Shown here: in pieces, positions 1 to 64,000 of the stretch
Numbering within the stretch: position 1 is the stretch's first letter
Layout of the letters: each line of letters opens with the position of its first letter
Virus record (IMG/VR): IMGVR_UViG_3300008108_000036
Source of the DNA: a virus
Length of the DNA stretch: 64,000 nucleotides
Strand: one strand, 5' to 3'
Program-made: the position numbers and the translations under genes
Notes under the pieces: model-generated
Seen by the model: only the letters and a program-made list of their open reading frames with translations
The model's database searches: none
What the model was told of the DNA's origin: nothing

Positions 1-1
1 A

Positions 2-796
2 AATAAAAAAAACCCTTTTGAAGGGTTAGATCTAAATGCAATTTGTTATTTTGATACAGAAACTACAGGATTGCATCCTGCAACTTCACAGATAGTTGAA
101 ATAGCTGCTATTAAAGGGTCTGAAAAATTTTATAAAAAAATTCATCTTACTGATGAAATTAAAACAAAAATAGAAGATGAAAGGCAAAATTTTGTACCAA
201 AAACAAAAAAAGATAAAACTATAGAAGAATTGTTAGCAATGTCAGGTTATCATAACACATCGTCCGACAGTTCCGAAAAAAACGCTTTAGAGGAATTTGT
301 CGCTTTTTGTAAGGGCTCTTCAATATTACTTGCTCATAATGCTACGTTTGATATGAAAATGATTAACCATAGATGCAAAATGTATGGAATTGATTATTTA
401 CAAAATATTCCAGTTTATGATACGTTAGCGTTTTCAAGAAGATTTTTTGTACCAGCTCTTATTACAATTGAACAAAGTAGCAAAAACGAAACATCTAGAA
501 AAAAAGCTAAAGACATTTTAGATAAAATTACAAAAACGTACTACAAAAGCGGTCAAAGACTTAACATTTCAAATAGTCTTTCTTCATTAATTGGAGCATT
601 AAGAGGAAGCGTTGGAAATTGGCATCAGGCAATGGCTGATGTAGAAATGCTAAAAGATTTAGTTGAAAACTTCTTTAAACTTATGTTTGATAAACACTTT
701 GAAACAATCTCAGATAAAGTTACGTTTAAAAAATATTACATGAGAAACAGTAGATTTGAAGACAGAATGAAAGAAAGTGATAAGAAGAAGAAATAA
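2..796 (+). CDS. DEDDh 3'-5' exonuclease (DnaQ/epsilon-like), 5'-truncated by the window edge
   Basis: Frame is open from position 2 and reads ...ICYFDTETTGLHP (ExoI), AHNATFD (ExoII) and WHQAMAD (ExoIII). The track start at 71 is internal. Confidence 0.85.
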   Translation, partial: NKKNPFEGLDLNAICYFDTETTGLHPATSQIVEIAAIKGSEKFYKKIHLTDEIKTKIEDERQNFVPKTKKDKTIEELLAMSGYHNTSSDSSEKNALEEFVAFCKGSSILLAHNATFDMKMINHRCKMYGIDYLQNIPVYDTLAFSRRFFVPALITIEQSSKNETSRKKAKDILDKITKTYYKSGQRLNISNSLSSLIGALRGSVGNWHQAMADVEMLKDLVENFFKLMFDKHFETISDKVTFKKYYMRNSRFEDRMKESDKKKK

Positions 797-1088
797 TTTT
801 ATGCTAATTTCAAATTTTGTTACAAAAAATGAACTTCATGAGTACATAGAAAACAATTACGGTAAAATATTATTTGTTTTTTCTATTTGGCATCATCTTT
901 ACTCAGGAGACGATTTTGGTTATATAATTCAAAATTTTAATAACGAGCGTAAAGTATTGCTTAGTAAAAACGATGAGCTTTATATTTCAAATGAAGAAGA
1001 GCTGCAACTAAAGCTTGCTATATATTCCAAAGCAATAGCTGAAACAAAAAAAGCTATTTGTTTATTGAATCAACAACAAACTTTTTAG
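777..1088 (+). CDS. hypothetical protein
   Basis: ORF abutting the exonuclease; no motif recognised. Confidence 0.5.
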   Translation: MIRRRNNFMLISNFVTKNELHEYIENNYGKILFVFSIWHHLYSGDDFGYIIQNFNNERKVLLSKNDELYISNEEELQLKLAIYSKAIAETKKAICLLNQQQTF

Positions 1089-1089
1089 T

Positions 1090-1659
1090 TTATACTTTAC
1101 AGTCAAACGCTTTTATTAGAATATTTAAACTGTATTCTGGAGTAGTGTTTTTGTGAATAATTTGTTGTATAGTGGACTCATATTTTACATCAGAATCCGT
1201 TATTCCGTATACTCCATATGGGTCTGGAGCAGTTGGGGAGTTGCGTTCTCGCGTAGAGTCAAATGGAGTGTAATCTAATTCTAAAGCAACTTGAGCTGGA
1301 GCGACTTCAACTGTGTCGGGATGAGAGTATTGCGGATATAACGTGATAGCTTTATTTACCATCACAACGACTAAATGTCTCATAAATACGTCGTTTACTG
1401 ATGCTTCTACAATTTGTTGCAATTCTACAATTTTGACTTTACCTTTAAGGGCTTCAAATGGTTGTAAGTAATGTTCGAATACATACAACGGAATATAACC
1501 GTTTGCTAATCTAGCGCAATCCTTTATTACATGATACGCACCTGGATTTTGAATTATTATTCCTGTATCAGGCCGAGCTATCGCTTTTTCAGACGGACCG
1601 TATAGTTTAGCTTCTTGGTGCGTACTATTGGACAATAAAATTTCTATAAAAGGTAACAT
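1090..1659 (-). CDS. hypothetical late protein (candidate internal virion protein)
   Basis: 189-aa ORF preceded by an exact TATAAATA late promoter. Confidence 0.6.
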   Translation of the reverse strand: MLPFIEILLSNSTHQEAKLYGPSEKAIARPDTGIIIQNPGAYHVIKDCARLANGYIPLYVFEHYLQPFEALKGKVKIVELQQIVEASVNDVFMRHLVVVMVNKAITLYPQYSHPDTVEVAPAQVALELDYTPFDSTRERNSPTAPDPYGVYGITDSDVKYESTIQQIIHKNTTPEYSLNILIKAFDCKV

Positions 1660-1668
1660 ATCAATATT

Positions 1669-1676
1669 TATTTATA
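1669..1676 (-). promoter_or_regulatory. T4-type late promoter TATAAATA
   Basis: Exact gp55 consensus on the minus strand, 9 nt upstream of the ATG at 1659. Confidence 0.7.
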
Positions 1677-1718
1677 TTGATTTTGTTTGCTTTCTAATAT
1701 AAGTGAAAGTGGCTCTTT

Positions 1719-2189
1719 ATGGGATTAAATATTTTGCAAAAAAGACAACAACTTGCTGATTTGACTGCTAAAATAGCTTTAATTCAACAAGAAGTTTACG
1801 AGTTAGAAAATAAAAATCCTGAACTTACTGCACGTTTACAAAAGTTAGAGAAGAACCAAAAAACGATAATTGAAGAGCTAGATACGCCTATATTTGTATC
1901 AATCGAAAACTTTGGAGAAATCAGTTGTCTTTGGGAAGGAATTGGAGAAATGCCGCAAATAATTGATTGGAAATTTAGCTTTACTGAACATATTAATACG
2001 TTTTTAGAAACAATATTATTTAAAGAAGGGCGTATTTTGCTTTTATTTGAAATGCAAATTCCTGAAATCCAAAACCTACAACACGACCTGTTGAAACTAG
2101 ATGAAAAAGTAAATTTATATAACGAAGAAGTAACTATGTTATACAAGGAGAGTGCAGATGAAGGCGTTTTACAGTTTTATATAAAATAA
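1719..2189 (+). CDS. hypothetical coiled-coil protein
   Basis: 156-aa ORF with heptad-rich termini. Confidence 0.55.
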   Translation: MGLNILQKRQQLADLTAKIALIQQEVYELENKNPELTARLQKLEKNQKTIIEELDTPIFVSIENFGEISCLWEGIGEMPQIIDWKFSFTEHINTFLETILFKEGRILLLFEMQIPEIQNLQHDLLKLDEKVNLYNEEVTMLYKESADEGVLQFYIK

Positions 2190-2229
2190 AAACGGTTGCT
2201 TTACATATTATGGCCGAGTAAGTAGTTTT

Positions 2230-2340
2230 GTGAAATTGCTAGCGTTTCGCAATTTTGCAATACCTTCACGAGAAACTTTTGATTATGTAATGAACGAACC
2301 ACAAAATGAAAAAGCAAAGAGACGGCGAACATTTAGGTAA
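2230..2340 (+). CDS. possible 36-aa small protein (GTG start; MKLLAFRNFAIPSRETF...KRRRTFR)
   Basis: Not in the ORF track; fills the intergenic gap; TAAGTA motif about 5 nt upstream. Confidence 0.3.
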   Translation: MKLLAFRNFAIPSRETFDYVMNEPQNEKAKRRRTFR

Positions 2341-2394
2341 AAAAGCCGCAAAAATAATTGCTGAAATGTATTACAATAAAATTATTAATTCTTT

Positions 2395-3825
2395 ATGATT
2401 ATTTTTGGAATAAACGAAGCTGCTCACGATGCAGGAATAACTGTTATAGAAAACGGACATATTTTATTTGCTGCTCATTCTGAGCGGTACAGCAAAATAA
2501 AAAATGACTGGTTTTTAAATGACGCTATAATTAACGAAGCTTTAAAGTACGGTCGGCCCGATGTAATTGCTTATTATGAAAAGCCTCTATTAAAACAACT
2601 GCGACTACTCATAAGAGGTGGTTTAGGTAAAAAATCTGCATTTCAAAGAAACCCACAAATAAAAAATGTTCCTGTCGTTAATTTTGGACACCATTATTCA
2701 CATGCTTCATCTGGTTATTTCACTAGTAAATTTGATGATGCTCTAATAGTTGTTGTTGATTCTATAGGAGAATTTAACACCACTACTGGCTGGATTGGGG
2801 AAGGAACGTCTATAAAAAATATTTTCAAACAAAATTATCCTTTTAGTTTTGGATTGTTTTACAGCGCGTTCACGCAATTAATTGGCTTAGAAGCTAACAA
2901 AGAGGAATATATATTAATGGGAATGGCTGCGTATGGAAATCCAAACACTTTATACAAAGAAGTAAACGAGTATTTTCCTAATATACACAGTCAAAAATAT
3001 AATTTTCATAAAGGAATTTGGGATTGGAATATACCAATAACAGAAGAAACTAAATTTGATATAGCAGCTGCAGTTCAAAAAACATATCAACAACGTTTAT
3101 TGGAACTCATGCACTTCTTAAAAAAGACTACAAAAAAGAATAAATTGGTGTTTATGGGAGGATGTGCTCTAAACTGCTCTGCAAATACGTTGCTTTGGGA
3201 TTTGTTTGATGATATTTGGATTATGCCAAACCCAGGGGACGCAGGAAGCAGTCTTGGTGCTGCTGCTGCATATTATAAAAAGCACGTTGAATGGAATACT
3301 CCATATTTGGGTTATAACATAGAAGGAGATTATCCGATTCAAAATATCTTAAACGATCTTAATACAAGAGGTATTTCTGCGGTAGCTAATGGTAAAGCGG
3401 AATTTGGACCAAGAGCATTGGGCAACAGAAGCATATTAGCTGATCCAAGAGATCCTTTTATTAAAGACAAAGTCAATGAAATCAAACAACGGGAAAAGTT
3501 CAGACCATTTGCTCCTGTCGTTTTGGAGGAATATGCTAACGAGTGGTTTGATATGAATTTTCCGTCACCTTATATGCAATACGCAACAAAATGCAAACGT
3601 CCTGCAGAAATCCCTTCCGTTGTGCACTATGACGGTACATCCAGAGTGCAAACCGTAAACAAATCGCAGCACTCCGGCTTGTACAATTTACTAAAGCAGT
3701 GGTATGATAAAACGAAGATACCTATTTTGCTTAACACGAGTTTAAACATTAAGAACCAGCCTTTATTAAACGATAAAAACGATGCCGTAGCTTGGAAGAA
3801 ATTTTACAAACGAGGAATCAATTAA
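2395..3825 (+). CDS. carbamoyltransferase (NodU/CmcH/TobZ family)
   Basis: Motifs HDAG, ERYSKIKND, HHYSHA, MGMAAYG, GGCALN, PGDAG, EFGPRALGNRS, FRPFAP, LNTSLN. Confidence 0.95.
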   Translation: MIIFGINEAAHDAGITVIENGHILFAAHSERYSKIKNDWFLNDAIINEALKYGRPDVIAYYEKPLLKQLRLLIRGGLGKKSAFQRNPQIKNVPVVNFGHHYSHASSGYFTSKFDDALIVVVDSIGEFNTTTGWIGEGTSIKNIFKQNYPFSFGLFYSAFTQLIGLEANKEEYILMGMAAYGNPNTLYKEVNEYFPNIHSQKYNFHKGIWDWNIPITEETKFDIAAAVQKTYQQRLLELMHFLKKTTKKNKLVFMGGCALNCSANTLLWDLFDDIWIMPNPGDAGSSLGAAAAYYKKHVEWNTPYLGYNIEGDYPIQNILNDLNTRGISAVANGKAEFGPRALGNRSILADPRDPFIKDKVNEIKQREKFRPFAPVVLEEYANEWFDMNFPSPYMQYATKCKRPAEIPSVVHYDGTSRVQTVNKSQHSGLYNLLKQWYDKTKIPILLNTSLNIKNQPLLNDKNDAVAWKKFYKRGIN

Positions 3826-3831
3826 ATTTAT

Positions 3832-3909
3832 ATGTTTAATATTTTATTTCAAAGTATAAAATGGTTAAGAAACAAAAAATTTAGAAAAAATGATAAATTT
3901 ATATATTAA
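3832..3909 (+). CDS. 25-aa basic peptide MFNILFQSIKWLRNKKFRKNDKFIY
   Basis: ATG 6 nt after the carbamoyltransferase stop; ends in DxFIY like short ORFs I recall following phage carbamoyltransferases. Confidence 0.5.
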   Translation: MFNILFQSIKWLRNKKFRKNDKFIY

Positions 3910-3958
3910 ATAAAAAAGCAAGTTTTGATGGTTTTTGATCTTTGATAAATTATTTTAA

Positions 3959-4410
3959 GGGGGTGCCCTGGTTTCGACATATAGTTGAAACTAAAAGCGC
4001 ATGTAGAGGTTAATCGATGGCCTCTTTAAAAATCGATTGAACACTAAACGCAGAAGACAATACTTCTGATCTCTTAGCTGAAGCTGATTACATCTTCAAC
4101 AACGCTGATGAGTTTCTCATCGACGTTGAAGAAGCTTGTGCTCTCGAAGCCTAAGAGCCTAATAGAGGATCCTCTAAATCTATTTTGAAACGCAGAGGTT
4201 TTGATGAACTGTTAGAGATCATAGAAAAACTGATACAGAGGTAGTACAAGACCTCTCACTTGTGCAGGCAGACATAAAAATCGGTTGATACAACCATGCA
4301 GCCTTTTGTCTTTGTCACCGTAAGGTGGCTGAAATGTTGAATGTATCCAAACGTGTGAAGACCTTTTAGCTTAGGTTATATGGACAGGGGTTCGATTCCC
4401 CTCATCTCCA
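3959..4410 (+). ncRNA. ssrA: tmRNA (SsrA), one-piece, about 452 nt
   Basis: 5' GGGGGTGCCCTGGTTTCGAC; 3' GGACAGGGGTTCGATTCCCCTCATCTCCA; acceptor stem with G3.U; pk1 (GAGG/CCTC, AATCGAT/ATCGATT); resume codon after CTAAAC; CCA not encoded. Confidence 0.95.
4050..4154 (+). other. tmRNA tag ORF (A)AEDNTSDLLAEADYIFNNADEFLIDVEEACALEA*
   Basis: GCA resume codon after TAAAC, downstream of pk1; 34 codons to TAA. Confidence 0.8.
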
Positions 4411-4461
4411 ATAAAATAAAAATTGTTGAAAAACTCATAATTCAAATGTTAATCAAGTCCT

Positions 4462-4665
4462 ATGACAACTATTGAGGAAGTAGCTTATTTTTTGTTAACT
4501 AAACCACCTTTAGACGAACTTACTGATGGCATTTCAGGAATTGTAGAAAAATATCGTTATAATATGTGGACAAAAACACAATCAGCAGAAGCTCTTATAG
4601 AAATTTACGAAGATAAATTGCAAGAATTTTTAGACACAAATCTCGAGTTAGCCGGACTACAATAA
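4462..4665 (+). CDS. hypothetical protein
   Basis: 67-aa ORF. Confidence 0.5.
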   Translation: MTTIEEVAYFLLTKPPLDELTDGISGIVEKYRYNMWTKTQSAEALIEIYEDKLQEFLDTNLELAGLQ

Positions 4666-4695
4666 CCAGCCCAAAGTTATAAATACGAACTTTAA

Positions 4696-4703
4696 CATAA
4701 GTA
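4696..4703 (+). promoter_or_regulatory. late promoter variant CATAAGTA heading the lysis operon
   Basis: Same ATAAGTA motif precedes tail sheath; 9 nt before the ATG at 4713. Confidence 0.5.
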
Positions 4704-4712
4704 GTATTTATA

Positions 4713-5393
4713 ATGAGGCATTCGCTACATAAATTAGCTCTTTTAACGTTACTTTTAATAATAGTAACTGGATGCACAATATATACAGAAAAACGCAGCG
4801 AAGCTTTGTCGCAAGCTGTCTATGCTACTTCCAGTAGCATTTTAAACGCTAGAATTGATTTTGCAGCAAAATATGCAGAACAAGCTAAGCGGTTGGCTTA
4901 TGCTCCAAAAAAACAAATCGACATTCTTCCTCTTATAACAGAAGATGTAAAAAAAATTGAGACTGTTAACAGTTCAACAAAAATTACTAGTAACTCTGCT
5001 AAAAAATCGTCCGTAATACCTACTAGCATAATAACAGCAACAACTGTAGATAATCAAAACCAAAAAATAGTACGTTTGGTTATTCCTGAATTTTTAAAAC
5101 ATGCAAAATTATTAATAGAAAATTCAGAAGAATGGAATGAATTAATTAAAAACAAAGAAATAAATCTGCAATTAGAACAAGATAAAGCAAATCTTCAAAA
5201 ACTAGCTCAAGATATTGACGCAGAATTAGCAAAGCAACAAAAATATAATTCGGAGCTACTTAACGAGCTTCACAACCTAAAAACAAAAGTAGCAGAAAAA
5301 CAAGTTACGATTTATAAATTATATATAACGATAGCTGTTTTACTTGGAGCGATTGTTGGAGGAATTTATCTTAGAATGAAAGGAATTTTTTAA
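4713..5393 (+). CDS. lipoprotein with C-terminal TM helix; candidate unimolecular spanin
   Basis: Signal peptide with lipobox IVTG|C; coiled coil; C-terminal TMD LYITIAVLLGAIVGGIYL; adjacent to holin and endolysin. Confidence 0.6.
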   Translation: MRHSLHKLALLTLLLIIVTGCTIYTEKRSEALSQAVYATSSSILNARIDFAAKYAEQAKRLAYAPKKQIDILPLITEDVKKIETVNSSTKITSNSAKKSSVIPTSIITATTVDNQNQKIVRLVIPEFLKHAKLLIENSEEWNELIKNKEINLQLEQDKANLQKLAQDIDAELAKQQKYNSELLNELHNLKTKVAEKQVTIYKLYITIAVLLGAIVGGIYLRMKGIF

Positions 5394-5396
5394 AAT

Positions 5397-5828
5397 ATGT
5401 TGTTTAATCTTAAAAATGCTATAACAACTGGATTATCGTTTTTGAGCTCAACGAAAGCTCCGCCTAATACTCCTGAATGCGAAATAGAAAGATTAAAATC
5501 TATAAATCACATGGAGTCAAAAAAATTTTATATAGTAATGACTTCGGTTATTATTCTTGCGTTTTTTTATTTTGCAAGCATAGGTATATTATTTTTAATT
5601 CCTCAAGGAACTCCTGAATTTTTTACAGGATTTGTTACTATTTTTTCTAAAACAATTGAAATTTTATCTATAATAATAGCAGCTTATGTTGGAGCTCAGG
5701 CGGTTGTTGATTTAAAATATGGAAGTAAGTCGAACGTAAGTCTAGAAAGCACCACCCATCAAGAAACTGTAGAAACATTAACAGTTATTCAAACTAATAT
5801 TAAAGAGGAGGATTATGAACTCAAATAA
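5397..5828 (+). CDS. putative holin (2 TM helices)
   Basis: Two hydrophobic segments, SKKF before TM1, AYVGAQAVVD after TM2; overlaps the endolysin start. Confidence 0.6.
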   Translation: MLFNLKNAITTGLSFLSSTKAPPNTPECEIERLKSINHMESKKFYIVMTSVIILAFFYFASIGILFLIPQGTPEFFTGFVTIFSKTIEILSIIIAAYVGAQAVVDLKYGSKSNVSLESTTHQETVETLTVIQTNIKEEDYELK

Positions 5829-6432
5829 ACCTTCAGAAAATACATTAAGTTTACTTTTACAATATGAAGTAGGTGGTGGTAAGCATTATTACGAAAAATA
5901 TCTTTCCAAATTTACATGGCCAGGAGGAGCTTCAGGACCGACGATAGCAATAGGAGTTGATTGTGCATACTATTCGAAATCGGAATTACAACACATTTTT
6001 AGCTTTTTGCCTGATGAACAAATAAAAATGATTCAGCAAGCTTCAGGAAAAACCGGATTGTCTGGTAAGGAATACACAGCAACATTGAGAGCAAAGGGAA
6101 TTGTAGTGAACTGGGAAGAAGCGCTCCAGATTTTTGAGAATTTAACATGGCCAAAGTTTACTAAATTGGCAGAAAAAACATTTCCTGGTTTAAAAGAGTT
6201 GAAACCTGACGCTTATGGAGCAATAGTTTCTTTAGTGTTTAATAGAGGAACTAGCTTAGTGGGAAATTCTAGAAAAGAAATGGTTAACATTAAAAATCTC
6301 ATTCCTGATAAAAATTACAAAAAAATAGCAAAAGAAATTCGAGCGATGAAGCGTCTCTGGGTAGGAAAAGGATTAGACGGGTTGTTAGAAAGACGTGAAG
6401 CAGAAGCAACATTAATAGAAGCTTGCGTTTAA
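5815..6432 (+). CDS. endolysin, lysozyme fold (GH24/pesticin-like)
   Basis: Catalytic E in QYEVGG, WPGGASGPTIAIGVD, AIVSLVFNRG, GLLERREAE. Confidence 0.85.
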   Translation: MNSNKPSENTLSLLLQYEVGGGKHYYEKYLSKFTWPGGASGPTIAIGVDCAYYSKSELQHIFSFLPDEQIKMIQQASGKTGLSGKEYTATLRAKGIVVNWEEALQIFENLTWPKFTKLAEKTFPGLKELKPDAYGAIVSLVFNRGTSLVGNSRKEMVNIKNLIPDKNYKKIAKEIRAMKRLWVGKGLDGLLERREAEATLIEACV

Positions 6433-6433
6433 T

Positions 6434-7342
6434 ATGAAAACGATGACTAAAAGCCAGCTAATTTTAGAGAACGAAAAATTGCTAGAAACAATTCATTCGA
6501 GACAAGGCAGTTTAAATAATTTGTCTTCATATCTCATTGAGCTTGAAAGTCAATTAGCTTTAATATTTGCTGCGTCTCCTGATATTATAGTATTTTTAGA
6601 TAAAAACGCTGATATTATTAAAATCAGTGATGCAGCATTTACTATTTTAGGATATACTAGAGCTGAGCTGATAGGTCGCTCATTATGGGAATTTATTTCA
6701 ACAGAAGATTTAAAAGACTCTAAAGAAAAATTCAATCAAATTAAAACCAAGAGCGTATCATATTTTACAGGTAACAATGCTTTTATAAACAATTGGATTT
6801 CCAAAGAAGGCCAAAAAGTACGTTTGGTTTGGCGTTTTTCTTTATGTGATGAAAAAGAAGATAAAGTTATAGGAGTAGCTTCAGATATTTCACAATTTGG
6901 TAATAATCATTTTTATAATTTTAAATTATTGCAAAATGCTGTTAATTCGTCGACAGATGGAATTGTAATTATAGAATCTGCTGAAGAATCTGCAACAGCA
7001 GTCTATGTAAATCAAGCTTACGAAAGAATGATGAACACACCGTCCGAAGAGCTAATTGGAAAATCTTTTTGGAATAACTTAACCAATGAAAGTTTGCACT
7101 CTAGAGCATTTTCTACCATTAAAACGTGTATGTTAAATGGAACAAATTGTGATGTTTTATTGCAATGTCACAAGGCAACCGGAGAGCTATTTTACGCTCG
7201 ATATGCTATTTCTGCAGTAAAAGAAAATAATATAATTGCTCATTTTATAGGAATTATACGAGACATTTCAGAAAAAATAGGAACAAAATACGAATGGTCA
7301 CCGAACTCAGAAAGCGGATTTATACATTTACATCATAACTAA
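6434..7342 (+). CDS. tandem PAS-domain protein without output domain
   Basis: PAS1: IFAASPDIIVFLD...ILGYTRAELIGRSLWEFI...IGVASDIS. PAS2: AVNSSTDGIVI...YVNQAYERM...EELIGKS...FIGIIRDIS. Confidence 0.85.
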   Translation: MKTMTKSQLILENEKLLETIHSRQGSLNNLSSYLIELESQLALIFAASPDIIVFLDKNADIIKISDAAFTILGYTRAELIGRSLWEFISTEDLKDSKEKFNQIKTKSVSYFTGNNAFINNWISKEGQKVRLVWRFSLCDEKEDKVIGVASDISQFGNNHFYNFKLLQNAVNSSTDGIVIIESAEESATAVYVNQAYERMMNTPSEELIGKSFWNNLTNESLHSRAFSTIKTCMLNGTNCDVLLQCHKATGELFYARYAISAVKENNIIAHFIGIIRDISEKIGTKYEWSPNSESGFIHLHHN

Positions 7343-7343
7343 C

Positions 7344-7751
7344 ATGAATACGGAATTTGATAATAATATAGGAAATAGTTATGAAGGAAACGGGTGGTCT
7401 AAATATCAAATGCTCGTGTTGCAGCAATTAAAAGATCATAATGCCGTGCTTCAAAATTTAAACAAAGAAATTGTTGAAGTGAAACAATTAAATGCGGTTG
7501 CTGATGCGGAGTCTAAAATGTGGAAAATAAAAGTAATGTCTGATCTCGAAAGTTTGAGATCGGATGTAGATAAAGAGTTGTACGAAGAGCATGGTATGTA
7601 CAAACGTTTATCTAAAGTTGAGCGTGATTTGGATTTAGATGACCACTTAGCAACTAAAAGCAAGGCAACATTAGCATTATATGGTTCTATTGCTATGTTT
7701 ATTCTTAATGCGTTAATCCAAATAGTTGCTATATATTTAAAAGTAAAATGA
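7344..7751 (+). CDS. coiled-coil protein with C-terminal TM anchor
   Basis: GWSKYQMLVLQQL, heptad repeats, C-terminal hydrophobic helix; 1 nt after the PAS gene. Confidence 0.6.
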   Translation: MNTEFDNNIGNSYEGNGWSKYQMLVLQQLKDHNAVLQNLNKEIVEVKQLNAVADAESKMWKIKVMSDLESLRSDVDKELYEEHGMYKRLSKVERDLDLDDHLATKSKATLALYGSIAMFILNALIQIVAIYLKVK

Positions 7752-7960
7752 GTTATTTTGGCTGTAGTATAATAAAAGATCCTGATGTAGATGAGTTGAC
7801 TTCTAAGACAAGTTTGAGAATATTAGAAATTATAGAAAAAAAACATGGACACGAAACCACAACTATTCCTAGCAATCAGATTAATTTCGTTTCTTTTGAA
7901 CAAGCCTTGTTGGAATTAATAACCCATGAGCGAAGTAAAAACAGCTCTAATAAACAATAA
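7748..7960 (+). CDS. hypothetical protein
   Basis: ATGA-coupled to the previous gene. Confidence 0.5.
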   Translation: MSYFGCSIIKDPDVDELTSKTSLRILEIIEKKHGHETTTIPSNQINFVSFEQALLELITHERSKNSSNKQ

Positions 7961-7974
7961 ATAATAGTTTCCTC

Positions 7975-8412
7975 ATGAAGTTGTTTATTGATGCAGCATT
8001 ACCTAAAAAGCAAATAAGATATTTGATGCATCTTATTGCTGTTGATTATAAAGTCACGCAGTTGTCATTTAATAGTCAAGCAAAGTCTCTTGGTGGTTCT
8101 TACAACTTCAATAAAAATAGCATTTTTATTAACAATAAACAACGCAAAAAAACCATGCTCTGCGTGTTTTTTCACGAGTTAGCTCATCATGTTGCAGTTC
8201 AACAAAAAAAATGGATGTCGTATCATGAAGGAACAGATTCTGATATTGCTCCTTCTAAACAATTTGCTATTGAAAATAAAATAGATTTAATAGCCAAATC
8301 ACTTTGGCTTAAATATGTAGACATTAAACAGTGGGGCAATTATCAATTTAGTTACCCAAAAGCAAGAAAAGGTCAGCTTTCAGCTTGGTTAGCAGACTAT
8401 AATTCAATTTAA
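7975..8412 (+). CDS. HExxH zinc-metallopeptidase-like protein (ImmA/IrrE-like)
   Basis: FFHELAHH with downstream IENKID; ATAAATA upstream. Confidence 0.6.
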   Translation: MKLFIDAALPKKQIRYLMHLIAVDYKVTQLSFNSQAKSLGGSYNFNKNSIFINNKQRKKTMLCVFFHELAHHVAVQQKKWMSYHEGTDSDIAPSKQFAIENKIDLIAKSLWLKYVDIKQWGNYQFSYPKARKGQLSAWLADYNSI

Positions 8413-8637
8413 ATGATTAACTTATCTGATTTTATTTATAAAGACGGAGATCAATTTTATTTTGATCTAGAATGCTACAACGAAGGAGATCACTTATCTA
8501 TTGATAAATCGCTAAGATTTCAAAGCGGAGACAATATTAAATTTTTTTGGGAGGGTAAAAAAATGTTTGGAACTTTGAGACATTTTGGGCAAAATGAGGA
8601 GCTTTTTATTATTGTTAATGTATCGTGCATCGAGTGA
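8413..8637 (+). CDS. hypothetical protein
   Basis: 74-aa ORF, abutting neighbours. Confidence 0.5.
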   Translation: MINLSDFIYKDGDQFYFDLECYNEGDHLSIDKSLRFQSGDNIKFFWEGKKMFGTLRHFGQNEELFIIVNVSCIE

Positions 8638-9464
8638 ATATTTTTAAAGATCTATCAACATTCAATAGAATTACATTTGTAGAAAAAACCCATACGTATT
8701 TGATAGACGGTCATTTAGCTGGCACACTATCGGTAACTGGATTGATTAAAAGATTCAAACCAGTATTTGATGTAGAAGGAGCTTCTTTAAGAGTGGCAAA
8801 AAGAAGAGGGGTTAGTCAAGATATAGTAAAACAAGAATGGACTTTAAAAAATAAATTTTCTACAACTCTTGGCAGCATTTTACACAAATATATTGAAAAC
8901 TTTTATGCTAATAAAAAAATTGCAATAGAACATGCTTTAGTATCCGAACACTTACAAACAGACCAGAAGCAAAAATTAATAGAGCGATTGCCTATTTTAG
9001 TAAGACATTTTCAGCAATTTCAACTGTTTTATTCTCACTTGCTGTGCGCTAAGACAGAATTGGTCGTTGGTGATTTAGATGAAACGAGAATATGTGGCAT
9101 GGTAGATTTGCTTTCCTATAATAGTTTGACGGATTCTTTTGAAATTATCGATTTTAAAACAAACAAAAACATTAATGTTTCATCCAAATACAATTCTATT
9201 TTAAAGGCTCCATTTGAAGATATGCCGGATTGTGAGTTGACTCACTATACAATACAATTGAATTCTTACAAATATATTATAGAAAAGTATACAAATATTA
9301 AAATTACTGGTTTGAAAATAGTTTGGTTAAATGCTGATAATGATACATTCAAAGTATTTGAGCTTCGAGATATACAAGAAAAAATTAAAGAAGCTTTTGG
9401 ATTAATTTTTGCAGAGTCAAAAATATCAGCAGAGATGAAAAATATACAAACGGAACTAATATAA
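8625..9464 (+). CDS. PD-(D/E)XK exonuclease (RecB-family, phage type)
   Basis: SVTGLI, GSILHKYIE, CGMVDLL, IIDFKT, YTIQLNSY. Confidence 0.85.
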   Translation: MHRVNIFKDLSTFNRITFVEKTHTYLIDGHLAGTLSVTGLIKRFKPVFDVEGASLRVAKRRGVSQDIVKQEWTLKNKFSTTLGSILHKYIENFYANKKIAIEHALVSEHLQTDQKQKLIERLPILVRHFQQFQLFYSHLLCAKTELVVGDLDETRICGMVDLLSYNSLTDSFEIIDFKTNKNINVSSKYNSILKAPFEDMPDCELTHYTIQLNSYKYIIEKYTNIKITGLKIVWLNADNDTFKVFELRDIQEKIKEAFGLIFAESKISAEMKNIQTELI

Positions 9465-9762
9465 TATCATCATACATAAAGCATGCTATCAACGATAGCC
9501 ACATACATATGCATAAAGGGCAAGTTATTAATTTTAAAAAAAATCGCACAACTGCAGAAATGTTTGGTTGCTCGCTTTGATGTTTTAAAAACTCTAAAAA
9601 CCCTTCATTAGGAGCTGATGATAAAAAAAGAGCATACTGAATTCTTAATTTTGTAAATAAATGGAACAATTCTAAATAAGAATATGCTGCATTAGTAGCA
9701 AACCAAATAAACATTAATAAATTTATCCAACCAATACAATAGAAAAACTCCATTAAATACAT
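9385..9762 (-). CDS. membrane protein with CxxC (DUF1360-like)
   Basis: Several TM segments and LITCPLCICMWLS; start probably 9762 or 9753 rather than 9795. Confidence 0.5.
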   Translation of the reverse strand: MYLMEFFYCIGWINLLMFIWFATNAAYSYLELFHLFTKLRIQYALFLSSAPNEGFLEFLKHQSEQPNISAVVRFFLKLITCPLCICMWLSLIACFMYDDIILVPFVYFSSLLIFLTLQKLIQKLL

Positions 9763-9772
9763 AAATATAATT

Positions 9773-10195
9773 ATGAAGTTTGACGAATTATACAAAAGCG
9801 TTTATTTGGCTGAAGAAGAAAAGCAATCTGCGGACTTACCTGCCGAGACAGAGGGTGGATCTACAGTTCCTATGCCAGAAGATTTTGATGACGTCGAACC
9901 AATTCCTCAAGCAGAGCCAGCAACTGAAACAGAAGAAGGACAACCAGTCAATTCAGAAGTTCCTACTGCTTCTACTTTAAAAGATTATATTTTTCAGTTA
10001 GAAGATTTTGCTGAAAAGCTTAATGGAATGGAAGGTAGTTCTTTACAGAGTTTAGTAGCTTCACTAGATAGACCTGGAACACCTTTTGATGGAATTTCTG
10101 GAAGAACAAAAGCTGACATTGTTAGTGTAGCAGAAACCTTGTTATCGATTTCAGAAAAACTAAAAAGCTTTATGATTAATGCTGTTAAGCGTTAA
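9773..10195 (+). CDS. acidic late protein, candidate prohead core/internal protein
   Basis: CATAAATA at 9760; N-terminus MKFDELYKSVYLAE. Confidence 0.6.
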   Translation: MKFDELYKSVYLAEEEKQSADLPAETEGGSTVPMPEDFDDVEPIPQAEPATETEEGQPVNSEVPTASTLKDYIFQLEDFAEKLNGMEGSSLQSLVASLDRPGTPFDGISGRTKADIVSVAETLLSISEKLKSFMINAVKR

Positions 10196-10208
10196 TTTGT
10201 TATTTTTG

Positions 10209-10237
10209 TTGAAAAAAATTTATTTTTTTAGTATAGT
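10209..10237 (+). promoter_or_regulatory. sigma70-like promoter for primase
   Basis: TTGAAA-N17-TATAGT. Confidence 0.6.
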
Positions 10238-10243
10238 TCCTTA

Positions 10244-11251
10244 GTGGAACTTTCACAAGAGTTTTTGGTTGAAATGATTTACGTGCATTGTAAAAGGGCA
10301 ATGCATAAACGTTATCAAAATATATTTAACGCAGAATGTCCTATATGTAAGGAGGGAAAATCTGCAGGTAGAACTAGACGTTTATTCTATTTTCCAAATA
10401 AACAATATTTTTTTTGCCATAACTGTTCAAAATCTTGGAAACCTTTTGAGTGGGTTAAAGAAGTGACTGGACTTTCAGTACCAGAAATTATTAAACGGAA
10501 TAACGAAAAATCTAATTCGGTAGTGCCATTTATTAAAAAAACAGTAACACATTCTAAATTAGTGAAGGACATACCTGATCTTCCAGAAAATAGTATAGAT
10601 ATAGAAGACGCGTCTCAGGTTGCATTTTTTAATTCGAGTCAGGTTGTAAAAAATGCTATAAACTATTGTGAACACAGACGTTTGCTTACAGCTATAAACC
10701 GCTGTAAGCATTTTTATGTTTCATTAGAAGATAAAATTCATAAGAATAGATTGATTCTTCCGTTTTACGGTGATAACGACAAAGTGGTGTGTTATCAAAC
10801 TCGAGCATTAACAGCTGACCAACATCCAAAGTATTTGACTAAATTTGGAGAGAAACATGTGTTTAATATAACAAATATTATTTCTGATATACCTTATGTT
10901 TTTATATTCGAAGGACCAATTGATTCTATGTTTGTGAAAAACGGAGTTGCAATTGCAGCTTTATCGCCAACAGAAAGTCAGACAGAAGAGCTCAACAATT
11001 TATTGGGCTACGAGAAAATTTACGTTTTTGATAATGATAAAAACAATAAACAAACGTCTAAAAAAATAGAAAAGACAATCAAAGACGGTAAGACTGTATT
11101 TATTTGGCCCAAAGAGTTTAAGAGATTCAAAGATATAAATGAAGTGTGTTGTGAGTTAAAGCTAAATGAGATTGATTGGAAGTTTATAGTAAAACACAGT
11201 TTTAAGGGAAGCGGTGCATTGATTAAGCAAAAAATACTAAGCGCTTTTTAG
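10244..11251 (+). CDS. gp61: DNA primase (T4 gp61-like)
   Basis: Zn finger CPIC...CHNC, RLILPF, YQTRAL, KYLT, TOPRIM EGPIDS and FDND, KDINE. Confidence 0.92.
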   Translation: MELSQEFLVEMIYVHCKRAMHKRYQNIFNAECPICKEGKSAGRTRRLFYFPNKQYFFCHNCSKSWKPFEWVKEVTGLSVPEIIKRNNEKSNSVVPFIKKTVTHSKLVKDIPDLPENSIDIEDASQVAFFNSSQVVKNAINYCEHRRLLTAINRCKHFYVSLEDKIHKNRLILPFYGDNDKVVCYQTRALTADQHPKYLTKFGEKHVFNITNIISDIPYVFIFEGPIDSMFVKNGVAIAALSPTESQTEELNNLLGYEKIYVFDNDKNNKQTSKKIEKTIKDGKTVFIWPKEFKRFKDINEVCCELKLNEIDWKFIVKHSFKGSGALIKQKILSAF

Positions 11252-12540
11252 CGTTTTCCACCAACGGTAGGTGCACCAAAACTTAACCCATCAGCTATTT
11301 TACCAGCTCCTCGAATTACAGACAACCAATCTACGATTTCTCCTTCTCTTACGTAATTAGCAAGAGTCATTAATAATTCATATAAATCTTTAGCTGCTTC
11401 GTTGTTGCCCATGATCGATTTTATATTGCCGATCGTATATCCTCCTTTTCCGACGTCTTTAGCCAATACAACTTTGCCTTCTTCTGCATCAAATGCATAA
11501 AATCCTTGTTCTTTTGAGGAGTTACTTAAAAATACTTCATATGCAGTATCGCCAGTTTTAGGGCCAGGAGGTTTAAACTTACCTTGTTCGTCCTTTGGAA
11601 ATAATCTATTAATTTCAGAATCAAAAAATCTCTTGCCTGCTAGACCTATGTTTAATAATTCTGTATGTATCGCTCTTGTGTATATTTTGTCGCTGCTAAC
11701 CTTATTGCTAAATGCGTAGGTTCCTCCAGCGTATTTCTTTGGATGTAGTAATACGTCTGTTACAGCTGGACCTTGATCGGGAACACTTGTTGTTGAAAGT
11801 GTAGCTAATCTTGCTTTTTTTCTTGCTTCTAAAATGTAAAATATAGCATCTTTAATGCTGTTGCCTGCAAATTTATCGAGCGTTATTTGTCCTACATAAT
11901 TTTGTTGTAATTGCTTTCTTATTTGAGTAGCTACATATTGTCCTTCAGCTGTTGCGACAGGAAAGTCTATAGGATTAGCTGTAGTTCTGTTTTGAATTGA
12001 TACTTTAAATTTGTCAAGTTGAGTTTTAAAAGCGGTTATTGAAATTGGAGCTTTTTTAAATCTTTCTACTACAGAAGATGGGTTGCCTGGAGCTAAATTT
12101 GCTACTTGAGCCATAAGCTCAATATAAGGTAAATATTGTGAGTACTCGAAAAATTGAGAGGCAGAAGTTCTTGTCCAGCATTTTATCCAAATATTAAAAA
12201 TTTTAGTTAAAACGTCTAAGGTGGGTGCAGATCCTGGACCATAAGCGTTTTGATAAATTACATTAACTTCATTAATTTCTCGCGTTAAATTTTTCGGAGT
12301 AAAGACCACATCCGAGCTTTCTGATGCCTTTCCGTCACTTGCTGGTTTATCTACATCAAAAAATAATTCAAATAAAGGTTTTGCATCTAAAGTAGCTTCA
12401 GTAGGAGTTTCGTCTTCCTTTGAATCGTCAGTTGTTTCTTTAGACGTATCGTCTGAAACCAGTGGTTCAGCTTCTTCGGTCTTTTGTAGAGTATTTTCAG
12501 TAAGAACTGATTCGATTAAGTTTTTAAAATTTACAAACAT
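11248..12540 (-). CDS. hypothetical late protein, candidate internal virion protein
   Basis: AATAAATA upstream; N-terminus MFVNFKNLIESVLTE. Confidence 0.6.
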   Translation of the reverse strand: MFVNFKNLIESVLTENTLQKTEEAEPLVSDDTSKETTDDSKEDETPTEATLDAKPLFELFFDVDKPASDGKASESSDVVFTPKNLTREINEVNVIYQNAYGPGSAPTLDVLTKIFNIWIKCWTRTSASQFFEYSQYLPYIELMAQVANLAPGNPSSVVERFKKAPISITAFKTQLDKFKVSIQNRTTANPIDFPVATAEGQYVATQIRKQLQQNYVGQITLDKFAGNSIKDAIFYILEARKKARLATLSTTSVPDQGPAVTDVLLHPKKYAGGTYAFSNKVSSDKIYTRAIHTELLNIGLAGKRFFDSEINRLFPKDEQGKFKPPGPKTGDTAYEVFLSNSSKEQGFYAFDAEEGKVVLAKDVGKGGYTIGNIKSIMGNNEAAKDLYELLMTLANYVREGEIVDWLSVIRGAGKIADGLSFGAPTVGGKR

Positions 12541-12604
12541 TAAAGTTATTTATTTGTTAAACTACAAAAAAACTCCAATATGACATAAATAATTGAGCAT
12601 TTAA

Positions 12605-13720
12605 ATGAAAATTGAAGATCAACAATTGTTAGAACAAGTTTATTCTGAACAAATTTTAGAAGAAGGAGTTTGGGATCAAATAAAACATAAAGCCTCTAAT
12701 GCTGCTGGAGCTTTAGGTGGAATGGCTTCTAATGTTGGAAATAGATTAGCTAATGTAGTTAGAGCTCCAGAAAATCAAAAAAATCCAGTAGAAGCTCAAG
12801 TACAAACTCTTTGGAATTCGTTTAGAAATAAAACCTTAAATGCCATCGAAAAATATTTAAAACAACAATCTACTTTGCTGAGCACAGAGCAAAATGCTAA
12901 TTCGTCATTTACTAAACAGCTAAACGCAATTAAAGAAGCTCAAAAATTCTTGCAGGATCCTCCAAATTATATAAAGAATAATCCGTCTGCTTCCTCATCT
13001 TCTCCCCGTTCAGTATCTGATGTAAGCGGAGGTACAGCTTCAGGTATAGAATCGGGAAGTAAAGATGGTTCTAGTGCTGTGCCGTCTGCACCAACTGTGC
13101 CTAGCCGTGGTGTAGCACCAACTCCGGAGCCAGCACCTTCCTCAGATAAGCCTGAATCAACTGAAGTGACAGCATCAGCTCCGAAAAGAGTTAATTTTAC
13201 TACTCCTCCTTCGAGCATTAGCATTAAACCGACAGGTGATGCTAAATCAGCTGGAATTTCAGGAGTTCCAACTCCTGATTACAGCAAACTTGTGACGGTA
13301 GTAGCTAATTTAAAACAAAAAGATCCCGAAACATACAAAACAATTAAAAATGATTTAGAGAAAGTATTTGCAGAAAATCAAAATTTTAAAAACTATTTTA
13401 ATTTAACGTTATTGGAGGCAACCAAAAAAAACCCAAAAGCTTCTGCTGAGTTTGCAGAAAGAGATGAAGACGTAAGGTATCACGGCACTCACCCTCTCTC
13501 AGTAGAAACTATGAAGTTTTTTTCAGAATTTAGAAGGCTTTGTGAACAATTTATTCATAATTATGATAAAATAAAAAAAGTTGGAGAATTTGGAAAATCT
13601 GCCAATAGAAAAACGTTCTATACTGCTGATACTTTTTTAAAGCGTTTGCTTTCAATTTTATATATTCCTAAAGCTGGAGATTTGCAGGGAGCAAATCCTT
13701 TTAAAGACAAAATGGAATAA
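12605..13720 (+). CDS. hypothetical late protein with S/P-rich linker, candidate internal virion protein
   Basis: CATAAATA at 12584; ILEE|GVWD leader; internal FKNYFNLTLLE. Confidence 0.6.
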   Translation: MKIEDQQLLEQVYSEQILEEGVWDQIKHKASNAAGALGGMASNVGNRLANVVRAPENQKNPVEAQVQTLWNSFRNKTLNAIEKYLKQQSTLLSTEQNANSSFTKQLNAIKEAQKFLQDPPNYIKNNPSASSSSPRSVSDVSGGTASGIESGSKDGSSAVPSAPTVPSRGVAPTPEPAPSSDKPESTEVTASAPKRVNFTTPPSSISIKPTGDAKSAGISGVPTPDYSKLVTVVANLKQKDPETYKTIKNDLEKVFAENQNFKNYFNLTLLEATKKNPKASAEFAERDEDVRYHGTHPLSVETMKFFSEFRRLCEQFIHNYDKIKKVGEFGKSANRKTFYTADTFLKRLLSILYIPKAGDLQGANPFKDKME

Positions 13721-13745
13721 ATGATTAAATATAATAAATAAACAT

Positions 13746-14099
13746 ATGAAAATGACGTTTGATGAAATTTACAATGCTACACTCGCTGAAAACACAGTTC
13801 CAGCTCCAGCAACTCCAATGGCGAATCCAGCCAATTTACAAAAAGATTTACAAGGATTGTTTTTAAAACATAAAGACAATCCAGCCCTTTTTCAAGAACT
13901 AGAAAAACAAATGAAGCAAGCTCAACAAGCTGCTCAACAAGCTGCTAAGGCTAATCAACAGCAACAACAGCAGCAACAAGCTGCTGCTAAAACTAACACC
14001 CAACAGCCAGCACCTCAACAAAACAACAATACCAACCAGCAACAAAATCAACCTCAAGCTAATAATCAACAACAAAATAATCAGCAAAAGAAGGTTTAA
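13746..14099 (+). CDS. Q/N-rich late protein, candidate internal virion protein
   Basis: AATAAATA at 13733; MKMTFDEIYNATLAE; poly-Q/N C-terminal half. Confidence 0.6.
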   Translation: MKMTFDEIYNATLAENTVPAPATPMANPANLQKDLQGLFLKHKDNPALFQELEKQMKQAQQAAQQAAKANQQQQQQQQAAAKTNTQQPAPQQNNNTNQQQNQPQANNQQQNNQQKKV

Positions 14100-14107
14100 A
14101 GCATGAT

Positions 14108-14737
14108 ATGAATAGCATGCAGGCTACTAACAAGCCAGGTTTACAAAGAAGTCGTTGCATGTTTTGTGGCTCTATAAATAGAGGAAAGGGTTGCAGATAT
14201 GGTCCTCATGGAGTACACTTCCATCCAGACGATTCAACGAAGTGTTCTTATTGTGGATCTCCTAGCTTTGGAAGAGGATGTAAAATAAACCCAACTGGAG
14301 ATTTACATGTGCATGGAGTTACATATAATAATATGTATAGAGAATTTGTGCAAAGCTTTTTGACTAATAAAGTATTAACAGAAGAACTTAAAAAACCTTT
14401 TGTCGAATTCGATGCTTATAAATTGGGTATTATTAATGAAAAGGGACAAGCTATAAAAATGCCGATTACCGTTGAAGAGAAACAATCATACTCTCCGTTA
14501 ATTAAAACTCTTCTAAAAATTAAAAGGTTTATTGGCCCTAAAATTGATTTATTTGAAGCAACAACCTCTCTAACAGAATCAAGCAAACTAAATCGCGAAA
14601 GTTTAGACAAATATAAACTGCTGATAGAACATAAAGATAAGATTAGAGATAATATAAATGATTTGTACAAAATTATCGATGAAGCTAACGCTGCAGGCTT
14701 AAGTTTAGAAGATATATTGAATCTTCTTGAAGGTTAA
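14108..14737 (+). CDS. protein with two Cys/His repeats fused to a T4-like conserved domain
   Basis: CxxCGSxxxGxGC-x7/8-HxH twice; PFVEFDAYKLGIINEKG motif. Confidence 0.65.
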   Translation: MNSMQATNKPGLQRSRCMFCGSINRGKGCRYGPHGVHFHPDDSTKCSYCGSPSFGRGCKINPTGDLHVHGVTYNNMYREFVQSFLTNKVLTEELKKPFVEFDAYKLGIINEKGQAIKMPITVEEKQSYSPLIKTLLKIKRFIGPKIDLFEATTSLTESSKLNRESLDKYKLLIEHKDKIRDNINDLYKIIDEANAAGLSLEDILNLLEG

Positions 14738-14750
14738 TAGTTAACAAAGC

Positions 14751-14778
14751 TTGACATAACTCAAAAATAAGATATGAT
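14751..14778 (+). promoter_or_regulatory. sigma70-like promoter for the queD-queE unit
   Basis: TTGACA-N16-TATGAT. Confidence 0.65.
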
Positions 14779-14784
14779 TCATTC

Positions 14785-15066
14785 ATGTCTAAAAATAGTA
14801 TAAACATTTCGTTAACTGATGAAGATTTTTCTACAGTTCTTTCTGCACTTTTATTTTCTTGCTCTGTGAATATCGTTTCGAACACCAGCCAAGAATATCA
14901 GCAAAAGTTGTTTGAGTTAGCTAAACGACTAAAAGTATATAAACCGGACGTAAAAATTACTGATATACAATTTTTGAGAGAAGAAAATTATGAAGATGTT
15001 ACGACCCAAGAATTATTGAAGGAGTTTGAACAAAATCTGGAAATTATATCTTTTGAAAATATTTAA
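14785..15066 (+). CDS. hypothetical protein
   Basis: 93-aa ORF directly upstream of queD. Confidence 0.55.
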   Translation: MSKNSINISLTDEDFSTVLSALLFSCSVNIVSNTSQEYQQKLFELAKRLKVYKPDVKITDIQFLREENYEDVTTQELLKEFEQNLEIISFENI

Positions 15067-15552
15067 ATGAAAAAATACACTTCAACTAAAGTAATCGAAT
15101 TAGGCTCTTGTGCATTTAGACAATGGAAAGCTGAAGGAACGCACTGTAGATTTGTTCATGGGTATCGATTGATGGCTAAATTTTGGTTTGAGTGCTCTAA
15201 GCTAGATCATCGGAATTGGGCAGTAAATTTTGGAGGATTAAAAGAACTTAAGCGAATGTTGCAACAACAATTCGACCACACGTTGTGTATAGCTGTCGAT
15301 GATCCTCTTTTAGCTAATTTTCAAGAACTACACAACCAAGGAGGATGCGATATACGAGTAATGGATGCAGTTGGGATTGAAAAAGTAGCTGAGTGGTGCT
15401 TTAAAACCGCAAGATTGTTTTTGGAGTCAAATGAAGAAACATATAAGCGTTGCTGGGTCTCTAAAGTTGAAGTATGGGAACATGAAGAAAATTCAGCAGT
15501 ATATACAGAAATTGATGATCAACACGGAACAACCGTACGCGAGGAAATTTAA
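15067..15552 (+). CDS. queD: 6-carboxy-5,6,7,8-tetrahydropterin synthase
   Basis: HCRFVHGY, VNFGGLK, FDHT, VWEHEENSA. Confidence 0.9.
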   Translation: MKKYTSTKVIELGSCAFRQWKAEGTHCRFVHGYRLMAKFWFECSKLDHRNWAVNFGGLKELKRMLQQQFDHTLCIAVDDPLLANFQELHNQGGCDIRVMDAVGIEKVAEWCFKTARLFLESNEETYKRCWVSKVEVWEHEENSAVYTEIDDQHGTTVREEI

Positions 15553-16301
15553 TGACTAATAATTTTTTATTCTTATCTGATGATAAAATCTTCTACACAT
15601 TAGAAGGAGAAGGGGAATATATCGGACAACCTTCTGTTTTTATGCGTATGTCTATGTGCAATCTTACCTGTAAAGGTTTTGCTTCAGAAAATAGTCCAAA
15701 TGGTTGTGATTCTTTTATTTCGTGGTCAGTAAAAAATAAAATGTCTTTTGAAGACATTTTTCAATTAATGGAAGAAAAAAATTATATCGAGCATCTTCGA
15801 AATAATGCTATTTTTAAGCTAACTGGTGGAGAACCATTAATAAATCAAAAGCAACTTCTTAAATTTATTGAAGAATTTATTGGGCGATATAAATTTGTTC
15901 CGAGAATTGATTTTGAAACAAATGCTACATTAATTCCAGATGAACGTTGGATACGAGAATTTAAAGCTACGTTTACTACTTCTCCGAAACTTACTACTAA
16001 TGGAGACCCAGAAGAAAAAACATACAAACCAGAGGCTTTGAAGTGGCACGTTAAACACAATTCTGGGTTTAAGTTCGTCATTACTTCGGATAAAGACATC
16101 GAAGAAATTTGGAGAAAATATGTAAACGACGATAAAGGCATTAATGTCCCACTAAATCGAGTTTGGTTCATGCCTTGTTGTGGATCAAGAAAAGAACACA
16201 TCGAAAGAGCTCCTGCTGTTGCTGAATATGCAAAAGCAATGCATGTTAACTTTAGCCCAAGAATGCATCTTCTAATTTGGGACATGGCTTTAAAAGTTTG
16301 A
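15552..16301 (+). CDS. queE: 7-carboxy-7-deazaguanine synthase (radical SAM)
   Basis: FYTLEGEG, CNLTC...CDS, LTGGEP, ETNAT, TSPKL, KFVI, SPRMH. Confidence 0.92.
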   Translation: MTNNFLFLSDDKIFYTLEGEGEYIGQPSVFMRMSMCNLTCKGFASENSPNGCDSFISWSVKNKMSFEDIFQLMEEKNYIEHLRNNAIFKLTGGEPLINQKQLLKFIEEFIGRYKFVPRIDFETNATLIPDERWIREFKATFTTSPKLTTNGDPEEKTYKPEALKWHVKHNSGFKFVITSDKDIEEIWRKYVNDDKGINVPLNRVWFMPCCGSRKEHIERAPAVAEYAKAMHVNFSPRMHLLIWDMALKV

Positions 16302-16331
16302 CATATTCATTAACAAGCGTAAATATACTCC

Positions 16332-16976
16332 ATGCGTATAGCTTTAATGGGTGCTCATTGTGTGGGCAAAACGACACTAATAGAACAAATTCTTAAACAA
16401 TGGCCTATGTATAAAAGGCCTTCTAAGACTTATAGAGAAATTATTAAAGAAAAACAATTATCAATAAACAAACAAGGAACTAAAGATTCTCAAAAAATAA
16501 TATTAAATGCTTTAATAGACGAATTGCAAACAGCCAGTACGTCAGACGATAAATTTATTATTTTTGATAGATGCCCTATTGATAACGTTGTATATACGTT
16601 ATGGCATCATGCAAAAGGGACAGAGGGATTTACTTCGGATTTTGTAATGGATTGTAAAACAATTGCAGCTTTCTCACTTAAACATATAGATGTAATTTTT
16701 TATGTTCCGGCTAGGCCTGAAATTCCGTTAACTCCTAGAGAGGGAAGAGAAGTTGATCCTATTTTTAGAGAAGAGATTGACAATATATTTGATTCGATGG
16801 TTTCTTCATATGAGAAAAACACAGGAGCGTTTTTTCCTTTAGAAGATTGTCCCGCTGTCATTAGGCTCGACGGACCTCCAGACATGAGATTGCCTCAAAT
16901 GAAACTATACATTAAAGATAGTGGGATTGGATATGGTGAAGAAGACGGCAGCTTAATAGACACTTCAGCAATCTAA
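16332..16976 (+). CDS. P-loop nucleotide kinase-like protein (AAA_28/dNMP kinase-like)
   Basis: GAHCVGKTT and FDRCPIDN. Confidence 0.75.
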   Translation: MRIALMGAHCVGKTTLIEQILKQWPMYKRPSKTYREIIKEKQLSINKQGTKDSQKIILNALIDELQTASTSDDKFIIFDRCPIDNVVYTLWHHAKGTEGFTSDFVMDCKTIAAFSLKHIDVIFYVPARPEIPLTPREGREVDPIFREEIDNIFDSMVSSYEKNTGAFFPLEDCPAVIRLDGPPDMRLPQMKLYIKDSGIGYGEEDGSLIDTSAI

Positions 16977-17425
16977 GCTCTACTAAAATTAATCTCTTTA
17001 GCGTTTTTAATTTTCAAACGAACAGCAGTTTTAATAAATTGTTTGTTGTTAGTTTTTTGCTGTTGTTCTAAGCATTTTGATGCGGCCATTTCTAACTCTG
17101 GTGAATCTATTTCATGTATTCCGCAGTAATAAAATGGGGTTTTTTCTAAAAGTTTTGTAATATGCTTTGTAATAAACGTTTTAAATCTCGAATTAGCTGA
17201 TTTAGTAGAAATAAATACTACTTTAGGAAAAGAGCTGTTTATTTTATAAAATTTTTCGGCCAGTTCATTTATAAAAAAGCTTATAATTATTTTTTTTCCA
17301 TCAGCTGAATTTAATGAAATATTGTGTTTGGTTGCGAATTTTATTGACTGTTTAATTGCTGACTCAAAATACGGATATACATCTATAGCACATATTCTAG
17401 ACTTCGGAAAAATTTTAGTTCTCAT
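16973..17425 (-). CDS. hypothetical protein
   Basis: 150-aa ORF; weak resemblance to a degenerate 5'-nuclease N-terminus (ICAID). Confidence 0.5.
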   Translation of the reverse strand: MRTKIFPKSRICAIDVYPYFESAIKQSIKFATKHNISLNSADGKKIIISFFINELAEKFYKINSSFPKVVFISTKSANSRFKTFITKHITKLLEKTPFYYCGIHEIDSPELEMAASKCLEQQQKTNNKQFIKTAVRLKIKNAKEINFSRA

Positions 17426-17842
17426 CTATTTAAAGTTCTTAGGAACACGACCCAAACGGCAATTTATTATTCCGTTATAATAATCTTCTTTTAATAAAAC
17501 GTCTTCTTGGATTTGCCTTTTTATTTCTTTATATCCTAATTCGAATTTAGAAAAACACCACTCTAAAATTACAAAGCTAAAGTTTTCTTTGCCGTATTTT
17601 TTAATATCTTCATTAAGCTCTTTAGATGACCCAGTATATGTTTTCCAGTCCGATTCTTTTGTGTCGAGACGTTTGCGCTTTTTTCCTTTAAGTGGTTTTC
17701 TTTTTACTTTAAACCTGCATTGCTTCTTACCAATGTACTTTTTTGGACAAACTAAGGCATTATTGGTAATTTCATAAATAAACCCGAATGCATCTTCACT
17801 AAAGCTTAAATTCTCCGCTAAAATCCAATGTCCTAAATCCAT
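17426..17842 (-). CDS. GIY-YIG-like putative endonuclease
   Basis: GFIYEITN...KYIGKK, ESDWKTYTGSS, YYNGII. Confidence 0.75.
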   Translation of the reverse strand: MDLGHWILAENLSFSEDAFGFIYEITNNALVCPKKYIGKKQCRFKVKRKPLKGKKRKRLDTKESDWKTYTGSSKELNEDIKKYGKENFSFVILEWCFSKFELGYKEIKRQIQEDVLLKEDYYNGIINCRLGRVPKNFK

Positions 17843-17843
17843 T

Positions 17844-18107
17844 TTACTTTTTTCTGCGTTTTTTTCTGCTTTTTTTCATTCCATAACGAGTTATTACTCC
17901 TCCGTATATACCATAAGGAATTCTAGCATCATCTTTGGCGTAATTGTCACCACTAAAAGCTGTAGATGTTGAATCTATTCCATCGCCAAACGACGAACTT
18001 GTTGCACCCCCCTCAGAATCCTCATTAATGCTGTTCGTTTTGGTATAACAATCGTTCGATATAAAAGAAAGAGCTGCATTATACGCTTCTTTAAAGCTTT
18101 TTGTCAT
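17844..18107 (-). CDS. small late protein, candidate internal virion protein
   Basis: MTKSFKEAY...SINE leader; basic tail. Confidence 0.55.
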   Translation of the reverse strand: MTKSFKEAYNAALSFISNDCYTKTNSINEDSEGGATSSSFGDGIDSTSTAFSGDNYAKDDARIPYGIYGGVITRYGMKKSRKKRRKK

Positions 18108-18129
18108 AAATAATATTTAATAAAAATAT

Positions 18130-18246
18130 ATGAAATTTGACAAATTAGTATCTATGATAATGGAAAAATGTTGGAAGGGATACCAACAAAAGGGAGTAAA
18201 GAAGAAGGGCAATAAGGTTGTCCCTAATTGCGTAAAGAAAAAATAA
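18130..18246 (+). CDS. 38-aa protein MKFDKLVSMIMEKCWKGYQQKGVKKKGNKVVPNCVKKK
   Basis: Missed by the track; CWxGY...KKKG..VPNCV motif recurrent in T4-like phages; CATAAATA at 18105. Confidence 0.75.
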   Translation: MKFDKLVSMIMEKCWKGYQQKGVKKKGNKVVPNCVKKK

Positions 18247-18252
18247 TAAAGA

Positions 18253-18780
18253 CTAATACCAAGACGGCTTAGAGCGCTTTGTCCAAGTTGCAAAAGCTTT
18301 ATCTAACCGAATGTATTGTTTGTATTTGTCTATAGTAGAAAGTTGATCAAAACCAGCAATTTTTCTGCACTTAGATTCTAAGTTAATAGCGATTGCAAAG
18401 GGAGTCAATTCGCTTTTTTTACAATGCTCTGTTTTATCTACATTGCTTTTGCACCATTCTATAAATGATTTGGTAAAATGCTCGTTAGAAGTTGTCCATC
18501 GATAGGTTCGCTCATTAAACATTTCTAAAGCATGATCACAAAGCCACAAAAAGTTTGATGTTGACTCTCTTGTCCATACAGCACATGGATGATTGTAATA
18601 CCCTTTGCCAGATTTACGTGGGGATCCTTTTTTAGTCAAAGGAGCTGACAGTAATGTTTGATTAGAAAAGCAATGTTGAAGCAAAATTGCTGATTCAATT
18701 TGCATTTTAGACCTACAATGCTGATCACAAAGCTCTTGAGCTGATATCACTGGATCGTTATTGGTGCAAAAGATATTCAT
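18253..18780 (-). CDS. pyrimidine-dimer DNA glycosylase/endonuclease V-like protein
   Basis: MNIF...DP...A..LCDQH..KMQIESA.LL, NHPCAVWTRES..NF.WL. Confidence 0.75.
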   Translation of the reverse strand: MNIFCTNNDPVISAQELCDQHCRSKMQIESAILLQHCFSNQTLLSAPLTKKGSPRKSGKGYYNHPCAVWTRESTSNFLWLCDHALEMFNERTYRWTTSNEHFTKSFIEWCKSNVDKTEHCKKSELTPFAIAINLESKCRKIAGFDQLSTIDKYKQYIRLDKAFATWTKRSKPSWY

Positions 18781-18855
18781 TGGCTAAAGTTTCAAACTAA
18801 AAATTAAAAAAGACAACAAAATGTTGCTTTTTTTAAAAAATAACATAATTTAAAA

Positions 18856-19183
18856 CAGTCGCTGTTAGTGCCAGCCAAAGCGTTTCAACGCGGGTCTTCG
18901 TTGGGAGATAAATAAACAGGAGTCAGCGATTAATAAATAAAAACACTACTCGATGTGCGCTTTATGCGTGACCGTTGTTTGGCCATTGCCAGGACCGCTC
19001 AAGCCAGCCCTTACAGAACAACCGAGGGGGCATATTTTTTGCTTTGCAAAATTTTGAAGCTTGTTAACCCGACTGAGACTCGTTTTATACGGAATTTCAA
19101 AGACAGGAGGTTATCCCAATAATGGGGGACCTCCCTCCTTCAATCTGAATAACCGGAACTTAAAGACCTTTTAAGCCTTTTTT
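18856..19183 (+). ncRNA. candidate novel structured ncRNA upstream of uvsY
   Basis: No ORF >=60 aa; GC-richer than flanks; many helices needing G.U pairs on the + strand; promoter TTGCTT-N16-TAATTT at 18824-18851; U-tract at the 3' end. Confidence 0.55.
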
Positions 19184-19222
19184 GCTGTTGAATAACCTAT
19201 TTTGACGTATATCATTAACGAT

Positions 19223-19630
19223 ATGGCTGATGCATCTAATCTTTTTCAAGAATATCATGAAAAAATTGAGACGTTTTTGAAATTTGATGAATTAAACATT
19301 AAAGACTCACAAATGGCACTACCATCCGTTAGACATTATTGGGTAGGTCGGCTAATGTATCACAAACAACAAATTATAAAACTCAAAAAAGCAAAAGAAA
19401 AAGCAAGCAAAACCATTAAAGCAAAATTAGAAGAAGAATCGCCAGTTACTCTCAGCATTAAAACTATCAGCGAATCCATAGCAACGAATGAAATTATCTT
19501 AAAAATTGATGATGAAATAGCAAATAACGAGTTTTTGGTAGAATATCTCAGCAAGGTCGAAGCTAACTTTAGAGACACTCAATACGGAATGACTAATCTT
19601 ACTAAAATAATTACATTAGAAACGACATGA
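19223..19630 (+). CDS. uvsY: recombination mediator UvsY
   Basis: LKFDELNI...LPSVRHYW; helical; upstream of uvsW; ATG 19223 follows TTGAAT-N16-TATCAT. Confidence 0.75.
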   Translation: MADASNLFQEYHEKIETFLKFDELNIKDSQMALPSVRHYWVGRLMYHKQQIIKLKKAKEKASKTIKAKLEEESPVTLSIKTISESIATNEIILKIDDEIANNEFLVEYLSKVEANFRDTQYGMTNLTKIITLETT

Positions 19631-20052
19631 AGATTTCTGCTGGTATTATTTTTTTATTTGACAACAAAGTACTTCTTTGTCATCCTACAAACGCTTCTTA
19701 TAATAACAGCTTTAGTTTTCCAAAAGGACAAGTTGATGAGGGAGAAACGTTTGAAGAAACAGCAATAAGAGAATGCAAGGAAGAAATTGGAATAAGTTTA
19801 TATAATCCCAAATTTGCATCCAAATACGAAGTAGAATACTATAATAAAAACAAAAAAAAGATAGTTAAAAAAGTAATATTATTTTTATTAAAAATTCATT
19901 CTTTATCGGAAATAGGACTGACGAATTTAGTCGTACCGAAAACCCAATTGCAATTAGATGAAATTGATTGGGCCGGGTTTTTAACAAAACAAGAAAGTGA
20001 ACTTAAAATTTTTTGGCGTTTTCATGAAGTTTTAAATCAAGTTTTAAGATAA
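19627..20052 (+). CDS. NUDIX hydrolase
   Basis: Nudix box PKGQVDEGETFEETAIRECKEEIG. Confidence 0.92.
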   Translation: MKISAGIIFLFDNKVLLCHPTNASYNNSFSFPKGQVDEGETFEETAIRECKEEIGISLYNPKFASKYEVEYYNKNKKKIVKKVILFLLKIHSLSEIGLTNLVVPKTQLQLDEIDWAGFLTKQESELKIFWRFHEVLNQVLR

Positions 20053-20061
20053 AAATTTTAC

Positions 20062-21501
20062 ATGAATATAACATTTGATTTTGATACAGTTTCCAGAAAA
20101 CCTAAAATCATATCCGAATTTTTGCCTCAAATTAGAGAGCATTTTTCAGTAGAAGACAAAGCTTTATTATTTTTAAGAAAAAGAACTGGCAGAAACTTAC
20201 CCGTAAGAAAATATGCTATTACAAATAAAGGAATGTATGATTTGCCTTTTACTGGAACTATTTGTCAAGAACTTAAGTCAAAATTTCCTTCTGCTAAAAT
20301 CCATTTTACTGATGAGCTAGTAATCCGATTATCAAATAAAAGTATAAACGAAGAGTTAGTCACACTCAACTTTCCACCTAGAGATTATCAAAAATCTTCT
20401 GCCGAAACAGCATTACAAAAAGGAAGAGGGGTGGTAGTTCTTCCAACTTCAGCAGGCAAAACACTTGTAATTGCTTTAATAACTTCAACCATTTTAAAAC
20501 ACAGTAGTGATAACGTACTAATTTTAGTTCCAGACATTCAATTAGTTCAACAAACATACAAAGATTTTTTAGAATACGGAATTGACGATTCGTTGATTTC
20601 TAGATGGACTGGCTCTCATGAATTTACTAACTCAAAAATAGTAATAGCAAACAATCAAATACTTTTATCAGAAAAACAAGACCAAAACGTTCTTTCATCG
20701 TTTTCGACGATTATTGTTGATGAGTGTCACAAATTCGCTACAGCTGAAAAAATTTCAAAGCTTATTAAGAATTTGAAGTGTGAAAGAATATTTGGATTTA
20801 CAGGTTCTTTGCCAGAATCGAAATTTGACGTTTGGTCTATAAACAGAATTTTTGGTTCTATTATCTTTCATAAGAAATCTATAGATCTTAGACAGGATAA
20901 ATATATTTCAAAAGTGCGAGTAGTTTCTTTAGAGCTTAACTATAAAGACATACCACAGTTTTCAAAACCATCCGTTAACGACCCAACAGCAGGATATGAA
21001 GAAGAAATCACATGGCTTCATACCAACTTGTACAGAAATTCTATAATATCGAAACTAATAAATAAACTTGAAACTAACACTTTAATATTGGTTGACCGTA
21101 TAGTACACGGAGAGCATCTTTTGCAGTTTTTACAAGATCACACTAATAAAGAAATATATTTTATACAAGGATCTGTTGAATTGGAAGAAAGGGAGAACAT
21201 GAGAAAGCTTATGGAAGAAAAGTCTGGAGTTGTGTGCATAGCAATTTCTAAAATATTTTCTACAGGTATTTCTATTAAAAATTTACATAATATAATATTT
21301 GCAGCAATAGGAAAAGCAAGAATTAAAATAATTCAATCAATTGGAAGAAGTTTGAGATTGCATCACACAAAAGAAATAGCCACTATATTTGACATAGCAG
21401 ACACATGCTTAATTTACGGAAAGAAGCATTTTGACGAGAGAGTTAGATTATACGAATCCGAGCGCATTCCCGTTGTTTCTTCCACGCATTATGAATCGTA
21501 A
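20062..21501 (+). CDS. uvsW: SF2 DNA helicase UvsW
   Basis: PRDYQ, PTSAGKT, DECH, GFTGS, STGISI, QSIGRSLR. Confidence 0.92.
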   Translation: MNITFDFDTVSRKPKIISEFLPQIREHFSVEDKALLFLRKRTGRNLPVRKYAITNKGMYDLPFTGTICQELKSKFPSAKIHFTDELVIRLSNKSINEELVTLNFPPRDYQKSSAETALQKGRGVVVLPTSAGKTLVIALITSTILKHSSDNVLILVPDIQLVQQTYKDFLEYGIDDSLISRWTGSHEFTNSKIVIANNQILLSEKQDQNVLSSFSTIIVDECHKFATAEKISKLIKNLKCERIFGFTGSLPESKFDVWSINRIFGSIIFHKKSIDLRQDKYISKVRVVSLELNYKDIPQFSKPSVNDPTAGYEEEITWLHTNLYRNSIISKLINKLETNTLILVDRIVHGEHLLQFLQDHTNKEIYFIQGSVELEERENMRKLMEEKSGVVCIAISKIFSTGISIKNLHNIIFAAIGKARIKIIQSIGRSLRLHHTKEIATIFDIADTCLIYGKKHFDERVRLYESERIPVVSSTHYES

Positions 21502-21552
21502 ATTATTGGACGTCGTTGATTTATTTAAAATAATACCTATACTTTGCGAGTA

Positions 21553-22185
21553 ATGGAAAAAAAGACAAAAAAACCTGATTTAAAATCTAAAAAGGTTCAA
21601 TCTAAAATAGCAAACGTAAAGATTTCTAAACCCAAAGGCAAGTTATTGTTATCTTCTTCAAAAAAGAAACAAGCAGACGATTTGCCAGACGAAATAGTTA
21701 AAGCTGTAGCTTTACCTCAACAAAAACGCGTGAGAAGAACTAAAGAGGAGCTTAAAGATGTTTATATCGACCCAGTCGAAATGGAGCGTAAAATACATGA
21801 GTTTTATTCAACGGGAGTGCTTTCCGAGAGTCTTGCAGAAATGGTACAATTAATTGCTGTTAGACTAGGTTTAGCTAGAAATTTTTACTCCTACAGCTTT
21901 AAAACCGAAATGCAAGGAGACGCAATCGTTAAAATGATGACTGCTTTGAGACGAAAACGATTTAAATGTAATGCTGGCTACAATCCTTTTTCTTATTTTA
22001 CTAAAGTAGCATACCATGCATTTCAAAATTGCATAAAAAAGAACAAAAAAGATTTCGATACAATTAAAAGATATCAAGAAGAAATGTACGAGAGTTATAT
22101 ATGCAGTGGTTTATTGCCTTCAAAAAAGAATACACACGTTGAGTCTAGTGATGATTATACAGCAGATGGACATTACGAAAATTAA
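21553..22185 (+). CDS. gp55: late-transcription sigma factor gp55
   Basis: NFYSYSFKTEMQGDA, NPFSYFTKVAYHAF; position before gp47; basic N-terminal extension. Confidence 0.85.
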   Translation: MEKKTKKPDLKSKKVQSKIANVKISKPKGKLLLSSSKKKQADDLPDEIVKAVALPQQKRVRRTKEELKDVYIDPVEMERKIHEFYSTGVLSESLAEMVQLIAVRLGLARNFYSYSFKTEMQGDAIVKMMTALRRKRFKCNAGYNPFSYFTKVAYHAFQNCIKKNKKDFDTIKRYQEEMYESYICSGLLPSKKNTHVESSDDYTADGHYEN

Positions 22186-23251
22186 ACCAGCAAACAACAA
22201 AATTTTGTTTTTTTCGGATCTACATTTGGGGGTCCATCAAAATTCATCAGCATGGCACCAAACCTGCCTACATGTTGCTGATTTTATAGACAATACGATG
22301 AAAGATCATAATTTGGATACAATTATTTTTGCTGGAGATACATTTCACGATCGTCATGAAATTGGAGTAAACACACTATCTACAGCTAAGCACTTTTTTG
22401 ATAAGTTGTCTTCCTATAATATACACATTATTCCAGGTAACCATGATGCCTTCTTATCCACCACTTCAGAAGTAAATTCAGTAGACATTTTGTCTAACGA
22501 AAAAATATTTGTACATTCTAAGCCTACTATAATTCAAGCCAACGAACGAAAAATTTTATTTTGTCCGTGGAAATCAAACGTGAAATCTACCCTTGTTAAT
22601 TATAAGGTGAATTGTGTCGACATAATTGTCGGTCATTTTGAAATAATAAACTTTAAAATGAATGCTAATAAAATATGCGATCATGGTGACTCGGCAGCTG
22701 ATTTATTGGCAAGTTCTGAGTGCGTAATCACTGGTCATTTTCATTGTAGAGAACACAGAAAATACGAGGATAAGTTTGTGTTATATCTAGGGTCACCATA
22801 TGAAATGGATTTTGGGGATAGAGAGCAAAAAAAAGGAGTTACTGTGCTAGACTTAACTGATTTATCTGCTAATTTTATCGAGAATACTATTACACCAAAA
22901 CATCATAGATTGACCATTACTGATCTTATTCAAAAAAAACATAAAAATATTTCTGAACTAGTTAAAGGAAATATAGTCAGTATTTATGTGGACGTTGATA
23001 CAGACGCTTTAACTATAGACTTGCTTGTGTCTAAATTATCCCAATATGAACCATTCCAGCTAAGAACAGAGTTTAATATTTTAGATAAAGCATCAAACTC
23101 TGAACAAACAAAAGAAATAGAAAAATTATCTCTTGATATTGAAACCGCATTTTCAGAATTTGTAGAACATATAGAAACAAGGGCTACAAAAAAGGAGGTT
23201 TTAAACAAGTGCATTGAACTATTTAGAACATCACAAAGCTTAATAGAATAA
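22166..23251 (+). CDS. gp47: recombination endonuclease subunit gp47 (Mre11/SbcD-like)
   Basis: SDLHLG, GDTFHDR, PGNHD, GHFE, GHFH, YLGSPYE. Confidence 0.9.
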   Translation: MDITKIKPANNKILFFSDLHLGVHQNSSAWHQTCLHVADFIDNTMKDHNLDTIIFAGDTFHDRHEIGVNTLSTAKHFFDKLSSYNIHIIPGNHDAFLSTTSEVNSVDILSNEKIFVHSKPTIIQANERKILFCPWKSNVKSTLVNYKVNCVDIIVGHFEIINFKMNANKICDHGDSAADLLASSECVITGHFHCREHRKYEDKFVLYLGSPYEMDFGDREQKKGVTVLDLTDLSANFIENTITPKHHRLTITDLIQKKHKNISELVKGNIVSIYVDVDTDALTIDLLVSKLSQYEPFQLRTEFNILDKASNSEQTKEIEKLSLDIETAFSEFVEHIETRATKKEVLNKCIELFRTSQSLIE

Positions 23252-24045
23252 TGTATACAAAATCCCCAAAAATAGGAGTAGGCATAGTTACTTGCAATAG
23301 AGAACATTTTTTTTCTCAATGTTATCAGTCAATGCCTTTGCAAAAAATAAACGAACTTGTAGTTGTTAATGATGGACACCAATTAAAAGGGGATTATGAG
23401 CACGGAGTATTTATTCACAATAAACCCAGTATGCATGTGGGAGAAAGTAAAAATATAATAATGAGATATTTGTTAGACAAAGGTTGCGACTATATCTTTA
23501 CAATTGAGGATGACATTATTCTAACAAATGAGTTGGTTTTTGAAAATTATATAAACGCACATCTAACTACTGGCATACATCATTTTAATTTTGGGTTTTC
23601 ACAAAGAGAGAATTTGAATGAAAAATTTCAACCAATTTATAGAAAAATTGTAGAATATAAAGATGGAAGTAAAATTATTTTAACAAAACATATTCTTGGA
23701 GCTTTTACTTTTTATACTAGGAAAGCTCTTCAAACTATAGGATTGCATCATTATAGTTTTAATCAAGGCCATGGGGATCATTTAGAATTAACGTACAGGG
23801 CCGCTAAACATGGATTAACTACTCCGTTTTGGTGGTTTGCTGACATTTATAACAGCTGGGAGATGATAAAAAATTTGAGTGATTTAACTACAGATTCAAC
23901 AGTTAGGGATAAAAACACTTTCATAGATAATTTTAATCGAGCTAGAAGTAATTTTAAATTCTTGCACGGATGCGATATTTACGATGTTCCTGCAGCTTCA
24001 GAGCAAGAAGTAATTAATTATTTAAAAAAACAAACTGTTAGTTAA
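23251..24045 (+). CDS. GT2-family glycosyltransferase
   Basis: IGVGIVTCNR, VVVNDG, IEDD, HLELTYR. Confidence 0.8.
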   Translation: MYTKSPKIGVGIVTCNREHFFSQCYQSMPLQKINELVVVNDGHQLKGDYEHGVFIHNKPSMHVGESKNIIMRYLLDKGCDYIFTIEDDIILTNELVFENYINAHLTTGIHHFNFGFSQRENLNEKFQPIYRKIVEYKDGSKIILTKHILGAFTFYTRKALQTIGLHHYSFNQGHGDHLELTYRAAKHGLTTPFWWFADIYNSWEMIKNLSDLTTDSTVRDKNTFIDNFNRARSNFKFLHGCDIYDVPAASEQEVINYLKKQTVS

Positions 24046-24046
24046 C

Positions 24047-24838
24047 ATGGAAAAACTTAAAAAGATTGGAATAGGATTAGTAACGTATAATCGTCCGGAA
24101 TTTTATCAGACCGTGTTAAACTCTATTAAGACGTATGGTTCCAATCATTTTTTAGTAATTGTAAATGATGGAAATTTTAAATATTGTAACAGCAACGATG
24201 GGGATGTTGTTATTCACAACAACGAACAATTAGGAGTAGCTAAATCTAAAAATAAAGCCATAAATTATTTATTGCAAGAAGAGTGTACAGATTTATTCGT
24301 GTTTGAAGATGACGTCATAATAAAGTCTTGCGATGTATTTGATCGATATATAAAAACGTCTGAGGCAACTAATATACCGCACTTCAGTTTTGGTCCAGTC
24401 GAAATAACAAAAACATACCAACACAACTTAAAACTCACGTGCATGTATTCAGAAGAGTTAGGTATTGATTTATATCATCACTCACAAGGAGGATTAATGT
24501 ATTTTAATATTTCTAAAATGGACAAAAACGATTGTGTGTTCGATGAAAATTACATCAACGCATTCGAACACGTAGATGTAGAGTACAACTTAATACAAAA
24601 ACAATTACAACCTCCATTTTGGTATTTTCCTGATATTCATAATAGCTGTCAGTTATTAGAAAGTATTGAAGGCAGTTCGGCAATTTCTACTATTACTAAT
24701 AAACCCAAATACAACTCAAACGTACAATATTCAGCTAATTATTTTGTTAAAAAATGGGGTATTTTCACAACCCAAATACCCGATGTAGGCTCAAAAAAGG
24801 TAATCGAAAAACTTAAATTAATCAAACAAAACAAATGA
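24047..24838 (+). CDS. GT2-family glycosyltransferase (paralog of the previous gene)
   Basis: IGIGLVTYNR, VIVNDG, GVAKSKN, FEDD, AFEHVD, PPFWYFPDI. Confidence 0.8.
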   Translation: MEKLKKIGIGLVTYNRPEFYQTVLNSIKTYGSNHFLVIVNDGNFKYCNSNDGDVVIHNNEQLGVAKSKNKAINYLLQEECTDLFVFEDDVIIKSCDVFDRYIKTSEATNIPHFSFGPVEITKTYQHNLKLTCMYSEELGIDLYHHSQGGLMYFNISKMDKNDCVFDENYINAFEHVDVEYNLIQKQLQPPFWYFPDIHNSCQLLESIEGSSAISTITNKPKYNSNVQYSANYFVKKWGIFTTQIPDVGSKKVIEKLKLIKQNK

Positions 24839-25632
24839 AACACATTTTAATTGGAACTAGTTCATTCGGTAAATATCAGCGTCAAGATTTGTGCATAGAA
24901 AGCTTACAAAAGCTCACATCATTAAACTCAAACGTAGATTGTTGTCTTGTTCAGCAATTGGAAGACCAAACATCCTACTCAAATATACGTATACTAAACA
25001 AGCTTACTAGAAATTCATCAACTGTATTTAAAACAAACAAAAAAATTCCTTTCATAAACGATATATTCAACGTATTATATTCCGAATCTACAGACATTTT
25101 TGTATTTTGTAATAGCGATATTATTTTAACGCAAAAGTTAATAGATTATATAAATTCAATTGAGGTGCAGGCGTTTGGTATATCAAGAATTGATATTTCT
25201 GAAATAAATTCATTGTTAGAACCTGCTCGCATACTAAGAATGGAGCCAGCCGGGTTTGATTGCTGGGTTATAAGTAAACAATGGTGGACTAAAAACCAAC
25301 AGTTATTTCAAGATTTTGTTATTGGCAGACCTTATTTTGACGTAATTTACACAACGCTCATGTTTTTAAACTCAACAAATCCGTATATAAGCAATGAACA
25401 TTTAGTGTATCACGTTTTACACGAGAGAGCATGGTTGGACAAAGACGAGTGCTATCATTACAATCGATTACAAAAAGAATTATATTATGAAGATATAGAA
25501 AAAGTTTGGGGAGAGTGTTGTAACAATACATTTTTGAGAAGAGCTGATTGGGGTAAATTTTTACGAATTAATTCTGATGAAGCGGATGTGCTGTTAAGCA
25601 TTAAAAACAATCACAAACCAAAGCAATTTTAA
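24835..25632 (+). CDS. putative GT-A fold glycosyltransferase-like protein
   Basis: FVFCNSDI, GFDCW, IGRPYFD, YHVLH. Confidence 0.55.
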   Translation: MKHILIGTSSFGKYQRQDLCIESLQKLTSLNSNVDCCLVQQLEDQTSYSNIRILNKLTRNSSTVFKTNKKIPFINDIFNVLYSESTDIFVFCNSDIILTQKLIDYINSIEVQAFGISRIDISEINSLLEPARILRMEPAGFDCWVISKQWWTKNQQLFQDFVIGRPYFDVIYTTLMFLNSTNPYISNEHLVYHVLHERAWLDKDECYHYNRLQKELYYEDIEKVWGECCNNTFLRRADWGKFLRINSDEADVLLSIKNNHKPKQF

Positions 25633-25633
25633 T

Positions 25634-26953
25634 ATGAATAGTAAACTAAAGCTAACAGAGGTAACATTGATAATAATCGACTGCTTAAATTCAGAATTAG
25701 CTGTAGAAGCATTGAATGCCTCATCTACCGATATAGAATTTGCCAAAACAGTATTGTTAAGTGATCAAAAACCATTCAATTGCACTAATAACATAAGCTT
25801 TTTTGAGATACCAAAAATTAAAAATTTGCACGAATATAATCTTTTTTTATTAAAAGAATTACACAAATATATAAACACAAATTTTTGCTTATTAATTCAA
25901 ACGGACGGGTATGTAATTGATGTTAATAAGTGGAGCAACGATTTTTTAAAATATGATTATATTGGCTCACCATGGGTGCCGACAGAATGGTTTATGAATA
26001 ACAAACCTAATGAGTACAGAGTAGGCAATGGTGGGTTTTCATTAAGAAGCAAAAAGCTGCTATCTATTACACATAAATTACAAATGCATTCAAATGAAGA
26101 CGTCTCAATATGTGTTTTCAATCGCAACATATTAGAAGGTAAGGGTATTGCGTTTGCTCCTTTAAATATTGCTAAGAAGTTTTCTCAAGAAAAACATTGT
26201 GAAGATTTAAACGTTGTTGCAGAAAGGGACTGTTTTGGTTTTCACGGTAAGAATTACTCAGAATTCCACAAACAAAAGTGCAAGGATCTGCATTTCGAGT
26301 TTTATAAAAATAGTCTTATTAAAATGGACCAACAAAGATTAATGTTTTTTTTAAAAAACGAAATTGGAGTATCTGAATCTGAGTATTTTTGTGCCAACTT
26401 TGTTGGCAATTTGCAAGTACAGCAAATTCCGGAGGAATATTCTCAATTATTAACTTTTTTTAAGACGTCTAACATTAAAAAATATTTAGAACTAGGAGTA
26501 GCAAACGGAGGAAGTTTTTTTGTTAATTCTATTTTTCTGCAAAGTACAGCTAGTAAAATCCATTGCGTAGACAGTTTAGAATATAAGAACGCTCCACATG
26601 TCAAACAAACATATGAAAAGATCTCATCAAAAGTTAACAAACTTAAGGCATTATTTCCAGAAAAAGAATTTAATTTCTTTAATCAAACTACCGATGAGTT
26701 TTTTTCCAAAAACAACAACAAATACGACTGCATTTTTATAGACGCAGATCACTCGTACCAAGGAGTTAAAAAAGACTACCTTAACAGCCTCAAATGTATT
26801 GAGAGAGGAGGCTATTTAATTTTTCATGATATTAATAATGTCGAAACAGGAGTTGAAACATGCTGGAACGAAATAAGCTCTAACCATCACGTGATAGGAG
26901 TGTTTAGTCATCCTGTAGTTATGAATTGCGGCATAGGTATTATTAGAGTTTAA
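25634..26953 (+). CDS. DUF5672-like domain fused to a class I SAM methyltransferase (Methyltransf_24-like)
   Basis: IQTDG, YDYIGSPW, VGNGGFSLRS, ED, FGFH; then LELGVANGGS, IFIDADHSY, FHDI. Confidence 0.8.
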   Translation: MNSKLKLTEVTLIIIDCLNSELAVEALNASSTDIEFAKTVLLSDQKPFNCTNNISFFEIPKIKNLHEYNLFLLKELHKYINTNFCLLIQTDGYVIDVNKWSNDFLKYDYIGSPWVPTEWFMNNKPNEYRVGNGGFSLRSKKLLSITHKLQMHSNEDVSICVFNRNILEGKGIAFAPLNIAKKFSQEKHCEDLNVVAERDCFGFHGKNYSEFHKQKCKDLHFEFYKNSLIKMDQQRLMFFLKNEIGVSESEYFCANFVGNLQVQQIPEEYSQLLTFFKTSNIKKYLELGVANGGSFFVNSIFLQSTASKIHCVDSLEYKNAPHVKQTYEKISSKVNKLKALFPEKEFNFFNQTTDEFFSKNNNKYDCIFIDADHSYQGVKKDYLNSLKCIERGGYLIFHDINNVETGVETCWNEISSNHHVIGVFSHPVVMNCGIGIIRV

Positions 26954-26954
26954 T

Positions 26955-27247
26955 ATGACACATTGTTTGTTTATATATTTTCAATAAAACATATTATTAA
27001 TATTAGTCATGATACTTAATTGACCTGTTGTTGTTTTAATTTAAACTAGGTTATTATTAAACCAATAACCACTAGCGTTTTTGATTGGATTTATGTTTTA
27101 GAAAAAGCCAAAGGGTTTGCATTAGTAGATAGCTGCATTGCAAACTTAGTAGAGCAGATTAAGATGCCTCAACCAAAAATATTTTTAGCAAGACAGCCAG
27201 CAAAGGCCTACACACAAATTGTACTGGAAAGTTGTAGAATATTATGA
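26955..27247 (+). pseudogene. deleted remnant of a glycosyltransferase-like gene
   Basis: Short MTHCLFIYFQ* then a start-less frame 27050-27247 (VFDWIYVLEKA...VDSCIANLVEQ) whose TGA overlaps the next ATG. Confidence 0.55.
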
Positions 27248-27741
27248 ATGAAATTATTAATTATAAAAACAATGTATATCCTAGGTTTCAAACGTTAGGA
27301 AATGCTGCTCAATTTATTATTCCATATGCAAAGCACGTTTGTAAAGGAAAGGGGGTAGATGTTGGCTGCAACAAATTGGAGTGGTCGTTTCCAAATTCGT
27401 TTCCTATAGATCCACTAATCAATCAATATAACGCATTGAATTTTCCAGCTCACTGTGTTAATCTTGATTATATTTTTTCCTCTCATTGTTTAGAACATAT
27501 TCCTAATTGGGTGGACGTATTAGATTACTGGACGACGATGCTAAAATCGGGAGGAGTGTTGTTTTTATATTTGCCTGATTATTCACAAGAATATTGGAGA
27601 CCTTGGAACAACAGAAAACACGTTAACATCTTTAATTCTACTATAATTAACGATTATTTAAAACACAAACAATTTGTAAAAATATTTTTTTCTGGGGTAG
27701 ATTTAAATAATTCGTTTGCTATTTTTGGAGAGAAGGCGTAA
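27244..27741 (+). CDS. class I SAM-dependent methyltransferase (Methyltransf_11-like)
   Basis: GVDVGC, LDYIFSSHCLEH, LKSGGVLFLYLP. Confidence 0.85.
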   Translation: MNEIINYKNNVYPRFQTLGNAAQFIIPYAKHVCKGKGVDVGCNKLEWSFPNSFPIDPLINQYNALNFPAHCVNLDYIFSSHCLEHIPNWVDVLDYWTTMLKSGGVLFLYLPDYSQEYWRPWNNRKHVNIFNSTIINDYLKHKQFVKIFFSGVDLNNSFAIFGEKA

Positions 27742-27749
27742 TCCATACA

Positions 27750-28345
27750 ATGGGATATTTAAATCATTTCGATTTAAAAACATTAAACAATACACAAACA
27801 CTGATGTTTTCGTGGAAACGGGCACTTACGTTGGGGATTCTCTATCATACGCTTTAAGCTGCCATTTTAATGAGTTATATAGTATAGAATTATTAAAAAA
27901 GTATTATAATCTTTGTGTTAGCAAGTTTAAATCTAACAAAAATGTCAATTTATTTCATTCTAATTCGGCAGATGGGTTGCGAACAGTGTTGCAGAAAAAT
28001 GCAAAATAAAAAACGTCGTTTTGGCTAGATGCTCATTTACCCGATTTTTATTATTCTATTTTTACTACCAACAATTACTTAAATGACGACATACCATATA
28101 TACCTTTGAAAGAAGAATTAAAATTAATAGTTCAGCATAAAAACATAAGTGACGATGTAATATTAATAGATGATTTAAGGATGTATGAAACTAGGAATTT
28201 TGGATCAGGAAACTGCGATGGACTGCTAAAACATAAAGAATATACAGAAGGAATAACAATTGTATATGATTTACTTTCTTCTACTCACAATATCAATAAG
28301 CCTTACGAACACGAAGGATATATTACATGTATTCCCAAAAATTGA
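27750..28345 (+). pseudogene. disrupted methyltransferase-like gene (ETGT..G / FWLDAH family)
   Basis: ATG 27750 (MGYLNHFDLK) needs +1 A in the A-run at 27776-27780. An in-frame TAA at 28007 separates FVETGTYVGDS from FWLDAH...LIDDLR. Confidence 0.75.
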
Positions 28346-28454
28346 CCTCTACATCAAGGTTTTTATAAAACCTTTATAAACGTATAATTATATTTTTTTG
28401 TTGTTTTAGTAAAACCCCGTTGCTTTTCATTCAAAACTAATTATTATTGAGTCA

Positions 28455-30272
28455 ATGCGCTTTATAACCTTTAAGTCATTAGAAGGAAAAAACTTTTTAT
28501 CTTTTGGTGATGATTTAGCAAAAATTGCCTTGCACCAAGGAGTAAACACAATTGTTGGAACAAATTACGATAAAGAAGATTCAAAAAACGGAGCAGGCAA
28601 ATCCTCAATAACAGAGCTTTTATATTATTGTTTATATGGCGTTACGCTTAGAGAAATACCGAAAGACAACATACAAAACAGCGTTACAAACAAAAAAACA
28701 GAAACCTCTCTTACTTTTGATGTCGAATCAAACGGAATTGTAGACTCTTATGCTATAACCAGAAAGTTAAACCCAACAAAATGTCAAATATTCAAAAATG
28801 GAGAAGAAATTACCAGATCTACCCTTGCTAAAACTAATGAGTTAATTCAAAGCATAATTAGAACATCTTCTACTATATTTCAAAATTCGGTTATAATGGT
28901 AGCAAATTCAACTTTACCGTTTATGGCTATGTCTAAAGTTGATAAAAGAAAGTTTATCGAAAGCATTTTAGGACTGGAGGCATTTTCATCAATGGTCTTA
29001 AGAGCGAGAGATGAATATAATAGCACAAAAAAAGAATACGAAATTCAATATTCTCTACTGGAGCAGCTTCAAACAGAGCTAAACTTTAATAACAATCAAT
29101 TTTTAAACTACGAATCATTAAAAGAAGAAAGAATAAACGTTTTAAGAGAAAAGATAAAAAAAATAAAAGAAGAAATATCGACACTCGAAGGCCAGTTATC
29201 TGAGCCCTCTACCAAAGTAGATTGTTTGGAGGAACGATTAGTCGAATTAAACTCTCACATTGCAGAGGCGCAAGAAAAGCAATCGTCTCTTACAACAAAA
29301 CAAATTAAAGCTGAATCCGAATTAAAAAACATCTTAAAGCAAATTGAAAAAATTAATGCAAATAAAGATCAATGTCCAACATGTCTTCGAAATTACTCAG
29401 AAGAACACATTGCTCACGCGGAAGATACTTTGCTAAAGCTGACCACAAATCGCAACTTGTTTGAACAAGCTATTTCAAAATTAATAAAAGAATTAACTTC
29501 GATCAAACAAGGGTTAAAAACCTCACAGCAAAGCAAACTCGAAGCCGAACAACAAATAAAAATAAGAGACAGTATAAAAACGTCCAACGACATTATATCG
29601 GCCAAACTGGAACATCTCAAACGAAATCATGAAGATTTGAATGTTGAAATAGGAAAAATTAATGCAGAACAAAACGATCCGTTACAACAAAAAATAGCAG
29701 AGTTGACTACCAACATAACAATTAAAAACGAGTTAGTCGCAAAACTAAATAACGAGTTAAATGTACTGGAATCCGTAAAATTTGTTCTTTCTGAAGAAGG
29801 AATTAAGTCATTCATTGTAAAAAAAATATTAACAATTTTAAACTCGAGGTTAGCTTTTTATTTAAAAAAACTTGAAGCTAATTGTCTGTGCAAATTCAAC
29901 GAATTTTTTGAGGAAGAGATTATTGATGAAAAAGGAAAACAAAAATCATATTTTAATTTTTCTGGAGGAGAGAAAAAAAGAATAGACATAGCTTGTTTAT
30001 TTGCATTTGCTGACATCAGAAGACTTCAAGGTGATGTAAATTTTAGCACTATTTTTTATGATGAACTTTTTGACTCCTCTTTAGATGATAGAGGAGTAGC
30101 TTTAACAGTTAAAGTGCTGCAAGACCGATTTAATGAATACAAAGAATCTTGTTATATCATAACGCATAGAGGGGTTCACGGAACCTTTAAGTCAAATCAT
30201 ACTATTCATGTAATCAAGCGAAATGGTGTTTCGAGTATTTGTAATAACTCTTCTGATAGATATTTAAATTAA
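28455..30272 (+). CDS. gp46: recombination ATPase gp46 (Rad50/SbcC-like)
   Basis: KNFLSFG, NGAGKS, coiled coil with CPTC hook, FSGGEK, FYDE, ITH. Confidence 0.93.
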   Translation: MRFITFKSLEGKNFLSFGDDLAKIALHQGVNTIVGTNYDKEDSKNGAGKSSITELLYYCLYGVTLREIPKDNIQNSVTNKKTETSLTFDVESNGIVDSYAITRKLNPTKCQIFKNGEEITRSTLAKTNELIQSIIRTSSTIFQNSVIMVANSTLPFMAMSKVDKRKFIESILGLEAFSSMVLRARDEYNSTKKEYEIQYSLLEQLQTELNFNNNQFLNYESLKEERINVLREKIKKIKEEISTLEGQLSEPSTKVDCLEERLVELNSHIAEAQEKQSSLTTKQIKAESELKNILKQIEKINANKDQCPTCLRNYSEEHIAHAEDTLLKLTTNRNLFEQAISKLIKELTSIKQGLKTSQQSKLEAEQQIKIRDSIKTSNDIISAKLEHLKRNHEDLNVEIGKINAEQNDPLQQKIAELTTNITIKNELVAKLNNELNVLESVKFVLSEEGIKSFIVKKILTILNSRLAFYLKKLEANCLCKFNEFFEEEIIDEKGKQKSYFNFSGGEKKRIDIACLFAFADIRRLQGDVNFSTIFYDELFDSSLDDRGVALTVKVLQDRFNEYKESCYIITHRGVHGTFKSNHTIHVIKRNGVSSICNNSSDRYLN

Positions 30273-30289
30273 ACTCCCTAAATACACAC

Positions 30290-31504
30290 ATGACTTCTGT
30301 AGTTCATTATGGCATTAAACAAGTTTTAGGAGCTCCTATTGGGATTCCGTTAGGAACTCCATTGGCTGGACACTCTTATGTGGTAAACACACCATTGCCT
30401 CCTACTCCTGGCAGTGGACTTAGAAGAGCTATGAACTATCTTGCAGATCATGGAGGTTGCGGTTATTATAGATGTATCGCTCCAAATTTGCTTCTTAATT
30501 TAAATCAAAAAGCTGTAATTACAGAGTCTACTGCTATGGTTTTAGACCCAAATTTTTACCAAACGGTAGAAGCAGTAAAATTTCAAAGACAAGCAACTCC
30601 ACATCAAAACAAATTTGTAAAATTCCTACATCAACTAAAGTCTAAACAAAAAATTAAACTTATATACGAAGTGGATGATGTAGTCTTTGCAGAAGATATT
30701 CCTTTATACAACAAAAATAGAGAAGCATTTACAGACCCAACAATTCAAACCTCTATTAAAGAAATGCTGTCAATAATGGATGAGATCGTAGTTACTTCCG
30801 AATACTTTAGAGATTATATGATTGAAAAATCAGGTAATAAGAACGTAACTTCTATACCAAACTATTTAATGAAGTGGTGGTTTGACCGTTATTATAATTT
30901 GGGAGATTTAGGGAAAAGATTCGAGAAAAACAAAAAGAAGCCAATTATAGCAATATTTGCTTCTGGCACACACGTAGATGTGGCAAATAGAAACAACCAG
31001 CAAGATGATTTCAGTTTAGTAGTTCCGTTCATTATAAAAACAAAAACGGAATACGATTGGCATTTTTACGGCTCTTTTCCTCAAGCTCTTAAACCGTATA
31101 TAGACCGTAAAGAAATGAAGTATTTTCCGTGGGTTGATTTGACAAAGTTCCCAGAAACAATGGCCAATTCAAACGCTCAACTAACATTTGCTTGTTTGCA
31201 GGACAACAACTTCAATAGATGCAAATCTAATATTAAATTAATTGAATCAGGAGCGTTAGGAATTCCTTGCGTATGTCCAGACATGGTTACATACAAAGAT
31301 GCTTTTTTAAAGTATACTACAGGAACAGAATTTATAGATTGCATAAAAACCGCTTTGAAAAATCAAACAGTATATTTAGATTTTTGTAAAAAGTCACGAC
31401 AACATGCCGAACAATTTTGGTTAGATGATGATAAAAACTTGATGAAATTCTACGAAAGTTATTTTACAGATTTTAAATCTCCTCAACGTAAATTTATTAG
31501 TTGA
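30290..31504 (+). CDS. putative glycosyltransferase (GT-B-like)
   Basis: DHGGCGYYR, FQRQ, YEVDD, IPNY, NNFNRCKSNIKLIE. Confidence 0.7.
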   Translation: MTSVVHYGIKQVLGAPIGIPLGTPLAGHSYVVNTPLPPTPGSGLRRAMNYLADHGGCGYYRCIAPNLLLNLNQKAVITESTAMVLDPNFYQTVEAVKFQRQATPHQNKFVKFLHQLKSKQKIKLIYEVDDVVFAEDIPLYNKNREAFTDPTIQTSIKEMLSIMDEIVVTSEYFRDYMIEKSGNKNVTSIPNYLMKWWFDRYYNLGDLGKRFEKNKKKPIIAIFASGTHVDVANRNNQQDDFSLVVPFIIKTKTEYDWHFYGSFPQALKPYIDRKEMKYFPWVDLTKFPETMANSNAQLTFACLQDNNFNRCKSNIKLIESGALGIPCVCPDMVTYKDAFLKYTTGTEFIDCIKTALKNQTVYLDFCKKSRQHAEQFWLDDDKNLMKFYESYFTDFKSPQRKFIS

Positions 31505-31535
31505 TTGTCTATATATTTTTCTGTAATATTGTTGC

Positions 31536-34088
31536 ATGTATAGGTCTGCAACCTACAATCCATTTAACGAATCGGTCTTTTTAAGAACTTGGTCAGAAGA
31601 TGGTGTACGCATAGACACAGAAATTCCGTTTAGACCTTATTTTTATGTTGAACAAGAAGGAGCTAAAGACGCTACCTCGATTTTTAAAACTTCTCTTGTA
31701 AAAAAAATTTTTAAAAATAGTTTAGAGCGAAAAAAATACTTAGATAATACGTCTCTAACGAGAATTTTTCACAATTTAGGACCAGAGCAACAATTCTTAA
31801 TTGAAATGTACAAAGAGGTCAATAATGACCCAACTTTTTCTAAATTTCCACTTAAAGTTTTTTTGCTCGACATTGAAGTTGATACTACATACGACTCATC
31901 GTTTCCCACTCCTGAGAAAGCAGCTGTTCCAATAAATTTAATCACAGTATATGACACTCTAACGAAAACTACTCATACTTGGGGATTAGGAAACCACTAT
32001 AAACCTTCTTCTACTGATTGTATATACCACAGATGCGACACCGAGCAAAACTTGATTTTACAGTTCATGGATTTTTGGAAAGCTGATTATCCTGACATTG
32101 CCTCTGGTTGGAATAGTAGCGGTTTTGATTTTCCTTACATAATCAACCGTTTTGCTAAATTATTTGGAGAAGATTTTGTGAATCAACTATCTCCAGTCGG
32201 CTCAGTAAGAGGAAGAAAAGTATTTACAGACATGGGCAGAGAAATGACTGTTTGGTCGGTTAGTGGAATTTCTCTGATAGATTACATGGATTTATACAAA
32301 ACGTTTTCTCCAGGAGAAAGAGAATCATTTAGTCTAAATTATATTTCGGAATTAGAGTTAGGAGAAGGGAAAATTGCTCACAACGCTGTCAGCTTAGGAG
32401 AATTGGCTCACACTGATTGGAAACTTTTCGTTGATTATAATATTCAAGATGTACACCTTTTAGTTAAATTGGAAGAAAAACTAAAATTTCTAGAAATTGC
32501 AAGAATGTTGTCATATAAAGGTTGCACTAATTTTGAAGCAGCATTAGGAAAGGTAGCAATTGTTACTGGAGCGGTATCTATTCAGGCATCTAAACAGGGA
32601 TATATTATTCCTACTTTTCTTCACAAACAAGAACGAGAATCGTATGAGGGAGGCTTTGTAAGAGATCCAGAAAGAGGAATTCAAAAAGCAATAGTCAGTT
32701 TTGACGTAAATTCACTATATCCAAACACGATTATTACTTTAAACATTTCACCAGAAACAAAAATAGGTAAAATTGTAGATGGAGAGTTTGGTGTTACATC
32801 AGAACTTACTATTCGTTTGGTAAATAACAAATTACACAAATTAACTACAGAAAATTTTAAACAATTTTTATCAAAAGAAAAGGTTGCAGTATCCTCTGCT
32901 GGAGTTTTGTACTCTCAAAAAGATAAAGGCGTAATTCCGAATTTGATTGATCAAATATATAAAGAACGAGTTGACACAAAAACAGAATTATCCAAGCTCA
33001 AAAAAACAGGCAAAAAAGACAAGTCAAGTATGTTAAAATTAACATACTATGACACTCTTCAATATACTTTAAAGATTTTGTTGAACTCAATTTACGGAAC
33101 GTTTGCTAATAAGCATTCTGCTTTAATGGATATTGATAATGCAACATCCATCACAGCCACTGGACAAAACGTTGCTAGAGCAGGAAGTAGTATATTAGAT
33201 AATTTTGTAAAACAAAAATACGGAATAACTGACTCGATTACAAAATATGGAGATACCGACTCAGTATATATATCATTAGATTCTGTCCTTAAAAAATGCC
33301 AATTGGAATTAATAAAAGAAGATAAAATTAATGATGAAGTACACAACATTGTCAATGAGCTTGATCAACACGTAAATCAAGAAATATTAAATTGGGCAAG
33401 GAGAGAATTATTTTCTATTGATCCTCGATATGTGTTTAAAAGAGAAGTTATATCAGATGTTGGCATCTTTTTACAAAAAAAGAGATACATTCTTCACGTA
33501 TTAGACGAAGAAGGAGTACCGGTAGATAAATTTAAATATACAGGGATAGAATTAGTAAGATCCACAACACCTAAAAAGGTTAAGAAATTTTTAGAAAGCA
33601 TTATAAAAACTGCGTTATTGACACAAAATTTAAAAAAAACAAACGAAGTGTTCAGACAAAGTTATGAGGAATTTTGTAAGCTAGACCCCAATGATGTAGC
33701 AGCAAGAACTTCAATTAATAATCTTGAAAAATATACTCAAGAATCATCTTTGTATAAATACAAAAAAGGAACTCCTTCTCACGTTAAAGGAGCAATTGCC
33801 TATAACATTTTAATAAAAGAGCTTAAACTTGACGATAAATTCGAAGCTATTCAATCTTCACAAAAAGTAAAAAAGTTATATTGTGCAAAAAATAAATACG
33901 GCTTAGATGCCATTTCTTATGTTACTACCTTGCCTAAGGAGTTTAATATTAAAGTTGATTGGGATAAAATGTTTTCAAAGTTGGTTACACAACCAACAGA
34001 AAGATTATATGATGCTATCGGATGGCATTTGCCAGCCATAGGAAAAGATACTCAAACTGATTTATTCGATTTGCTTGGAGATAATTAA
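31536..34088 (+). CDS. gp43: family B DNA polymerase gp43
   Basis: DIEVD, GWNSSGFD, YNIQD (exonuclease); SFDVNSLYP, KILLNSIYG, YGDTDS, KKRY. Confidence 0.97.
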   Translation: MYRSATYNPFNESVFLRTWSEDGVRIDTEIPFRPYFYVEQEGAKDATSIFKTSLVKKIFKNSLERKKYLDNTSLTRIFHNLGPEQQFLIEMYKEVNNDPTFSKFPLKVFLLDIEVDTTYDSSFPTPEKAAVPINLITVYDTLTKTTHTWGLGNHYKPSSTDCIYHRCDTEQNLILQFMDFWKADYPDIASGWNSSGFDFPYIINRFAKLFGEDFVNQLSPVGSVRGRKVFTDMGREMTVWSVSGISLIDYMDLYKTFSPGERESFSLNYISELELGEGKIAHNAVSLGELAHTDWKLFVDYNIQDVHLLVKLEEKLKFLEIARMLSYKGCTNFEAALGKVAIVTGAVSIQASKQGYIIPTFLHKQERESYEGGFVRDPERGIQKAIVSFDVNSLYPNTIITLNISPETKIGKIVDGEFGVTSELTIRLVNNKLHKLTTENFKQFLSKEKVAVSSAGVLYSQKDKGVIPNLIDQIYKERVDTKTELSKLKKTGKKDKSSMLKLTYYDTLQYTLKILLNSIYGTFANKHSALMDIDNATSITATGQNVARAGSSILDNFVKQKYGITDSITKYGDTDSVYISLDSVLKKCQLELIKEDKINDEVHNIVNELDQHVNQEILNWARRELFSIDPRYVFKREVISDVGIFLQKKRYILHVLDEEGVPVDKFKYTGIELVRSTTPKKVKKFLESIIKTALLTQNLKKTNEVFRQSYEEFCKLDPNDVAARTSINNLEKYTQESSLYKYKKGTPSHVKGAIAYNILIKELKLDDKFEAIQSSQKVKKLYCAKNKYGLDAISYVTTLPKEFNIKVDWDKMFSKLVTQPTERLYDAIGWHLPAIGKDTQTDLFDLLGDN

Positions 34089-34094
34089 TCCTAG

Positions 34095-34361
34095 ATGAAG
34101 CAATACGAACAGATTGCATCTTACATTAGTTATCGCGACCTGTATTTGACTTTAAAATCAATTATACAAGAAGATGTTTATTTAGACGATTGTTTGTATC
34201 ATGAAAAATCCGAAGAAATAGTTTACATGTTGGAATCTTATGATTTAGTATGGATTGCATCAGATGGTAGATTGTTAATTACATCAAAAGGGGAAAAAGT
34301 ATTTAGTTATCTAACCACTTCAGTTGCTTTTTCAAAAAATAGTGATAAGCTTATCTTTTGA
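34095..34361 (+). CDS. hypothetical protein (possible winged helix)
   Basis: 88 aa; ITSKGE motif. Confidence 0.45.
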   Translation: MKQYEQIASYISYRDLYLTLKSIIQEDVYLDDCLYHEKSEEIVYMLESYDLVWIASDGRLLITSKGEKVFSYLTTSVAFSKNSDKLIF

Positions 34362-34717
34362 ATATGAACAATACACAAAACCCAACAATTTTTTTAGATA
34401 ACATTGGAAGAACAATTCTAGGAGTTACTCGCAACGAAACTACAGATGAGCTTTCTGTGGAAAATCCAGCCTTAATTTTGATTCAAGCCAACCCTCAAAC
34501 CAATCAGTTACAACTACAAATTATTCCGTTATTCTTTAAAGAATTCCAAGAAGAAAAACACAAACCTACTGTTTGGAATTTCAAAAAAGCCTCAATCACA
34601 ACAACTACAGGTCTGGCATTATCGCCACAATTAATTGGACAATACAATCAACTATTTTCTATTCCAGAGGCTCAACCAACCGAATCTCCAACTGTTGTTA
34701 AATTGTTTGATGAATAA
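34358..34717 (+). CDS. hypothetical small beta-rich protein
   Basis: Own promoter TTGCTT-N16-TAAGCT; followed by a terminator. Confidence 0.6.
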   Translation: MNMNNTQNPTIFLDNIGRTILGVTRNETTDELSVENPALILIQANPQTNQLQLQIIPLFFKEFQEEKHKPTVWNFKKASITTTTGLALSPQLIGQYNQLFSIPEAQPTESPTVVKLFDE

Positions 34718-34743
34718 CTGATCTTCAAATCAATTTTTTTTAC

Positions 34744-34773
34744 AAAGGGGAGAATAATTTCTCCCCTTTTTTT
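34744..34773 (+). terminator. Rho-independent terminator
   Basis: AAAGGGGAGA-loop-TCTCCCCTTT followed by a T-run. Confidence 0.85.
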
Positions 34774-34815
34774 GTTTGTTGATAATTCATTTACATAGTA
34801 GATCATATTTTCAAT

Positions 34816-35934
34816 ATGAATAATCTAAAACACATATTTGGAGATGTAGATAAAATGAACCCCGACGGAGGAACTATTGATGAAAACTGTATTTCGACTC
34901 CTTCTGATTGGATTGACACTGGTTCAAAAGCTTTAAATGCAATTATATCCGGATCCTTATATAAAGGAGTTCCGGTTGGGCGCATTACGGGATTTTCAGG
35001 ACCCTCAGGAGCAGGCAAGACTTTAATTATTAATAAAATTTTAGCTAATGCTCAGAAAAAGGGATATATTGCAGTTATTTGGGATTCCGAAGTGGCTGTA
35101 GACAAAGATAGCGCTCGAAATGTAGGGTTAGACCTTAAGAAAACTAAATATTATCCTGTAGAAACAATTGAAGATTGCAGAAATCAAATTAGCACATTTT
35201 TGGACGCGGTTATAGCTGCAAATGACCCTTCTCTTAAATTTATTATTTCAATTGATTCTCTTGGCAATCTAGCATCTTCTAAAGAAATCGAAGATGCCCG
35301 AAAAGGCAAAGATGCAGCGGATGTTGGCCAAAGAGCAAAGGCCACAAAAAGCATGATGAGAGCCATTACGTATAAAGCAGCAAAGGCTGGTGTTCCAATT
35401 CTATTTTCAAACCACATCTACGAAGGAATGGAAATGTTTCCGAGTTTAATTAAAAACCAAGCTGGTGGAAAAGGACCAATATATCTTGCCTCAATTCTTG
35501 TGCAGCTTTCGACAAGACAAGAAAAGACTTCAGAAAATCCTAATGAAAGTTCGATAGCGATTGCCAATAACGTTTCTGGTGTTACTATGAGTGCAATGAC
35601 CGTTAAAAACAGAGTCGTTCCTCCATTTTTGAAGACGGAATTGTACCTAAATTTTAAAACTGGATTAGACGAAAACACTGGAGTGTTTGATCTGGCTGTT
35701 GCATTAGGTGTGTTAGAGCAAACAGGCAGTACATACCAATTCAATGGCGAAAAATTAGGTTATAGAAAAAATATCGAAAAAGATAAATCATTTTGGGAAA
35801 AAATATTTCCTTCACTTGAAACCAAGCTGAATGAAGAGCTTAGATATGGAACAGTTGATGCTCCAATTAGTGAATCAGAAGACGATGATGACTCCAACGA
35901 TGAAGAAGTAAAGAAAAAGACCGTTAAGCAGTAA
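34816..35934 (+). CDS. uvsX: RecA-like recombinase UvsX
   Basis: DTGSKALNAIISG, GPSGAGKT, DSE, IDSLGNL, GGKG, KNR. Confidence 0.93.
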   Translation: MNNLKHIFGDVDKMNPDGGTIDENCISTPSDWIDTGSKALNAIISGSLYKGVPVGRITGFSGPSGAGKTLIINKILANAQKKGYIAVIWDSEVAVDKDSARNVGLDLKKTKYYPVETIEDCRNQISTFLDAVIAANDPSLKFIISIDSLGNLASSKEIEDARKGKDAADVGQRAKATKSMMRAITYKAAKAGVPILFSNHIYEGMEMFPSLIKNQAGGKGPIYLASILVQLSTRQEKTSENPNESSIAIANNVSGVTMSAMTVKNRVVPPFLKTELYLNFKTGLDENTGVFDLAVALGVLEQTGSTYQFNGEKLGYRKNIEKDKSFWEKIFPSLETKLNEELRYGTVDAPISESEDDDDSNDEEVKKKTVKQ

Positions 35935-35935
35935 T

Positions 35936-36727
35936 ATGATATATAAAGCAAAAGTAATAAATGGATTTGCGTCATCTCTTCCAGCGATAGTAGGCAAAAC
36001 TTTTAATTTTACTGACAATGTAAATGTGTTGTTCGGCAGCAACGGTTGCGGCAAGTCCACTCTTCTTAAATGCATTAAATCTTATTGTGCAATAGAGCAC
36101 GGAGGTTGGAGCAGGATTGGGAACTTTTTAACGCTTGGTGCAAGCACCTCTAGTCAATTTCCGTTTGTGTATAGAGCTTATACTCCCTCTAAAGAATGTG
36201 ATACGTTAGTTCATTGGGATGGAACAGCTACTTTGTTTTACGACAGAGAAATAAACAGCGACGATATTACATGGTTCTATAATAACGACATTCTTAAAAG
36301 AGAAGGATTTACAACAGAATCAGAGCAACTACAACGAATGGCTGACAAGCCTTCTTCTGGCCAAACTAGAATGGAAGTTCTGAATAAAATCTTTGAATCT
36401 GCTCATTATCCTCCAGACTTTACTGCTTCTACTCCTAACAAGAACAATAGTTATGAGCAAATGGAAGTGTCTTACATTAATAGCTTACCAAGAAATGGTA
36501 GAGTTACGATTATGTTAGACGAACCTGAAAAGTCACTTTCTATACCAAAACAAATTGAGTTATTTGAAGCTCTTCGACAACAATCAAGACGAGGCATTCA
36601 GTTTATTATTGCTACTCACTCTCCTTTTATTTTGTTTGAAAATGATTTTAATATTATCGACATGGAACAAGGGTATGTAGATATTTGTAAAAATGCCATT
36701 AAAATGTTGCAGTCAAAAACTATTTGA
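35936..36727 (+). CDS. soluble ABC-type ATPase (AAA_21-like)
   Basis: GSNGCGKST, SSGQ signature, IMLDEPE, IIATHS. Confidence 0.8.
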   Translation: MIYKAKVINGFASSLPAIVGKTFNFTDNVNVLFGSNGCGKSTLLKCIKSYCAIEHGGWSRIGNFLTLGASTSSQFPFVYRAYTPSKECDTLVHWDGTATLFYDREINSDDITWFYNNDILKREGFTTESEQLQRMADKPSSGQTRMEVLNKIFESAHYPPDFTASTPNKNNSYEQMEVSYINSLPRNGRVTIMLDEPEKSLSIPKQIELFEALRQQSRRGIQFIIATHSPFILFENDFNIIDMEQGYVDICKNAIKMLQSKTI

Positions 36728-38097
36728 TGCAAATGACAAACAAGCCAGCAGCCTCATCCAAAATAGACTTGGATTTTTTTGAAACTATACTATTGTATAA
36801 TGCATTAACTGATCAAGAATATCTTAGTTCTATTATTGGTTATATAGATCAATCACACTTTAACGATAAAAATATCGGACGAGTAGTTAAGCAAATTAGT
36901 GGATTCTTTTCAGAAAGAGGGACCGTTCCGAGCGTTTCTGAAATTAAAGCTCGACTAGTGGTAGAAGAAGATAAAAAAGCATTAGCCGAAATTAAAGCCC
37001 GATTAGCATCATTGGAGGGTCCTTTTAACAAGGAAGAATTAATTCAAAACACGGAACGTTTTTTTAAAGAACGTCATGTATACAAAACAATAGTTAATAT
37101 AGCTGAAAAAATTTCAGATCAAAATTTAAACATAGAAGAAGTTCTGGTAGAATTTGAGGCAGCATATAATATCTCCTTAAAAGAAAATTTAGGACATTGG
37201 TATTTTGAAGATATTGACAAGCATATTAAAGAACTGATAGCTATATATAATCCAATTCCGACTGGTTGGAAGTTTTTCGATGAAAGAACTGAAGGAGGGT
37301 TATTTCCTAAAACTCTAACGGTTTTTGCTGGACAGGTAAATGTAGGCAAATCTATTGTATTAGGGAATATTGCTACTAATATGCTTTTAGCAGACAAAAA
37401 TGTGCTACTCATTTCACTAGAAATGTCTGAATTCATGTATGCTAAAAGAATTAGCACACAACTCACTCAAATTCCGCATAATGATCTTAAAACTTTTACA
37501 GAAGAGCTTAAAGAGCAAATTAAGCACATTCAAAAAAGCATAAGTGGAAATTTGGTCATAAAAGAATACCCACCAAAGACCGTTACTGTAAGGCAAATAG
37601 ATAGCTATATAACAAAACTACATCACAAAGGATTTAAACCGGACATTGTTGTTGTAGATTATATTAATTTAATTCAACCTATTTCGAAGAATTTAAATTC
37701 TTATGAATCCGTTAAGGAAATAGCAGAACAACTAAGAGCACTAGCATTCAAATATAAAATTCCAGTAGTATCAGCAACACAATTAAACAGAGGAGCATTT
37801 AATACAGCATCTCCGGGAATGGAGGGAATTTCTGAAAGCATTGGATTAGCAGCAACCTGTGATGTGATCTGTTCATTGTGGCAAGAAGATGAAGATAGAG
37901 AGCTTGGAATTATAAACATGGGAATGCAAAAAAACAGATTTGGCCCAAACTTTGGCTCAGCAGCTTTTAAGTGCAATTATAATACCCTTACTTTAAAAGA
38001 AACTAACGCCGACTATTTTGCATCAGATGGCGACTCAACTGAAGACACAATAAAAAACGCAGACGAAGTGTTAAATAGCTTGTCTGAAGATGAGTGA
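36727..38097 (+). CDS. gp41: replicative DnaB-like helicase gp41
   Basis: IPTGW, GQVNVGKS, SLEMSE, IKEYP, VDYINL, SATQLNR, ISESIG, KNRFG. Confidence 0.93.
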   Translation: MQMTNKPAASSKIDLDFFETILLYNALTDQEYLSSIIGYIDQSHFNDKNIGRVVKQISGFFSERGTVPSVSEIKARLVVEEDKKALAEIKARLASLEGPFNKEELIQNTERFFKERHVYKTIVNIAEKISDQNLNIEEVLVEFEAAYNISLKENLGHWYFEDIDKHIKELIAIYNPIPTGWKFFDERTEGGLFPKTLTVFAGQVNVGKSIVLGNIATNMLLADKNVLLISLEMSEFMYAKRISTQLTQIPHNDLKTFTEELKEQIKHIQKSISGNLVIKEYPPKTVTVRQIDSYITKLHHKGFKPDIVVVDYINLIQPISKNLNSYESVKEIAEQLRALAFKYKIPVVSATQLNRGAFNTASPGMEGISESIGLAATCDVICSLWQEDEDRELGIINMGMQKNRFGPNFGSAAFKCNYNTLTLKETNADYFASDGDSTEDTIKNADEVLNSLSEDE

Positions 38098-38977
38098 TCC
38101 AAAAAAAATACAAGTCGTCACACATAATGACTTAGACGGAGTTTGCTCCTATCTTGCTTTGTGCTGGCTTTATGACTTTAAATTAAACGTACTAAGCACT
38201 ACTCCTAAAAAATTGCAAACTGATTGCGAAAAACTTTACGAAAACGCAAGCTGTTGGGAAAAAATTTATTTTTTGGATTTAGATGTAACTAAAATTGGAG
38301 ATTTAATCGACAACCCAAATACAGTAGTAATAGATCACCATAAGACAAACATCTATCAATTTAAAAATGCAACAACGTGCATAACCAACGAGTCGAGCTG
38401 CTCTAAATTAATTTATAATAATTTAATAAAAAAAAGCAATAAACAAATAACTTCTGCTCAAAAAACGCTTATCGGTTTAGCAGATGATTGGGACTCAAAT
38501 AAAAGATTAACTTCTTTATCTTCCGAACTAAACATTGTATATCATTCAATGTCAAACAAGTTTACTTCTTTTGTTGAAGATTATTATAAAGGTTTTGCTC
38601 CATTTGATAAGTTTAAAATCAATACTATAAGCTTGTATAAAAAGCATTGCTCGGAATACATCAATCAATTAACTCCTTTCTTTGGTTATATTGATTTTGA
38701 AGAAAATAAAAATGTAAAAGTAGGAGCAGTGTTTTGTGATAAGTTTGTACAAGAGTGTTGTGACTTTTTATTAAAAGAACATCAAGCGGAAATTGCTATA
38801 GCTGTTATGGTCGATCAAAAAAGAATTGCCGTTAGAAGAAACGATGAGAAATCCAAAATAGACGTGTCCAAATTCGTTCAGCGGATTGCATCTGGAGGTG
38901 GACATGAATCAGCAGCAGGTGGAAATTTAACAGAAGAGTTTATTGAATTTACTAAGTTGTTGAAAGAAACGCACTAA
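38090..38977 (+). CDS. DHH/DHHA1 phosphoesterase
   Basis: THNDLDG, FLDL, IDHH, GGGHESAAGG. Confidence 0.88.
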   Translation: MSDPKKIQVVTHNDLDGVCSYLALCWLYDFKLNVLSTTPKKLQTDCEKLYENASCWEKIYFLDLDVTKIGDLIDNPNTVVIDHHKTNIYQFKNATTCITNESSCSKLIYNNLIKKSNKQITSAQKTLIGLADDWDSNKRLTSLSSELNIVYHSMSNKFTSFVEDYYKGFAPFDKFKINTISLYKKHCSEYINQLTPFFGYIDFEENKNVKVGAVFCDKFVQECCDFLLKEHQAEIAIAVMVDQKRIAVRRNDEKSKIDVSKFVQRIASGGGHESAAGGNLTEEFIEFTKLLKETH

Positions 38978-38992
38978 AGCATAATTAACTGA

Positions 38993-39334
38993 ATGGTTTC
39001 TTCAATTTTGACTGACGGCAAGATGTCTACAGCATCTCCTACAGAGTTATTAAATGCAAAAGAATTCGTATTAGGTTTGCACAAAGCCGGTTCTTTATTT
39101 TCTATGTTGGAAAATAAAAAAATAAATTCCACATTTCTTTTTGTGCTTTTATTAGAAAATAAAGATTATCAATTATTTTTTACGGAAATTACAGCTTCAG
39201 CTAATTTTAAAGATGCATTGCTTTCTTTGTTGCTTTTATATCCAACTTTAGTAAAATCAAAGTTTACTAAATCTGCATTAAAACAACTCAATGTCAAATC
39301 AACTAACGGATCTCGAAAAGCACTTATACAATAA
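38993..39334 (+). CDS. hypothetical protein
   Basis: 113 aa; ATAATTA upstream. Confidence 0.5.
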   Translation: MVSSILTDGKMSTASPTELLNAKEFVLGLHKAGSLFSMLENKKINSTFLFVLLLENKDYQLFFTEITASANFKDALLSLLLLYPTLVKSKFTKSALKQLNVKSTNGSRKALIQ

Positions 39335-39971
39335 ACACTTAGCAGTTACTAAAAGTTGCAACGGCAAACCTTTCCGCTTAAAAAAAGATTTTTCTGATAT
39401 ATACAATACTGAAAAGCACAAATACTTAAAACGGATTTCTATTTTGTTTCAAAAACATCCTGAAATTAGTCCGGACACCTTCTTTCAAGCTCCTTATAAA
39501 TTATACCCGGACGTGACTTATTTTGGGTTAGATTACTTTTCTTCTATGAGAGCTGTAAAGGCTTATACTACATATAAGAAGCAAATTTTTTTACAAGACC
39601 CTGACAGTCAATTGGAACAAATAAAAGAATCTTTACCATTTATAGCAAAATTTTGTATCGGCAATGGGTTACATTTACATCAATATTCAATCCATAGGTC
39701 TTCTGATCTATATAGCTGGATGACTCACTATAAACAAAACAAAATTAATCTTTATGTTATGTTCGAGTTTCCAAATATATTTTCATCGCTACAAGAATTA
39801 ACTGAAGACGTTCAACGTTTTTTTGTTAGAGATTTTATTGAGCAATTTAAAAACCTTCATGGTCTGTATAATAACTCAACTCAAGCTAAACCATATCTTA
39901 AAAAAGCCCTTCCCATTTTAGGAAATTTTATTTCCAGAGAGTTGACTACAAATAAAAACAGTATAATCTAA
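39291..39971 (+). CDS. possible helicase loader (gp59-like)
   Basis: Helical, aromatic-rich, 226 aa, immediately upstream of gp32 as gp59 is in T4; sequence similarity weak. Confidence 0.4.
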   Translation: MSNQLTDLEKHLYNKHLAVTKSCNGKPFRLKKDFSDIYNTEKHKYLKRISILFQKHPEISPDTFFQAPYKLYPDVTYFGLDYFSSMRAVKAYTTYKKQIFLQDPDSQLEQIKESLPFIAKFCIGNGLHLHQYSIHRSSDLYSWMTHYKQNKINLYVMFEFPNIFSSLQELTEDVQRFFVRDFIEQFKNLHGLYNNSTQAKPYLKKALPILGNFISRELTTNKNSII

Positions 39972-39980
39972 TACCAACTT

Positions 39981-40916
39981 ATGAGCAAAATCAATACAAA
40001 ATCAATGTTCGATGCAATTAAAACATCCCTCACTTCAGACAAAGAAAGTGGTGGAGGAAATGGTCTATACAAAGAAGTTCTTAAATTCGTTCCAGGCAAT
40101 TCATATCAAGTTCGCTTGGTACCAAATCCAAATGCTCCTAAGGAAACGATTTTCCATTATTACAACCACGCTTGGACTTCAAATTCTACAGGCAAGTTTA
40201 TCACAGCAATGTGCCCAACAACATTTGGAGATACGTGCCCAATTGACTCATACTATTTGAAAACTTATCGCACAGGAACAGAAGCAGAAAAGTCAGCAGC
40301 AGCTATGCTGTCTCGAAAAGAAGGGTGGCTTGTTAACGTTTATGTGATTTCTGATCCAACTACTCCTGAGAATGAAGGAAAAGTAAAAATTTTGAGATAC
40401 GGTAAAGAACTAACAAAAATTATTGAGAGCGCTTTGACTGGAGATGATTCTGGGGAGTTTGGAGTAGAAAAAATATTTGACGTCGCTAACGGGGCAACGT
40501 TGAGAATTAAGTGTGAAAGTAGAACTGGAGCAAACAAAAACGCCAAGCAGTATGTAACCTATGCTTCATCCAAATTTCTAACACCAAACAATTTAGGACT
40601 TTCGGATGCTCAAATTGAAGAAATTCACAATTCAGTTCATGACCTGAAGTCTTTGAACAAGCAAACCACTTCTGCAGAAATGCAGAGATTGCTAGACGAA
40701 CACTTCTTCAACCTAACAACAGGTTCATCTGTTGATCCAGACGATGAATATTCGTCGATTAGAAACGAAAAACCAGACACCGTCATTAGACGGTCTTCTC
40801 AAGAAATTGAGTCGGTATTTAGCGAATCTAGCTCTAAGTCTTCTAGTAAGAATGACGTGAATGAAACTGACGAAACAACGGACGAAGCGTTGAAAAAACT
40901 TCTCGCAGATCTATAA
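39981..40916 (+). CDS. gp32: single-stranded DNA-binding protein gp32
   Basis: VRLVP, CPTTFGDTCPI, NVYVISDP..PENEGKVKILRYGK, acidic tail ...KLLADL. Confidence 0.9.
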   Translation: MSKINTKSMFDAIKTSLTSDKESGGGNGLYKEVLKFVPGNSYQVRLVPNPNAPKETIFHYYNHAWTSNSTGKFITAMCPTTFGDTCPIDSYYLKTYRTGTEAEKSAAAMLSRKEGWLVNVYVISDPTTPENEGKVKILRYGKELTKIIESALTGDDSGEFGVEKIFDVANGATLRIKCESRTGANKNAKQYVTYASSKFLTPNNLGLSDAQIEEIHNSVHDLKSLNKQTTSAEMQRLLDEHFFNLTTGSSVDPDDEYSSIRNEKPDTVIRRSSQEIESVFSESSSKSSSKNDVNETDETTDEALKKLLADL

Positions 40917-40925
40917 TATAGAAAT

Positions 40926-42806
40926 ATGAGTAAAATAATTGGTATTGATTTAGGAACTACTAATTCGTGCGTTGCTGTAATAGATGGAGATCAACCTCTA
41001 GTTTTAGAAAATTCAGAAGGATCTAGAACCACTCCGTCTGTGGTAGCATTTACTAAAAGCGGAGAGAGACTAGTTGGACAATCAGCAAAAAGACAAGCTA
41101 TAACAAACCCTTCAAACACCATATATTCTGTGAAAAGGTTTATGGGAATGAAATATGATGAAGTGTCCGAAGAGATTAAAAAGGTTCCCTACAAAGTAGT
41201 TAGAGCACAAAATGGAGACGCTCATATTCAGGTTGAAGTTAATAACGAAACAAAGACGTATTCTCCTCCAGAAATTTCAGCAATGATTTTAGCAAAATTA
41301 AAGTCAGACGCAGAAGCCAAGCTGGGAGAAACCATTACAGAGGCAGTAATAACCGTACCTGCATATTTTAATGATTCTCAACGCAGCGCTACAAAGGATG
41401 CTGGAAAAATAGCTGGGTTAGACGTTAAAAGAATTATTAATGAACCAACAGCAGCCTCATTGGCTTATGGGTTGGAAAGTAAAAAGGACGAAAAAATCGC
41501 CGTGTATGATTTAGGAGGAGGAACTTTTGATATTTCCGCTTTAGAAATATCTGATGGAGTATTTGAAGTTTGTTCAACTAATGGTGACACACATTTAGGA
41601 GGAGATGACTGGGATAATAAAATAGTTGAATGGATTATTTCTGAATTTAAGATAGACTCAGGAATTGATCTGTCTAAGCAATCCGATGCAATTCAACGCA
41701 TCAAAGAAGAAAGCGAAAGAGCTAAAATTGCCCTATCGTCAGCACAAGAATATGAAATCAATCTTCCATTTATTACTGCCGACTCAACTGGACCAAAACA
41801 CATACAAAAAAAGTTAACTCGTTCTAAATTGGAACAAATTACAGATGATCTGTTTGAAAGAACTATTCAGCCCGTAAAAAATTGTTTGAAGGATGCTAAA
41901 TGGATGGTTGGAGATATTGATGAATTAGTATTGGTCGGAGGAATGACTCGGATGCCTAAAGTCATAGATACAGCTAGAAGTTTAGTTAGCAAAGAGCCTC
42001 ACAAAGGGGTAAATCCCGATGAAGTCGTTGCAATTGGTGCCGCAATTCAAGGAGGTGTATTAAAGGGAGATGTTAAAGACGTACTCTTGCTGGATGTTAC
42101 TCCTTTAACTCTTGCAATAGAAACAGCAGGAGGAGTTGCTACGGCGATGATTCCAAGAAACACAACAATTCCTACAAAGAAGACGAATACTTTTTCTACT
42201 TACTCTGACAACCAACCTGGAGTTGAAATAAAAGTACTGCAAGGAGAAAGACCTTTAAGTAGAGATAACAAAAGTTTAGGAACCTTTCACTTGGACGGAA
42301 TTCCTCCAGCACCAAGAGGCGTACCTCAAATTGAAGTTACGTTTGACATCGATGCAAATGGAATCCTAAACGTGTCTGCAAAAGAGCTTGGTTCAGGCAA
42401 AGAGCAAAAAATTTCGATAACAGGCTCTAGTGGCTTATCTAAAGATGAGGTAGACAGATTGCAAAAAGAAGCAGAGCAATATGCTGAAGAAGATAAAAAA
42501 GCAAAAGAAACTATAGAAATTAGAAATAACGCAGATTCCACAGTGTATCAATGCGAAAAGCAACTTACTGAAATATCCGAAAAAATCGATGAAGCAACAA
42601 AAAGCTCGATTAGTAGTTTAATTGAAAATGCTAAAAATTCAATTAAAGGAGATGATTTAGAAGCAATAAAAAAATCATGCGACGAACTTCAACACGCTAT
42701 GCAAGAAGCTGTAAAAAAAGCGTACGAACAAACAAATTCTTCAGACACTAAAACACAACAAGCAAAAGATCCGAATGTAATTGATGCAGATTTTGAGGTT
42801 GAATAA
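40926..42806 (+). CDS. dnaK: chaperone DnaK (Hsp70)
   Basis: [49 protein letters not shown]. Confidence 0.98.
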
Positions 42807-42860
42807 ACCTCTCTTAAACAATGAAACACCAAACAACACAAAACAAACTAAATTAAACAT

Positions 42861-44832
<1,972 letters not shown>

Positions 44833-44850
44833 GTTAATCTACATAAAACT

Positions 44851-44888
44851 AAAAAATGCTCTGATTAAGTTCAGAGCATTTTTTTTTT
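44851..44888 (+). terminator. Rho-independent terminator
   Basis: AAAATGCTCTGA-loop-TCAGAGCATTTT followed by a T-run. Confidence 0.85.
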
Positions 44889-44945
44889 ACCAACAATAGA
44901 TTTTGTAGGTTGATTAAGTTGTATTTTAATTTACTATATAAAGAT

Positions 44946-45974
44946 ATGCAGAAAGACCAACAACAAGCGATGAAGCTATCCGAACTAACTGACTACTCTG
45001 TCCATATGCCTCACTTAAAATTTGAATATGACAGAGATTTTTATCCAGAAGATAATGAATTACCAGATCCTCAGGTAAATCCTGTAATTCCAGGAGCAAG
45101 GGTTCCTATTAATAAAGTTGGTGTATCCGGAGTAGATTTGCCTGTAAACTTTATTAGAAGAGACGGTAGCACAGAAAAGCTAACCACCTCAGTTTCTTTG
45201 TACGGTTCGCTTGACAGTCCTAACTCAAAAGGCCTGAATTTGAGTCGCTTTCCTATCGTAATGCACGAACAAATTGCAAATCATTTGTCGATTGAGGGAA
45301 TCAAGCTGATATTAGATGAGCTTCAAAAAAAGCAAGGATCTAAAGATATATATTGCAAAATGAAGTTTAAATACCCATGGACTCAAAAAGCTTTGAGAAC
45401 CAGAAAAGAATTACCAAGCGATGCTCCAACGGATCAAATCTTTAAAGTCGTAGATGGCGTAAATCTCAGTCACGAAAAGTTAGAAGGATACATTTTTTAT
45501 GATTGTGTACTTGAAGGCCAAAAACACAATTTGGAATACAAATTCTTTTTGACTGTTAACTATGTTTACAGTTCAACTTGTCCATGCTCTTTTGAATTAG
45601 CTCAAGATGCTATTACTAGAAGAGGTAGAGCAGCAAACGGTCACAGTCAAAGATCAATAGCTAAGATTACGGTTCAATTTGATCCTAATAAACCAATTTT
45701 TATAGAAGACGTCGTTGAGATGGCTAGACAACAAGTACCAACAGAAGTAGTGGTTATTTGTAAGCGTAGAGACGAACAAGCGTTTGCTGAGCTAAATGGT
45801 TCAAATCTTTTATTCACCGAAGATGCAATTAGATTGTTGTACGAGGGTTTAGATAATTTGTACGTCGAAAAAAGAATTTCAGATTTTAGTGTTGTTACTG
45901 ACCACATTGAGTCTTTACATCCTTGGTCAGCAACAGCAGTTATAAGAAAAGGAATACCAGGAGGATTACATTAA
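44946..45974 (+). CDS. folE2: GTP cyclohydrolase I type B (FolE2/MptA family)
   Basis: LPDPQ, INKVGV, KGLNLSR, YSSTCPCS, HSQRS, KRRDEQAFAELN, FTEDAIR, ESLH. Confidence 0.92.
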   Translation: MQKDQQQAMKLSELTDYSVHMPHLKFEYDRDFYPEDNELPDPQVNPVIPGARVPINKVGVSGVDLPVNFIRRDGSTEKLTTSVSLYGSLDSPNSKGLNLSRFPIVMHEQIANHLSIEGIKLILDELQKKQGSKDIYCKMKFKYPWTQKALRTRKELPSDAPTDQIFKVVDGVNLSHEKLEGYIFYDCVLEGQKHNLEYKFFLTVNYVYSSTCPCSFELAQDAITRRGRAANGHSQRSIAKITVQFDPNKPIFIEDVVEMARQQVPTEVVVICKRRDEQAFAELNGSNLLFTEDAIRLLYEGLDNLYVEKRISDFSVVTDHIESLHPWSATAVIRKGIPGGLH

Positions 45975-45980
45975 TAAATT

Positions 45981-46424
45981 ATGATTACTGAAGACAAACT
46001 CGCAGCAGCAACGATGGCTCAAATTTTCGGAAGTGAGCTTTTGAGAGTAGATCAAACAACCATGTCTGGTGAAGGACAAAGTATACCAGCAACCAGAATA
46101 GACCCTAAGAAAATTTTATTGGAAGGAACATCTAATAATCAACTTAGGATGTCACAAAAAGAGCAACAAATGATTGAAATGCTTCAAAGAGAAGCTGAAT
46201 TGTCACATCCAATTCCTCAAGCTCCTATTGACCAATCAGCTCCTACAACTCTTCCTCAATCTTACGTTACTAACTTGCCTCAACAAAGTGCAGTTGTTGC
46301 AGATGCTGAGGTTAAAGACTATCTAAAATCAATTAGCGAAAGTCTTAAAAGAATTGCAGATCATGTTTGCAACAACGAACAGCAATCGATAACTATCAGA
46401 AAAAGAAATATTTTTGCTAAATGA
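45981..46424 (+). CDS. hypothetical protein
   Basis: 147 aa, Q/P-rich middle. Confidence 0.55.
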   Translation: MITEDKLAAATMAQIFGSELLRVDQTTMSGEGQSIPATRIDPKKILLEGTSNNQLRMSQKEQQMIEMLQREAELSHPIPQAPIDQSAPTTLPQSYVTNLPQQSAVVADAEVKDYLKSISESLKRIADHVCNNEQQSITIRKRNIFAK

Positions 46425-47140
46425 ATTTTAAAATTTCAAAAACTCATTTATTAGAGTTTTTGTTGGGTCCGGTTTCAAAACTTTCGGACAACATTTGCTT
46501 ATCTTTTGATAATAAAACCGGTGCAGTTAAAACATTAGTAACATCAACTGATAATTCTTTAGTTTTAATTGCTAAGCTGCCTTGCTCAACAGATTTTAAC
46601 GAAAAATGCGTAATCCCAGACTGTAAAACGTTTTTACGGCTATTTTCTAATATAAACGATCCTGAAATAAATCTTAGTATTTGTGATAACTATGTCGAAT
46701 ACAAGAGTAATGACTTATCATTTAAATATCATTTATTAGATGAATCATACGTGATTAATAAAAGATCGTTAAGTGAAGAAAAAATAAACAATTTAAAATT
46801 TGATACGACATTCACTATTAATAAGCGCTTTTTTTCAGAAATTGCTAAATTTCATTCTATATTGCCAGATTCTGAAAAATTATACTTTTATAACGATAAG
46901 CGAAAAGTAATGGCGAAGATAGGAGACGAACAAAAAGCTAATTCTAATGAATTGACGTTGGTGGCTTCAAATAGTTTTAGTGGTTCTGTTTTAACAACAG
47001 AATCTCCTATTAACATACAAAATATAATGTTGATGTCATTCGCAGAAGACGAGGTGGAGGTTAGTTTAAACCATGAGTTAAAAGTATATAAATTCAGCAC
47101 AAGCTTAGTATCATATATTGCTTTTGGCTTGGTTAAGTAA
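46421..47140 (+). CDS. gp45: sliding clamp (gp45/PCNA-like)
   Basis: About 240 aa with alternating alpha/beta clamp pattern, IPDCKTF, FKYHL, C-terminal SYIA; T4-like context. Confidence 0.65.
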   Translation: MNFKISKTHLLEFLLGPVSKLSDNICLSFDNKTGAVKTLVTSTDNSLVLIAKLPCSTDFNEKCVIPDCKTFLRLFSNINDPEINLSICDNYVEYKSNDLSFKYHLLDESYVINKRSLSEEKINNLKFDTTFTINKRFFSEIAKFHSILPDSEKLYFYNDKRKVMAKIGDEQKANSNELTLVASNSFSGSVLTTESPINIQNIMLMSFAEDEVEVSLNHELKVYKFSTSLVSYIAFGLVK

Positions 47141-47190
47141 TTTTACTTGCGAGTAGATAGATTTATTTGCCGTCTGCTCTAAATAAGTTT

Positions 47191-47517
47191 ATGGCTAATA
47201 AATTAACAACACTTGGATATACTCTTAAGCGTTTAAGAGACTCAGGTTATGTGGCTCATAAATTATTTTCTGATTATAGTGAGTCAGATACTCGCTCCTG
47301 GACAATTATGATTGATCCTGGAGGAGCTTCTGTGTTTTGTACGTGTTATGTTAATGATCCATATATAGGAGAAACGTTTTTTGAATTGTACGACGGTAAT
47401 CAGTTTATTCCAACGAGACTTAAAATTCAAACGTCTTCGTTTGAAGTTATAGTAGAACAATTAGTCAAACTTGGAATTGTTGGAACTAATCCGATAAACA
47501 TCGATAATTCTAAATAA
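47191..47517 (+). CDS. hypothetical protein
   Basis: CTAAATA upstream; RSWTIMIDPG. Confidence 0.6.
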   Translation: MANKLTTLGYTLKRLRDSGYVAHKLFSDYSESDTRSWTIMIDPGGASVFCTCYVNDPYIGETFFELYDGNQFIPTRLKIQTSSFEVIVEQLVKLGIVGTNPINIDNSK

Positions 47518-47523
47518 TTTGAT

Positions 47524-47892
47524 ATGTCACCTGAAGACAATCCTGACGAATCCGTTTCTGGCAAACATAGAAAAGGTAAACCTGCAGTTAAACCAAAAAG
47601 ATCAAAAAAAATAACTTCAGAAGAACTAGCAGCTCAGTTAATCGAACAAAAAAAACAACAAGCAATTTCTAAGCTTAGCCAACAGGAGTTTCTTCAACAA
47701 AAAAGAAAGTTTAAAGATGTGAGCCACTTAGCATCAATAGCTGAAGAATATTTGAGTAGTTTTGCTTTAATAGGGTACTCACTTCAAGATGAAAAAGTTG
47801 TAGTGCTCAACATGCCAACATCAAAAGACGAAGCAGCTTTAGTAGATTTAATACGAGCTACTTTTGTAGACTTAGCTAGCAATCGACCGTAA
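47524..47892 (+). CDS. hypothetical protein with a basic N-terminal patch
   Basis: CTAAATA upstream; lies directly before the terminase. Confidence 0.55.
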   Translation: MSPEDNPDESVSGKHRKGKPAVKPKRSKKITSEELAAQLIEQKKQQAISKLSQQEFLQQKRKFKDVSHLASIAEEYLSSFALIGYSLQDEKVVVLNMPTSKDEAALVDLIRATFVDLASNRP

Positions 47893-47912
47893 TATCATAA
47901 ATAAACCGGATT

Positions 47913-49922
47913 ATGTCCGACGCAATGTTATCTAGAGGTAGAGGCAGACCAAAAGGAGCGAAAAACAAACCAAAGAGAGGTCGACCAAAAGGATCTACCA
48001 AAAAAGTTATACAAACATCTCAGCAGAAAAGTGCTCTTTATTTGGAGCCGAATAAAGCACAACACACTCAAACTGCTGAAAGCGAATCGAGTTTAGATTC
48101 TTATTTAGACGATTCGAAGTTACTTGAACAAGGATTTAACTTGGATACGAATAAGATCATTAATAATGATCCCATAAATGCTTCGTTTTTTTATAGAGGA
48201 TCTAAACATGTACCTATAGCAGGAGCTCAATATGAGTTTACTGCTGATATGATAACGGAAATGAAAAAATGCAAAGATGATATTGTGTATTTTGCAGAAA
48301 ATTATTTTTTCATTGTTAGTTTAGATAGAGGTAAAGAAAAAATTTCTTTATATGAAGCTCAAAAAAGAGTATTAAGAACTTTCGTAAGAGAAAGACACGC
48401 CGTTGTATGCTCTTCAAGACAAATTGGTAAGTCAACGATGCTTACGGTATTTTCTTTATGGATGGTGTGCTTTAATACAGATTATAGAGCAGCTATTGTT
48501 GCAAACAAAGAAACTACTGCAATTAACATTTTCAAACGGATAAGAATGGCTTATGAACAGCTTCCGAATTTTATTAAGCCTGGTGTTAAAGAATACGGAA
48601 AAACCGGATTAACGTTAGGAAACGACTCCAGCATTATTGTATCAACCACTACAGCTACGTCAATTAGAGGTGACTCGCTAAATTGTGTTCTACTAGACGA
48701 GGCAGCATATATTGAAAGTCATCTTTTAGAGGATTTTTGGTCTTCTGTTATTCCTACAGTATCTTCAGGCAAAAATTCAAAAATATTAGTAGTTAGTACT
48801 CCTAATGGCATCGGCAATAAATTCTACGAAATATATTCTGGAGCGGAGGCTGGAAAGTTAAAGCAATGGAAATCGGAAAGAATTGATTGGTGGGATGTTC
48901 CGGGGAGAGACGAAGCTTGGAAATTGACTCAAATCGAATTGCTAGGCTCGGAAGAAAAGTTTTTAGAGGAATATAATAACACGTTTTTAGACGAGGCATC
49001 TTCTGCTGTTGGAGCCTCAGTAATTGAAGCGTTTAAACAAAATAAAAAAGAACCAATTTGGACTTCAGAATCAGGAGATTACAATGTGTATGAAACTCCC
49101 AACAAAAGCCGCTTGTACGTAATAGGAGTAGACGTTGGAGAAGGAATTGGACGTGCAGCTTCAGTAGCTCAAGTGTTAGACGTTACAGACCTACAGCACA
49201 TTACACAAGTGGCTGTGTTTGGATCATCTACAATTGAACCATATCAATTTGCAAACAAGCTGTTAACATTAGCTAATTCGTGGGGCGCCCCTCCAATGTT
49301 GATAGAACGCAACAACTGTGGTGCTCAATTGATTGATGCTTTATTTCATCATCACAAATACGAAAAGTTAGTTTCATATTCAAAAATTTCCGAGCAAGAC
49401 AGGTATAATAAAACAAGAAATATTGGAGTGCTATCTCATACTAATATACGTTTTGATGGAATTCAAAACATGAGATATTGGGTAAATCACCTTCAATGTG
49501 TTGCAATCAATGATGTAACTACAATTTCCGAGTTTGAGACATTTGTTCGGTTTCCGAATGGAAAATTTCGCAAAAAAAATGATGCGTTTTTTGACGACCG
49601 AATAATGGCGTTAGTTTGGGCTTTATTCATTTTAACCCCAGAAATTTGTCAAGAATTTTTTACCATAGCCGATTACGACGATCAGCAAAGGCCATTAAAA
49701 ATAGAAAACAACGGCTATTGGGAAATTGATCCTGAAAAGTTTTTATTAAAAGAGTTAAACGAACACCAGAAATACATTACTGACGTTAAGCAATCTAGCG
49801 ATGCTCCAGTGTTTCCGGTTCTAGGTGTTACTCAACAAGAACTTGATGAGCTTGATAAGTATTCTTTAGACGTAGATCAATTAATAGAATCTGGCTATCA
49901 ATTTTTTAATCCAAACAATTAA
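47913..49922 (+). CDS. gp17: terminase large subunit gp17 with N-terminal AT-hook motifs
   Basis: SRQIGKST, IRGDS, LLDEAA, VSTPNG, GVDVGEG, IERNN, DDRIMA; N-terminal RGRPKG twice. Confidence 0.95.
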   Translation: MSDAMLSRGRGRPKGAKNKPKRGRPKGSTKKVIQTSQQKSALYLEPNKAQHTQTAESESSLDSYLDDSKLLEQGFNLDTNKIINNDPINASFFYRGSKHVPIAGAQYEFTADMITEMKKCKDDIVYFAENYFFIVSLDRGKEKISLYEAQKRVLRTFVRERHAVVCSSRQIGKSTMLTVFSLWMVCFNTDYRAAIVANKETTAINIFKRIRMAYEQLPNFIKPGVKEYGKTGLTLGNDSSIIVSTTTATSIRGDSLNCVLLDEAAYIESHLLEDFWSSVIPTVSSGKNSKILVVSTPNGIGNKFYEIYSGAEAGKLKQWKSERIDWWDVPGRDEAWKLTQIELLGSEEKFLEEYNNTFLDEASSAVGASVIEAFKQNKKEPIWTSESGDYNVYETPNKSRLYVIGVDVGEGIGRAASVAQVLDVTDLQHITQVAVFGSSTIEPYQFANKLLTLANSWGAPPMLIERNNCGAQLIDALFHHHKYEKLVSYSKISEQDRYNKTRNIGVLSHTNIRFDGIQNMRYWVNHLQCVAINDVTTISEFETFVRFPNGKFRKKNDAFFDDRIMALVWALFILTPEICQEFFTIADYDDQQRPLKIENNGYWEIDPEKFLLKELNEHQKYITDVKQSSDAPVFPVLGVTQQELDELDKYSLDVDQLIESGYQFFNPNN

Positions 49923-49926
49923 CAAC

Positions 49927-50502
49927 ATGGAGTGCATAAACCCTGAAATACAGTCTCCTTTAAATTTATCATCAAAAGATAAATTTATTCTTGTATTAAC
50001 TCTTCCGCAAGCTTTAAGAGAGCTTAAAAGTCAGGATCCATTACTCGATGTAGAGTATTTGCAAATGACTGTATATGGCTCAGTGGTTCCTGATACTTCA
50101 GTGCCTCCAATAGAAGTTAGATACGGAGGGCAAAGTACTAATTTCTCTTCTTATTCTAGACCAAATTATGCTCCGTTAACCGTGAATTTCATGATTGACA
50201 ATGAGTTTAAGAACTATTATATTTTATGGAAATGGCTAGCAATTCTAAATGATCCAAGAGAGAGTTTGTATAAAGGACCAAACAAACGAGCAGACCAATA
50301 CAACACAGAGTATCAAACAAATTTCGTAATTCAAGCTATGAATGAATACAATGGAATTTCTATGGAATTTCATTATTATAATGCGTTTATAACAGGATTA
50401 AAGGGTATATCATACTCTTACAAAGATAGTGAATTAGCAGAAACTTCAGCTGAATTTAGTTTCGGACAACTTGATCTAGTTAAGCCAATTAAACAAAATT
50501 AA
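49927..50502 (+). CDS. tail-tube-like / tail completion protein (gp3-like)
   Basis: LTVNFMIDNEFKNY..LWKW, FYNAFITGL.GI.YS, AEFSF. Confidence 0.7.
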   Translation: MECINPEIQSPLNLSSKDKFILVLTLPQALRELKSQDPLLDVEYLQMTVYGSVVPDTSVPPIEVRYGGQSTNFSSYSRPNYAPLTVNFMIDNEFKNYYILWKWLAILNDPRESLYKGPNKRADQYNTEYQTNFVIQAMNEYNGISMEFHYYNAFITGLKGISYSYKDSELAETSAEFSFGQLDLVKPIKQN

Positions 50503-50548
50503 ATACCCTTAGAAAAAAAAATATCAACAGAATAGATAAGTAATTTAT

Positions 50549-52708
50549 ATGAGAATCATCACATCACCAGGCGTTCAAATCACAGAAAAAGATTTATCAT
50601 TAAAAGCCAACATGCCAGCCGGAACAAACATTTTAGTTTCTGGTTTTGCTAATCAGGGTCCAGTAAATGAACCAATCATGATTACATCAGCAACAGAATT
50701 CGAAAACGTATATGGCACACCAACAACACCAGCTGAAAGATATTTTTATTATACTTGTAAAGAAGTATTAAATTCTCCAGGAGTATTAACAACTCTTCGT
50801 TTACCTTATGGTGCAGGAGATGGATCAGAGGTTGCTGAAAATGTGCACACCGCTCTTTTTTATCCAATGATGGAAGAAACAATAGACGTAGACGGCAAAT
50901 TTGGATATCCTGTTGGTGCTGGAACAATAACTCAATGGAGAATTGGCAAACCAGTTGCGATGAATTTAACAGATGATGAATATGAACTAGCTCAAAAAGG
51001 AAACATTGATTGGGCAGAAACCTCCAACGGGAACACAGTCATTAAAGATAGCAATGGATATAATGCAGGGTTTGTGGTATTAAATGACGCTCATGCTGTA
51101 GTTAATGAAATGTCAGAAGGATATTACTTTGGACTTTGTGACAACCTTGCTGTTTTATCTTCAGATTCTCCTGACTTTGAATCAATTCAAAAAGCATGGA
51201 CTTTAAATGATGATACAGGAACTTTATATGACCTCCCAGAATCACGTTTAGATTTTCATTTAGCTGCAACAAAAGAAGATAGCGATAATGGAATAACCTC
51301 AGTTTCAGAATCACTAGAAAAAGTTGGTTTCGTTGGATATGAAACTCCTTCTTTTCACGATCACATTTCTTTAGGTCTCTTTAAAGTTAGACGCTCTACT
51401 GTAGATCCTTCTTTACTAACTTTAGGTACTACGGAAAGATATATTGGCTCATTTGACCTAAACAGACGAGTAGCTAATCAAAGAGGAGGTATGCCAGTAA
51501 GTTCTTTCTTAGAAGACATTATTAACAACGCTTCTCCAGCTTTTAAAATTTTCATTAATCCAAAAGTTTCTAATGATTTCGTTTGGTCTGTTGCAAGCAA
51601 GTCGGAGCCTACTGCAAGAATTGCCGTTGATGACGAAGCTAAAGCGTTATTTCCTGTAGGAACGTTTTCGCCTAACACTCGTGCTGCTGATGACGCCAAA
51701 ATAATTGGTGTTGTTCCAGGAAAGCTCGACAGAGCATTAAGAACTTTAGAAGCAATCGACGACGTAACAATCGATGTAGTAACAGACGGAGGTCTTTCAA
51801 CTATATATGCATGTACAGAGACTCCTGGAGTTGCATCATTTAATGACGAGACATACGTTGCCGATCCAAAAGCACCAGCTTTACTAGAAAATTGGCAGTC
51901 TGTTGCGAATATGTTAATAAATTTCTCGCAAAACATTCGTAAGGATTGCATGACAATCGTCGATCCGCTACGTCAAACATTCGTAAACGGAAGAGACTCC
52001 AAAACAATTGATTTAAAGTCTAAAACATTTACAGATGATATTTATTCACCTTTAAGAAAGCAAGCATCAATCGAATCCAATTATACAGCAATGTATGCAA
52101 ACTGGATTAAAATCAGCGATTTATTCACTGGAAGAAAACTTTGGGTTCCTTTCTCAGGATATGCAGCTGCTATTTATGCTAGAACAGATGCAGTCGAAAA
52201 TCCTTGGGCAGCTCCAGCTGGTATGACAAGAGGAACATTCCTCTGCTTAGATGTAGCTTTAAACCCAAATCAAAAGCAAAGAGATAGACTATATGAGATC
52301 GGAACAAACCCAGTCGTATTTTTTAACGGAGACGGTTATGTTGTAATGGGACAAAAAACACTACAAAAGAAACCTTCAGCATTTGATCGCGTAAACGTTC
52401 GTAGATTATTCTTATTCTTAGAACGCGCAGTTCAAAGAACCGTTAAATACTTTGTGTTTGAACCAAACACAGACTTAACAAGAGCTCGTGTAAAAGCAGT
52501 TATAGATCCAATTTTTGCATATGCAAAATATTCACAAGGATTATATGACTATATGATTGTAGTAGACTCTAGAAATAACACTCCTGATACAATTGATCAA
52601 AACGAGCTTATTGTGGACATCTACATCAAACCAGTTAGAACTGCTGAATTTATCTTAGTAAACTTCATTGCAACACGCACTGGACAGAACTTCACAGAAT
52701 TAGTTTAA
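50549..52708 (+). CDS. gp18: tail sheath protein gp18
   Basis: SPGVQITEKDLS, GPVNEP, PWAAPAG..RG, GQKTL, FDRVNVRRLF, FEPN, IYIKP. Confidence 0.96.
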   Translation: MRIITSPGVQITEKDLSLKANMPAGTNILVSGFANQGPVNEPIMITSATEFENVYGTPTTPAERYFYYTCKEVLNSPGVLTTLRLPYGAGDGSEVAENVHTALFYPMMEETIDVDGKFGYPVGAGTITQWRIGKPVAMNLTDDEYELAQKGNIDWAETSNGNTVIKDSNGYNAGFVVLNDAHAVVNEMSEGYYFGLCDNLAVLSSDSPDFESIQKAWTLNDDTGTLYDLPESRLDFHLAATKEDSDNGITSVSESLEKVGFVGYETPSFHDHISLGLFKVRRSTVDPSLLTLGTTERYIGSFDLNRRVANQRGGMPVSSFLEDIINNASPAFKIFINPKVSNDFVWSVASKSEPTARIAVDDEAKALFPVGTFSPNTRAADDAKIIGVVPGKLDRALRTLEAIDDVTIDVVTDGGLSTIYACTETPGVASFNDETYVADPKAPALLENWQSVANMLINFSQNIRKDCMTIVDPLRQTFVNGRDSKTIDLKSKTFTDDIYSPLRKQASIESNYTAMYANWIKISDLFTGRKLWVPFSGYAAAIYARTDAVENPWAAPAGMTRGTFLCLDVALNPNQKQRDRLYEIGTNPVVFFNGDGYVVMGQKTLQKKPSAFDRVNVRRLFLFLERAVQRTVKYFVFEPNTDLTRARVKAVIDPIFAYAKYSQGLYDYMIVVDSRNNTPDTIDQNELIVDIYIKPVRTAEFILVNFIATRTGQNFTELV

Positions 52709-52753
52709 TCAACTTAACCCGTCAAATATAACAATCAACAATAAATAAAATAT

Positions 52754-53398
52754 ATGGCATCCTCAACTAAAAGAAATTTAACAGACTTCTACGACAATGC
52801 AATCAGAAGAGATTTCGCGAGAGTTTTTCAGTTCTCTCTTCTGCAAATCGGCAATACAAGCTTTCTTGATGACGATCAATTAGTATACGTAGAAACAGCA
52901 GCATTACCAGGAAAATCAATCAACAACGTTGCTGTTCCTTACATGGGTCTTCAATTTAACGTTCCTGGCACAATATCGTATCCAGGATCTGACTCATATA
53001 ATATTCAGTTCCGTTGCGATGCTGATTATCAAATACGTGGTCAGCTCGAAGAAGCTCTCAGACAAGTTTGGGACGACAACACATCAACTGGCGAATACGG
53101 AATCCCAAGCACTGCTAGTATTATGTCTTTAGCATTATATGACAAAGGCTCTAAATTTACCGACGATAGGAAAAACATTCGTCAGTATGACTTTTATGGA
53201 ATGTATGTCAAAACTCTTAGCGACGCTCAATACGACATTAAAGATAATGGAGCAATCGTAACGATTACTGCAACCATTGCATATCAATACTGGAGAGTAA
53301 CGGGCGGTTCCAACAGCACAGCAGAGAACAGAGCAAGTAACATTGCTGCACCACTTCCTTCCCTCCGCAATCAAGTCAGTCCTCAACCAACTGCTTAA
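52754..53398 (+). CDS. gp19: tail tube protein gp19
   Basis: AALPG, VPYMG, PG...Y, TIAYQYW; follows the sheath; ATAAATA at 52741. Confidence 0.85.
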   Translation: MASSTKRNLTDFYDNAIRRDFARVFQFSLLQIGNTSFLDDDQLVYVETAALPGKSINNVAVPYMGLQFNVPGTISYPGSDSYNIQFRCDADYQIRGQLEEALRQVWDDNTSTGEYGIPSTASIMSLALYDKGSKFTDDRKNIRQYDFYGMYVKTLSDAQYDIKDNGAIVTITATIAYQYWRVTGGSNSTAENRASNIAAPLPSLRNQVSPQPTA

Positions 53399-53423
53399 TA
53401 CACCATATATTATATATAAAATT

Positions 53424-53456
53424 AAAAAGACCCGGAAATACCGGGTCTTTTTTTTT
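53424..53456 (+). terminator. Rho-independent terminator
   Basis: AAAAAGACCCGG-AAATA-CCGGGTCTTTTT followed by a T-run. Confidence 0.9.
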
Positions 53457-53457
53457 G

Positions 53458-53485
53458 TTGAAATGTTTACTCTCTCTAGTATAGT
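53458..53485 (+). promoter_or_regulatory. sigma70-like promoter
   Basis: TTGAAA-N16-TATAGT. Confidence 0.6.
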
Positions 53486-53491
53486 CTTAAT

Positions 53492-53845
53492 GTGAAAAAA
53501 GTTATAAAGCCGGCCGAAAGAGAGGAAAGCGTTCACTACTCTGATGTTTCAGGAAAAATGTTTGGAGAATGTGGTCCGTCTGTAGAAGTTAAAATTGAAT
53601 TTAATTACGAATCTGCACATGATGGTTCTTCATTAGTCTTTCATCTAACAGATGAAGAAGTTCTAGAATGGCTAAAAGAGTTAAAGCCTAAGCTAAACGA
53701 AAATTATAAAAGCACTCTTCAAGCTCAATTAAAAAAAGAAGAACAAAAATATGACGATAGCGTACAGAGTAGAGACTGGATGAGCTGCAATTATTATCAC
53801 AATTCGTCAGAATTGCTGCACTTTATGTTAGACCTCCATGAATAA
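53492..53845 (+). CDS. hypothetical protein
   Basis: 117 aa, GTG start. Confidence 0.55.
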   Translation: MKKVIKPAEREESVHYSDVSGKMFGECGPSVEVKIEFNYESAHDGSSLVFHLTDEEVLEWLKELKPKLNENYKSTLQAQLKKEEQKYDDSVQSRDWMSCNYYHNSSELLHFMLDLHE

Positions 53846-54743
53846 AAATATATTAATTTTAGGCAAAGGATATATTGGCACATATTTAGCTTCATACCTA
53901 AAATCCAACAATAACAATGTAGTCCATATATCCAAATCAGATTTAGATTACACTAACCCAGCAAACTTTGAGCTTTTGCTTAAAAAGCACAATGAAACAT
54001 ATCATGGCAGAATTGATTGGGTAATAAACTGCTCAGCGTATACTGGCAATCCAAGCATAGATAGCTGTGAAGATCATAAAGAAGATTGCTTCAATTACAA
54101 TGTCTTAGTCCCCTTGCACCTAACTAAGGTGTGTAATAACATAAACATACCAATAATACATTTTTCTACAGGATGTTTATATGAAGGTTATGAAAAAATT
54201 TTTACCGAACAAGATGTGCCTAATCTTGGTATAGATTGTTACGGTTCTTCATTCTATTCTAAAACTAAAGATTGTTTTGAAAGATTATCTAGTTCTATGC
54301 AAAGGCATATTTTCAGAATTAGACTGCCTTTTAACGGGGTTTATGAACCAAAAAACTACTTATTTAAACTCATAAACTATGATAACATAACTTCAAATCA
54401 AAACTCTATAACATGCGTTGATGATCTGTTAGTATTTGTGGACAAATTTACAGACTTATCAGACAAACTCCCACAAACTGGAATTTATAATGTAGTAAAT
54501 ACAGGGTCAGTTGACAATTTTACCGTGTTAGACATGCTTAAAGAACGAGGTATTTCAAACAAAAAATGGAAATTTATTTCTGAATTAGAACTTAATCTTA
54601 AAGCAAAACGAAGTAACTGCATCATTTCTACTGAAAAAATTAAGTTGCTTAATTTAGAATTACCGTCTGTTACAACTAGTTTAAAAAAATCTATAGATTT
54701 AATATATAAACAGTGGACCAAACTGAATAAGGGAGTAAAGTAA
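53838..54743 (+). CDS. NAD(P)-dependent sugar-nucleotide reductase/epimerase (RmlD-like)
   Basis: ILGKGYIG, VINCSAYTG.P.ID.CE, STGCLY, YSKTK, IRLP, YNVVN. Confidence 0.85.
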   Translation: MNKNILILGKGYIGTYLASYLKSNNNNVVHISKSDLDYTNPANFELLLKKHNETYHGRIDWVINCSAYTGNPSIDSCEDHKEDCFNYNVLVPLHLTKVCNNINIPIIHFSTGCLYEGYEKIFTEQDVPNLGIDCYGSSFYSKTKDCFERLSSSMQRHIFRIRLPFNGVYEPKNYLFKLINYDNITSNQNSITCVDDLLVFVDKFTDLSDKLPQTGIYNVVNTGSVDNFTVLDMLKERGISNKKWKFISELELNLKAKRSNCIISTEKIKLLNLELPSVTTSLKKSIDLIYKQWTKLNKGVK

Positions 54744-54748
54744 TTTTT

Positions 54749-55351
54749 ATGGGAATGTTCGACTACATTAATTGCAAATATCCTTTGCCTGTACCGCAAG
54801 AGTTGCTGGGTTTAAATGTAGATTGGTCTTCTAAGGAATTTCAAACAAAAGATTTAGAAAATTATTTAGGAAATTATGTAATATCAGAAGACGGTCAGCT
54901 CTTAGAACACATTGAAGAGAAAGAATACATTCCTTACACAGAAGAGGAAAGAAAAGCTAAAGGAGCCAAATCCTGGGATTTTTGGAAAGATGTTGTAACT
55001 AAGAATGTATATGACAAAAAAATTGAACATCACGGCACAATTAGCTTTTATACGGACGTGAGCATTACAGATGAAGAAGATGCATTTGTAGATTTTCGGG
55101 CATATTTCATTTATGGTAAATTAGATAAAATTGATTTTATTAACATGCAAAAGACTAAATCATCTTCAGTTAGAATGCATGAATGGGACAAAAAAAGAGA
55201 AGAAGAAAAATCTAAATTGTGGTTTAAAACAAAATCAGTTCTATCATATCTCGGATGGAAATGGTTTTGGAAAAAAGTCGCAAACGTTAGCTATAAAATC
55301 TCTAGAATGTTCTCTTCAATTCAATATTTTATTACAAGATATTTTATTTAA
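54749..55351 (+). CDS. conserved phage hypothetical protein (MGMFD family)
   Basis: MGMFDYI.C, FQTKDL, G.I.FY, F..GKL. Confidence 0.65.
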   Translation: MGMFDYINCKYPLPVPQELLGLNVDWSSKEFQTKDLENYLGNYVISEDGQLLEHIEEKEYIPYTEEERKAKGAKSWDFWKDVVTKNVYDKKIEHHGTISFYTDVSITDEEDAFVDFRAYFIYGKLDKIDFINMQKTKSSSVRMHEWDKKREEEKSKLWFKTKSVLSYLGWKWFWKKVANVSYKISRMFSSIQYFITRYFI

Positions 55352-55354
55352 ATT

Positions 55355-55573
55355 ATGAATTGTATTTCAGAACATTCCCAAGGTTCAATTAAATTTGTTT
55401 ACTACAATGCTGGACAAAGCTTTTCTGAGTTAAGTTCTCCAGAAACAAAAATTTGCTACGAAATAAATGCAGAATGCAATTTAACAGAAGCTTGTAAGGC
55501 GTTTGAGAATTTTTTGCTTGCATGCGGATTTAGATTAAATGAAGGGGAGACATTAAAAATAACAACCGAATAA
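55355..55573 (+). CDS. hypothetical protein
   Basis: FENFLLACGF motif. Confidence 0.55.
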   Translation: MNCISEHSQGSIKFVYYNAGQSFSELSSPETKICYEINAECNLTEACKAFENFLLACGFRLNEGETLKITTE

Positions 55574-55575
55574 AT

Positions 55576-55857
55576 ATGATAAAAAAAACAGTACAACGCT
55601 CTGAAGAATGTTTTGTTCAATTTACTGAAGATGAACTAGCTCAATTAAACATTAAAGCTGGAGACAAATTTTCTTGTGAGATTGATGATGGAGGAATTCT
55701 TCTTAAAAAATATGCAACATTAGATTTAGACATCTCAGAATGGTCTAGAAATGTATTAGAAATGTTGATAGCAGAGTCAGTTGAACAAGACGTATCGGTA
55801 AATGAAGTTATTTGTAATATTGTTAGTAAATTTATAAAGGAGTCTGATGTCAAGTGA
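55576..55857 (+). CDS. AbrB/MazE-like DNA-binding protein
   Basis: VQF.EDELAQLNIKAGDKFS.EI.DGGILLKK. Confidence 0.6.
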   Translation: MIKKTVQRSEECFVQFTEDELAQLNIKAGDKFSCEIDDGGILLKKYATLDLDISEWSRNVLEMLIAESVEQDVSVNEVICNIVSKFIKESDVK

Positions 55858-56137
55858 TGAGATTAGAGGGTACAAGCCTTTATTTGAGTTAGGAGTCTAT
55901 GAAGACGTTCATCCTGCAGTAAAAGTAATCGATGAGTGCGATATTTGTCCTGGAGTATTAGCGTCATTTGTTACAGTATTGTTTGAAACTGTAATGCGCT
56001 CTGTTCCTGATAATAAACAAATAGAATTCGAGGAACGCTTTAATGAAGCTCTTGAAGTCTTAATGAAAGAACGTTTTAACTATGACGTTTCAATTAAATA
56101 TCCAGACGACGTAGAAGATGACGAAGAGGATGAATGA
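55847..56137 (+). CDS. acidic hypothetical protein
   Basis: 96 aa, overlapping neighbours. Confidence 0.5.
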   Translation: MSSDEIRGYKPLFELGVYEDVHPAVKVIDECDICPGVLASFVTVLFETVMRSVPDNKQIEFEERFNEALEVLMKERFNYDVSIKYPDDVEDDEEDE

Positions 56138-56552
56138 TAAATCTTCTAGAATTTCGTGGGAAGAATATGCATTAAGGATTGCAGAAGTTGGTGCTTTAAG
56201 AAGTGAGGATCCTTACGTTAAAGTAGGAGCTTGTGCATTAGATTTTTCTAATAGGGTAATCGGAGTAGCTTATAATGGGCTAGCTAGCGGAATTGTTCAG
56301 ACTAATGATTTTTGGAACAATAGAGATTGCAGAAGACCTTTTGTTATACATGCTGAAGTAAATTTGTTATCTTTAGTAAAAAGAGGGGAATGCCGAATTT
56401 TAGCATGTACTTTGCTTCCTTGCTCGAGCTGCGCTGCTATGATTTCGTCTTACAACATCCAAAAGGTAGTATATAGAGACGTATATCACAGAGATACTAA
56501 AGCGTTTGAAATTTTTCGATTTAACGGCATTGAATGCCAGCAAATTTGTTAA
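56118..56552 (+). CDS. dCMP deaminase
   Basis: RSEDP..KVGAC, YNG, HAEVN, PCSSC. Confidence 0.9.
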   Translation: MTKRMNDKSSRISWEEYALRIAEVGALRSEDPYVKVGACALDFSNRVIGVAYNGLASGIVQTNDFWNNRDCRRPFVIHAEVNLLSLVKRGECRILACTLLPCSSCAAMISSYNIQKVVYRDVYHRDTKAFEIFRFNGIECQQIC

Positions 56553-56567
56553 TTAACCTTACGATCG

Positions 56568-57065
56568 TTAACGTCCGATGTTAACTCTTAATGCTCCCAT
56601 AATTTCTTCTGGGTGTTCATTTTGAACCACTTTTAGTACAAGCTTAAGAGTGGGTTCGTCGAAAATATTACGCTCAGAATATGTTTTGATGAATTCTTTT
56701 AACTCATTAGCGTTTAATTTTGAATATCTATAAGGAACTTCAAGGTCAAATTTTTCCTCAATTGCTCTAATAAGATCTAAGATTTCATCTCTTGAAACTC
56801 CACTATAAAACCTGTTTGTTCTTGCAACTGATACGTTTTTAGCTGGTAAATTTGTTGTCTCCTCAGTTTCTTGAGGCAAGCTTTGCTCATTAACTTTTTT
56901 TAACTGAGCTTCAACTAATTCAATAAACGGAGTTTTTTCTTCTTCTATAATTGCACCAGCAAAAGGAGATTGTTTAATAAGTTGAATGTCTTCTGAAGTT
57001 AACGTTTCTTTGTTACCAAAGACATAAATTTCAGCTAATTCTCTTGCTTTTCTGTGATTATTCAT
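56568..57065 (-). CDS. hypothetical protein, third gene of the VWA/AAA cluster
   Basis: 165 aa; ELAE leader; internal PFIELVEAQLKKVNE. Confidence 0.6.
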   Translation of the reverse strand: MNNHRKARELAEIYVFGNKETLTSEDIQLIKQSPFAGAIIEEEKTPFIELVEAQLKKVNEQSLPQETEETTNLPAKNVSVARTNRFYSGVSRDEILDLIRAIEEKFDLEVPYRYSKLNANELKEFIKTYSERNIFDEPTLKLVLKVVQNEHPEEIMGALRVNIGR

Positions 57066-57077
57066 ATATTTTATCTT

Positions 57078-58541
57078 TTATCTTTTTAAAACTTTTTTAA
57101 TTCTTGGTAAGGAATCTTCAGCAAAAGTTTTTTTAACTTTTGAATCATAATCTCCTCTTAATAAGAAGGTCATCATTTTATCTAATTGTTCAACAGTAAA
57201 ATCTTTTTTAAAGTGTGAAAATAAATTAGTTTTCCACTCATCTTTAAACGCATTTGTTATTTTAGCAATTCCTATTAAAACCCCTTGATCTGACTCAGAT
57301 AGTTCTTCGGTTTTTTCAGCTCTTACTAAAACAGGCTTTAATTTAGCTAAAACAAACATCAATAAAGCATGGAGTTTATCTCGATCAGTTTTTTGCAAAG
57401 ATTCATCTTCTGCAGAGCTAACTATTGCAGCATAATCAAACGATTTAAAATGCTTCATGAAAGCATCAAATGCTCTAGCCCAAACATCTCCACATAATCC
57501 AGCAGCACTTTGTTTGATTGCGACAATCTTAGGAGTTTGAATTGGCATTCCTTGAGCTTTAGCTTCTTGATAATGCTGATCAATATTTCTAATTTTTTGC
57601 GATAAATTCATGATAGCTCTAGGAGAAGCCCATTGTTTATGAGTTTCAGCTCCAGCAAATCCACCTGAAGGCTTTGGATTAAAGTTTTCTTCTGGGTGAG
57701 ATTTTACAAATGCTATAATTCTTTTATCAACTCCAGACTTTTCTGCATAGTCTAACCATTGCTCAGCATCAGCTATTAGGATACCTTGGTCGAAACGATT
57801 CGTAAAAGCAAACGGTAAAGGATTTCCGCCAAATTCAGCTCCCAAGTTACCAGCAGCTACGACCGCAAAATCATCAGATAAAGTAATGTTTCCTACTTTT
57901 TTATCTACAATTTTGTACAAAGCTTTAATCATAGCATCTGATGCATTATTGCATTCATCTAAAAATAAAATACCATCAGCTGTAGGTTGAGCCATAACAT
58001 AAAGCCATTTAGGCATTTGAGTCTCCAACCATTCATCTTTCTTTGACATATCTGGAATGCCTGCTAAGTCTGTTGGATCTAAAGAATCAGCTCGTACGTC
58101 AATGTAAAGAAAATATTTAGAAGGATCTTTAATGATTTCTCTTTGCTTTTCATTGGAAATCTTATCCCAATCAACGGCTATTTTTCCTTTTGCTTTGCCC
58201 ATTGATAGTGTAAACGACTGTACCATTTGACTTTTACCAATACCAGGATCGCCGTAAATTAAAAGAGGCTTTTTAGTTCTGTATGCTAACGATATAAAAT
58301 CATGCATTCTCATGTAATCCCAAGAAGGCAAACCAGTCTTTTGGTCTGTTTCTACTACAGTACCTTCATCCCATTCCATATCTTGAAATGCTGGATCTAT
58401 CTCATCATTTAAATCTTCAATCGTGCTGTCTGCAGCTTGCTTAATGTCGTCAGCAATTTGATCTTTTTTTGACGCTTCAGATAGGAGAAGATCTTTATAC
58501 AACTTAGTAAAACTTCCCTTTTTAATGTTTTTCAATTCCAT
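57078..58541 (-). CDS. MoxR-like AAA+ ATPase
   Basis: GDPGIGKS, DLAGIP, LFLDECN, AAGN, NRF, SPRA. Confidence 0.88.
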   Translation of the reverse strand: MELKNIKKGSFTKLYKDLLLSEASKKDQIADDIKQAADSTIEDLNDEIDPAFQDMEWDEGTVVETDQKTGLPSWDYMRMHDFISLAYRTKKPLLIYGDPGIGKSQMVQSFTLSMGKAKGKIAVDWDKISNEKQREIIKDPSKYFLYIDVRADSLDPTDLAGIPDMSKKDEWLETQMPKWLYVMAQPTADGILFLDECNNASDAMIKALYKIVDKKVGNITLSDDFAVVAAGNLGAEFGGNPLPFAFTNRFDQGILIADAEQWLDYAEKSGVDKRIIAFVKSHPEENFNPKPSGGFAGAETHKQWASPRAIMNLSQKIRNIDQHYQEAKAQGMPIQTPKIVAIKQSAAGLCGDVWARAFDAFMKHFKSFDYAAIVSSAEDESLQKTDRDKLHALLMFVLAKLKPVLVRAEKTEELSESDQGVLIGIAKITNAFKDEWKTNLFSHFKKDFTVEQLDKMMTFLLRGDYDSKVKKTFAEDSLPRIKKVLKR

Positions 58542-58569
58542 AGGATTATTTATTTATTTTGAGCTAATT

Positions 58570-60369
58570 TTAATGGTACACATCAATTTCATGCACTGGT
58601 CCAAATTTATCTAGAGGAGACTTTGATCCCTTTTCTACAATTAAAAAGAGTTTGTTTTTAATATTAGGAAGATCAGGATTACTTTCTATATAACCGTCAG
58701 TAAATACAATAAATCCATTAAATTTCTTTACTGGATACTTTTTATCCAAATAATGTTTTACTGAAGACAATGTTGTACCTCCACCTTCATAGGGCAAATT
58801 TTGTAAAGCTTGTAAAATCTGCTGAGAATTAGTTTTAGATGAATCTATGTCTATATCACCATAAACTTCACTATGCCACAAAATAACCTTCATTTTTACT
58901 TTAGGATAAGCTTTTATAACATTCAACAATTCTGAAACAAATAAAGCAATCACATTTTCTGAAATAGAACCACTAGTATCCAAAGCCACTACAGTTTCAA
59001 TTTTGGTTGATTCGTTTCTTACTCCAGGAGCATAATATCCAGCAGCAAATGCTCTTTTTTTAGGCCTCATCCAAGTAGGACGTGTTTTTTCCATTCCTAC
59101 TACAAAATTTCTTAATAGTTGCTTCCAATTTGTCTTTGTTTCAAAGACTTGTTTGCTTAAAGATCTCGGACCTCCCTTACCTAAACCTCTTGAAGCGATT
59201 GCTGTTAAAGTTGATTGAACTTTGTCTTTAACCTTAGATTCAGCATTTTTTCCACCATCTGGCTTATAGTCAGGATCATCTGTTGGAGTATCTAAAGGAG
59301 TAGGAGCTTGTTCTCCTTGAGTAATATGCTTATCAAAACTTTCTCTTTTTTTTGCTATTTGGTCAATAATGTCCGACAAATTACCTTTGATCTTAGCTTC
59401 ACCTTGATTTTTTTTGCTGTTCTTTTTTTCTTGTTCACTGTCGCCGCTATCTTCTATTTTTACTTTAGCATTTTTATCTAAAGCATAATCCTCACCTTCC
59501 TTGCAATCAGAATCTCCACCTTTTTTTAAAGTAATTTCTCCTGAAAGTATTGGCATAACATCAGTAGAAGGAACTCCAGTTGCTAATGATTCAGTTTTAA
59601 TGTCGTCCCAATCTATATCAAGAATTTGTTTTCCAGGCTGGTTTCCCTTTACAGCTTTAACCGTTCCGTCTCTTCCGTCGACCTTTGAACGTACTCGGTC
59701 ACCAACTTGGTATACTTTCTTTTTAGGATCTTCTCCTTCTTGTTTTGGATCCTTTTTCTTATTTTTATTATCTTTATCTATAGCTTTTTCTAGTTCGTCA
59801 TATAATCCTTCAGCACTCATGTCTGTTATATCAACTTCAAGAATCGTAGCATTTGTTGTAGGATCTTTTAAAATAGCAAAATATGAATCTCCTCGTTTTT
59901 CCGGAATCAAACCACCTTTAGGAAGTTGCATGTTCATCTCGATTAGATCTTTATTCATTACAAAATCCGTAGCTATATTCCACTTATTCATGTCTCTAGT
60001 CTTTTGTCTGAAAAACGAAAGAGTCATGATGTGCAAACATTCGTGAGCCAACACCCCTAAAGTTTCTTCTTCTGACATGCTTAACGTAAATTTTGGATTC
60101 ATGTAAATGTTACCAAAATCATCAACAGCCATGGTAGGTAAATCATTAGTAGGAACAGTTTTAAGCTTAGCTAACAAAATTCCAAACCAAGGATAATCTC
60201 TATAAAGTATTGTTTTGCACCGAGTCAAACGGAAATCAAATTCTTTAAATAAATTTTCATCCATCATTGTTGAAGAATTTTGTTCTTGCTGATTAGCCGT
60301 TTCTTCAGAAATAAGCACCTTGTTTTTATATACAGCAAAGATACTTTCATCGAGATTTTTAAAATACAT
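58570..60369 (-). CDS. HExxH metallopeptidase-VWA protein (DUF2201-like)
   Basis: PTMAVD, LAHECLH, WNIATD; MIDAS LDTSGSI, GGGT, FTDG. Confidence 0.88.
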   Translation of the reverse strand: MYFKNLDESIFAVYKNKVLISEETANQQEQNSSTMMDENLFKEFDFRLTRCKTILYRDYPWFGILLAKLKTVPTNDLPTMAVDDFGNIYMNPKFTLSMSEEETLGVLAHECLHIMTLSFFRQKTRDMNKWNIATDFVMNKDLIEMNMQLPKGGLIPEKRGDSYFAILKDPTTNATILEVDITDMSAEGLYDELEKAIDKDNKNKKKDPKQEGEDPKKKVYQVGDRVRSKVDGRDGTVKAVKGNQPGKQILDIDWDDIKTESLATGVPSTDVMPILSGEITLKKGGDSDCKEGEDYALDKNAKVKIEDSGDSEQEKKNSKKNQGEAKIKGNLSDIIDQIAKKRESFDKHITQGEQAPTPLDTPTDDPDYKPDGGKNAESKVKDKVQSTLTAIASRGLGKGGPRSLSKQVFETKTNWKQLLRNFVVGMEKTRPTWMRPKKRAFAAGYYAPGVRNESTKIETVVALDTSGSISENVIALFVSELLNVIKAYPKVKMKVILWHSEVYGDIDIDSSKTNSQQILQALQNLPYEGGGTTLSSVKHYLDKKYPVKKFNGFIVFTDGYIESNPDLPNIKNKLFLIVEKGSKSPLDKFGPVHEIDVYH

Positions 60370-60386
60370 ATTGATAATTATTCTAA

Positions 60387-61244
60387 ATGAAGAATTTTTC
60401 GCACTTTTTTAAACAAGCTTTAAATGAATCAAAGTTCAGAGACGTTGATGAAAATTTAATCAATAATATTAAAGATACAGTAAAAACGTATAATCTTGTT
60501 TATAAAAAACTTAGTAAATCAGATGCTAAATTACTTACCACGAAAATAGATCAAGATTCTGACTGGTGGGAATACTTTAAAGAGGCAAAAGTAGATAGAA
60601 TGGCAGAAATAAAACAATTCAGATTTAAAGATTTAACAAAAAACAAAAATAAAAAAGTCTCAATTATAGTAGCATATGGAGGGACAGATAGCACTTACGC
60701 CTACTACGATGAAGATAACGAAATTGTAGTATTAAATCACGATCAAATAAAAGGTTTATCAGATTTAGAAATTGAAGCAATAATAACGCACGAATTAACA
60801 CACGGATTTCAAGAATACAAAACCAGCTCCGATCCATATAAAAAAGCAATAAAAAAAATGTCAAAAGGATTGCCATACAACAGACAAACATATTTTTATG
60901 AGCCGTTAGAATTTGACGCACATGCAACAGAATTAGCTCATAGAATTAGAGAAGAATTTTATTCCAGAAAAGAAGCAATCGAAAACGCTATTTTACCAGA
61001 AACTAAAAAAGTATTAGAACGAAAACTTGAAAAATTTTTACTAGAGTTAAATTTATTTTCAAGATCTGATCGCAAATCATATTTAGAATATAAAGAGTTA
61101 CCATTACCACAATTTTGTTCTACACATGAAGATTTTTTAGAAACAGTAGCAAAAAATCCAAATCTATGGAGAAAACTTAAAGAAAAGCTTGCCTCTTTAT
61201 ATATAGATCTAACAACTGAAGAGGAAGAAGAAAAGCAAAACTAA
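60387..61244 (+). CDS. HExxH-motif protein, candidate internal virion protein
   Basis: ITHELTH...YF.EPLEFDA; N-terminus MKNFSHFFKQALNE. Confidence 0.6.
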   Translation: MKNFSHFFKQALNESKFRDVDENLINNIKDTVKTYNLVYKKLSKSDAKLLTTKIDQDSDWWEYFKEAKVDRMAEIKQFRFKDLTKNKNKKVSIIVAYGGTDSTYAYYDEDNEIVVLNHDQIKGLSDLEIEAIITHELTHGFQEYKTSSDPYKKAIKKMSKGLPYNRQTYFYEPLEFDAHATELAHRIREEFYSRKEAIENAILPETKKVLERKLEKFLLELNLFSRSDRKSYLEYKELPLPQFCSTHEDFLETVAKNPNLWRKLKEKLASLYIDLTTEEEEEKQN

Positions 61245-61282
61245 AAGCTTGACTTGAATTCAAATTTGACGAAGCTAATTTT

Positions 61283-61936
61283 GTGAAGTTTTTATTTTAT
61301 AAACCAATTTTAGTTCAAACCAAGAACGACGAGGATATTTGTTTTTGGTCAGATATGCATTTCGGACATGCGTGTGAAAGATGGCCAATTCCTTTGTGGA
61401 AAATGAGAGGGTTTGATTCAGTGCATCAGCATGATGAGATGCTTATAGAAAGATGGAATAGTAAAACATCAGAGCACACGATAGGATTTCAGCTTGGAGA
61501 TTTTATTTTTGGCCATTCTGCTGTCGATCGTTGCAAAGAAATTTTAAATAAATTGAACTTCAATACTCTTTATTTGCAGCCAGGAAATCATCACTCCGGA
61601 TGGAGACATATTTTTGAAGAAATTCATGGAAATGTTTGGGATATTAATGAAAGTAAAAGGGTAGTATTTGTTCCAAATTATGCTGAAGTGGTTGCTAACG
61701 GACAACCGATTGTAATATGCCATTATCCTTTAGCTTCTTTTAATGGACAAGCAAGAGGTTCATGGATGCTTCACGGTCATTGTCACGGCAATCTTTATAA
61801 AAGTGAAATAGGACAACCCCTGTACAAGACAAGAACCTTAGACGTTGGTGTTGAAAAGGCGCCTTTTCCTTTATCATTGACTGATTTGAAAGGAATATTA
61901 GGAACTAAAGAAAATTTGACCTACGACAAAGCATAA
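61283..61936 (+). CDS. calcineurin-like metallophosphoesterase
   Basis: SDMHFGH, LGDF, GNHH, CHYP, LHGHCH, DVGVE. Confidence 0.9.
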   Translation: MKFLFYKPILVQTKNDEDICFWSDMHFGHACERWPIPLWKMRGFDSVHQHDEMLIERWNSKTSEHTIGFQLGDFIFGHSAVDRCKEILNKLNFNTLYLQPGNHHSGWRHIFEEIHGNVWDINESKRVVFVPNYAEVVANGQPIVICHYPLASFNGQARGSWMLHGHCHGNLYKSEIGQPLYKTRTLDVGVEKAPFPLSLTDLKGILGTKENLTYDKA

Positions 61937-61941
61937 TCCGC

Positions 61942-62517
61942 ATGTCACTAACACACAAACGAGTATTAATTTTAAATAAAAGTTGGATGGCCATTAACAC
62001 ATCTACTGTTAGACATGCTATTTCATTAATCTTTGCTGGACAAGCTAAAGGCATTTTAATATCAGATAATAAAATCCATGCATTAGGGTGGGATGAATGG
62101 AAAAACGTGCAACCAACAGAAACTGAAGCATCAATTGGTACAGTGAATCAGAAAATAAAATTGCCCTCAATTGTAGTAATGAATTTCTGTGATAAAATTC
62201 CAAAACAAGCCATTAAGTTTACACAAAACAATTTATGGGAAAGAGATAATTTTACCTGCCAATACACTGGCAAAAAAGTAACAAGACAGACAGGAAATAT
62301 AGATCATATAATTCCTAAATCATTAGGTGGAAGAACCTCTTGGGAGAACTGTGTAATTGCTTGCAAAGAAATTAATGCGCAAAAAAGCGACAAAACTCCT
62401 GAACAAGCTGGACTAAAACTTATTAGAAAACCAACGAGACCAAAAGTTATGCCAGTGTCTTTTTTTATAAAAAATAAAGAAAACAACTTAGATTGGAATT
62501 GCTTTTTGCACTCTTAG
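61942..62517 (+). CDS. HNH endonuclease
   Basis: VLILN, RDNFTCQY, DHIIPKS.GG..SWEN...C..IN..K. Confidence 0.9.
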   Translation: MSLTHKRVLILNKSWMAINTSTVRHAISLIFAGQAKGILISDNKIHALGWDEWKNVQPTETEASIGTVNQKIKLPSIVVMNFCDKIPKQAIKFTQNNLWERDNFTCQYTGKKVTRQTGNIDHIIPKSLGGRTSWENCVIACKEINAQKSDKTPEQAGLKLIRKPTRPKVMPVSFFIKNKENNLDWNCFLHS

Positions 62518-62533
62518 CATTTAGTTATTTTTT

Positions 62534-62677
62534 ATGCAGAAAAATAAGCTGTCATATAAGCTTGAATTGTGTATGTTTAGTATAAGTTGGATTTTAATTC
62601 TTGTAATAATTTTTATCAGTTGTATTATGTTCGGGCTTTTTAAAAAAATTAATATAAAATATGGAATATTTAGATAA
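62534..62677 (+). CDS. possible 47-aa membrane protein
   Basis: Not in the track; one hydrophobic stretch WILILVIIFISCIMFGLF. Confidence 0.3.
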   Translation: MQKNKLSYKLELCMFSISWILILVIIFISCIMFGLFKKINIKYGIFR

Positions 62678-63362
62678 CACAAAACCTCTCATTTTTTTAG
62701 GAGACCATCATGGTCAGTGGTCAGAGCTAGATTGGATTATTTCTAAAAGAAATATACAAGACTGCTATATTTGCAGTGTTGGTGATTCAGGGATTGGATT
62801 TAGCTCGAAGGCAATTCAACAAAAAAAAATCGATTATCTCAACGAAGAATTCAAGCGCAAAAACATTATTTTTCTATCCATTAGAGGTAACCACGATGAC
62901 CCTTCTTATTTTACAGGACCACTTAAACCGGATTTGTCGAATTTTAAGTTAATTGAAGACTACACGACAATGATGTATAAGGATAAAAAATTTCAATTCA
63001 TTGGTGGAGCGATTTCTATTGATCGTACTGGCAGGCAAGAAGGAGCTTCATATTGGACTGAAGAGTCAGTAAAATTTATAAGAGAAAAATGTGAGAAGGT
63101 AGATGTGCTAGTTACTCACACTACTATGTCGTTTTGTTTTCCACAAGCATTTAATGAAATGGTGTACGGATGGGCCAGAGAAGATGCATACTTGTTAGAA
63201 GATCTAACAGAAGAAAGATCTATAATGGACGAAATTTTTAAAATTTGCAATCCATCTTTGCAAATTTACGGCCATTTTCATTCAAGTTGGTCCGAAAAAA
63301 TTAATAATTGCAATCACAAATTATTAGACATCAACGAATTATGGCAGCCGAATTTTGAGTAA
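62661..63362 (+). CDS. metallophosphoesterase
   Basis: GDHHG, VGDSG, RGNHD, GGAISID, VTH, YGHFH. Confidence 0.9.
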   Translation: MEYLDNTKPLIFLGDHHGQWSELDWIISKRNIQDCYICSVGDSGIGFSSKAIQQKKIDYLNEEFKRKNIIFLSIRGNHDDPSYFTGPLKPDLSNFKLIEDYTTMMYKDKKFQFIGGAISIDRTGRQEGASYWTEESVKFIREKCEKVDVLVTHTTMSFCFPQAFNEMVYGWAREDAYLLEDLTEERSIMDEIFKICNPSLQIYGHFHSSWSEKINNCNHKLLDINELWQPNFE

Positions 63363-63447
63363 TCGACTTTTTTAAAAAAGTCAACATTCACATCCTAAAA
63401 ACCTTTTGTTTTTTTATAAGTACTTTAGAGACCTATCTCTAAAGCAC

Positions 63448-63837
63448 ATGACTACAGAAGAAGCCATAACACTCATAAATGACAAAAGAACTACAATTGA
63501 TGCAATTTGTGCTCAATTGTTTAGTCATGTTGAGTCATATCAGCAAACTAGAGAAGATTATTACATGCAAGAGTTTGAAGACAAGGTTTCTTCTAATCCT
63601 GACGAATTCGATCCGGAAAGAATTGATGAGTATACGGAATCAATTTTTGGAGAAATAGCTTCCGATTCGAGAGAGTTTATTAAAGAGTATATAAGTAATC
63701 TTTCTGACGGACTTTTGGATGCAATTAATGACGGAAAAGTAGACAAAAAGTCATGTAAATTGTTTTTAACAATTTTATCCGTAATGGAAGATGTGCTAAT
63801 TAAAGCATTTAATGCTGAAGGTCCTTCAGCAGCTTAA
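63448..63837 (+). CDS. acidic hypothetical protein
   Basis: ATG at 63448 preferred over the TTG start. Confidence 0.55.
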   Translation: MTTEEAITLINDKRTTIDAICAQLFSHVESYQQTREDYYMQEFEDKVSSNPDEFDPERIDEYTESIFGEIASDSREFIKEYISNLSDGLLDAINDGKVDKKSCKLFLTILSVMEDVLIKAFNAEGPSAA

Positions 63838-64000
63838 TAACGAATTCTTCTTGCAACCTCAGCTAGATTATCCATAGCAATTGCAATTTTTTGTTGCTGC
63901 CATACTTCTAAAGAGCCACCTTGTGCACATACAGTTGCGATTTTGGTAACACTCTCTCTAATAGAGTTTAAGTTGTCAACATTCATGTCGTGAGTTTCGT
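63834..64000 (-). CDS. partial conserved T4-like hypothetical protein (C-terminal part)
   Basis: Reads ...LNSIRESVTKI...LEVWQQQKIAIAMDNL..VARRIRY*; start lies beyond the window. Confidence 0.55.
   Translation of the reverse strand, partial: ETHDMNVDNLNSIRESVTKIATVCAQGGSLEVWQQQKIAIAMDNLAEVARRIRY

Follow-up and report, generated by a model that had tools for sequence, protein, structure and literature searches.

Capsid-targeting-like leaders on unrelated proteins of an uncultured phage distantly related to T4

The capsid targeting sequence (CTS) of T4 is the textbook route by which phage proteins reach the next host, and it has been used for protein delivery. To our knowledge, T4-type capsid targeting has been documented mainly in T-even phages, where a few small proteins carry the signal. 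IMG/VR virus record IMGVR_UViG_3300008108_000036, of which we analyzed a stretch of 64,000 nt (the window), raises the question of whether a similar device can be spread over many more genes, given that eleven otherwise unrelated open reading frames between positions 1,090 and 61,244 were originally predicted to share an N-terminal pattern. All eleven are present with the predicted N-termini. The source is an uncultured phage distantly related to T4: its polymerase, and the capsid protein of its clade, share only about 31–33% identity with any cultured T4-like phage, and megablast of the window against GenBank phages gave zero matches. The main comparison genome was one 124-kb relative (58% complete), of which 61 kb have no counterpart in the window and served as an out-of-sample test set; contigs G002, G003, G005, L137 and L216 were also compared. 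We consider it likely that the shared N-termini are capsid-targeting propeptides like the T4 CTS.

A convincing leader is found on eight open reading frames, with starts at 9773, 12540(-), 12605, 13746, 18107(-), 58541(-), 60369(-) and 60387. It is an amphipathic helix of the pattern F/L-x-x-h-h...h-x-E, in which an aromatic residue or Leu is followed three residues later by a hydrophobic pair and then by h-x-E, over 12–29 residues in total. Behind it there is usually a disordered, fast-evolving linker and then a mature domain that is unrelated between genes; the mature parts belong to differing Pfam families or to none, and three of the proteins are enzymes. All eight robust genes, and 18130, have L, I or M at P3 of the junction, and S/T stands there only in 1090–1659(-); P3 is not always L/I, with M, V, F or S/T sometimes present. 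The predicted number of about eleven leader proteins divides into eight robust and three weak cases (18130, 1659(-) and 57065(-)).

Several of the robust genes encode small proteins of unusual composition. The gene at 9773..10195 (+) encodes a 140-aa acidic protein with a leader at residues 1–14 ending in L-A-E and ATAAATA at 9761–9767, 5 nt upstream of the ATG; the leader is kept in the ortholog of the 124-kb relative (end L-K-E) and in a more distant ortholog on L216. At 13746..14099 (+), a 117-aa Q/N-rich protein has a leader ending in L-A-E at residue 15 (ATAAATA at 13734–13740), which is near-identical in the relative's ortholog despite synonymous changes. The 87-aa protein of 17844..18107 (-) has a polybasic C-terminus and a long leader ending in I-N-E at residue 29 (TTAAATA at 18114–18120), and its ortholog in the relative carries a canonical 13-residue leader ending in L-Q-E. 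Two larger proteins lie nearby. That of 11248..12540 (-), 430 aa in length, has a leader ending in L-T-E at residue 15 (ATAAATA at 12547–12553); behind it come an acidic linker, which is disordered, and then a domain made of helices. The 371-aa protein of 12605..13720 (+), for which the Atlas gave no match, has an extended leader type, D-Q-x-L-L-E-x-x-Y...L-E-E (ATAAATA at 12585–12591), and several genes of the extra region of the relative have leaders of this type too. Of a further gene, at 63834..63998 (-), only the C-terminal piece falls inside the window, its start being past the end, and the relative's ortholog is of the extended leader type.

The three remaining robust genes encode the enzymes. 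A MoxR-like AAA+ ATPase of 487 aa (57078..58541 (-); AAA_5 24.6 bits, phrog_1297 E = 2e-47) has ATAAATA at 58547–58553 and a leader that ends in L-S-E at residue 22, where P1' is Ala. The gene adjoining it, 58570..60369 (-), encodes a 599-aa protein with a DUF2201_N metallopeptidase domain (97 bits, H-E-C-L-H at residue 109), DUF2201 and VWA, and has a leader ending in I-S-E at residue 22; the two form an adjacent MoxR/VWA pair. The 285-aa HExxH protein of 60387..61244 (+) has a leader ending in L-N-E at residue 14, with a conserved S/A-K-F-R immediately behind it.

Among the weak cases, 18130..18246 (+) had been offered as a leader example, and the N-terminus of this 38-aa open reading frame does fit, with a leader ending in I-M-E at residue 12, ATAAATA at 18106–18112 and, after the leader, a 26-residue basic peptide with C-W-x-G-Y...P-N-C; its status as a gene is uncertain because the ortholog is absent from the 124-kb relative. 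The other two had been called weaker matches from the start, and rightly so. The 189-aa candidate at 1090..1659 (-) has a start of the F-I-E-I-L-L type and ATAAATA at 1665–1671, and its junction at residue 16 reads Q-E|A with no L/I at P3; in the relative, the ortholog begins M-K-F-I-D and has the Q-E|A-K-L-Y junction too. The 165-aa candidate at 56568..57065 (-) comes third in the MoxR operon; all that it shows of the motif is a conserved L-A-E at residues 10–12, and it is conserved downstream of MoxR on G002 and L216.

The motif is short, and its significance rests on N-terminal anchoring plus the h-x-E end. A test pattern derived from the window's own leaders ([FL][DEKTSN][EKNHQ][LIVAF][YIVF], 1–7 residues, then [LIM]-x-E) matches seven N-termini in the window against 0.16 expected (Poisson p = 5e-10, a post hoc value), the expectation being this low because only 3 of 19,071 internal positions match. 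Out of sample, two matches (0.14 expected, p = 0.009) came from the 61 kb of the relative without window counterpart and three (0.23 expected, p = 0.0017) from contig G003, and contig G002 had two N-terminal matches and no internal one. In cultured phages, used as negative controls, the pattern matches none of 195 genes of HTVC008M and one of 223 genes of S-RSM4, the gene adjoining g23. Pairwise BLOSUM scores of N-termini showed a modest surplus of high pairs (57 vs 31–41). Unbiased motif discovery on the N-termini did not single the motif out: the de novo EM search overfitted, with a log-likelihood of 160 vs 155 for internal segments and 120–148 for shuffles. A PSSM of 9 columns covering the core of the helix was rejected as non-specific because amphipathic helices occur everywhere, and loosening the pattern for the homologue sets gave noise because the interior of the DUF2201 domain also matches.

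The expected link to late promoters is clear for one of the two proposed motifs. Of the 9 leader genes, 7 have [AT]TAAATA in the 35 nt preceding them, compared with 9 of the 74 remaining genes (Fisher p = 8e-5), and TAATTA is unsupported; 60369(-) and 60387 have no TAAATA and no recognisable late motif upstream. Judging from this upstream motif, the leader genes fit late transcription. The motif ends 5–6 nt ahead of the ATG in many of them, so their 5' UTRs would be about 0–1 nt. Such near-leaderless mRNAs, together with the EM search in which N-termini stood only slightly above controls, give some room to the view that the pattern has no peptide function and reflects AT-rich codon bias, RNA-level start constraints or chance. 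We regard this as very improbable, given that the tail tube gene (52754) and terminase gene (47913) are among other late genes with equal promoter spacing and no leader, that the enrichment is N-terminal and replicated in other DNA, and that the motif floats relative to the start codon (residue 3 to 11 in the window, 2 to 14 in homologues). Key residues also survive synonymous codon changes: the eight N-terminal stretches compared between window and relative contain 32 synonymous changes and another 50 that are mostly conservative, and the F, L, Y and E positions are kept.

The leader is conserved as a module. Between window and relative, leader and h-x-E are retained and the linker is replaced, as in 11248–12540(-). 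Dozens of environmental homologues retain a leader that ends in h-x-E, with Ala most often as the next residue, in the four families of the MoxR ATPase, the DUF2201/VWA peptidase, the HExxH protein and the 430-aa protein. Aligned, 33 long MoxR forms give the consensus M(8x)F(3x)Y(6x)E-A, and short forms begin at the Walker A motif; similarly, the leader is retained in long DUF2201/VWA forms, and forms of 390–430 aa begin at the domain. Full-length members of 25 HExxH homologue clusters keep the leader and the E|S/A-K-F-R junction down to 31% identity, and in the 430-aa family 52 of 67 full-length representatives carry the leader vs 0.9 expected, with P1' most often Ala. AF2 models agree with this layout: the MoxR protein has pLDDT 44–63 at residues 1–60 and a confident core, and 11248–12540(-) has a helix at 5–18, pLDDT < 50 at 18–49 and a confident domain at about 50–400. 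Contig G002 has a capsid gene and leader-bearing VWA and MoxR genes on one contig, as well as leader-type starts on four of five tandem small genes.

A capsid-targeting leader would call for a prohead protease. Protease, scaffold, portal and capsid genes were found neither within the window nor in its 58% complete relative, which gave no match to PF03420 or PF07068. The clade's head module is represented by L137, which comes from the sample that also yielded the relative and is tied to the window by shared sample and clade only. It encodes a Peptidase_S77 protein (80.6 bits, 30% identity to T4 gp21), and G005 also has a gp21-type prohead protease of this family. The L137 scaffold protein has an N-terminus that resembles the leaders and 16 [LI]-x-E sites vs 8 expected, and the clade's Gp23 capsid protein has a conserved Glu junction across the 76 capsid-protein loci recovered. 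A MoxR protein was sought in five head-module contigs and found in none, and the window's proteins include none with a C-terminal K-L-P-E-x-x-G-I-F tag. The original prediction that a T4 CTS-like leader is removed after (L/I)xE draws good comparative support from leader conservation, the four families, the T4 likeness, the clade protease and the Glu junction of the clade's capsid protein, with cleavage itself as a prediction.

The T4 internal protein leaders (IPII/IPIII and IPI, read from NC_000866) have the same build as those of the window and end in A-E|A and T-E|A, a likeness over 10–20 residues that is below the length for a statistical homology test. As in T4 IPI, IPII, IPIII and Alt, a 10–20-residue N-terminal propeptide with an aromatic residue near the start, an (L/I)-x-E end and often Ala next sits on otherwise unrelated late proteins (PMC9026906, PMC3012670), and a T4-type late motif lies upstream of the window's leader genes. 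Short and long leader forms occur side by side, as in IPIII and IPI, with the long form of 17844–18107(-) resembling IPI. The window differs from T4 in its leader consensus, in the long disordered linker that usually follows, and in the much larger number of genes concerned, among them those for the MoxR/VWA enzymes and the HExxH protein; cleavage and packaging are predicted here. The Glu-Ala end and this shared build also argue against the leader being a signal unrelated to the capsid, such as an inhibitory propeptide like those of zymogens, a helix that drives oligomerisation, or a binding handle for phage DnaK/GroEL/ClpB-type chaperones. That three tagged proteins are peptidase- or ATPase-like, and that the window phage encodes DnaK, GroES and GroEL and the relative a Clp-type ATPase, would suit such a signal, but small non-enzymatic proteins carry the leader too and the clade scaffold protein opens with a look-alike sequence, and we consider it improbable.

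Other viruses share parts of this arrangement. The giant phages phiKZ, 201phi2-1 and SPN3US have many head-internal proteins, some of them enzymes, that are cut after Glu by a gp21-related protease, and their inner-body/ejection paralogues have conserved N-termini in common (PMC5694885). Their propeptides are mostly >100 residues and cut at S/A-x-E, whereas the window's leaders have 12–29 residues and L/I/M/V at P3, and the window phage is T4-like in replication and tail genes; with short leaders and L/I/M at P3, the window proteins fall outside the phiKZ-like inner-body propeptide class. In the Acidianus two-tailed virus (ATV), p618 is a MoxR-type AAA+ ATPase and virion component that works with the VWA partner p892 (PMC4124505). 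That virus, however, is an archaeal spindle virus without head protease or N-terminal targeting leader, and its MoxR role is extracellular tail growth. N4-like and other cultured phages encode the same MoxR and DUF2201/VWA domains in adjoining genes. Cellular and N4-like forms of both lack the leader, and the cultured-phage proteins can be said to lack both leader and linker because the alignment begins only at about residue 40–95 of the window proteins.

From these observations we infer a route of docking, cleavage, packaging and ejection. Leader genes would be transcribed late, the leader helix would anchor each protein to the core of scaffold as the prohead assembles, the gp21-type (Peptidase_S77) protease would cut after the leader's Glu, and the mature protein would remain in the filled head. 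At infection, at least the small basic and acidic cargo proteins would exit with the DNA. The putative cargo in the window comprises the MoxR AAA+ ATPase, its DUF2201/VWA metallopeptidase partner, the HExxH protein and the 430-aa helical protein, as well as several small acidic, basic or Q/N-rich proteins. With the leader on at least eight unrelated late proteins, the head of this phage probably holds an unusually large set of cargo proteins. A hexameric AAA+ ATPase would be an awkward passenger through the tail channel, which speaks against the cargo reading. Alternatively, tagged proteins could reach the prohead core but mostly act there as core components or in assembly, to be degraded or expelled afterwards, with no host delivery; the MoxR/VWA pair would remodel the scaffold, and the acidic proteins would be gp67/gp68-like. 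T4 gp22, gp67, gp68 and gp21 bear the same type of site and are destroyed (PMC9026906), 9773–10195 is acidic, as is T4 gp67, and MoxR/VWA pairs are chaperone-like, with ATV p618 active within the virion (PMC4124505). Most tagged proteins, however, combine a single N-terminal junction with a folded conserved domain, as do the head-retained T4 internal proteins and Alt, and the small basic tails of 17844 and 18130 resemble DNA-associated internal proteins. We hold this alternative to be unlikely, and capsid targeting of a retained cargo remains the preferred reading.

More tentatively, and with more doubt than confidence, this large freshwater/environmental T4-like clade may use this CTS-type leader to load, and inject ahead of gene expression, a host-takeover or anti-defence toolkit composed of the MoxR/VWA machine, the HExxH protease and the new-fold 430-aa protein. 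Counting tagged genes elsewhere in the genome, outside the window, the injected set would then number at least 25 different proteins, far beyond T4. The 430-aa protein of 11248–12540(-) belongs to a family that spans at least 76 clusters. It matches no PHROG or Pfam family, tblastn against cultured phages gave zero matches, and so did the family profile against T4, HTVC008M, P-SSM2, S-RSM4 and G005. In structure searches the Atlas gave nothing usable, Foldseek against PDB and BFVD gave no match at E <= 0.001, and a wide VIA-align search returned generic helical bundles only (best Z 4.8).

A device that resembles the T4 CTS is now seen in a deep uncultured T4-like lineage, on many more genes and including enzyme machinery. 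If the predicted packaging is true, tailed phages would inject a considerably wider range of proteins than is known, virion-internal proteins in metagenomes could be predicted by a simple sequence rule, and the leaders would provide a second natural set for loading foreign proteins into capsids.

Genes in the 32% G+C window are densely packed and have no Shine-Dalgarno sequences. Among them are T4-type genes for replication and recombination, and the large terminase (47913-49922), tail sheath (50549-52708) and tail tube (52754-53398) are of T4 type as well. No GenBank phage matches it by megablast, and at the protein level the nearest cultured phages, cyanophages and further marine T4-likes, share 31-33% identity with it. 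The IMG/VR contig G001 (124 kb, 58% complete), here called the relative, is syntenic with the entire window at ~70% nucleotide identity and reaches 61 kb past its left end. The phage itself encodes DnaK, GroES and GroEL (40926-44832); the relative has, in addition, a Clp-type ATPase of 842 aa (82853-85381).

All ORFs for which the original prediction proposed a capsid-targeting-like leader are present with the N-termini it gave. Their common element is an amphipathic helix with Phe (or Leu), a hydrophobic pair at +3 residues, more hydrophobics and a final h-x-E (h, hydrophobic) at residue 12-29, with the start of the motif varying between residues 3 and 11. The leader genes starting at 9773, 12540(-), 12605, 13746, 18107(-), 58541(-), 60369(-) and 60387 (-, minus strand) are robust; the 38-aa plus-strand ORF at 18130-18246, with leader, late motif and basic peptide, fits well and has no ortholog in the relative, and 1659(-) and 57065(-) are weak candidates. 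The basic tail of 18130-18246 contains C-W-x-G-Y...P-N-C, the sole copy among the window, the relative and contigs G002, G003 and G005. A gene truncated at the window's right end has an ortholog bearing the tag, and further tagged genes lie beyond the window.

A strict pattern, [FL][DEKTSN][EKNHQ][LIVAF][YIVF] followed after 1-7 residues by [LIM]-x-E, matched seven N-termini in the window against 0.16 expected, and 3 of 19,071 internal positions (p = 5e-10, a post hoc value given that the pattern was derived from the window's own leaders). In DNA not used in writing the pattern, N-terminal matches numbered two in those 61 kb of the relative that lie outside the shared region (0.14 expected, p = 0.009), three in G003 (0.23 expected, p = 0.0017) and two in G002, which had no internal match. 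As negative controls, the cultured phages HTVC008M and S-RSM4 carried the pattern in 0 of 195 and 1 of 223 genes, respectively, the single S-RSM4 gene adjoining g23. The significance of the motif is due to its N-terminal anchoring and Glu end; less specific motif methods did not isolate it.

The predicted association of the leader with a late motif was borne out: [AT]TAAATA occurs in the 35 nt preceding 7 of the 9 leader genes, compared with 9 of the 74 remaining genes (Fisher p = 8e-5). ATAAATA-type sites are found at 1665-1671, 9761-9767, 12547-12553, 13734-13740, 18114-18120, 52741-52747 and 58547-58553. In many late genes, the tail tube gene among them, ATAAATA ends just 5-6 nt ahead of the ATG; if transcription begins as it does in T4, their transcripts would have no 5' UTR or one of a single nucleotide, consistent with the missing Shine-Dalgarno sequences. 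Three leader-gene pairs are head to head (18106-18130, 12540-12605 and 60369-60387) with start codons 17-64 nt apart, and in the 18107/18130 pair the late motif of each gene overlaps the first codons of the other. A putative metallopeptidase of 145 aa (7975-8412; DUF6782 31.7 bits, Peptidase_M78 23.3 bits) has an upstream late motif and no leader.

In the relative's orthologs the leader and its h-x-E are retained and the sequence directly behind is replaced. The linker of 11248-12540(-) is acidic in the window versus Pro/Ala/Thr-rich in the ortholog, and where 17844-18107(-) has its long leader, the ortholog has a canonical one of 13 residues. At the codon level, F, L, Y and E positions persist through synonymous changes, and replacements are conservative. 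Such conservation, together with the floating motif start, argues for selection on the leader peptide rather than on the mRNA. The relative's extra region holds both the N-terminal leader and a C-terminal K-L-P-E-L-x-G-I-F tag, which occurs in none of the window's proteins. At 122001-124473 of the relative, small genes in tandem have the C-terminus K-L-P-E-(I/L)-E-G-I-F, and several of them start with an extended leader (D-Q-x-L-L-E-E-A-Y).

The strongest evidence for the leader reading is modularity across protein families. Metagenomic long-form homologues (~480-550 aa) of the MoxR-like ATPase at 57078-58541(-) have the consensus start M(8x)F(3x)Y(6x)E-A (33 aligned), and short forms of 330-370 aa begin directly at Walker A. 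Likewise, the leader is present on long forms of the DUF2201/VWA peptidase at 58570-60369(-), and homologues of 390-430 aa begin at the domain. Cultured-phage homologues align only from residue 42-49 (DUF2201/VWA) and ~62-97 (MoxR), and in the AF2 model of MoxR residues 1-60 are of low confidence and the AAA+ core is confident. In a more distant relative (L216 8175-9978), the DUF2201/VWA gene is seemingly split into a first ORF of 243 aa, which retains the leader, and a second of 355 aa. Full-length members of the HExxH protein family (60387-61244; 25 homologue clusters) retain leader and E|S/A-K-F-R junction down to 31% identity. The family of the 430-aa protein at 11248-12540(-) comprises at least 76 representative clusters (50% identity) and has the leader in 52 of 67 full-length members against 0.9 expected, most commonly ending at residue 14 and followed by Ala. 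AF2 places a leader helix at 5-18, a disordered linker at 18-49 (pLDDT < 50) and then a domain predicted with confidence to be all-helical (mean pLDDT 82), for which no match turned up among solved or predicted viral structures; the family is apparently one that is abundant among phages and has a fold without known counterpart.

Read from NC_000866, the leaders of the T4 internal proteins (IPs) IPII/IPIII (10 residues, ending A-E, then Ala) and IPI (19 residues, ending T-E, then Ala) both start M-K-T plus an aromatic residue, and the short and long leaders of the window correspond to them. About 10 residues of this capsid targeting sequence (CTS) suffice in T4, the prohead protease gp21 cleaves after L/I-x-E, and T-even IPs have little in common except the CTS (reviews PMC9026906, PMC3012670). 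Giant-phage propeptides, in contrast, are longer and cleaved at S/A-x-E (PMC5694885), whereas the window's leaders end in h-x-E at residue 12-29.

The window's leaders are most likely T4 CTS-like head-loading propeptides. The prediction is supported in part: N-terminal specificity, conservation, modularity and a T4-like build speak for such leaders, but the gp21-type protease it implied is absent from both the window and the 124-kb relative (58% complete). In G002, about 20 kb separate a Gp23-type capsid gene from VWA and MoxR genes that bear leaders. The interval holds a tandem run of five small paralogues (147-212 aa; 16286-18992); four of the five have leader-type starts, two matched by the strict pattern. 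Neighbours of this run are the VWA/MoxR pair and a gene of 535 aa. Relatives of the G002 capsid gene are abundant in IMG/VR, and one such locus, L137, which shares its sample of origin with the relative, has the T4 order protease, small gene, scaffold, capsid. Its protease scores 80.6 bits to Peptidase_S77 with 30% identity to T4 gp21, and its scaffold protein has a leader-like N-terminal start and 16 [LI]-x-E sites versus 8 expected. In the 76 loci recovered for the capsid protein, the propeptide boundary retains a Glu with a small residue after it. This protease, scaffold and capsid evidence makes gp21-type specificity plausible for the lineage, although it is not proof for the window's own genome.

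By analogy with T4, the leader proteins would dock on the scaffold, be cleaved, be retained in the head and be ejected. For a MoxR/VWA pair carried in virions, the archaeal virus ATV offers one precedent (PMC4124505), and we found none for tailed phages; the leader proteins may act inside the prohead instead of in the next host. The CTS principle is already known from T4; new are its distant uncultured clade and the much larger set of proteins, including enzymes, that would carry such a propeptide.

Follow-up and report, generated by a model that had tools for sequence, protein, structure and literature searches.

Six open reading frames (genes A–F) follow one another in a single tight run at positions 4713–7960 of the window, i.e. 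the whole 64,000-nucleotide stretch of viral DNA analysed here, and all of them, like the features described below, lie on the plus strand. ORF calling reproduced the arrangement reported in the first-pass annotation, which had listed six frames 1–3 nt apart or overlapping: A and B are separated by a 3-nt gap, B and C overlap by 14 nt, C/D and D/E are each separated by a single nucleotide, and E and F overlap by 4 nt (ATGA). The starts of D, E and F thus lie 1–4 nt from the preceding stop, which fits translational coupling; among the cassette genes, a clear Shine-Dalgarno sequence was found for the endolysin gene C only, and no terminator-like hairpin was detected on the plus strand within the cassette. 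The genes had also been placed under one late motif, and an exact T4-late-promoter-like octamer, TATAAATA, is indeed found at 4678–4685, 28 nt 5' of the gene A ATG. This position is just before the start originally given for the operon. Across the window this octamer shows no enrichment (6 copies observed vs 9.1 expected), so the late motif of the cassette is plausible but without statistical support, and among relatives only loose conservation is seen for a late-type motif ahead of the spanin gene. The relaxed form ATAAATA is located 12–34 nt 5' of several starts, that of TerL among them, and one copy (7957–7963), 18 nt 5' of the next gene (7975), possibly marks the start of the next late unit.

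The proposed identities of the first three products, a spanin-like protein, a holin and a lysozyme, were borne out. Gene A (4713–5393) encodes a 226-aa unimolecular-spanin-like protein with a lipobox (LLIIVTGC, Cys21), a central coiled coil and, by hydropathy, a C-terminal transmembrane segment (TM; residues 197–225). Its plan is that of unimolecular spanins of the T1 gp11 type, with an N-terminal outer-membrane lipoprotein signal and a C-terminal inner-membrane TM in one chain; as no sequence family match was found in Pfam or PHROG, the assignment is one of architecture only. Homologues occupy the same slot in loci L001, L002, L004, L012, L014, L020, L023, L028 and L035, while a two-gene format, consisting of a lipoprotein and a protein with a signal and a C-terminal TM, is found instead in L003, L005, L013, L025 and L037.

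The holin candidate encoded by gene B (5397–5828, 143 aa) has two TMs by hydropathy (residues 42–72 and 76–107), an acidic C-terminal tail and a predicted cytoplasmic N-terminus of 41 residues with a conserved VPPNTP. It shares the traits of the holin class, being small, with at least one TM, a charged C-tail and an endolysin neighbour, the start of which its gene overlaps, and no Pfam or PHROG (holin) family was matched at E ≤ 0.1. The assignment as a holin is favoured by three observations: the protein is the sole 2-TM protein occupying the holin slot, its family always immediately precedes an endolysin, which is of one of three unrelated types across relatives (GH24, Peptidase_M15_4 and GH108), and the T4-type holin T (PF11031) was not found in two complete relatives. 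A lambda-like dual-start holin/antiholin arrangement was ruled out for gene B, as the internal Met39 is not conserved. Gene C (5815–6432) encodes a soluble GH24-type endolysin of 205 aa without a TM, which matched Phage_lysozyme (PF00959, 1.6e-6) and PHROG endolysin families and is preceded by a strong Shine-Dalgarno sequence. The genes at 4713–7960 are best explained as the late lysis cassette of an uncultured aquatic myovirus that is T4-like but very divergent. The DNA polymerase has only ~32% identity to that of any cultured phage.

Gene D (6434–7342) encodes a 302-aa protein composed of an N-terminal helix, a first PAS domain (PAS1), a LOV-derived second PAS domain (PAS2) and a conserved C-terminal tail, with no TM by hydropathy. 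It had been described as a PAS-PAS protein with an N-terminal coiled coil and without kinase, GGDEF or HTH domains, and this description held: Pfam returned two PAS domains and no other match (PAS_9, 8.6e-24, 84.2 bits vs a 27-bit cut-off; PAS, 66.7 bits), and such output domains are absent since the chain stops 22 residues past PAS2. The AF2 model comprises a helix at residues 6–47 and two five-stranded PAS cores that conform to the PAS superfamily, and its best Foldseek matches are tandem-PAS proteins. The helical region (residues 1–47; 6434–6574), modelled with low confidence at residues 30–48 as a monomer, contains LSxYLxELESQLALIFAASPD, the most invariant stretch of the family alignment, which suggests a fixed partner. 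PAS1 (residues 48–155; 6575–6898) is retained in all family members, single-PAS variants included, and has no recognisable cofactor residues, and PAS2 (residues 163–280; 6920–7273) is a degenerate LOV domain with short LOV proteins as its nearest PDB relatives. The tail (residues 281–302; 7274–7339) reads KYEWSPNxExGF with W288, G295 and F296 invariant in the alignment, is modelled as two short strands (pLDDT ~89) and is missing in the PAS1-only variant of L005.

Residues 158–286 of the window protein matched 5luv, 3sw1 and 8c05 with E-values of 3e-12 to 2e-11 (3.2e-12 for 5luv), and the canonical family member P0075 matched PDB short LOV proteins at 1e-26. On the evidence of these alignments, PAS2 is a LOV domain by descent. 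In the window protein, residues 209–216 read GKSFWNNL instead of the GxNCRFLQ motif with its adduct-forming cysteine; the columns reading NCRFLQ in relatives are here SFWNNL (residues 211–216; 7064–7081), with both the adduct Cys and the Arg gone, and the five polar flavin-contact columns read W, L, K, C and A vs R, Q, R, N and N in canonical relatives. An Ile is also found at a flavin-contact column of the window PAS2. With the Cys and all five checked polar contacts lost, the window PAS2 is a probable flavin-free pseudo-LOV domain. Of 111 family members, 69 retain the adduct Cys, and the canonical set takes in the most distant branch of the family; the Cys is absent from the window clade. 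The I-beta Gln is replaced by Ser or Val in nearly all members. Canonical-LOV alleles are found in the same cassette slot as the window gene D. Compared to P0007, the identity of the window protein is 68% in PAS2 vs 90% in PAS1, and only in the window clade does PAS2 evolve faster than PAS1. Within the family, the alleles range from canonical LOV through Cys-to-Ala/Gly, pseudo-LOV and PAS1-only forms to deletion.

Gene E (7344–7751) encodes a 135-aa tail-anchored membrane protein, E135, with a coiled coil, a single C-terminal TM at residues 109–135 by hydropathy and an invariant motif, GWSKYQxxVLQQLxDH. No family annotation was obtained from Pfam or PHROG. Its plan of an N-terminal coiled coil and a single C-terminal TM, in a holin-endolysin cassette, is that of XhlA-type proteins, and its Atlas neighbours are XhlA, DUF2951 and DUF7201. 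Against Pfam XhlA (PF10779), E135 scored 9.1 bits (E = 2) and the L004 homologue 11.7 bits, both below the gathering threshold of 34.7 bits. In a complete 217-kb relative genome the best XhlA match sits inside the E135 homologue, and among 41 distant E135 relatives, 8 matched PHROG 1193 'hemolysin' and 4 matched XhlA (best XhlA E-value 9.4e-5). E135 as a proven XhlA member was nevertheless ruled out, as the scores are far under the cut-off and coiled-coil families score equally well. An i-spanin was likewise rejected: E135 carries neither a signal nor a TM at its N-terminus, the soluble part is predicted to be cytoplasmic and gene A already covers the spanin function. The last gene, F (7748–7960), encodes a soluble 70-aa protein without a TM and with a conserved C-terminal VSFExAL motif; it is optional, with tblastn matches in L001, L002, L005, L007 and L035 and none found in L003 or L004.

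Neither the cassette nor the PAS protein gave a match against 50,697 GenBank phages (blastn, tblastn). In IMG/VR, a pattern scan with a single sequence returned nothing and an alignment-based scan was required. All gene contexts are those of 40 loci obtained by pattern scans; the database proteins number 132 for PAS and 257 for E135. The family is shared by many freshwater T4-like phages and some marine ones. When a cellular origin was sought in 185,579 species genomes, a single match was obtained, on a 5-kb phage-like contig, and the PAS family thus looks phage-restricted. The literature searched yielded no description of natural phage LOV/PAS proteins in lysis cassettes; its reports were limited to BLUF domains on large viral scaffolds (PMC10564846) and CBCR-like GAF folds from a cyanophage (PMC12481020).

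Synteny of the PAS gene with holin and endolysin genes had been suggested as a check of the linkage, and it was found well beyond close relatives. E135 directly follows the PAS gene in 23/23 informative related loci, down to 34–38% PAS identity, and the endolysin gene lies directly upstream of the PAS gene in 22 of 27 loci, despite non-orthologous endolysin replacement. In L022, PAS and then E135 are followed by a GH108 endolysin and a holin in convergent orientation; in L035 the holin and GH24 endolysin are followed by a 60-codon remnant of the PAS N-terminus and then by E135; and in L037–39, E135 without PAS lies 2 kb from a convergent spanin-holin-M15 cassette. With or without PAS, E135 thus remains 0–2 kb from holin-endolysin genes after inversion (L022, L037–39), three endolysin replacements and two spanin formats. 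As far as gene order goes, D and E135 are a conserved pair travelling with holin-endolysin genes, in which E135 appears as the more basal lysis-linked component and D as an optional add-on always directly 5' of it; a PAS-E135 fusion protein was sought and none was found, which is weak evidence. The 7344 product, i.e. E135, had been named as a candidate partner of the PAS protein, and its constant position as the next gene, near holin and endolysin even where PAS is gone, makes it the best candidate. On several occasions PAS was deleted, cut to half or deprived of its pocket, so whatever function it has is dispensable. What sequence comparison appears to add to the first-pass annotation is the LOV descent and pocket loss of PAS2, the D–E135 pairing, the endolysin-type swaps, the persistence of E135 without PAS and the phage restriction.

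On the basis of gene order and sequence only, the D–E135 pair probably tunes the moment of host lysis. The main reading, to which we give an even chance, is that of a cytoplasmic sensor and a membrane adaptor which modulate holin triggering, under light control in relatives but blind to light in the window phage. D would dimerise via its N-terminal helix and PAS domains and would dock, at the inner membrane, on the cytoplasmic coil of E135. E135 could then act on the holin via its own TM or via the holin's 41-residue cytoplasmic N-terminus, similarly to XhlA with the holin XhlB (PBSX) or the cytoplasmic antiholin RIII with the T4 holin T. RIII binds the cytoplasmic part of the holin. With D docked on E135 and E135 acting on the holin, the signalling state of D would advance or delay holin triggering. 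Blue light or the flavin redox state would probably be the input where relatives retain a complete LOV pocket (NCRFLQ plus R, N and N), while in the window phage, with its decayed pocket, the sensor may be light-blind and either constitutive or working through PAS1. Of the signal-responsive module originally put forward, the tight cassette with bona fide lysis genes and the conserved linkage stood, and the sensing part is weakened here by the loss of the LOV Cys and the checked flavin contacts. A point against the main reading is that the lysis role of D and E135 is read from gene position. Further points against it are the dispensability of PAS, the loci L029, L040, L021 and L027, where the available flanks show neither holin nor endolysin, the XhlA resemblance of E135, which falls short of all significance thresholds, and the lack of octamer enrichment.

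A bolder form, which we regard as possible though rather doubtful, is that an aquatic T4-like clade gates its holin by its own PAS-LOV photoreceptor, with E135 as the tether and blue light or flavin redox setting lysis timing, and that lineages such as that of the window have secondarily locked the switch by pocket loss.

A different explanation could be that E135 alone is the lysis accessory, as an XhlA-like holin partner, with the PAS-LOV protein sharing no more than its transcript and acting on something else in the cytoplasm, for instance on host signalling, metabolism or late gene expression. The retention of E135 beside lysis genes without PAS (L035, L037–39) would fit, as would the optional and evolutionarily labile nature of PAS and the absence of any fixed class of partners for output-less PAS and short LOV proteins. 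The PAS gene is, however, always next to E135 (23/23), even where other synteny is broken (L022, L029, L040), its N-terminal helix is the most invariant part and suggests a fixed partner, and the 1-nt D/E gap fits coupled translation; we consider this explanation unlikely.

It is also improbable that D and E135 have no lysis role at all and are late membrane-associated genes, serving superinfection exclusion, membrane remodelling or assembly, that were placed here by clade collinearity. In most loci, ~6 kb of flanks are syntenic too (a metalloprotease-like gene, g74, exonuclease, g140 and g335), and the conserved adjacency may therefore partly reflect plain collinearity; in addition, L029, L040, L021 and L027 carry PAS-E135 with HNH genes and no holin or endolysin visible in the available flanks, and E135 is without a family annotation. 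Against this stand the 0–2 kb that E135 keeps from holin-endolysin through inversion, endolysin replacements and changes of spanin format, and its architecture, which is that of a lysis-cassette protein class. Finally, the decoy for host sensor kinases that had been offered as an alternative, by which D would heterodimerise with host PAS/LOV kinases or short LOV proteins and block host signalling in infection, is very improbable: heterodimers are common among PAS domains and bacterial short LOV proteins are nearest to PAS2, but a partner from the phage itself is suggested by the strict pairing with a phage-encoded membrane protein and by the invariance of the helix and tail outside the PAS domains, and the pocket has been free to vary while the scaffold was kept.

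For a lytic phage, the time of lysis is the chief life-history trait, and to our knowledge almost nothing is known about how phages adjust it to environmental signals beyond T-even lysis inhibition. A sensor-domain protein within a lysis cassette offers a tangible candidate link between lysis and light or the cell energy state, and such coupling bears on diel viral lysis patterns in surface waters. If the bolder form is true, D would be the first case of a phage light sensor connected directly to lysis, with a natural on/off allele series; the existence of this series in the family makes the question directly testable. The D–E135 pair may also offer a compact membrane-coupled optogenetic lysis switch.

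Among known systems, short effector-less bacterial LOV proteins of the Pseudomonas PpSB1-LOV type (3sw1, 5luv, 7yx0, 7r5n, 7a6p) are closest to D, as the alignment with PAS2 of the family spans the entire LOV core, NCRFLQ is retained by canonical members together with the Arg and the two Asn, flanking helices are present and there is no enzymatic or DNA-binding output. In contrast to these proteins, D adds an N-terminal coil and PAS1, has a beta-type C-tail in place of the J-alpha helix and has its gene in a phage lysis cassette, where it is paired with that of a membrane protein; moreover, the window protein has lost the Cys and all checked flavin contacts, and the I-beta Gln is replaced in nearly all family members.

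For E135, the comparable case is the PBSX XhlA-XhlB-XlyA module of Bacillus subtilis, in which XhlA acts with the holin XhlB and is required together with XhlB and XlyA (PMC5589764). Like XhlA, E135 has an N-terminal cytoplasmic coiled coil, one C-terminal TM and a gene beside holin and endolysin genes; it differs in its scores (9.1–11.7 bits vs 34.7) and its own invariant motif. XhlA has no sensor partner, and the setting of E135 is presumably Gram-negative, as a spanin is present.

Two reports on T4 lysis inhibition describe the holin T with the antiholins RI (periplasmic) and RIII (cytoplasmic) (PMC8385771, PMC11413866), the former presenting RIII as a cytoplasmic holin regulator (PMC8385771). 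The system proposed here would resemble it in that accessory proteins of a T4-like phage set holin timing on a signal, but there is no homology, the holin has two TMs rather than being of the T type, a PAS-LOV protein is the sensor candidate, and it would respond to an intracellular signal or to light, not to superinfection. In the general Pfam and PHROG searches, D, E and F matched no named lysis regulator.

VqmA-Phage of vibriophage VP882 is reportedly a PAS + HTH quorum-sensing receptor, which governs prophage induction as a transcription factor. Like VqmA-Phage, D would be a PAS sensor made by the phage to link host killing to a signal, but it lacks a DNA-binding domain, and its gene is part of the lysis cassette of a phage that is T4-like and presumably lytic.

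Six plus-strand ORFs, here called A to F, occupy positions 4713–7960 without intergenic space: A (4713–5393, 226 aa), B (5397–5828, 143 aa), C (5815–6432, 205 aa), D (6434–7342, 302 aa), E135 (7344–7751, 135 aa) and F (7748–7960, 70 aa). The successive junctions of +3, −14, +1, +1 and −4 nt bear out the packing claimed in the first-pass annotation, in which lysis-type genes, a PAS–PAS gene, a coiled-coil membrane protein gene and a small ORF were separated by 1–3 nt or overlapped. Only C has a clear Shine–Dalgarno sequence, while D, E135 and F start right at the stop of the preceding gene, like translationally coupled genes, and no terminator-like hairpin was found on the plus strand within the cassette. 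The same annotation placed the cassette under a single late motif; TATAAATA does lie 28 nt 5' of A, but the octamer is not enriched in the window. A relaxed ATAAATA occurs 5' of several starts, including those of the terminase gene and the gene after F.

The product of A carries a lipobox signal (Cys21), forms a coiled coil in its central part and has a C-terminal TM segment, an architecture pointing to a unimolecular spanin. Among related loci (L numbers), the spanin slot holds either such a single protein or a two-gene version (L003 3239–4092; L005 832–1621; L037 7713–8401, minus strand), in which a small lipoprotein is followed by a 159–172-aa protein that begins with a signal-like segment and ends in a TM; unlike in classical i-spanins, the inner-membrane anchor is C-terminal in both formats. 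C is a soluble Phage_lysozyme (Pfam) protein. B combines a 41-residue N-terminus bearing a conserved VPPNTP with two TMs and an acidic tail, and matched no described holin family. It is a putative holin by gene context, the strongest argument being that three unrelated endolysins adjoin this one membrane-protein family: in relatives, the gene after its homologue encodes a lysozyme of GH24 type, an enzyme of the Peptidase_M15_4 family, in some cases also carrying PG_binding_1, or one of GH108 type. The enzymes replacing the window GH24 (L003 4539–5045; L004 6493–6969; L005 2138–2830; L022 6269–6763, minus strand) carry either Peptidase_M15_4, accompanied in L005 by PG_binding_1, or GH108 together with PG_binding_3. 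The holin C-terminal tail tracks the endolysin type, reading …EDDYELK with GH24 and …SYAPLxW… with M15. T4-type holin T was absent from two complete relatives (217 and 170 kb).

The window belongs to a T4-like myovirus that is very divergent, and contains genes for a gp43-type polymerase, gp46-like nuclease, gp41-like helicase, large terminase, tail sheath and GroEL (43210–44832, plus strand; PHROG 5725, 4.5e-176). The closest cultured-phage match of its DNA polymerase is ~32% identical, GC is ~32%, and the cassette had neither DNA nor protein matches in the GenBank phage collection. A tmRNA (3959–4413, plus strand; Rfam RF00023, 111.6 bits, E 1.7e-43, model covered full length; ARAGORN tag ending ...ALEA) sits between an auxiliary Nol-like carbamoyltransferase gene (2395–3825, plus strand; PHROG 1601, 3.5e-107) and the lysis cassette. 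Genes for a 145-aa DUF6782/M78-like metalloprotease, a 74-aa protein and a PD-(D/E)XK exonuclease (PHROG 298; trio at 7975–9464, plus strand) are kept 3' of the cassette in all relatives, many of which have a DUF932 gene, not present in the window, between F and the trio. A 136-aa multi-TM ORF (9385–9795, minus strand) overlaps the exonuclease gene end and may be a real gene, since an ORF of similar appearance occupies this position in L035 (5009–5458, minus strand).

Scanning IMG/VR, the JGI/ENA metagenomes and the GTDB genomes with sequence patterns yielded 31 PAS-bearing loci, eight of which end inside or at the PAS gene and a few of which are near-duplicates. The proposed synteny of PAS genes with holin and endolysin held up: the next gene encodes an E135 homologue in all 23 loci extending past PAS, and in 22 of the 27 informative loci the gene directly upstream encodes an endolysin. 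The other five belong to a distant branch; in L022 the holin and GH108 endolysin genes are convergent, right after E135, and the flanks available for L029, L040, L021 and L027 contain only HNH genes and genes for small lipoproteins. The 207–213-aa HNH endonuclease gene (HNH_4, 4.7e-10 in L029), conserved in this branch, lies immediately 5' of PAS or E135 in divergent orientation (L021 2916–3542; L027 809–1432; L029 4023–4646; L037 3251–3892; L040 69–692; all minus strand), with a 77–80-aa lipoprotein gene intervening in L029 and L040. A search with E135 instead revealed two further arrangements. In L035, spanin, holin and GH24 endolysin genes are followed by ~60 codons left over from the PAS N-terminal helix (1895–2080), then E135 and F, which indicates deletion of PAS; in L037–L039, PAS is missing and E135 lies 2 kb away from a spanin–holin–M15 cassette of convergent orientation. 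E135 is thus the basal component linked to lysis, and PAS(-LOV) an optional module that, where present, always directly precedes it. Canonical-LOV and pseudo-LOV alleles share the same slot, and L005 (2800–3315) and L025 (1218–1676, TARA marine contig) encode PAS1-only proteins, LOV and tail missing, and so make up, with the L035 remnant, a natural series of truncated sensors. Fused PAS–E135 forms were looked for and none found.

A domain search of D gave two PAS domains and nothing further, in agreement with the claim that kinase, GGDEF and HTH domains are missing. The AF2 model (26-sequence alignment; mean pLDDT 77.5, ~90 in PAS2 and tail) comprises a helix (6–47), PAS1 (51–151), PAS2 (163–277) and a short beta-type tail, and its Foldseek matches are tandem-PAS proteins (DosP, PpsR, PAL, Brucella LOV-PAS). 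This architecture is shared by 132 database proteins of ~300 aa, with identity down to 38% and many on 70–230 kb contigs; their N-terminal helix ends in the invariant LSxYLxELESQLALIFAASPD, and some beta-sheet residues of PAS1 (W121, W133–S136) and the tail YEWSPNxExGF are likewise invariant. The family looks phage-restricted, as the single match in 185,579 species genomes was a 5-kb contig of L029-type layout.

PAS2 descends from a LOV domain and is probably dead in the window phage. In many relatives the corresponding columns read GKNCRFLQ, the LOV signature, and the canonical member P0075 matches Pseudomonas short LOV proteins at 1e-26 (window D, the same structures at 3e-12). The adduct cysteine is kept in 69 of 111 full-length members and replaced by Gly or Ala, other contacts intact, in ~19; the full set (NCR[FMILV]LQ, Arg, Asn, Asn) is ancestral, because it occurs in several groups, the most distant branch included. 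Where classical LOVs have the I-beta glutamine, nearly the entire family has Ser or Val. In the window clade the motif is SFWNNL and the remaining contact positions hold Lys, Cys, Ala and Ile, and only there does PAS2 diverge faster (68% identity to the relative P0007, against 90% for PAS1); rates are equal in canonical pairs. Given these lost contacts and fast divergence, window D is predicted to bind no flavin, and light input to be lost in this phage.

E135 has an invariant GWSKYQxxVLQQLxDH motif and a coiled coil, and its single TM is C-terminal; as no signal peptide was found, its soluble part is placed in the cytoplasm. A profile search retrieved 257 similar-size proteins with no Pfam domains, and an exhaustive one 74 clusters, including 70–130-aa forms keeping the NGWxxYQxLVL motif and TM. 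Its Atlas neighbours are XhlA, DUF2951 and DUF7201. The XhlA score is 9.1 bits, weak XhlA matches occur in 6 of 12 close homologues, and the top XhlA match across the entire 217-kb relative sits within its E135 homologue. Among 41 distant relatives, eight match PHROG 1193 'hemolysin' and four XhlA, generic coiled-coil families scoring as well. These leads are consistent but weak.

Most likely, D and E135 form a two-part regulator of holin triggering, in which D, a dimeric cytoplasmic sensor, would dock on the cytoplasmic coil of E135, and E135 would target either the membrane-embedded part of the holin or the holin's conserved cytoplasmic N-terminus. The sequence basis is anatomy and linkage; we infer binding, direction of effect and signal. 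A less likely reading is that E135 is a lysis accessory and D acts elsewhere: the loci with E135 and no PAS speak for it, the constant E135 neighbour of PAS against it. Plain synteny, D and E135 serving another late function, is about as likely as that; L029, L040, L021 and L027 speak for it, and the nearness of E135 to holin and endolysin genes in the inverted arrangements of L022 and L037–L039 against it. The host-kinase decoy also proposed in the first-pass annotation ranks last and is hard to square with the constant E135 neighbour.

Full-text literature searches turned up no account of a natural phage LOV or PAS protein within a lysis cassette, and yielded only reports of BLUF in large viral scaffolds (PMC10564846) and of cyanophage CBCR-like GAF folds (PMC12481020). 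The XhlA of PBSX has been described as a membrane protein with a predicted role alongside the holin XhlB, and XhlA, XhlB and XlyA were all required for endolysin-driven effects (PMC5589764); E135 is treated as working like XhlA, not as a member of its family. Without homology to them, the regulator formed by D and E135 would follow a logic comparable to that of the T4 antiholins (PMC8385771, PMC11413866).

Follow-up and report, generated by a model that had tools for sequence, protein, structure and literature searches.

Comparative evidence for a new structured RNA of about 320 nt upstream of uvsY in uncultured T4-like phages

Large RNAs that fold intricately and have no assigned function are few, and earlier examples proved to be ribozymes, the cores of ribonucleoproteins or self-assembling architectures. 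RNase P and group I introns are the models for what a large ribozyme looks like. The HK022 put RNAs and Bacillus EAR are cis-acting processive antitermination RNAs that span about 70-120 nt and form two or three stem-loops. GOLLD and ROOL are large, ornate non-coding RNAs that are often phage-borne and have no assigned function (PMC2864571, PMC5737381, PMC12286853). In phage T4 a replication origin lies at the uvsY promoter (PMC3016281), and T4 oriF requires both a MotA-type middle promoter and an A+T-rich unwinding element that does not depend on a particular sequence (PMC3016281).

We analysed a 64,000-nt stretch of viral DNA (IMG/VR record IMGVR_UViG_3300008108_000036; hereafter the window), in which an ORF-free gap at 18781-19222 lies between a minus-strand gene (18253-18780) and an ATG at 19223. 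Only chance ORFs of 26-55 aa were present inside it. The gap had been described in the original prediction as large and GC-richer than its surroundings, and this was borne out: GC content was 0.41-0.52 over 18850-19199 compared to 0.24-0.36 (about 30%) in the flanks and 33% in the genome, the transcribed region being the local GC maximum. The surrounding features are as follows.

17426-17842, minus strand: SegE-like GIY-YIG endonuclease (Pfam SegE_GIY-YIG, E 3e-29)
17844-18107, minus strand: 87-aa ORF with a basic tail
18253-18780, minus strand: 175-aa phrog_624 gene (E 1e-35)
18824-18851, plus strand: predicted sigma70-type early promoter, -35 TTGCTT (18824-18829), 16-nt spacer, -10 TAATTT (18846-18851)
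19223-19630, plus strand: divergent uvsY-like gene of 135 aa (tblastn to the L011 and L013 proteins, 27-29% identity)
19627-20052, plus strand: NUDIX gene (domain match), directly after the uvsY-like gene
20062-21501, plus strand: UvsW-like helicase (helicase domain)

The label uvsY for the downstream gene was upheld transitively, via L011 and L013 and via Pfam UvsY (PF11056), which was matched by two members of the alignment that includes both proteins (A8; best E 2.3e-4). The label denV-like for the upstream neighbour was unsupported. UvsW homologs of cultured T4-like phages were about 31% identical to the window's UvsW-like helicase. The 175-aa phrog_624 gene is an insertion specific to the window, separating the 87-aa ORF from the promoter of the RNA; its relatives occur in other, non-syntenic genomic contexts, so it was of no use as a locus anchor. 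The 87-aa ORF directly adjoins the RNA promoter in about 27 of the 30 other loci that carry a homolog, and in homologous loci its divergent start lies about 60-70 nt upstream of P1, the first helix of the RNA. The promoter of this ORF may overlap the RNA element on the opposite strand.

Homologous loci were reached using the UvsW helicase as query and yielded 31 distinct, full-length copies from viral and metagenome contigs, scoring 280-390 bits with a covariance model. The uvsY-like protein as a direct query of viral contigs gave no confirmed match, and an exact scan for the P9 motif gave zero matches. Gene order was the same in all 31 copies: segE (minus), small ORF (minus), promoter, RNA (plus), uvsY-like gene (plus). 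The carriers are uncultured T4-like phages of about 217 kb from lake and ocean water, where they are described as abundant, and the RNA is single-copy in a complete 217-kb relative. The RNA is confined to one phage subclade: relatives with the same segE/ORF/uvsY/uvsW synteny and no RNA exist, and more distant relatives also lack it. A blastn comparison of the region with 50,697 phage records, aimed at cultured phages, gave no match. Two motif scans of bacterial and archaeal genomes returned only a chance match and a piece of phage DNA placed in a MAG, which argues against a host origin of the RNA. While uvsY follows the RNA directly in most loci, in at least four (L061, L111, L120, L131) the two are separated by an additional 0.7-1.2 kb, extra plus-strand genes follow the RNA in these four and in L137 and L136, and other loci have insertions upstream of the promoter. 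The RNA was intact in every locus with an insertion on either side.

Mean pairwise identity was 79.5% for the RNA, 64% for uvsY DNA and 46% for uvsY third positions, and the RNA was more conserved than uvsY in 97% of sequence pairs. These comparisons show that purifying selection on the RNA is stronger than on the neighbouring genes. The RNA showed no sign of coding: no reading frame was conserved among 30 homologs, the longest open stretches differed in strand and frame, and indels of 1, 2, 4 and 5 nt were common. A candidate leader peptide in P9 (GGAGG, ATG, 8 codons) was rejected: judged by eye in alignment A6, its ATG occurred in only about 13 of the 30 copies, and the frames differed.

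Base pairing was examined with a 61-pair model on the plus strand. Its pairs were formed in 92.5% of cases in a MAFFT alignment and 93.6% in the model alignment, compared to 42-50% when partners were slid. Changes on both sides were seen at 30 of the 61 pairs (8-17 in controls), and the covariation score was 0.21 (0.04-0.07 in controls). None of 500 shuffles reached the observed values, a control that ignores phylogeny, which the slid-partner control does not. Conserved G.U pairs in P2, P4, P6 and P9 would be C.A on the opposite strand, which places the RNA on the plus strand, in keeping with the wobbles that had been noted on that strand only. Single-sequence folding energy was no better than that of shuffled sequences (z -0.57 on the plus strand, -1.23 on the minus strand), an outcome that the original prediction had set in advance as grounds for refuting it; we consider it overridden by the comparative evidence. 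The covariation proposed to be sought in uvsY-upstream regions of related phages was found across all 31 copies. The comparison of copies thus shows an RNA gene with a predicted fold, a strand and a conserved promoter, and we consider it very probable that this is a genuine new structured RNA.

The notion that the element is no RNA but the remnant of a gene, a gene for a small protein or a site acting at the DNA level (operator or divergent promoter region, or single-stranded DNA structure) draws on the possible overlap with the 87-aa ORF promoter on the other strand and on chance ORFs of 30-55 aa. It is hardly credible against the lack of a conserved frame or strand, the frequent frame-breaking indels, the 30 base pairs with compensatory double changes and the strand-specific G.U wobbles, which are weak in DNA.

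The predicted fold spans about 320 nt (about 18858 to about 19175) with about 10 helices and a probable pseudoknot. Its elements, all on the plus strand, are listed 5' to 3'.

18858-18864/18924-18930: P1, GUCGCUG/CAGCGAU, closing domain 1; one pair is GC in 22, AU in 4 and CG in 3 copies
18858-18930: domain 1, a three-way junction of P1, P2/P2a and P3 with an A-rich junction, AUAAAUAAACAGGA
18874-18876/18893-18895: P2, GCC/GGU; closing pair GU 15, AU 7, CG 6, UG 1
18880-18882/18889-18891: P2a hairpin, GCG/CGC, enclosed by P2
18896-18899/18904-18907: P3, CUUC/GGAG; all four pairs change on both sides, 100% paired; one example pair is AU 15, CG 13, GC 2, UA 1
18931-18955: A-rich single-stranded linker, AUAAAUUAAAAACA in most copies and then invariant CUCGA; near-invariant in alignment A6
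18956-18970: P4 hairpin, UGCGC/GCGUG, with two closing G.U/U.G pairs; 3 of 5 pairs change on both sides, 98.7% paired
18974-18979: pseudoknot 5' strand, GUUGUU, abutting P5; invariant except the last base, U or C
18980-18983/18988-18991: P5 hairpin, UGGC/GCCA; one pair GC 23, AU 7; 99.2% paired
19000-19004/19059-19063: PLR, a long-range helix, CAAGC/GCUUG, enclosing P6 and P7; GC 27, AU 4; 100% paired
19007-19012/19026-19031: P6, GCCCUU/GGGGGC; CG 24, UA 7 and CG 27, AU 2, UA 1; 100% paired
19017-19022: pseudoknot 3' strand, AACAAC, within the 13-nt P6 loop
19037-19042/19046-19051: P7 variable hairpin, UUUUGC/GCAAAA; five pairs change on both sides
from 19064: near-invariant stretch of about 30 nt, UUAACCCGACUGAGACUCGUUUUAUACGGA, left unpaired in the model; its columns are invariant across 30 sequences
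19089-19105: repeat module R1, ACGGAAUUUCAAAGACA
19106-19117/19124-19134: P9 long hairpin, GGAGGU..CCC/GGG..ACCUCC, with a variable loop; 99.5% and 99.0% paired; double-sided changes at three pairs, and C-G to U.G changes in the inner stem
from 19135: C-rich conserved 3' stretch, CUCCUUCAAUCUGAA; conservation runs through CCGGA
19153-19168: repeat module R2, CCGGAACUUAAAGACC
19159-19164/19170-19175: P10 candidate, an AT-rich hairpin, CUUAAA/UUUAAG; only 54% paired in the alignment

Most helices drawn from the window alone had exact coordinates and showed covariation or strict compatibility in the 31 homologs: AGUCGCUG/CAGCGAUU (P1), GCGU/ACGC (P2a), UCUUC/GGAGA (P3), UGGC/GCCA (P5), GCCCUU/GGGGGC (P6), UUUUGC/GCAAAA (the variable hairpin P7) and GGAGGU/ACCUCC (P9). 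UUGAAG/CUUCAA, which had been placed around P9, showed no covariation and had uncompensated breaks in up to 9 sequences per pair; it is unsupported, and its G is required by the covarying helix PLR, which takes the form CAAAC/GUUUG in L164, L165, L178 and L203. A P8 candidate extending P9 (GGAR/CUCC) is doubtful, as it showed no covariation and a shifted register scored better. Of the 31 copies, 29 have the U.G and 27 the G.U pair in P4, and these conserved wobbles fix the RNA strand. The pseudoknot AACAAC/GUUGUU was 100% compatible in the 31 sequences, with a single variable pair (U.G 17, C-G 12, U-A 2); such compatibility, short of proof, suggests that an H-type pseudoknot probably forms and stacks on P5. 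Tentatively, CUCG of the linker could pair with YGAG at 19073-19076, a compatible pairing with one-sided variation only. The arms of P10 showed no stronger pairing within a sequence than between sequences. The folded parts are joined by about 120 nucleotides, unpaired or in junctions, that hardly vary. R1 and R2 are direct repeats (CGGA-N5-9-AAGAY), and R1 resembles the R2 of its own molecule more closely than that of other molecules, indicating concerted evolution, which could reflect gene conversion rather than a shared partner.

The predicted start of the RNA was also conserved. In about 27 of the 31 copies the proposed promoter TTGCTT-N16-TAATTT had a counterpart, GTTGACA/T-N16-GAYATT or TAAATT, that aligned with it column by column at a fixed distance of 35 nt from the promoter to the start of P1, and the predicted +1 (about 18857-18859) falls at the foot of P1. 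A consensus promoter scanner did not call the window promoter because its -10 is weak. The 3' end was less uniform. The U-tract that had been taken as a feature of the RNA (U6, 19178-19183) was present only in the window and two close relatives. The two ATAAATA motifs that had been read as late motifs inside the RNA were not conserved as TATAAATA in relatives, and late promoters within the RNA were rejected on this ground. The next plus-strand gene, always co-oriented, begins 45-90 nt downstream after a long, variable and unconserved spacer. No intrinsic terminator conserved across homologs was found between the RNA and the next gene, so that the RNA may be no more than the 5' portion of the mRNA for the uvsY operon.

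This last point bears on the main rival to a separate RNA, namely a cis-acting leader of the early uvsY-(NUDIX)-uvsW transcription unit, which we regard as possible but rather unlikely. Such a leader might be a very large riboswitch-like element, a protein- or tRNA-sensing element, or a processive antitermination element of the put/EAR type, which would modify the polymerase that had just transcribed it so that the downstream recombination and repair genes are expressed. In its favour, the RNA begins at the +1 of a conserved early promoter, always on the same strand and upstream of the next gene, with no conserved terminator in between; its 5' part and core are highly conserved and its 3' part variable, like an aptamer with its platform; and the complete 217-kb relative has no detected MotA or AsiA, so that delayed genes may need read-through from early promoters. 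A weak hairpin followed by U6 after R2 occurs in the window only. However, no alternative pairing that would control a terminator or ribosome site was found: R1:tail and R2:tail duplexes were no better within than across sequences (p 0.17 and 0.66), and a 3' switch pairing R1 or R2 with the 3' arm of P10 was rejected on the same comparison of duplex energies. Between the RNA and the start codon lies a long spacer that varies and is not conserved, at least 4 of the 31 loci have a different gene after the RNA, and close relatives have the same operon without the RNA. The put element has about 70 nt, and EAR and most riboswitch aptamers are far smaller than 320 nt; at about 320 nt and about 10 helices, the RNA far exceeds all of these, and it has no match to an Rfam cis-regulatory family.

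The position upstream of uvsY had also led to the suggestion of an origin RNA, an R-loop primer as at T4 ori(uvsY)/oriF, where the transcript stays hybridised and primes leading-strand synthesis. The locus does resemble T4 oriF in its uvsY/uvsW neighbourhood and in a promoter firing towards uvsY; it is a local point of divergent transcription, and the window -35 TTGCTT happens to contain the MotA-box core TGCTT. It differs in having sigma70 -35 and -10 elements where oriF has a MotA-box middle promoter, and relatives carry TTGACA at -35 rather than TGCTT. The transcribed stretch is the GC-richest locally (41-52%), not an AT-rich unwinding element, its sequence is conserved above that of adjacent coding DNA, and its intramolecular helices, maintained by compensatory changes, compete with the formation of an R-loop. 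Pfam MotA_activ and AsiA were not found in the complete 217-kb relative, in a search run without a positive-control genome, and cumulative GC skew had no inflection at the RNA locus, which is weak evidence against an origin. We therefore consider an R-loop origin unsupported, because the region is GC-rich, sequence-constrained and self-folding, and very improbable.

Known RNA classes gave no match, as the original prediction had anticipated for tRNA, RNase P and group I introns: Rfam and ARAGORN were both negative. With Rfam 15 (4227 models), the window region and two divergent homologs gave best scores of 9-22 bits against thresholds of 40-208 (E 0.07-10), and these sub-threshold matches were mostly on the AT-rich promoter flank. 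At gathering thresholds the whole window returned only the tmRNA at 3959-4413, which ARAGORN also found; ARAGORN reported nothing at 18781-19222 and no tRNAs in the window. The RNA-carrying phages of about 217 kb have a tmRNA and almost no Shine-Dalgarno sites. Co-occurrence of the RNA with tmRNA was rejected, since tmRNA is also present in a relative without the RNA. Neither the core sequence nor any RNA located upstream of uvsY turned up in full-text searches of the literature. In size, pseudoknot, multi-helix junctions and long invariant unpaired stretches the RNA resembles large ribozymes, though in general appearance only; a self-processing ribozyme that defines its own ends or processes the early transcript is nonetheless improbable, given that no Rfam model matched, including group I and II introns, RNase P and small self-cleavers, and that flanking exons and an identifiable cleavage-site logic are lacking.

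The explanation we favour, at somewhat less than an even chance, is a new family of stable phage structured RNA that acts in trans. The RNA would be transcribed by host RNA polymerase, starting at the foot of P1 (+1) from the conserved early promoter of sigma70 type, and the transcript would fold into two compact parts: the 5' three-way junction of P1, P2/P2a and P3, and then a larger core comprising P4, the H-type pseudoknot stacked on P5, PLR with P6 and P7 inside it, and the long hairpin P9. A stable RNA would be released from the early transcript and act in trans early in infection, with a conserved macromolecule of the host or the phage as the target that it binds, sequesters or scaffolds, or else as a ribozyme. 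R1 and R2 would be paired recognition sites for one partner. We infer that it is the folded RNA that does the work, rather than a DNA site or an R-loop. No conserved pairing of the RNA to a terminator, the next start codon or uvsY mRNA was found. Antisense pairing of R1 or R2 to uvsY mRNA was rejected (p 0.22 and 0.71, not conserved); a 12-bp match of R1 to uvsY (19093-19104 with 19273-19284) was present in the window and L007 only.

A bolder version of the trans-acting RNA, which we hold as doubtful, is an early-expressed RNA machine for host takeover, whether it serves as an RNP scaffold, is a ribozyme, or lures away a host factor involved in defence or translation. If this were true, the invariant single-stranded core would engage a conserved host target, the co-evolving R1 and R2 would bind a lineage-specific phage partner, and the RNA would be the first member of a new functional class in which the device is made of RNA instead of protein.

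The RNA family is previously undescribed, with no Rfam, literature or cultured-phage counterpart found in our searches. Comparative support is unusually clean for an RNA of this size, and its distribution is narrow and datable, as one subclade has the RNA and sister phages with the same synteny do not. The two direct-repeat modules evolving in concert are an odd internal feature. Given the tmRNA and the near absence of Shine-Dalgarno sites, the RNA may be relevant to the way in which these phages deal with translation in the host or with RNA metabolism. The covariance model and the set of about 31 sequences allow it to be tested in vitro without a cultured host.

Like the T-box and cobalamin riboswitches, the RNA lies at the 5' end of a transcription unit, with a closing helix at +1, a probable pseudoknot and a conserved part followed by a more variable 3' part, as in a sensor. 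It differs from them in having no Rfam riboswitch match, no specifier or T-box sequence and no demonstrable terminator/antiterminator or sequestering switch. It shares with put and EAR a place just downstream of an early or operon promoter, a folded nascent RNA and no need for coding capacity, but has about 320 nt and about 10 helices, occurs once per genome and resembles neither of them by sequence or by Rfam, and no downstream terminators to override were identified. The tmRNA of the same genome is likewise a phage-borne, single-copy structured RNA (about 350-450 nt) with pseudoknots, whereas the RNA described here has no tRNA-like domain or tag frame. GOLLD and ROOL are larger (about 580-800 nt) and usually adjoin tRNA genes, whereas the present RNA has no match to their Rfam models, does not adjoin tRNA genes and is confined to one T4-like clade. 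All three, however, are phage-associated multi-helix folds with pseudoknots (here a probable one) and many invariant unpaired nucleotides that were found by comparative analysis alone, and GOLLD and ROOL offer the obvious functional analogy, that of RNAs acting through their own architecture.

The RNA (a proposed ~320-nt gene, ~18858 to ~19175, plus strand) lies in an ORF-free gap that had been reported upstream of uvsY and was borne out: 18781-19222 contains no ORF longer than 55 aa. The gap is also GC-richer than its flanks, as reported, with 0.41-0.52 across 18850-19199 versus 0.24-0.36 on either side (0.33 for the entire window). The neighboring genes are as follows.

17426-17842, minus strand: SegE-like GIY-YIG endonuclease, left of the RNA
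17844-18107, minus strand: 87-aa ORF with a basic tail (C-terminal KKSRKKRRKK), left of the RNA
18253-18780, minus strand: 175-aa gene, sole match phrog_624
19223-19630, plus strand: uvsY-like gene (135-aa protein), right of the RNA, with homology to proteins of L011 and L013, two loci that lack the RNA
right of the uvsY-like gene, plus strand: NUDIX hydrolase
right of the NUDIX hydrolase, plus strand: UvsW-type helicase

The family search returned no direct match for the 135-aa protein. The name "uvsY-like" is reasonable because the protein is 27-29% identical to its L011 and L013 homologues and two members of an alignment including these proteins matched Pfam UvsY (E 2.3e-4). The "denV-like" label of the 175-aa gene was dropped, as Pfam, NCBIfam and PDB gave no support for DenV. 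This gene is a window-specific insertion that separates the 87-aa ORF from the RNA promoter; its relatives (62-78% identical) occur in unrelated contexts of other viral contigs (L001-L005), and it was therefore abandoned as a search anchor.

With the UvsW helicase as anchor, three viral contigs showed a conserved intergenic stretch of 75-85% DNA identity, where the UvsY proteins were 69-79% identical. Viral, metagenome and genome collections were scanned for motifs, then with an HMM and lastly with a covariance model; this yielded 31 distinct full-length RNA copies scoring 280-390 bits, among them divergent GCUCUU/GGGAGC variants recovered by motif scan. Every copy had the same order: segE (-), small ORF (-), promoter, RNA (+), uvsY-like (+). 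In at least four loci (L061, L111, L120, L131), 0.7-1.2 kb of additional DNA separated the RNA from uvsY, and additional plus-strand genes followed the RNA in these loci as well as in L136 and L137. On the other side, several loci, the window included, carried an insertion that parts the small ORF from the promoter. Since different loci hold different insertions at these two junctions, the RNA is flanked by insertion hot spots on either side. The more distant L011 and L013, with the same segE/ORF/uvsY/uvsW synteny, had no space for the RNA and no model match. By name, the contigs derive from many JGI samples, with one TARA Oceans scaffold and one ENA 'marine metagenome' contig among them. The RNA was not found in cultured phages, and the sole match in bacterial and archaeal genomes came from a phage fragment that had been binned into a MAG.

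Exactly one RNA copy was present in a complete 217-kb relative with direct terminal repeats (the 217,182-bp genome of locus L049, record G001; IMG/VR 3300046808_001241), which also has a tmRNA and is a possible reference genome for this uncultured T4-like clade. The window itself encodes a phage tmRNA (3959-4413, plus strand; Rfam RF00023, 111.6 bits, E 9e-43), which ARAGORN calls as well. Homologous tmRNAs are found both in relatives that carry the new RNA, the complete 217-kb genome among them, and in relatives that lack it.

The central claim, an unannotated structured RNA on the plus strand, was upheld by covariation among the 31 homologues and by strand-specific G.U pairs: those conserved in P2, P4, P6 and P9 would turn into C.A if the opposite strand were read. 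The helices of the model are listed below.

P1: GUCGCUG/CAGCGAU
P2: GCC/GGU, enclosing hairpin P2a
P3: CUUC/GGAG
P4: UGCGC/GCGUG
Pseudoknot: GUUGUU/AACAAC, the strand 5' of P5 with the P6 loop
P5: UGGC/GCCA
PLR (long-range): CAAGC/GCUUG, enclosing P6 and P7
P6: GCCCUU/GGGGGC
P7: variable hairpin
P9: GGAGGU..CCC/GGG..ACCUCC

Compensatory changes were visible by eye (UCGCUG/CAGCGA to UCCCUG/CAGGGA or UCACUG/CAGUGA). In a MAFFT alignment built without regard to structure, 92.5% of cells were paired, versus 42-48% when the 3' partners were slid by 1-3 columns, and 30 pairs changed on both sides, versus 8-17; none of 500 shuffles reached any of the observed measures. The model-fitted alignment gave 93.6% paired and 30 both-side-changing pairs (controls, 8-14). 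Single positions carried up to four pair types (a P3 position: AU 15, CG 13, GC 2, UA 1; a P2 position: GU 15, AU 7, CG 6, UG 1), and PLR was confirmed by CAAAC/GUUUG in four divergent copies. The predicted pseudoknot was unbroken in all copies, its variable pair being U.G in 17, C-G in 12 and U-A in 2; since five of its six pairs are invariant, it is compatible with the data but not proven. Another proposed helix, UUGAAG/CUUCAA, was discarded: it showed no covariation, had uncompensated breaks in up to nine sequences per pair, and competes with the covarying PLR. The 3' AT-rich hairpin P10 had no statistical support. About 120 nt were nearly invariant without a partner, notably UGAAGCUUGUUAACCCGACYGAGACUCGUUUUAUACGGA and GACCUCCCUCCUUC. 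No reading frame was conserved among the copies, and mean pairwise identity was 79.5% for the RNA, compared to 64% for uvsY DNA and 46% at uvsY third positions. Tests on the single sequence were uninformative: the minimum free energy of 18856-19183 did not beat dinucleotide shuffles (z = -0.57 for the plus strand, -1.23 for the minus), a result that the original prediction had named as one that would count against it; it is overridden by the comparative data.

The promoter proposed upstream, TTGCTT-N16-TAATTT, proved to be the window's aligned variant of an element kept in ~27 of 31 copies, in which GTTGACA or GTTGACT precedes P1 by a constant 35 nt and is followed by a 16-nt spacer and GAYATT, TAAATT or TAAGCT. 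A simple consensus scanner did not call it because of its weak -10, so the promoter is inferred from conservation, and its +1 would coincide, give or take a few nucleotides, with the first base of P1. The 3' U-tract was confined to the window and two close relatives, and the internal ATAAATA motifs were not kept as late promoters in relatives.

Two direct repeats flank P9: R1 (ACGGAR-N5-9-AAGAY; 19089-19105), immediately 5' of it, and R2 (CCGGAR-N5-9-AAGAY; 19153-19168), 3' of a C-rich segment. They were more alike within than between molecules (local alignment score 13.5 versus 10.2; 0 of 10,000 permutations). Both modules were replaced by AGGAG-containing versions in the divergent L136 and L178, and both contained CAAUUAAUC in L164, L165 and L203. 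This pattern suggests either a single lineage-specific partner that has two sites on the RNA, or gene conversion. R1 (19093-19104) is also complementary to 19273-19284 over 12 bp with one G.U (uvsY codons ~17-21, FLKF); since it occurs only in the window and L007, the match probably arose by chance, the sequence being AT-rich. A purine block, AAAGGGGCGGGG, is missing from the window but occurs in many relatives between the RNA and uvsY (10-25 nt after R2 in L075, L099, L008, L049, L111, L139, L145 and others), where it precedes GUAGAU and a long run of T; the block could pair with CCUCCCUCC of the RNA at 8 of 9 positions. Shine-Dalgarno-like motifs preceded only 6 of 67 window ORFs of at least 120 aa, upstream regions being A/T-rich, and host initiation probably proceeds largely without such pairing. 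Given this scarcity, the perfect GGAGGU/ACCUCC helix and the single-stranded CUCCUUC of the RNA stand out.

An origin RNA of the T4 ori(uvsY)/oriF R-loop type, the alternative first offered, is very unlikely, as evidence at the locus points the opposite way. The T4 oriF unwinding element is replaceable by unrelated unwinding sequences (PMC3016281), whereas here the transcribed stretch is a local GC maximum under strong sequence constraint, selected for self-pairing that competes with a persistent RNA-DNA hybrid. Moreover, the promoter is of the -35/-10 type, a search of the complete 217-kb relative for MotA and AsiA (without a positive control) returned neither, and cumulative GC skew has no inflection at the site.

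Two readings are left. We lean, tentatively, towards an independent RNA acting in trans: it stays intact regardless of the gene downstream or any insertion upstream, sister phages have the same operon without it, the gap to the next start codon is variable (45-90 nt) and unconserved, and a search for alternative pairing that could gate a ribosome site, a terminator or uvsY mRNA found none. A cis-acting leader is a possible but weaker reading, to which the RNA's apparent start at the +1 of a putative early promoter, its constant orientation with the next gene and the lack of a conserved terminator after it all lend support; read-through devices may also be needed where a phage lacks MotA/AsiA. 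The divergent 87-aa basic-tailed ORF is a candidate RNA-binding partner. In nearly all loci its transcription departs from a point ~20 nt upstream of the -35 element of the RNA promoter. The association is not strict, since L013 has the ORF but lacks the RNA.

In size and in its many invariant unpaired bases, the RNA resembles RNP or ribozyme RNAs more closely than aptamers, which also speaks for the trans-acting reading. We consider a ribozyme improbable. As originally noted, it matched no known class: permissive Rfam searches gave only noise, and ARAGORN called nothing at the locus. Its nearest analogues in kind, GOLLD and ROOL, are RNAs of large size and ornate fold that are often phage-borne and whose function is not known, but the RNA has no homology to these or to any other Rfam family. 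We file it as a new family within a known kind, the phage-encoded structured non-coding RNAs.
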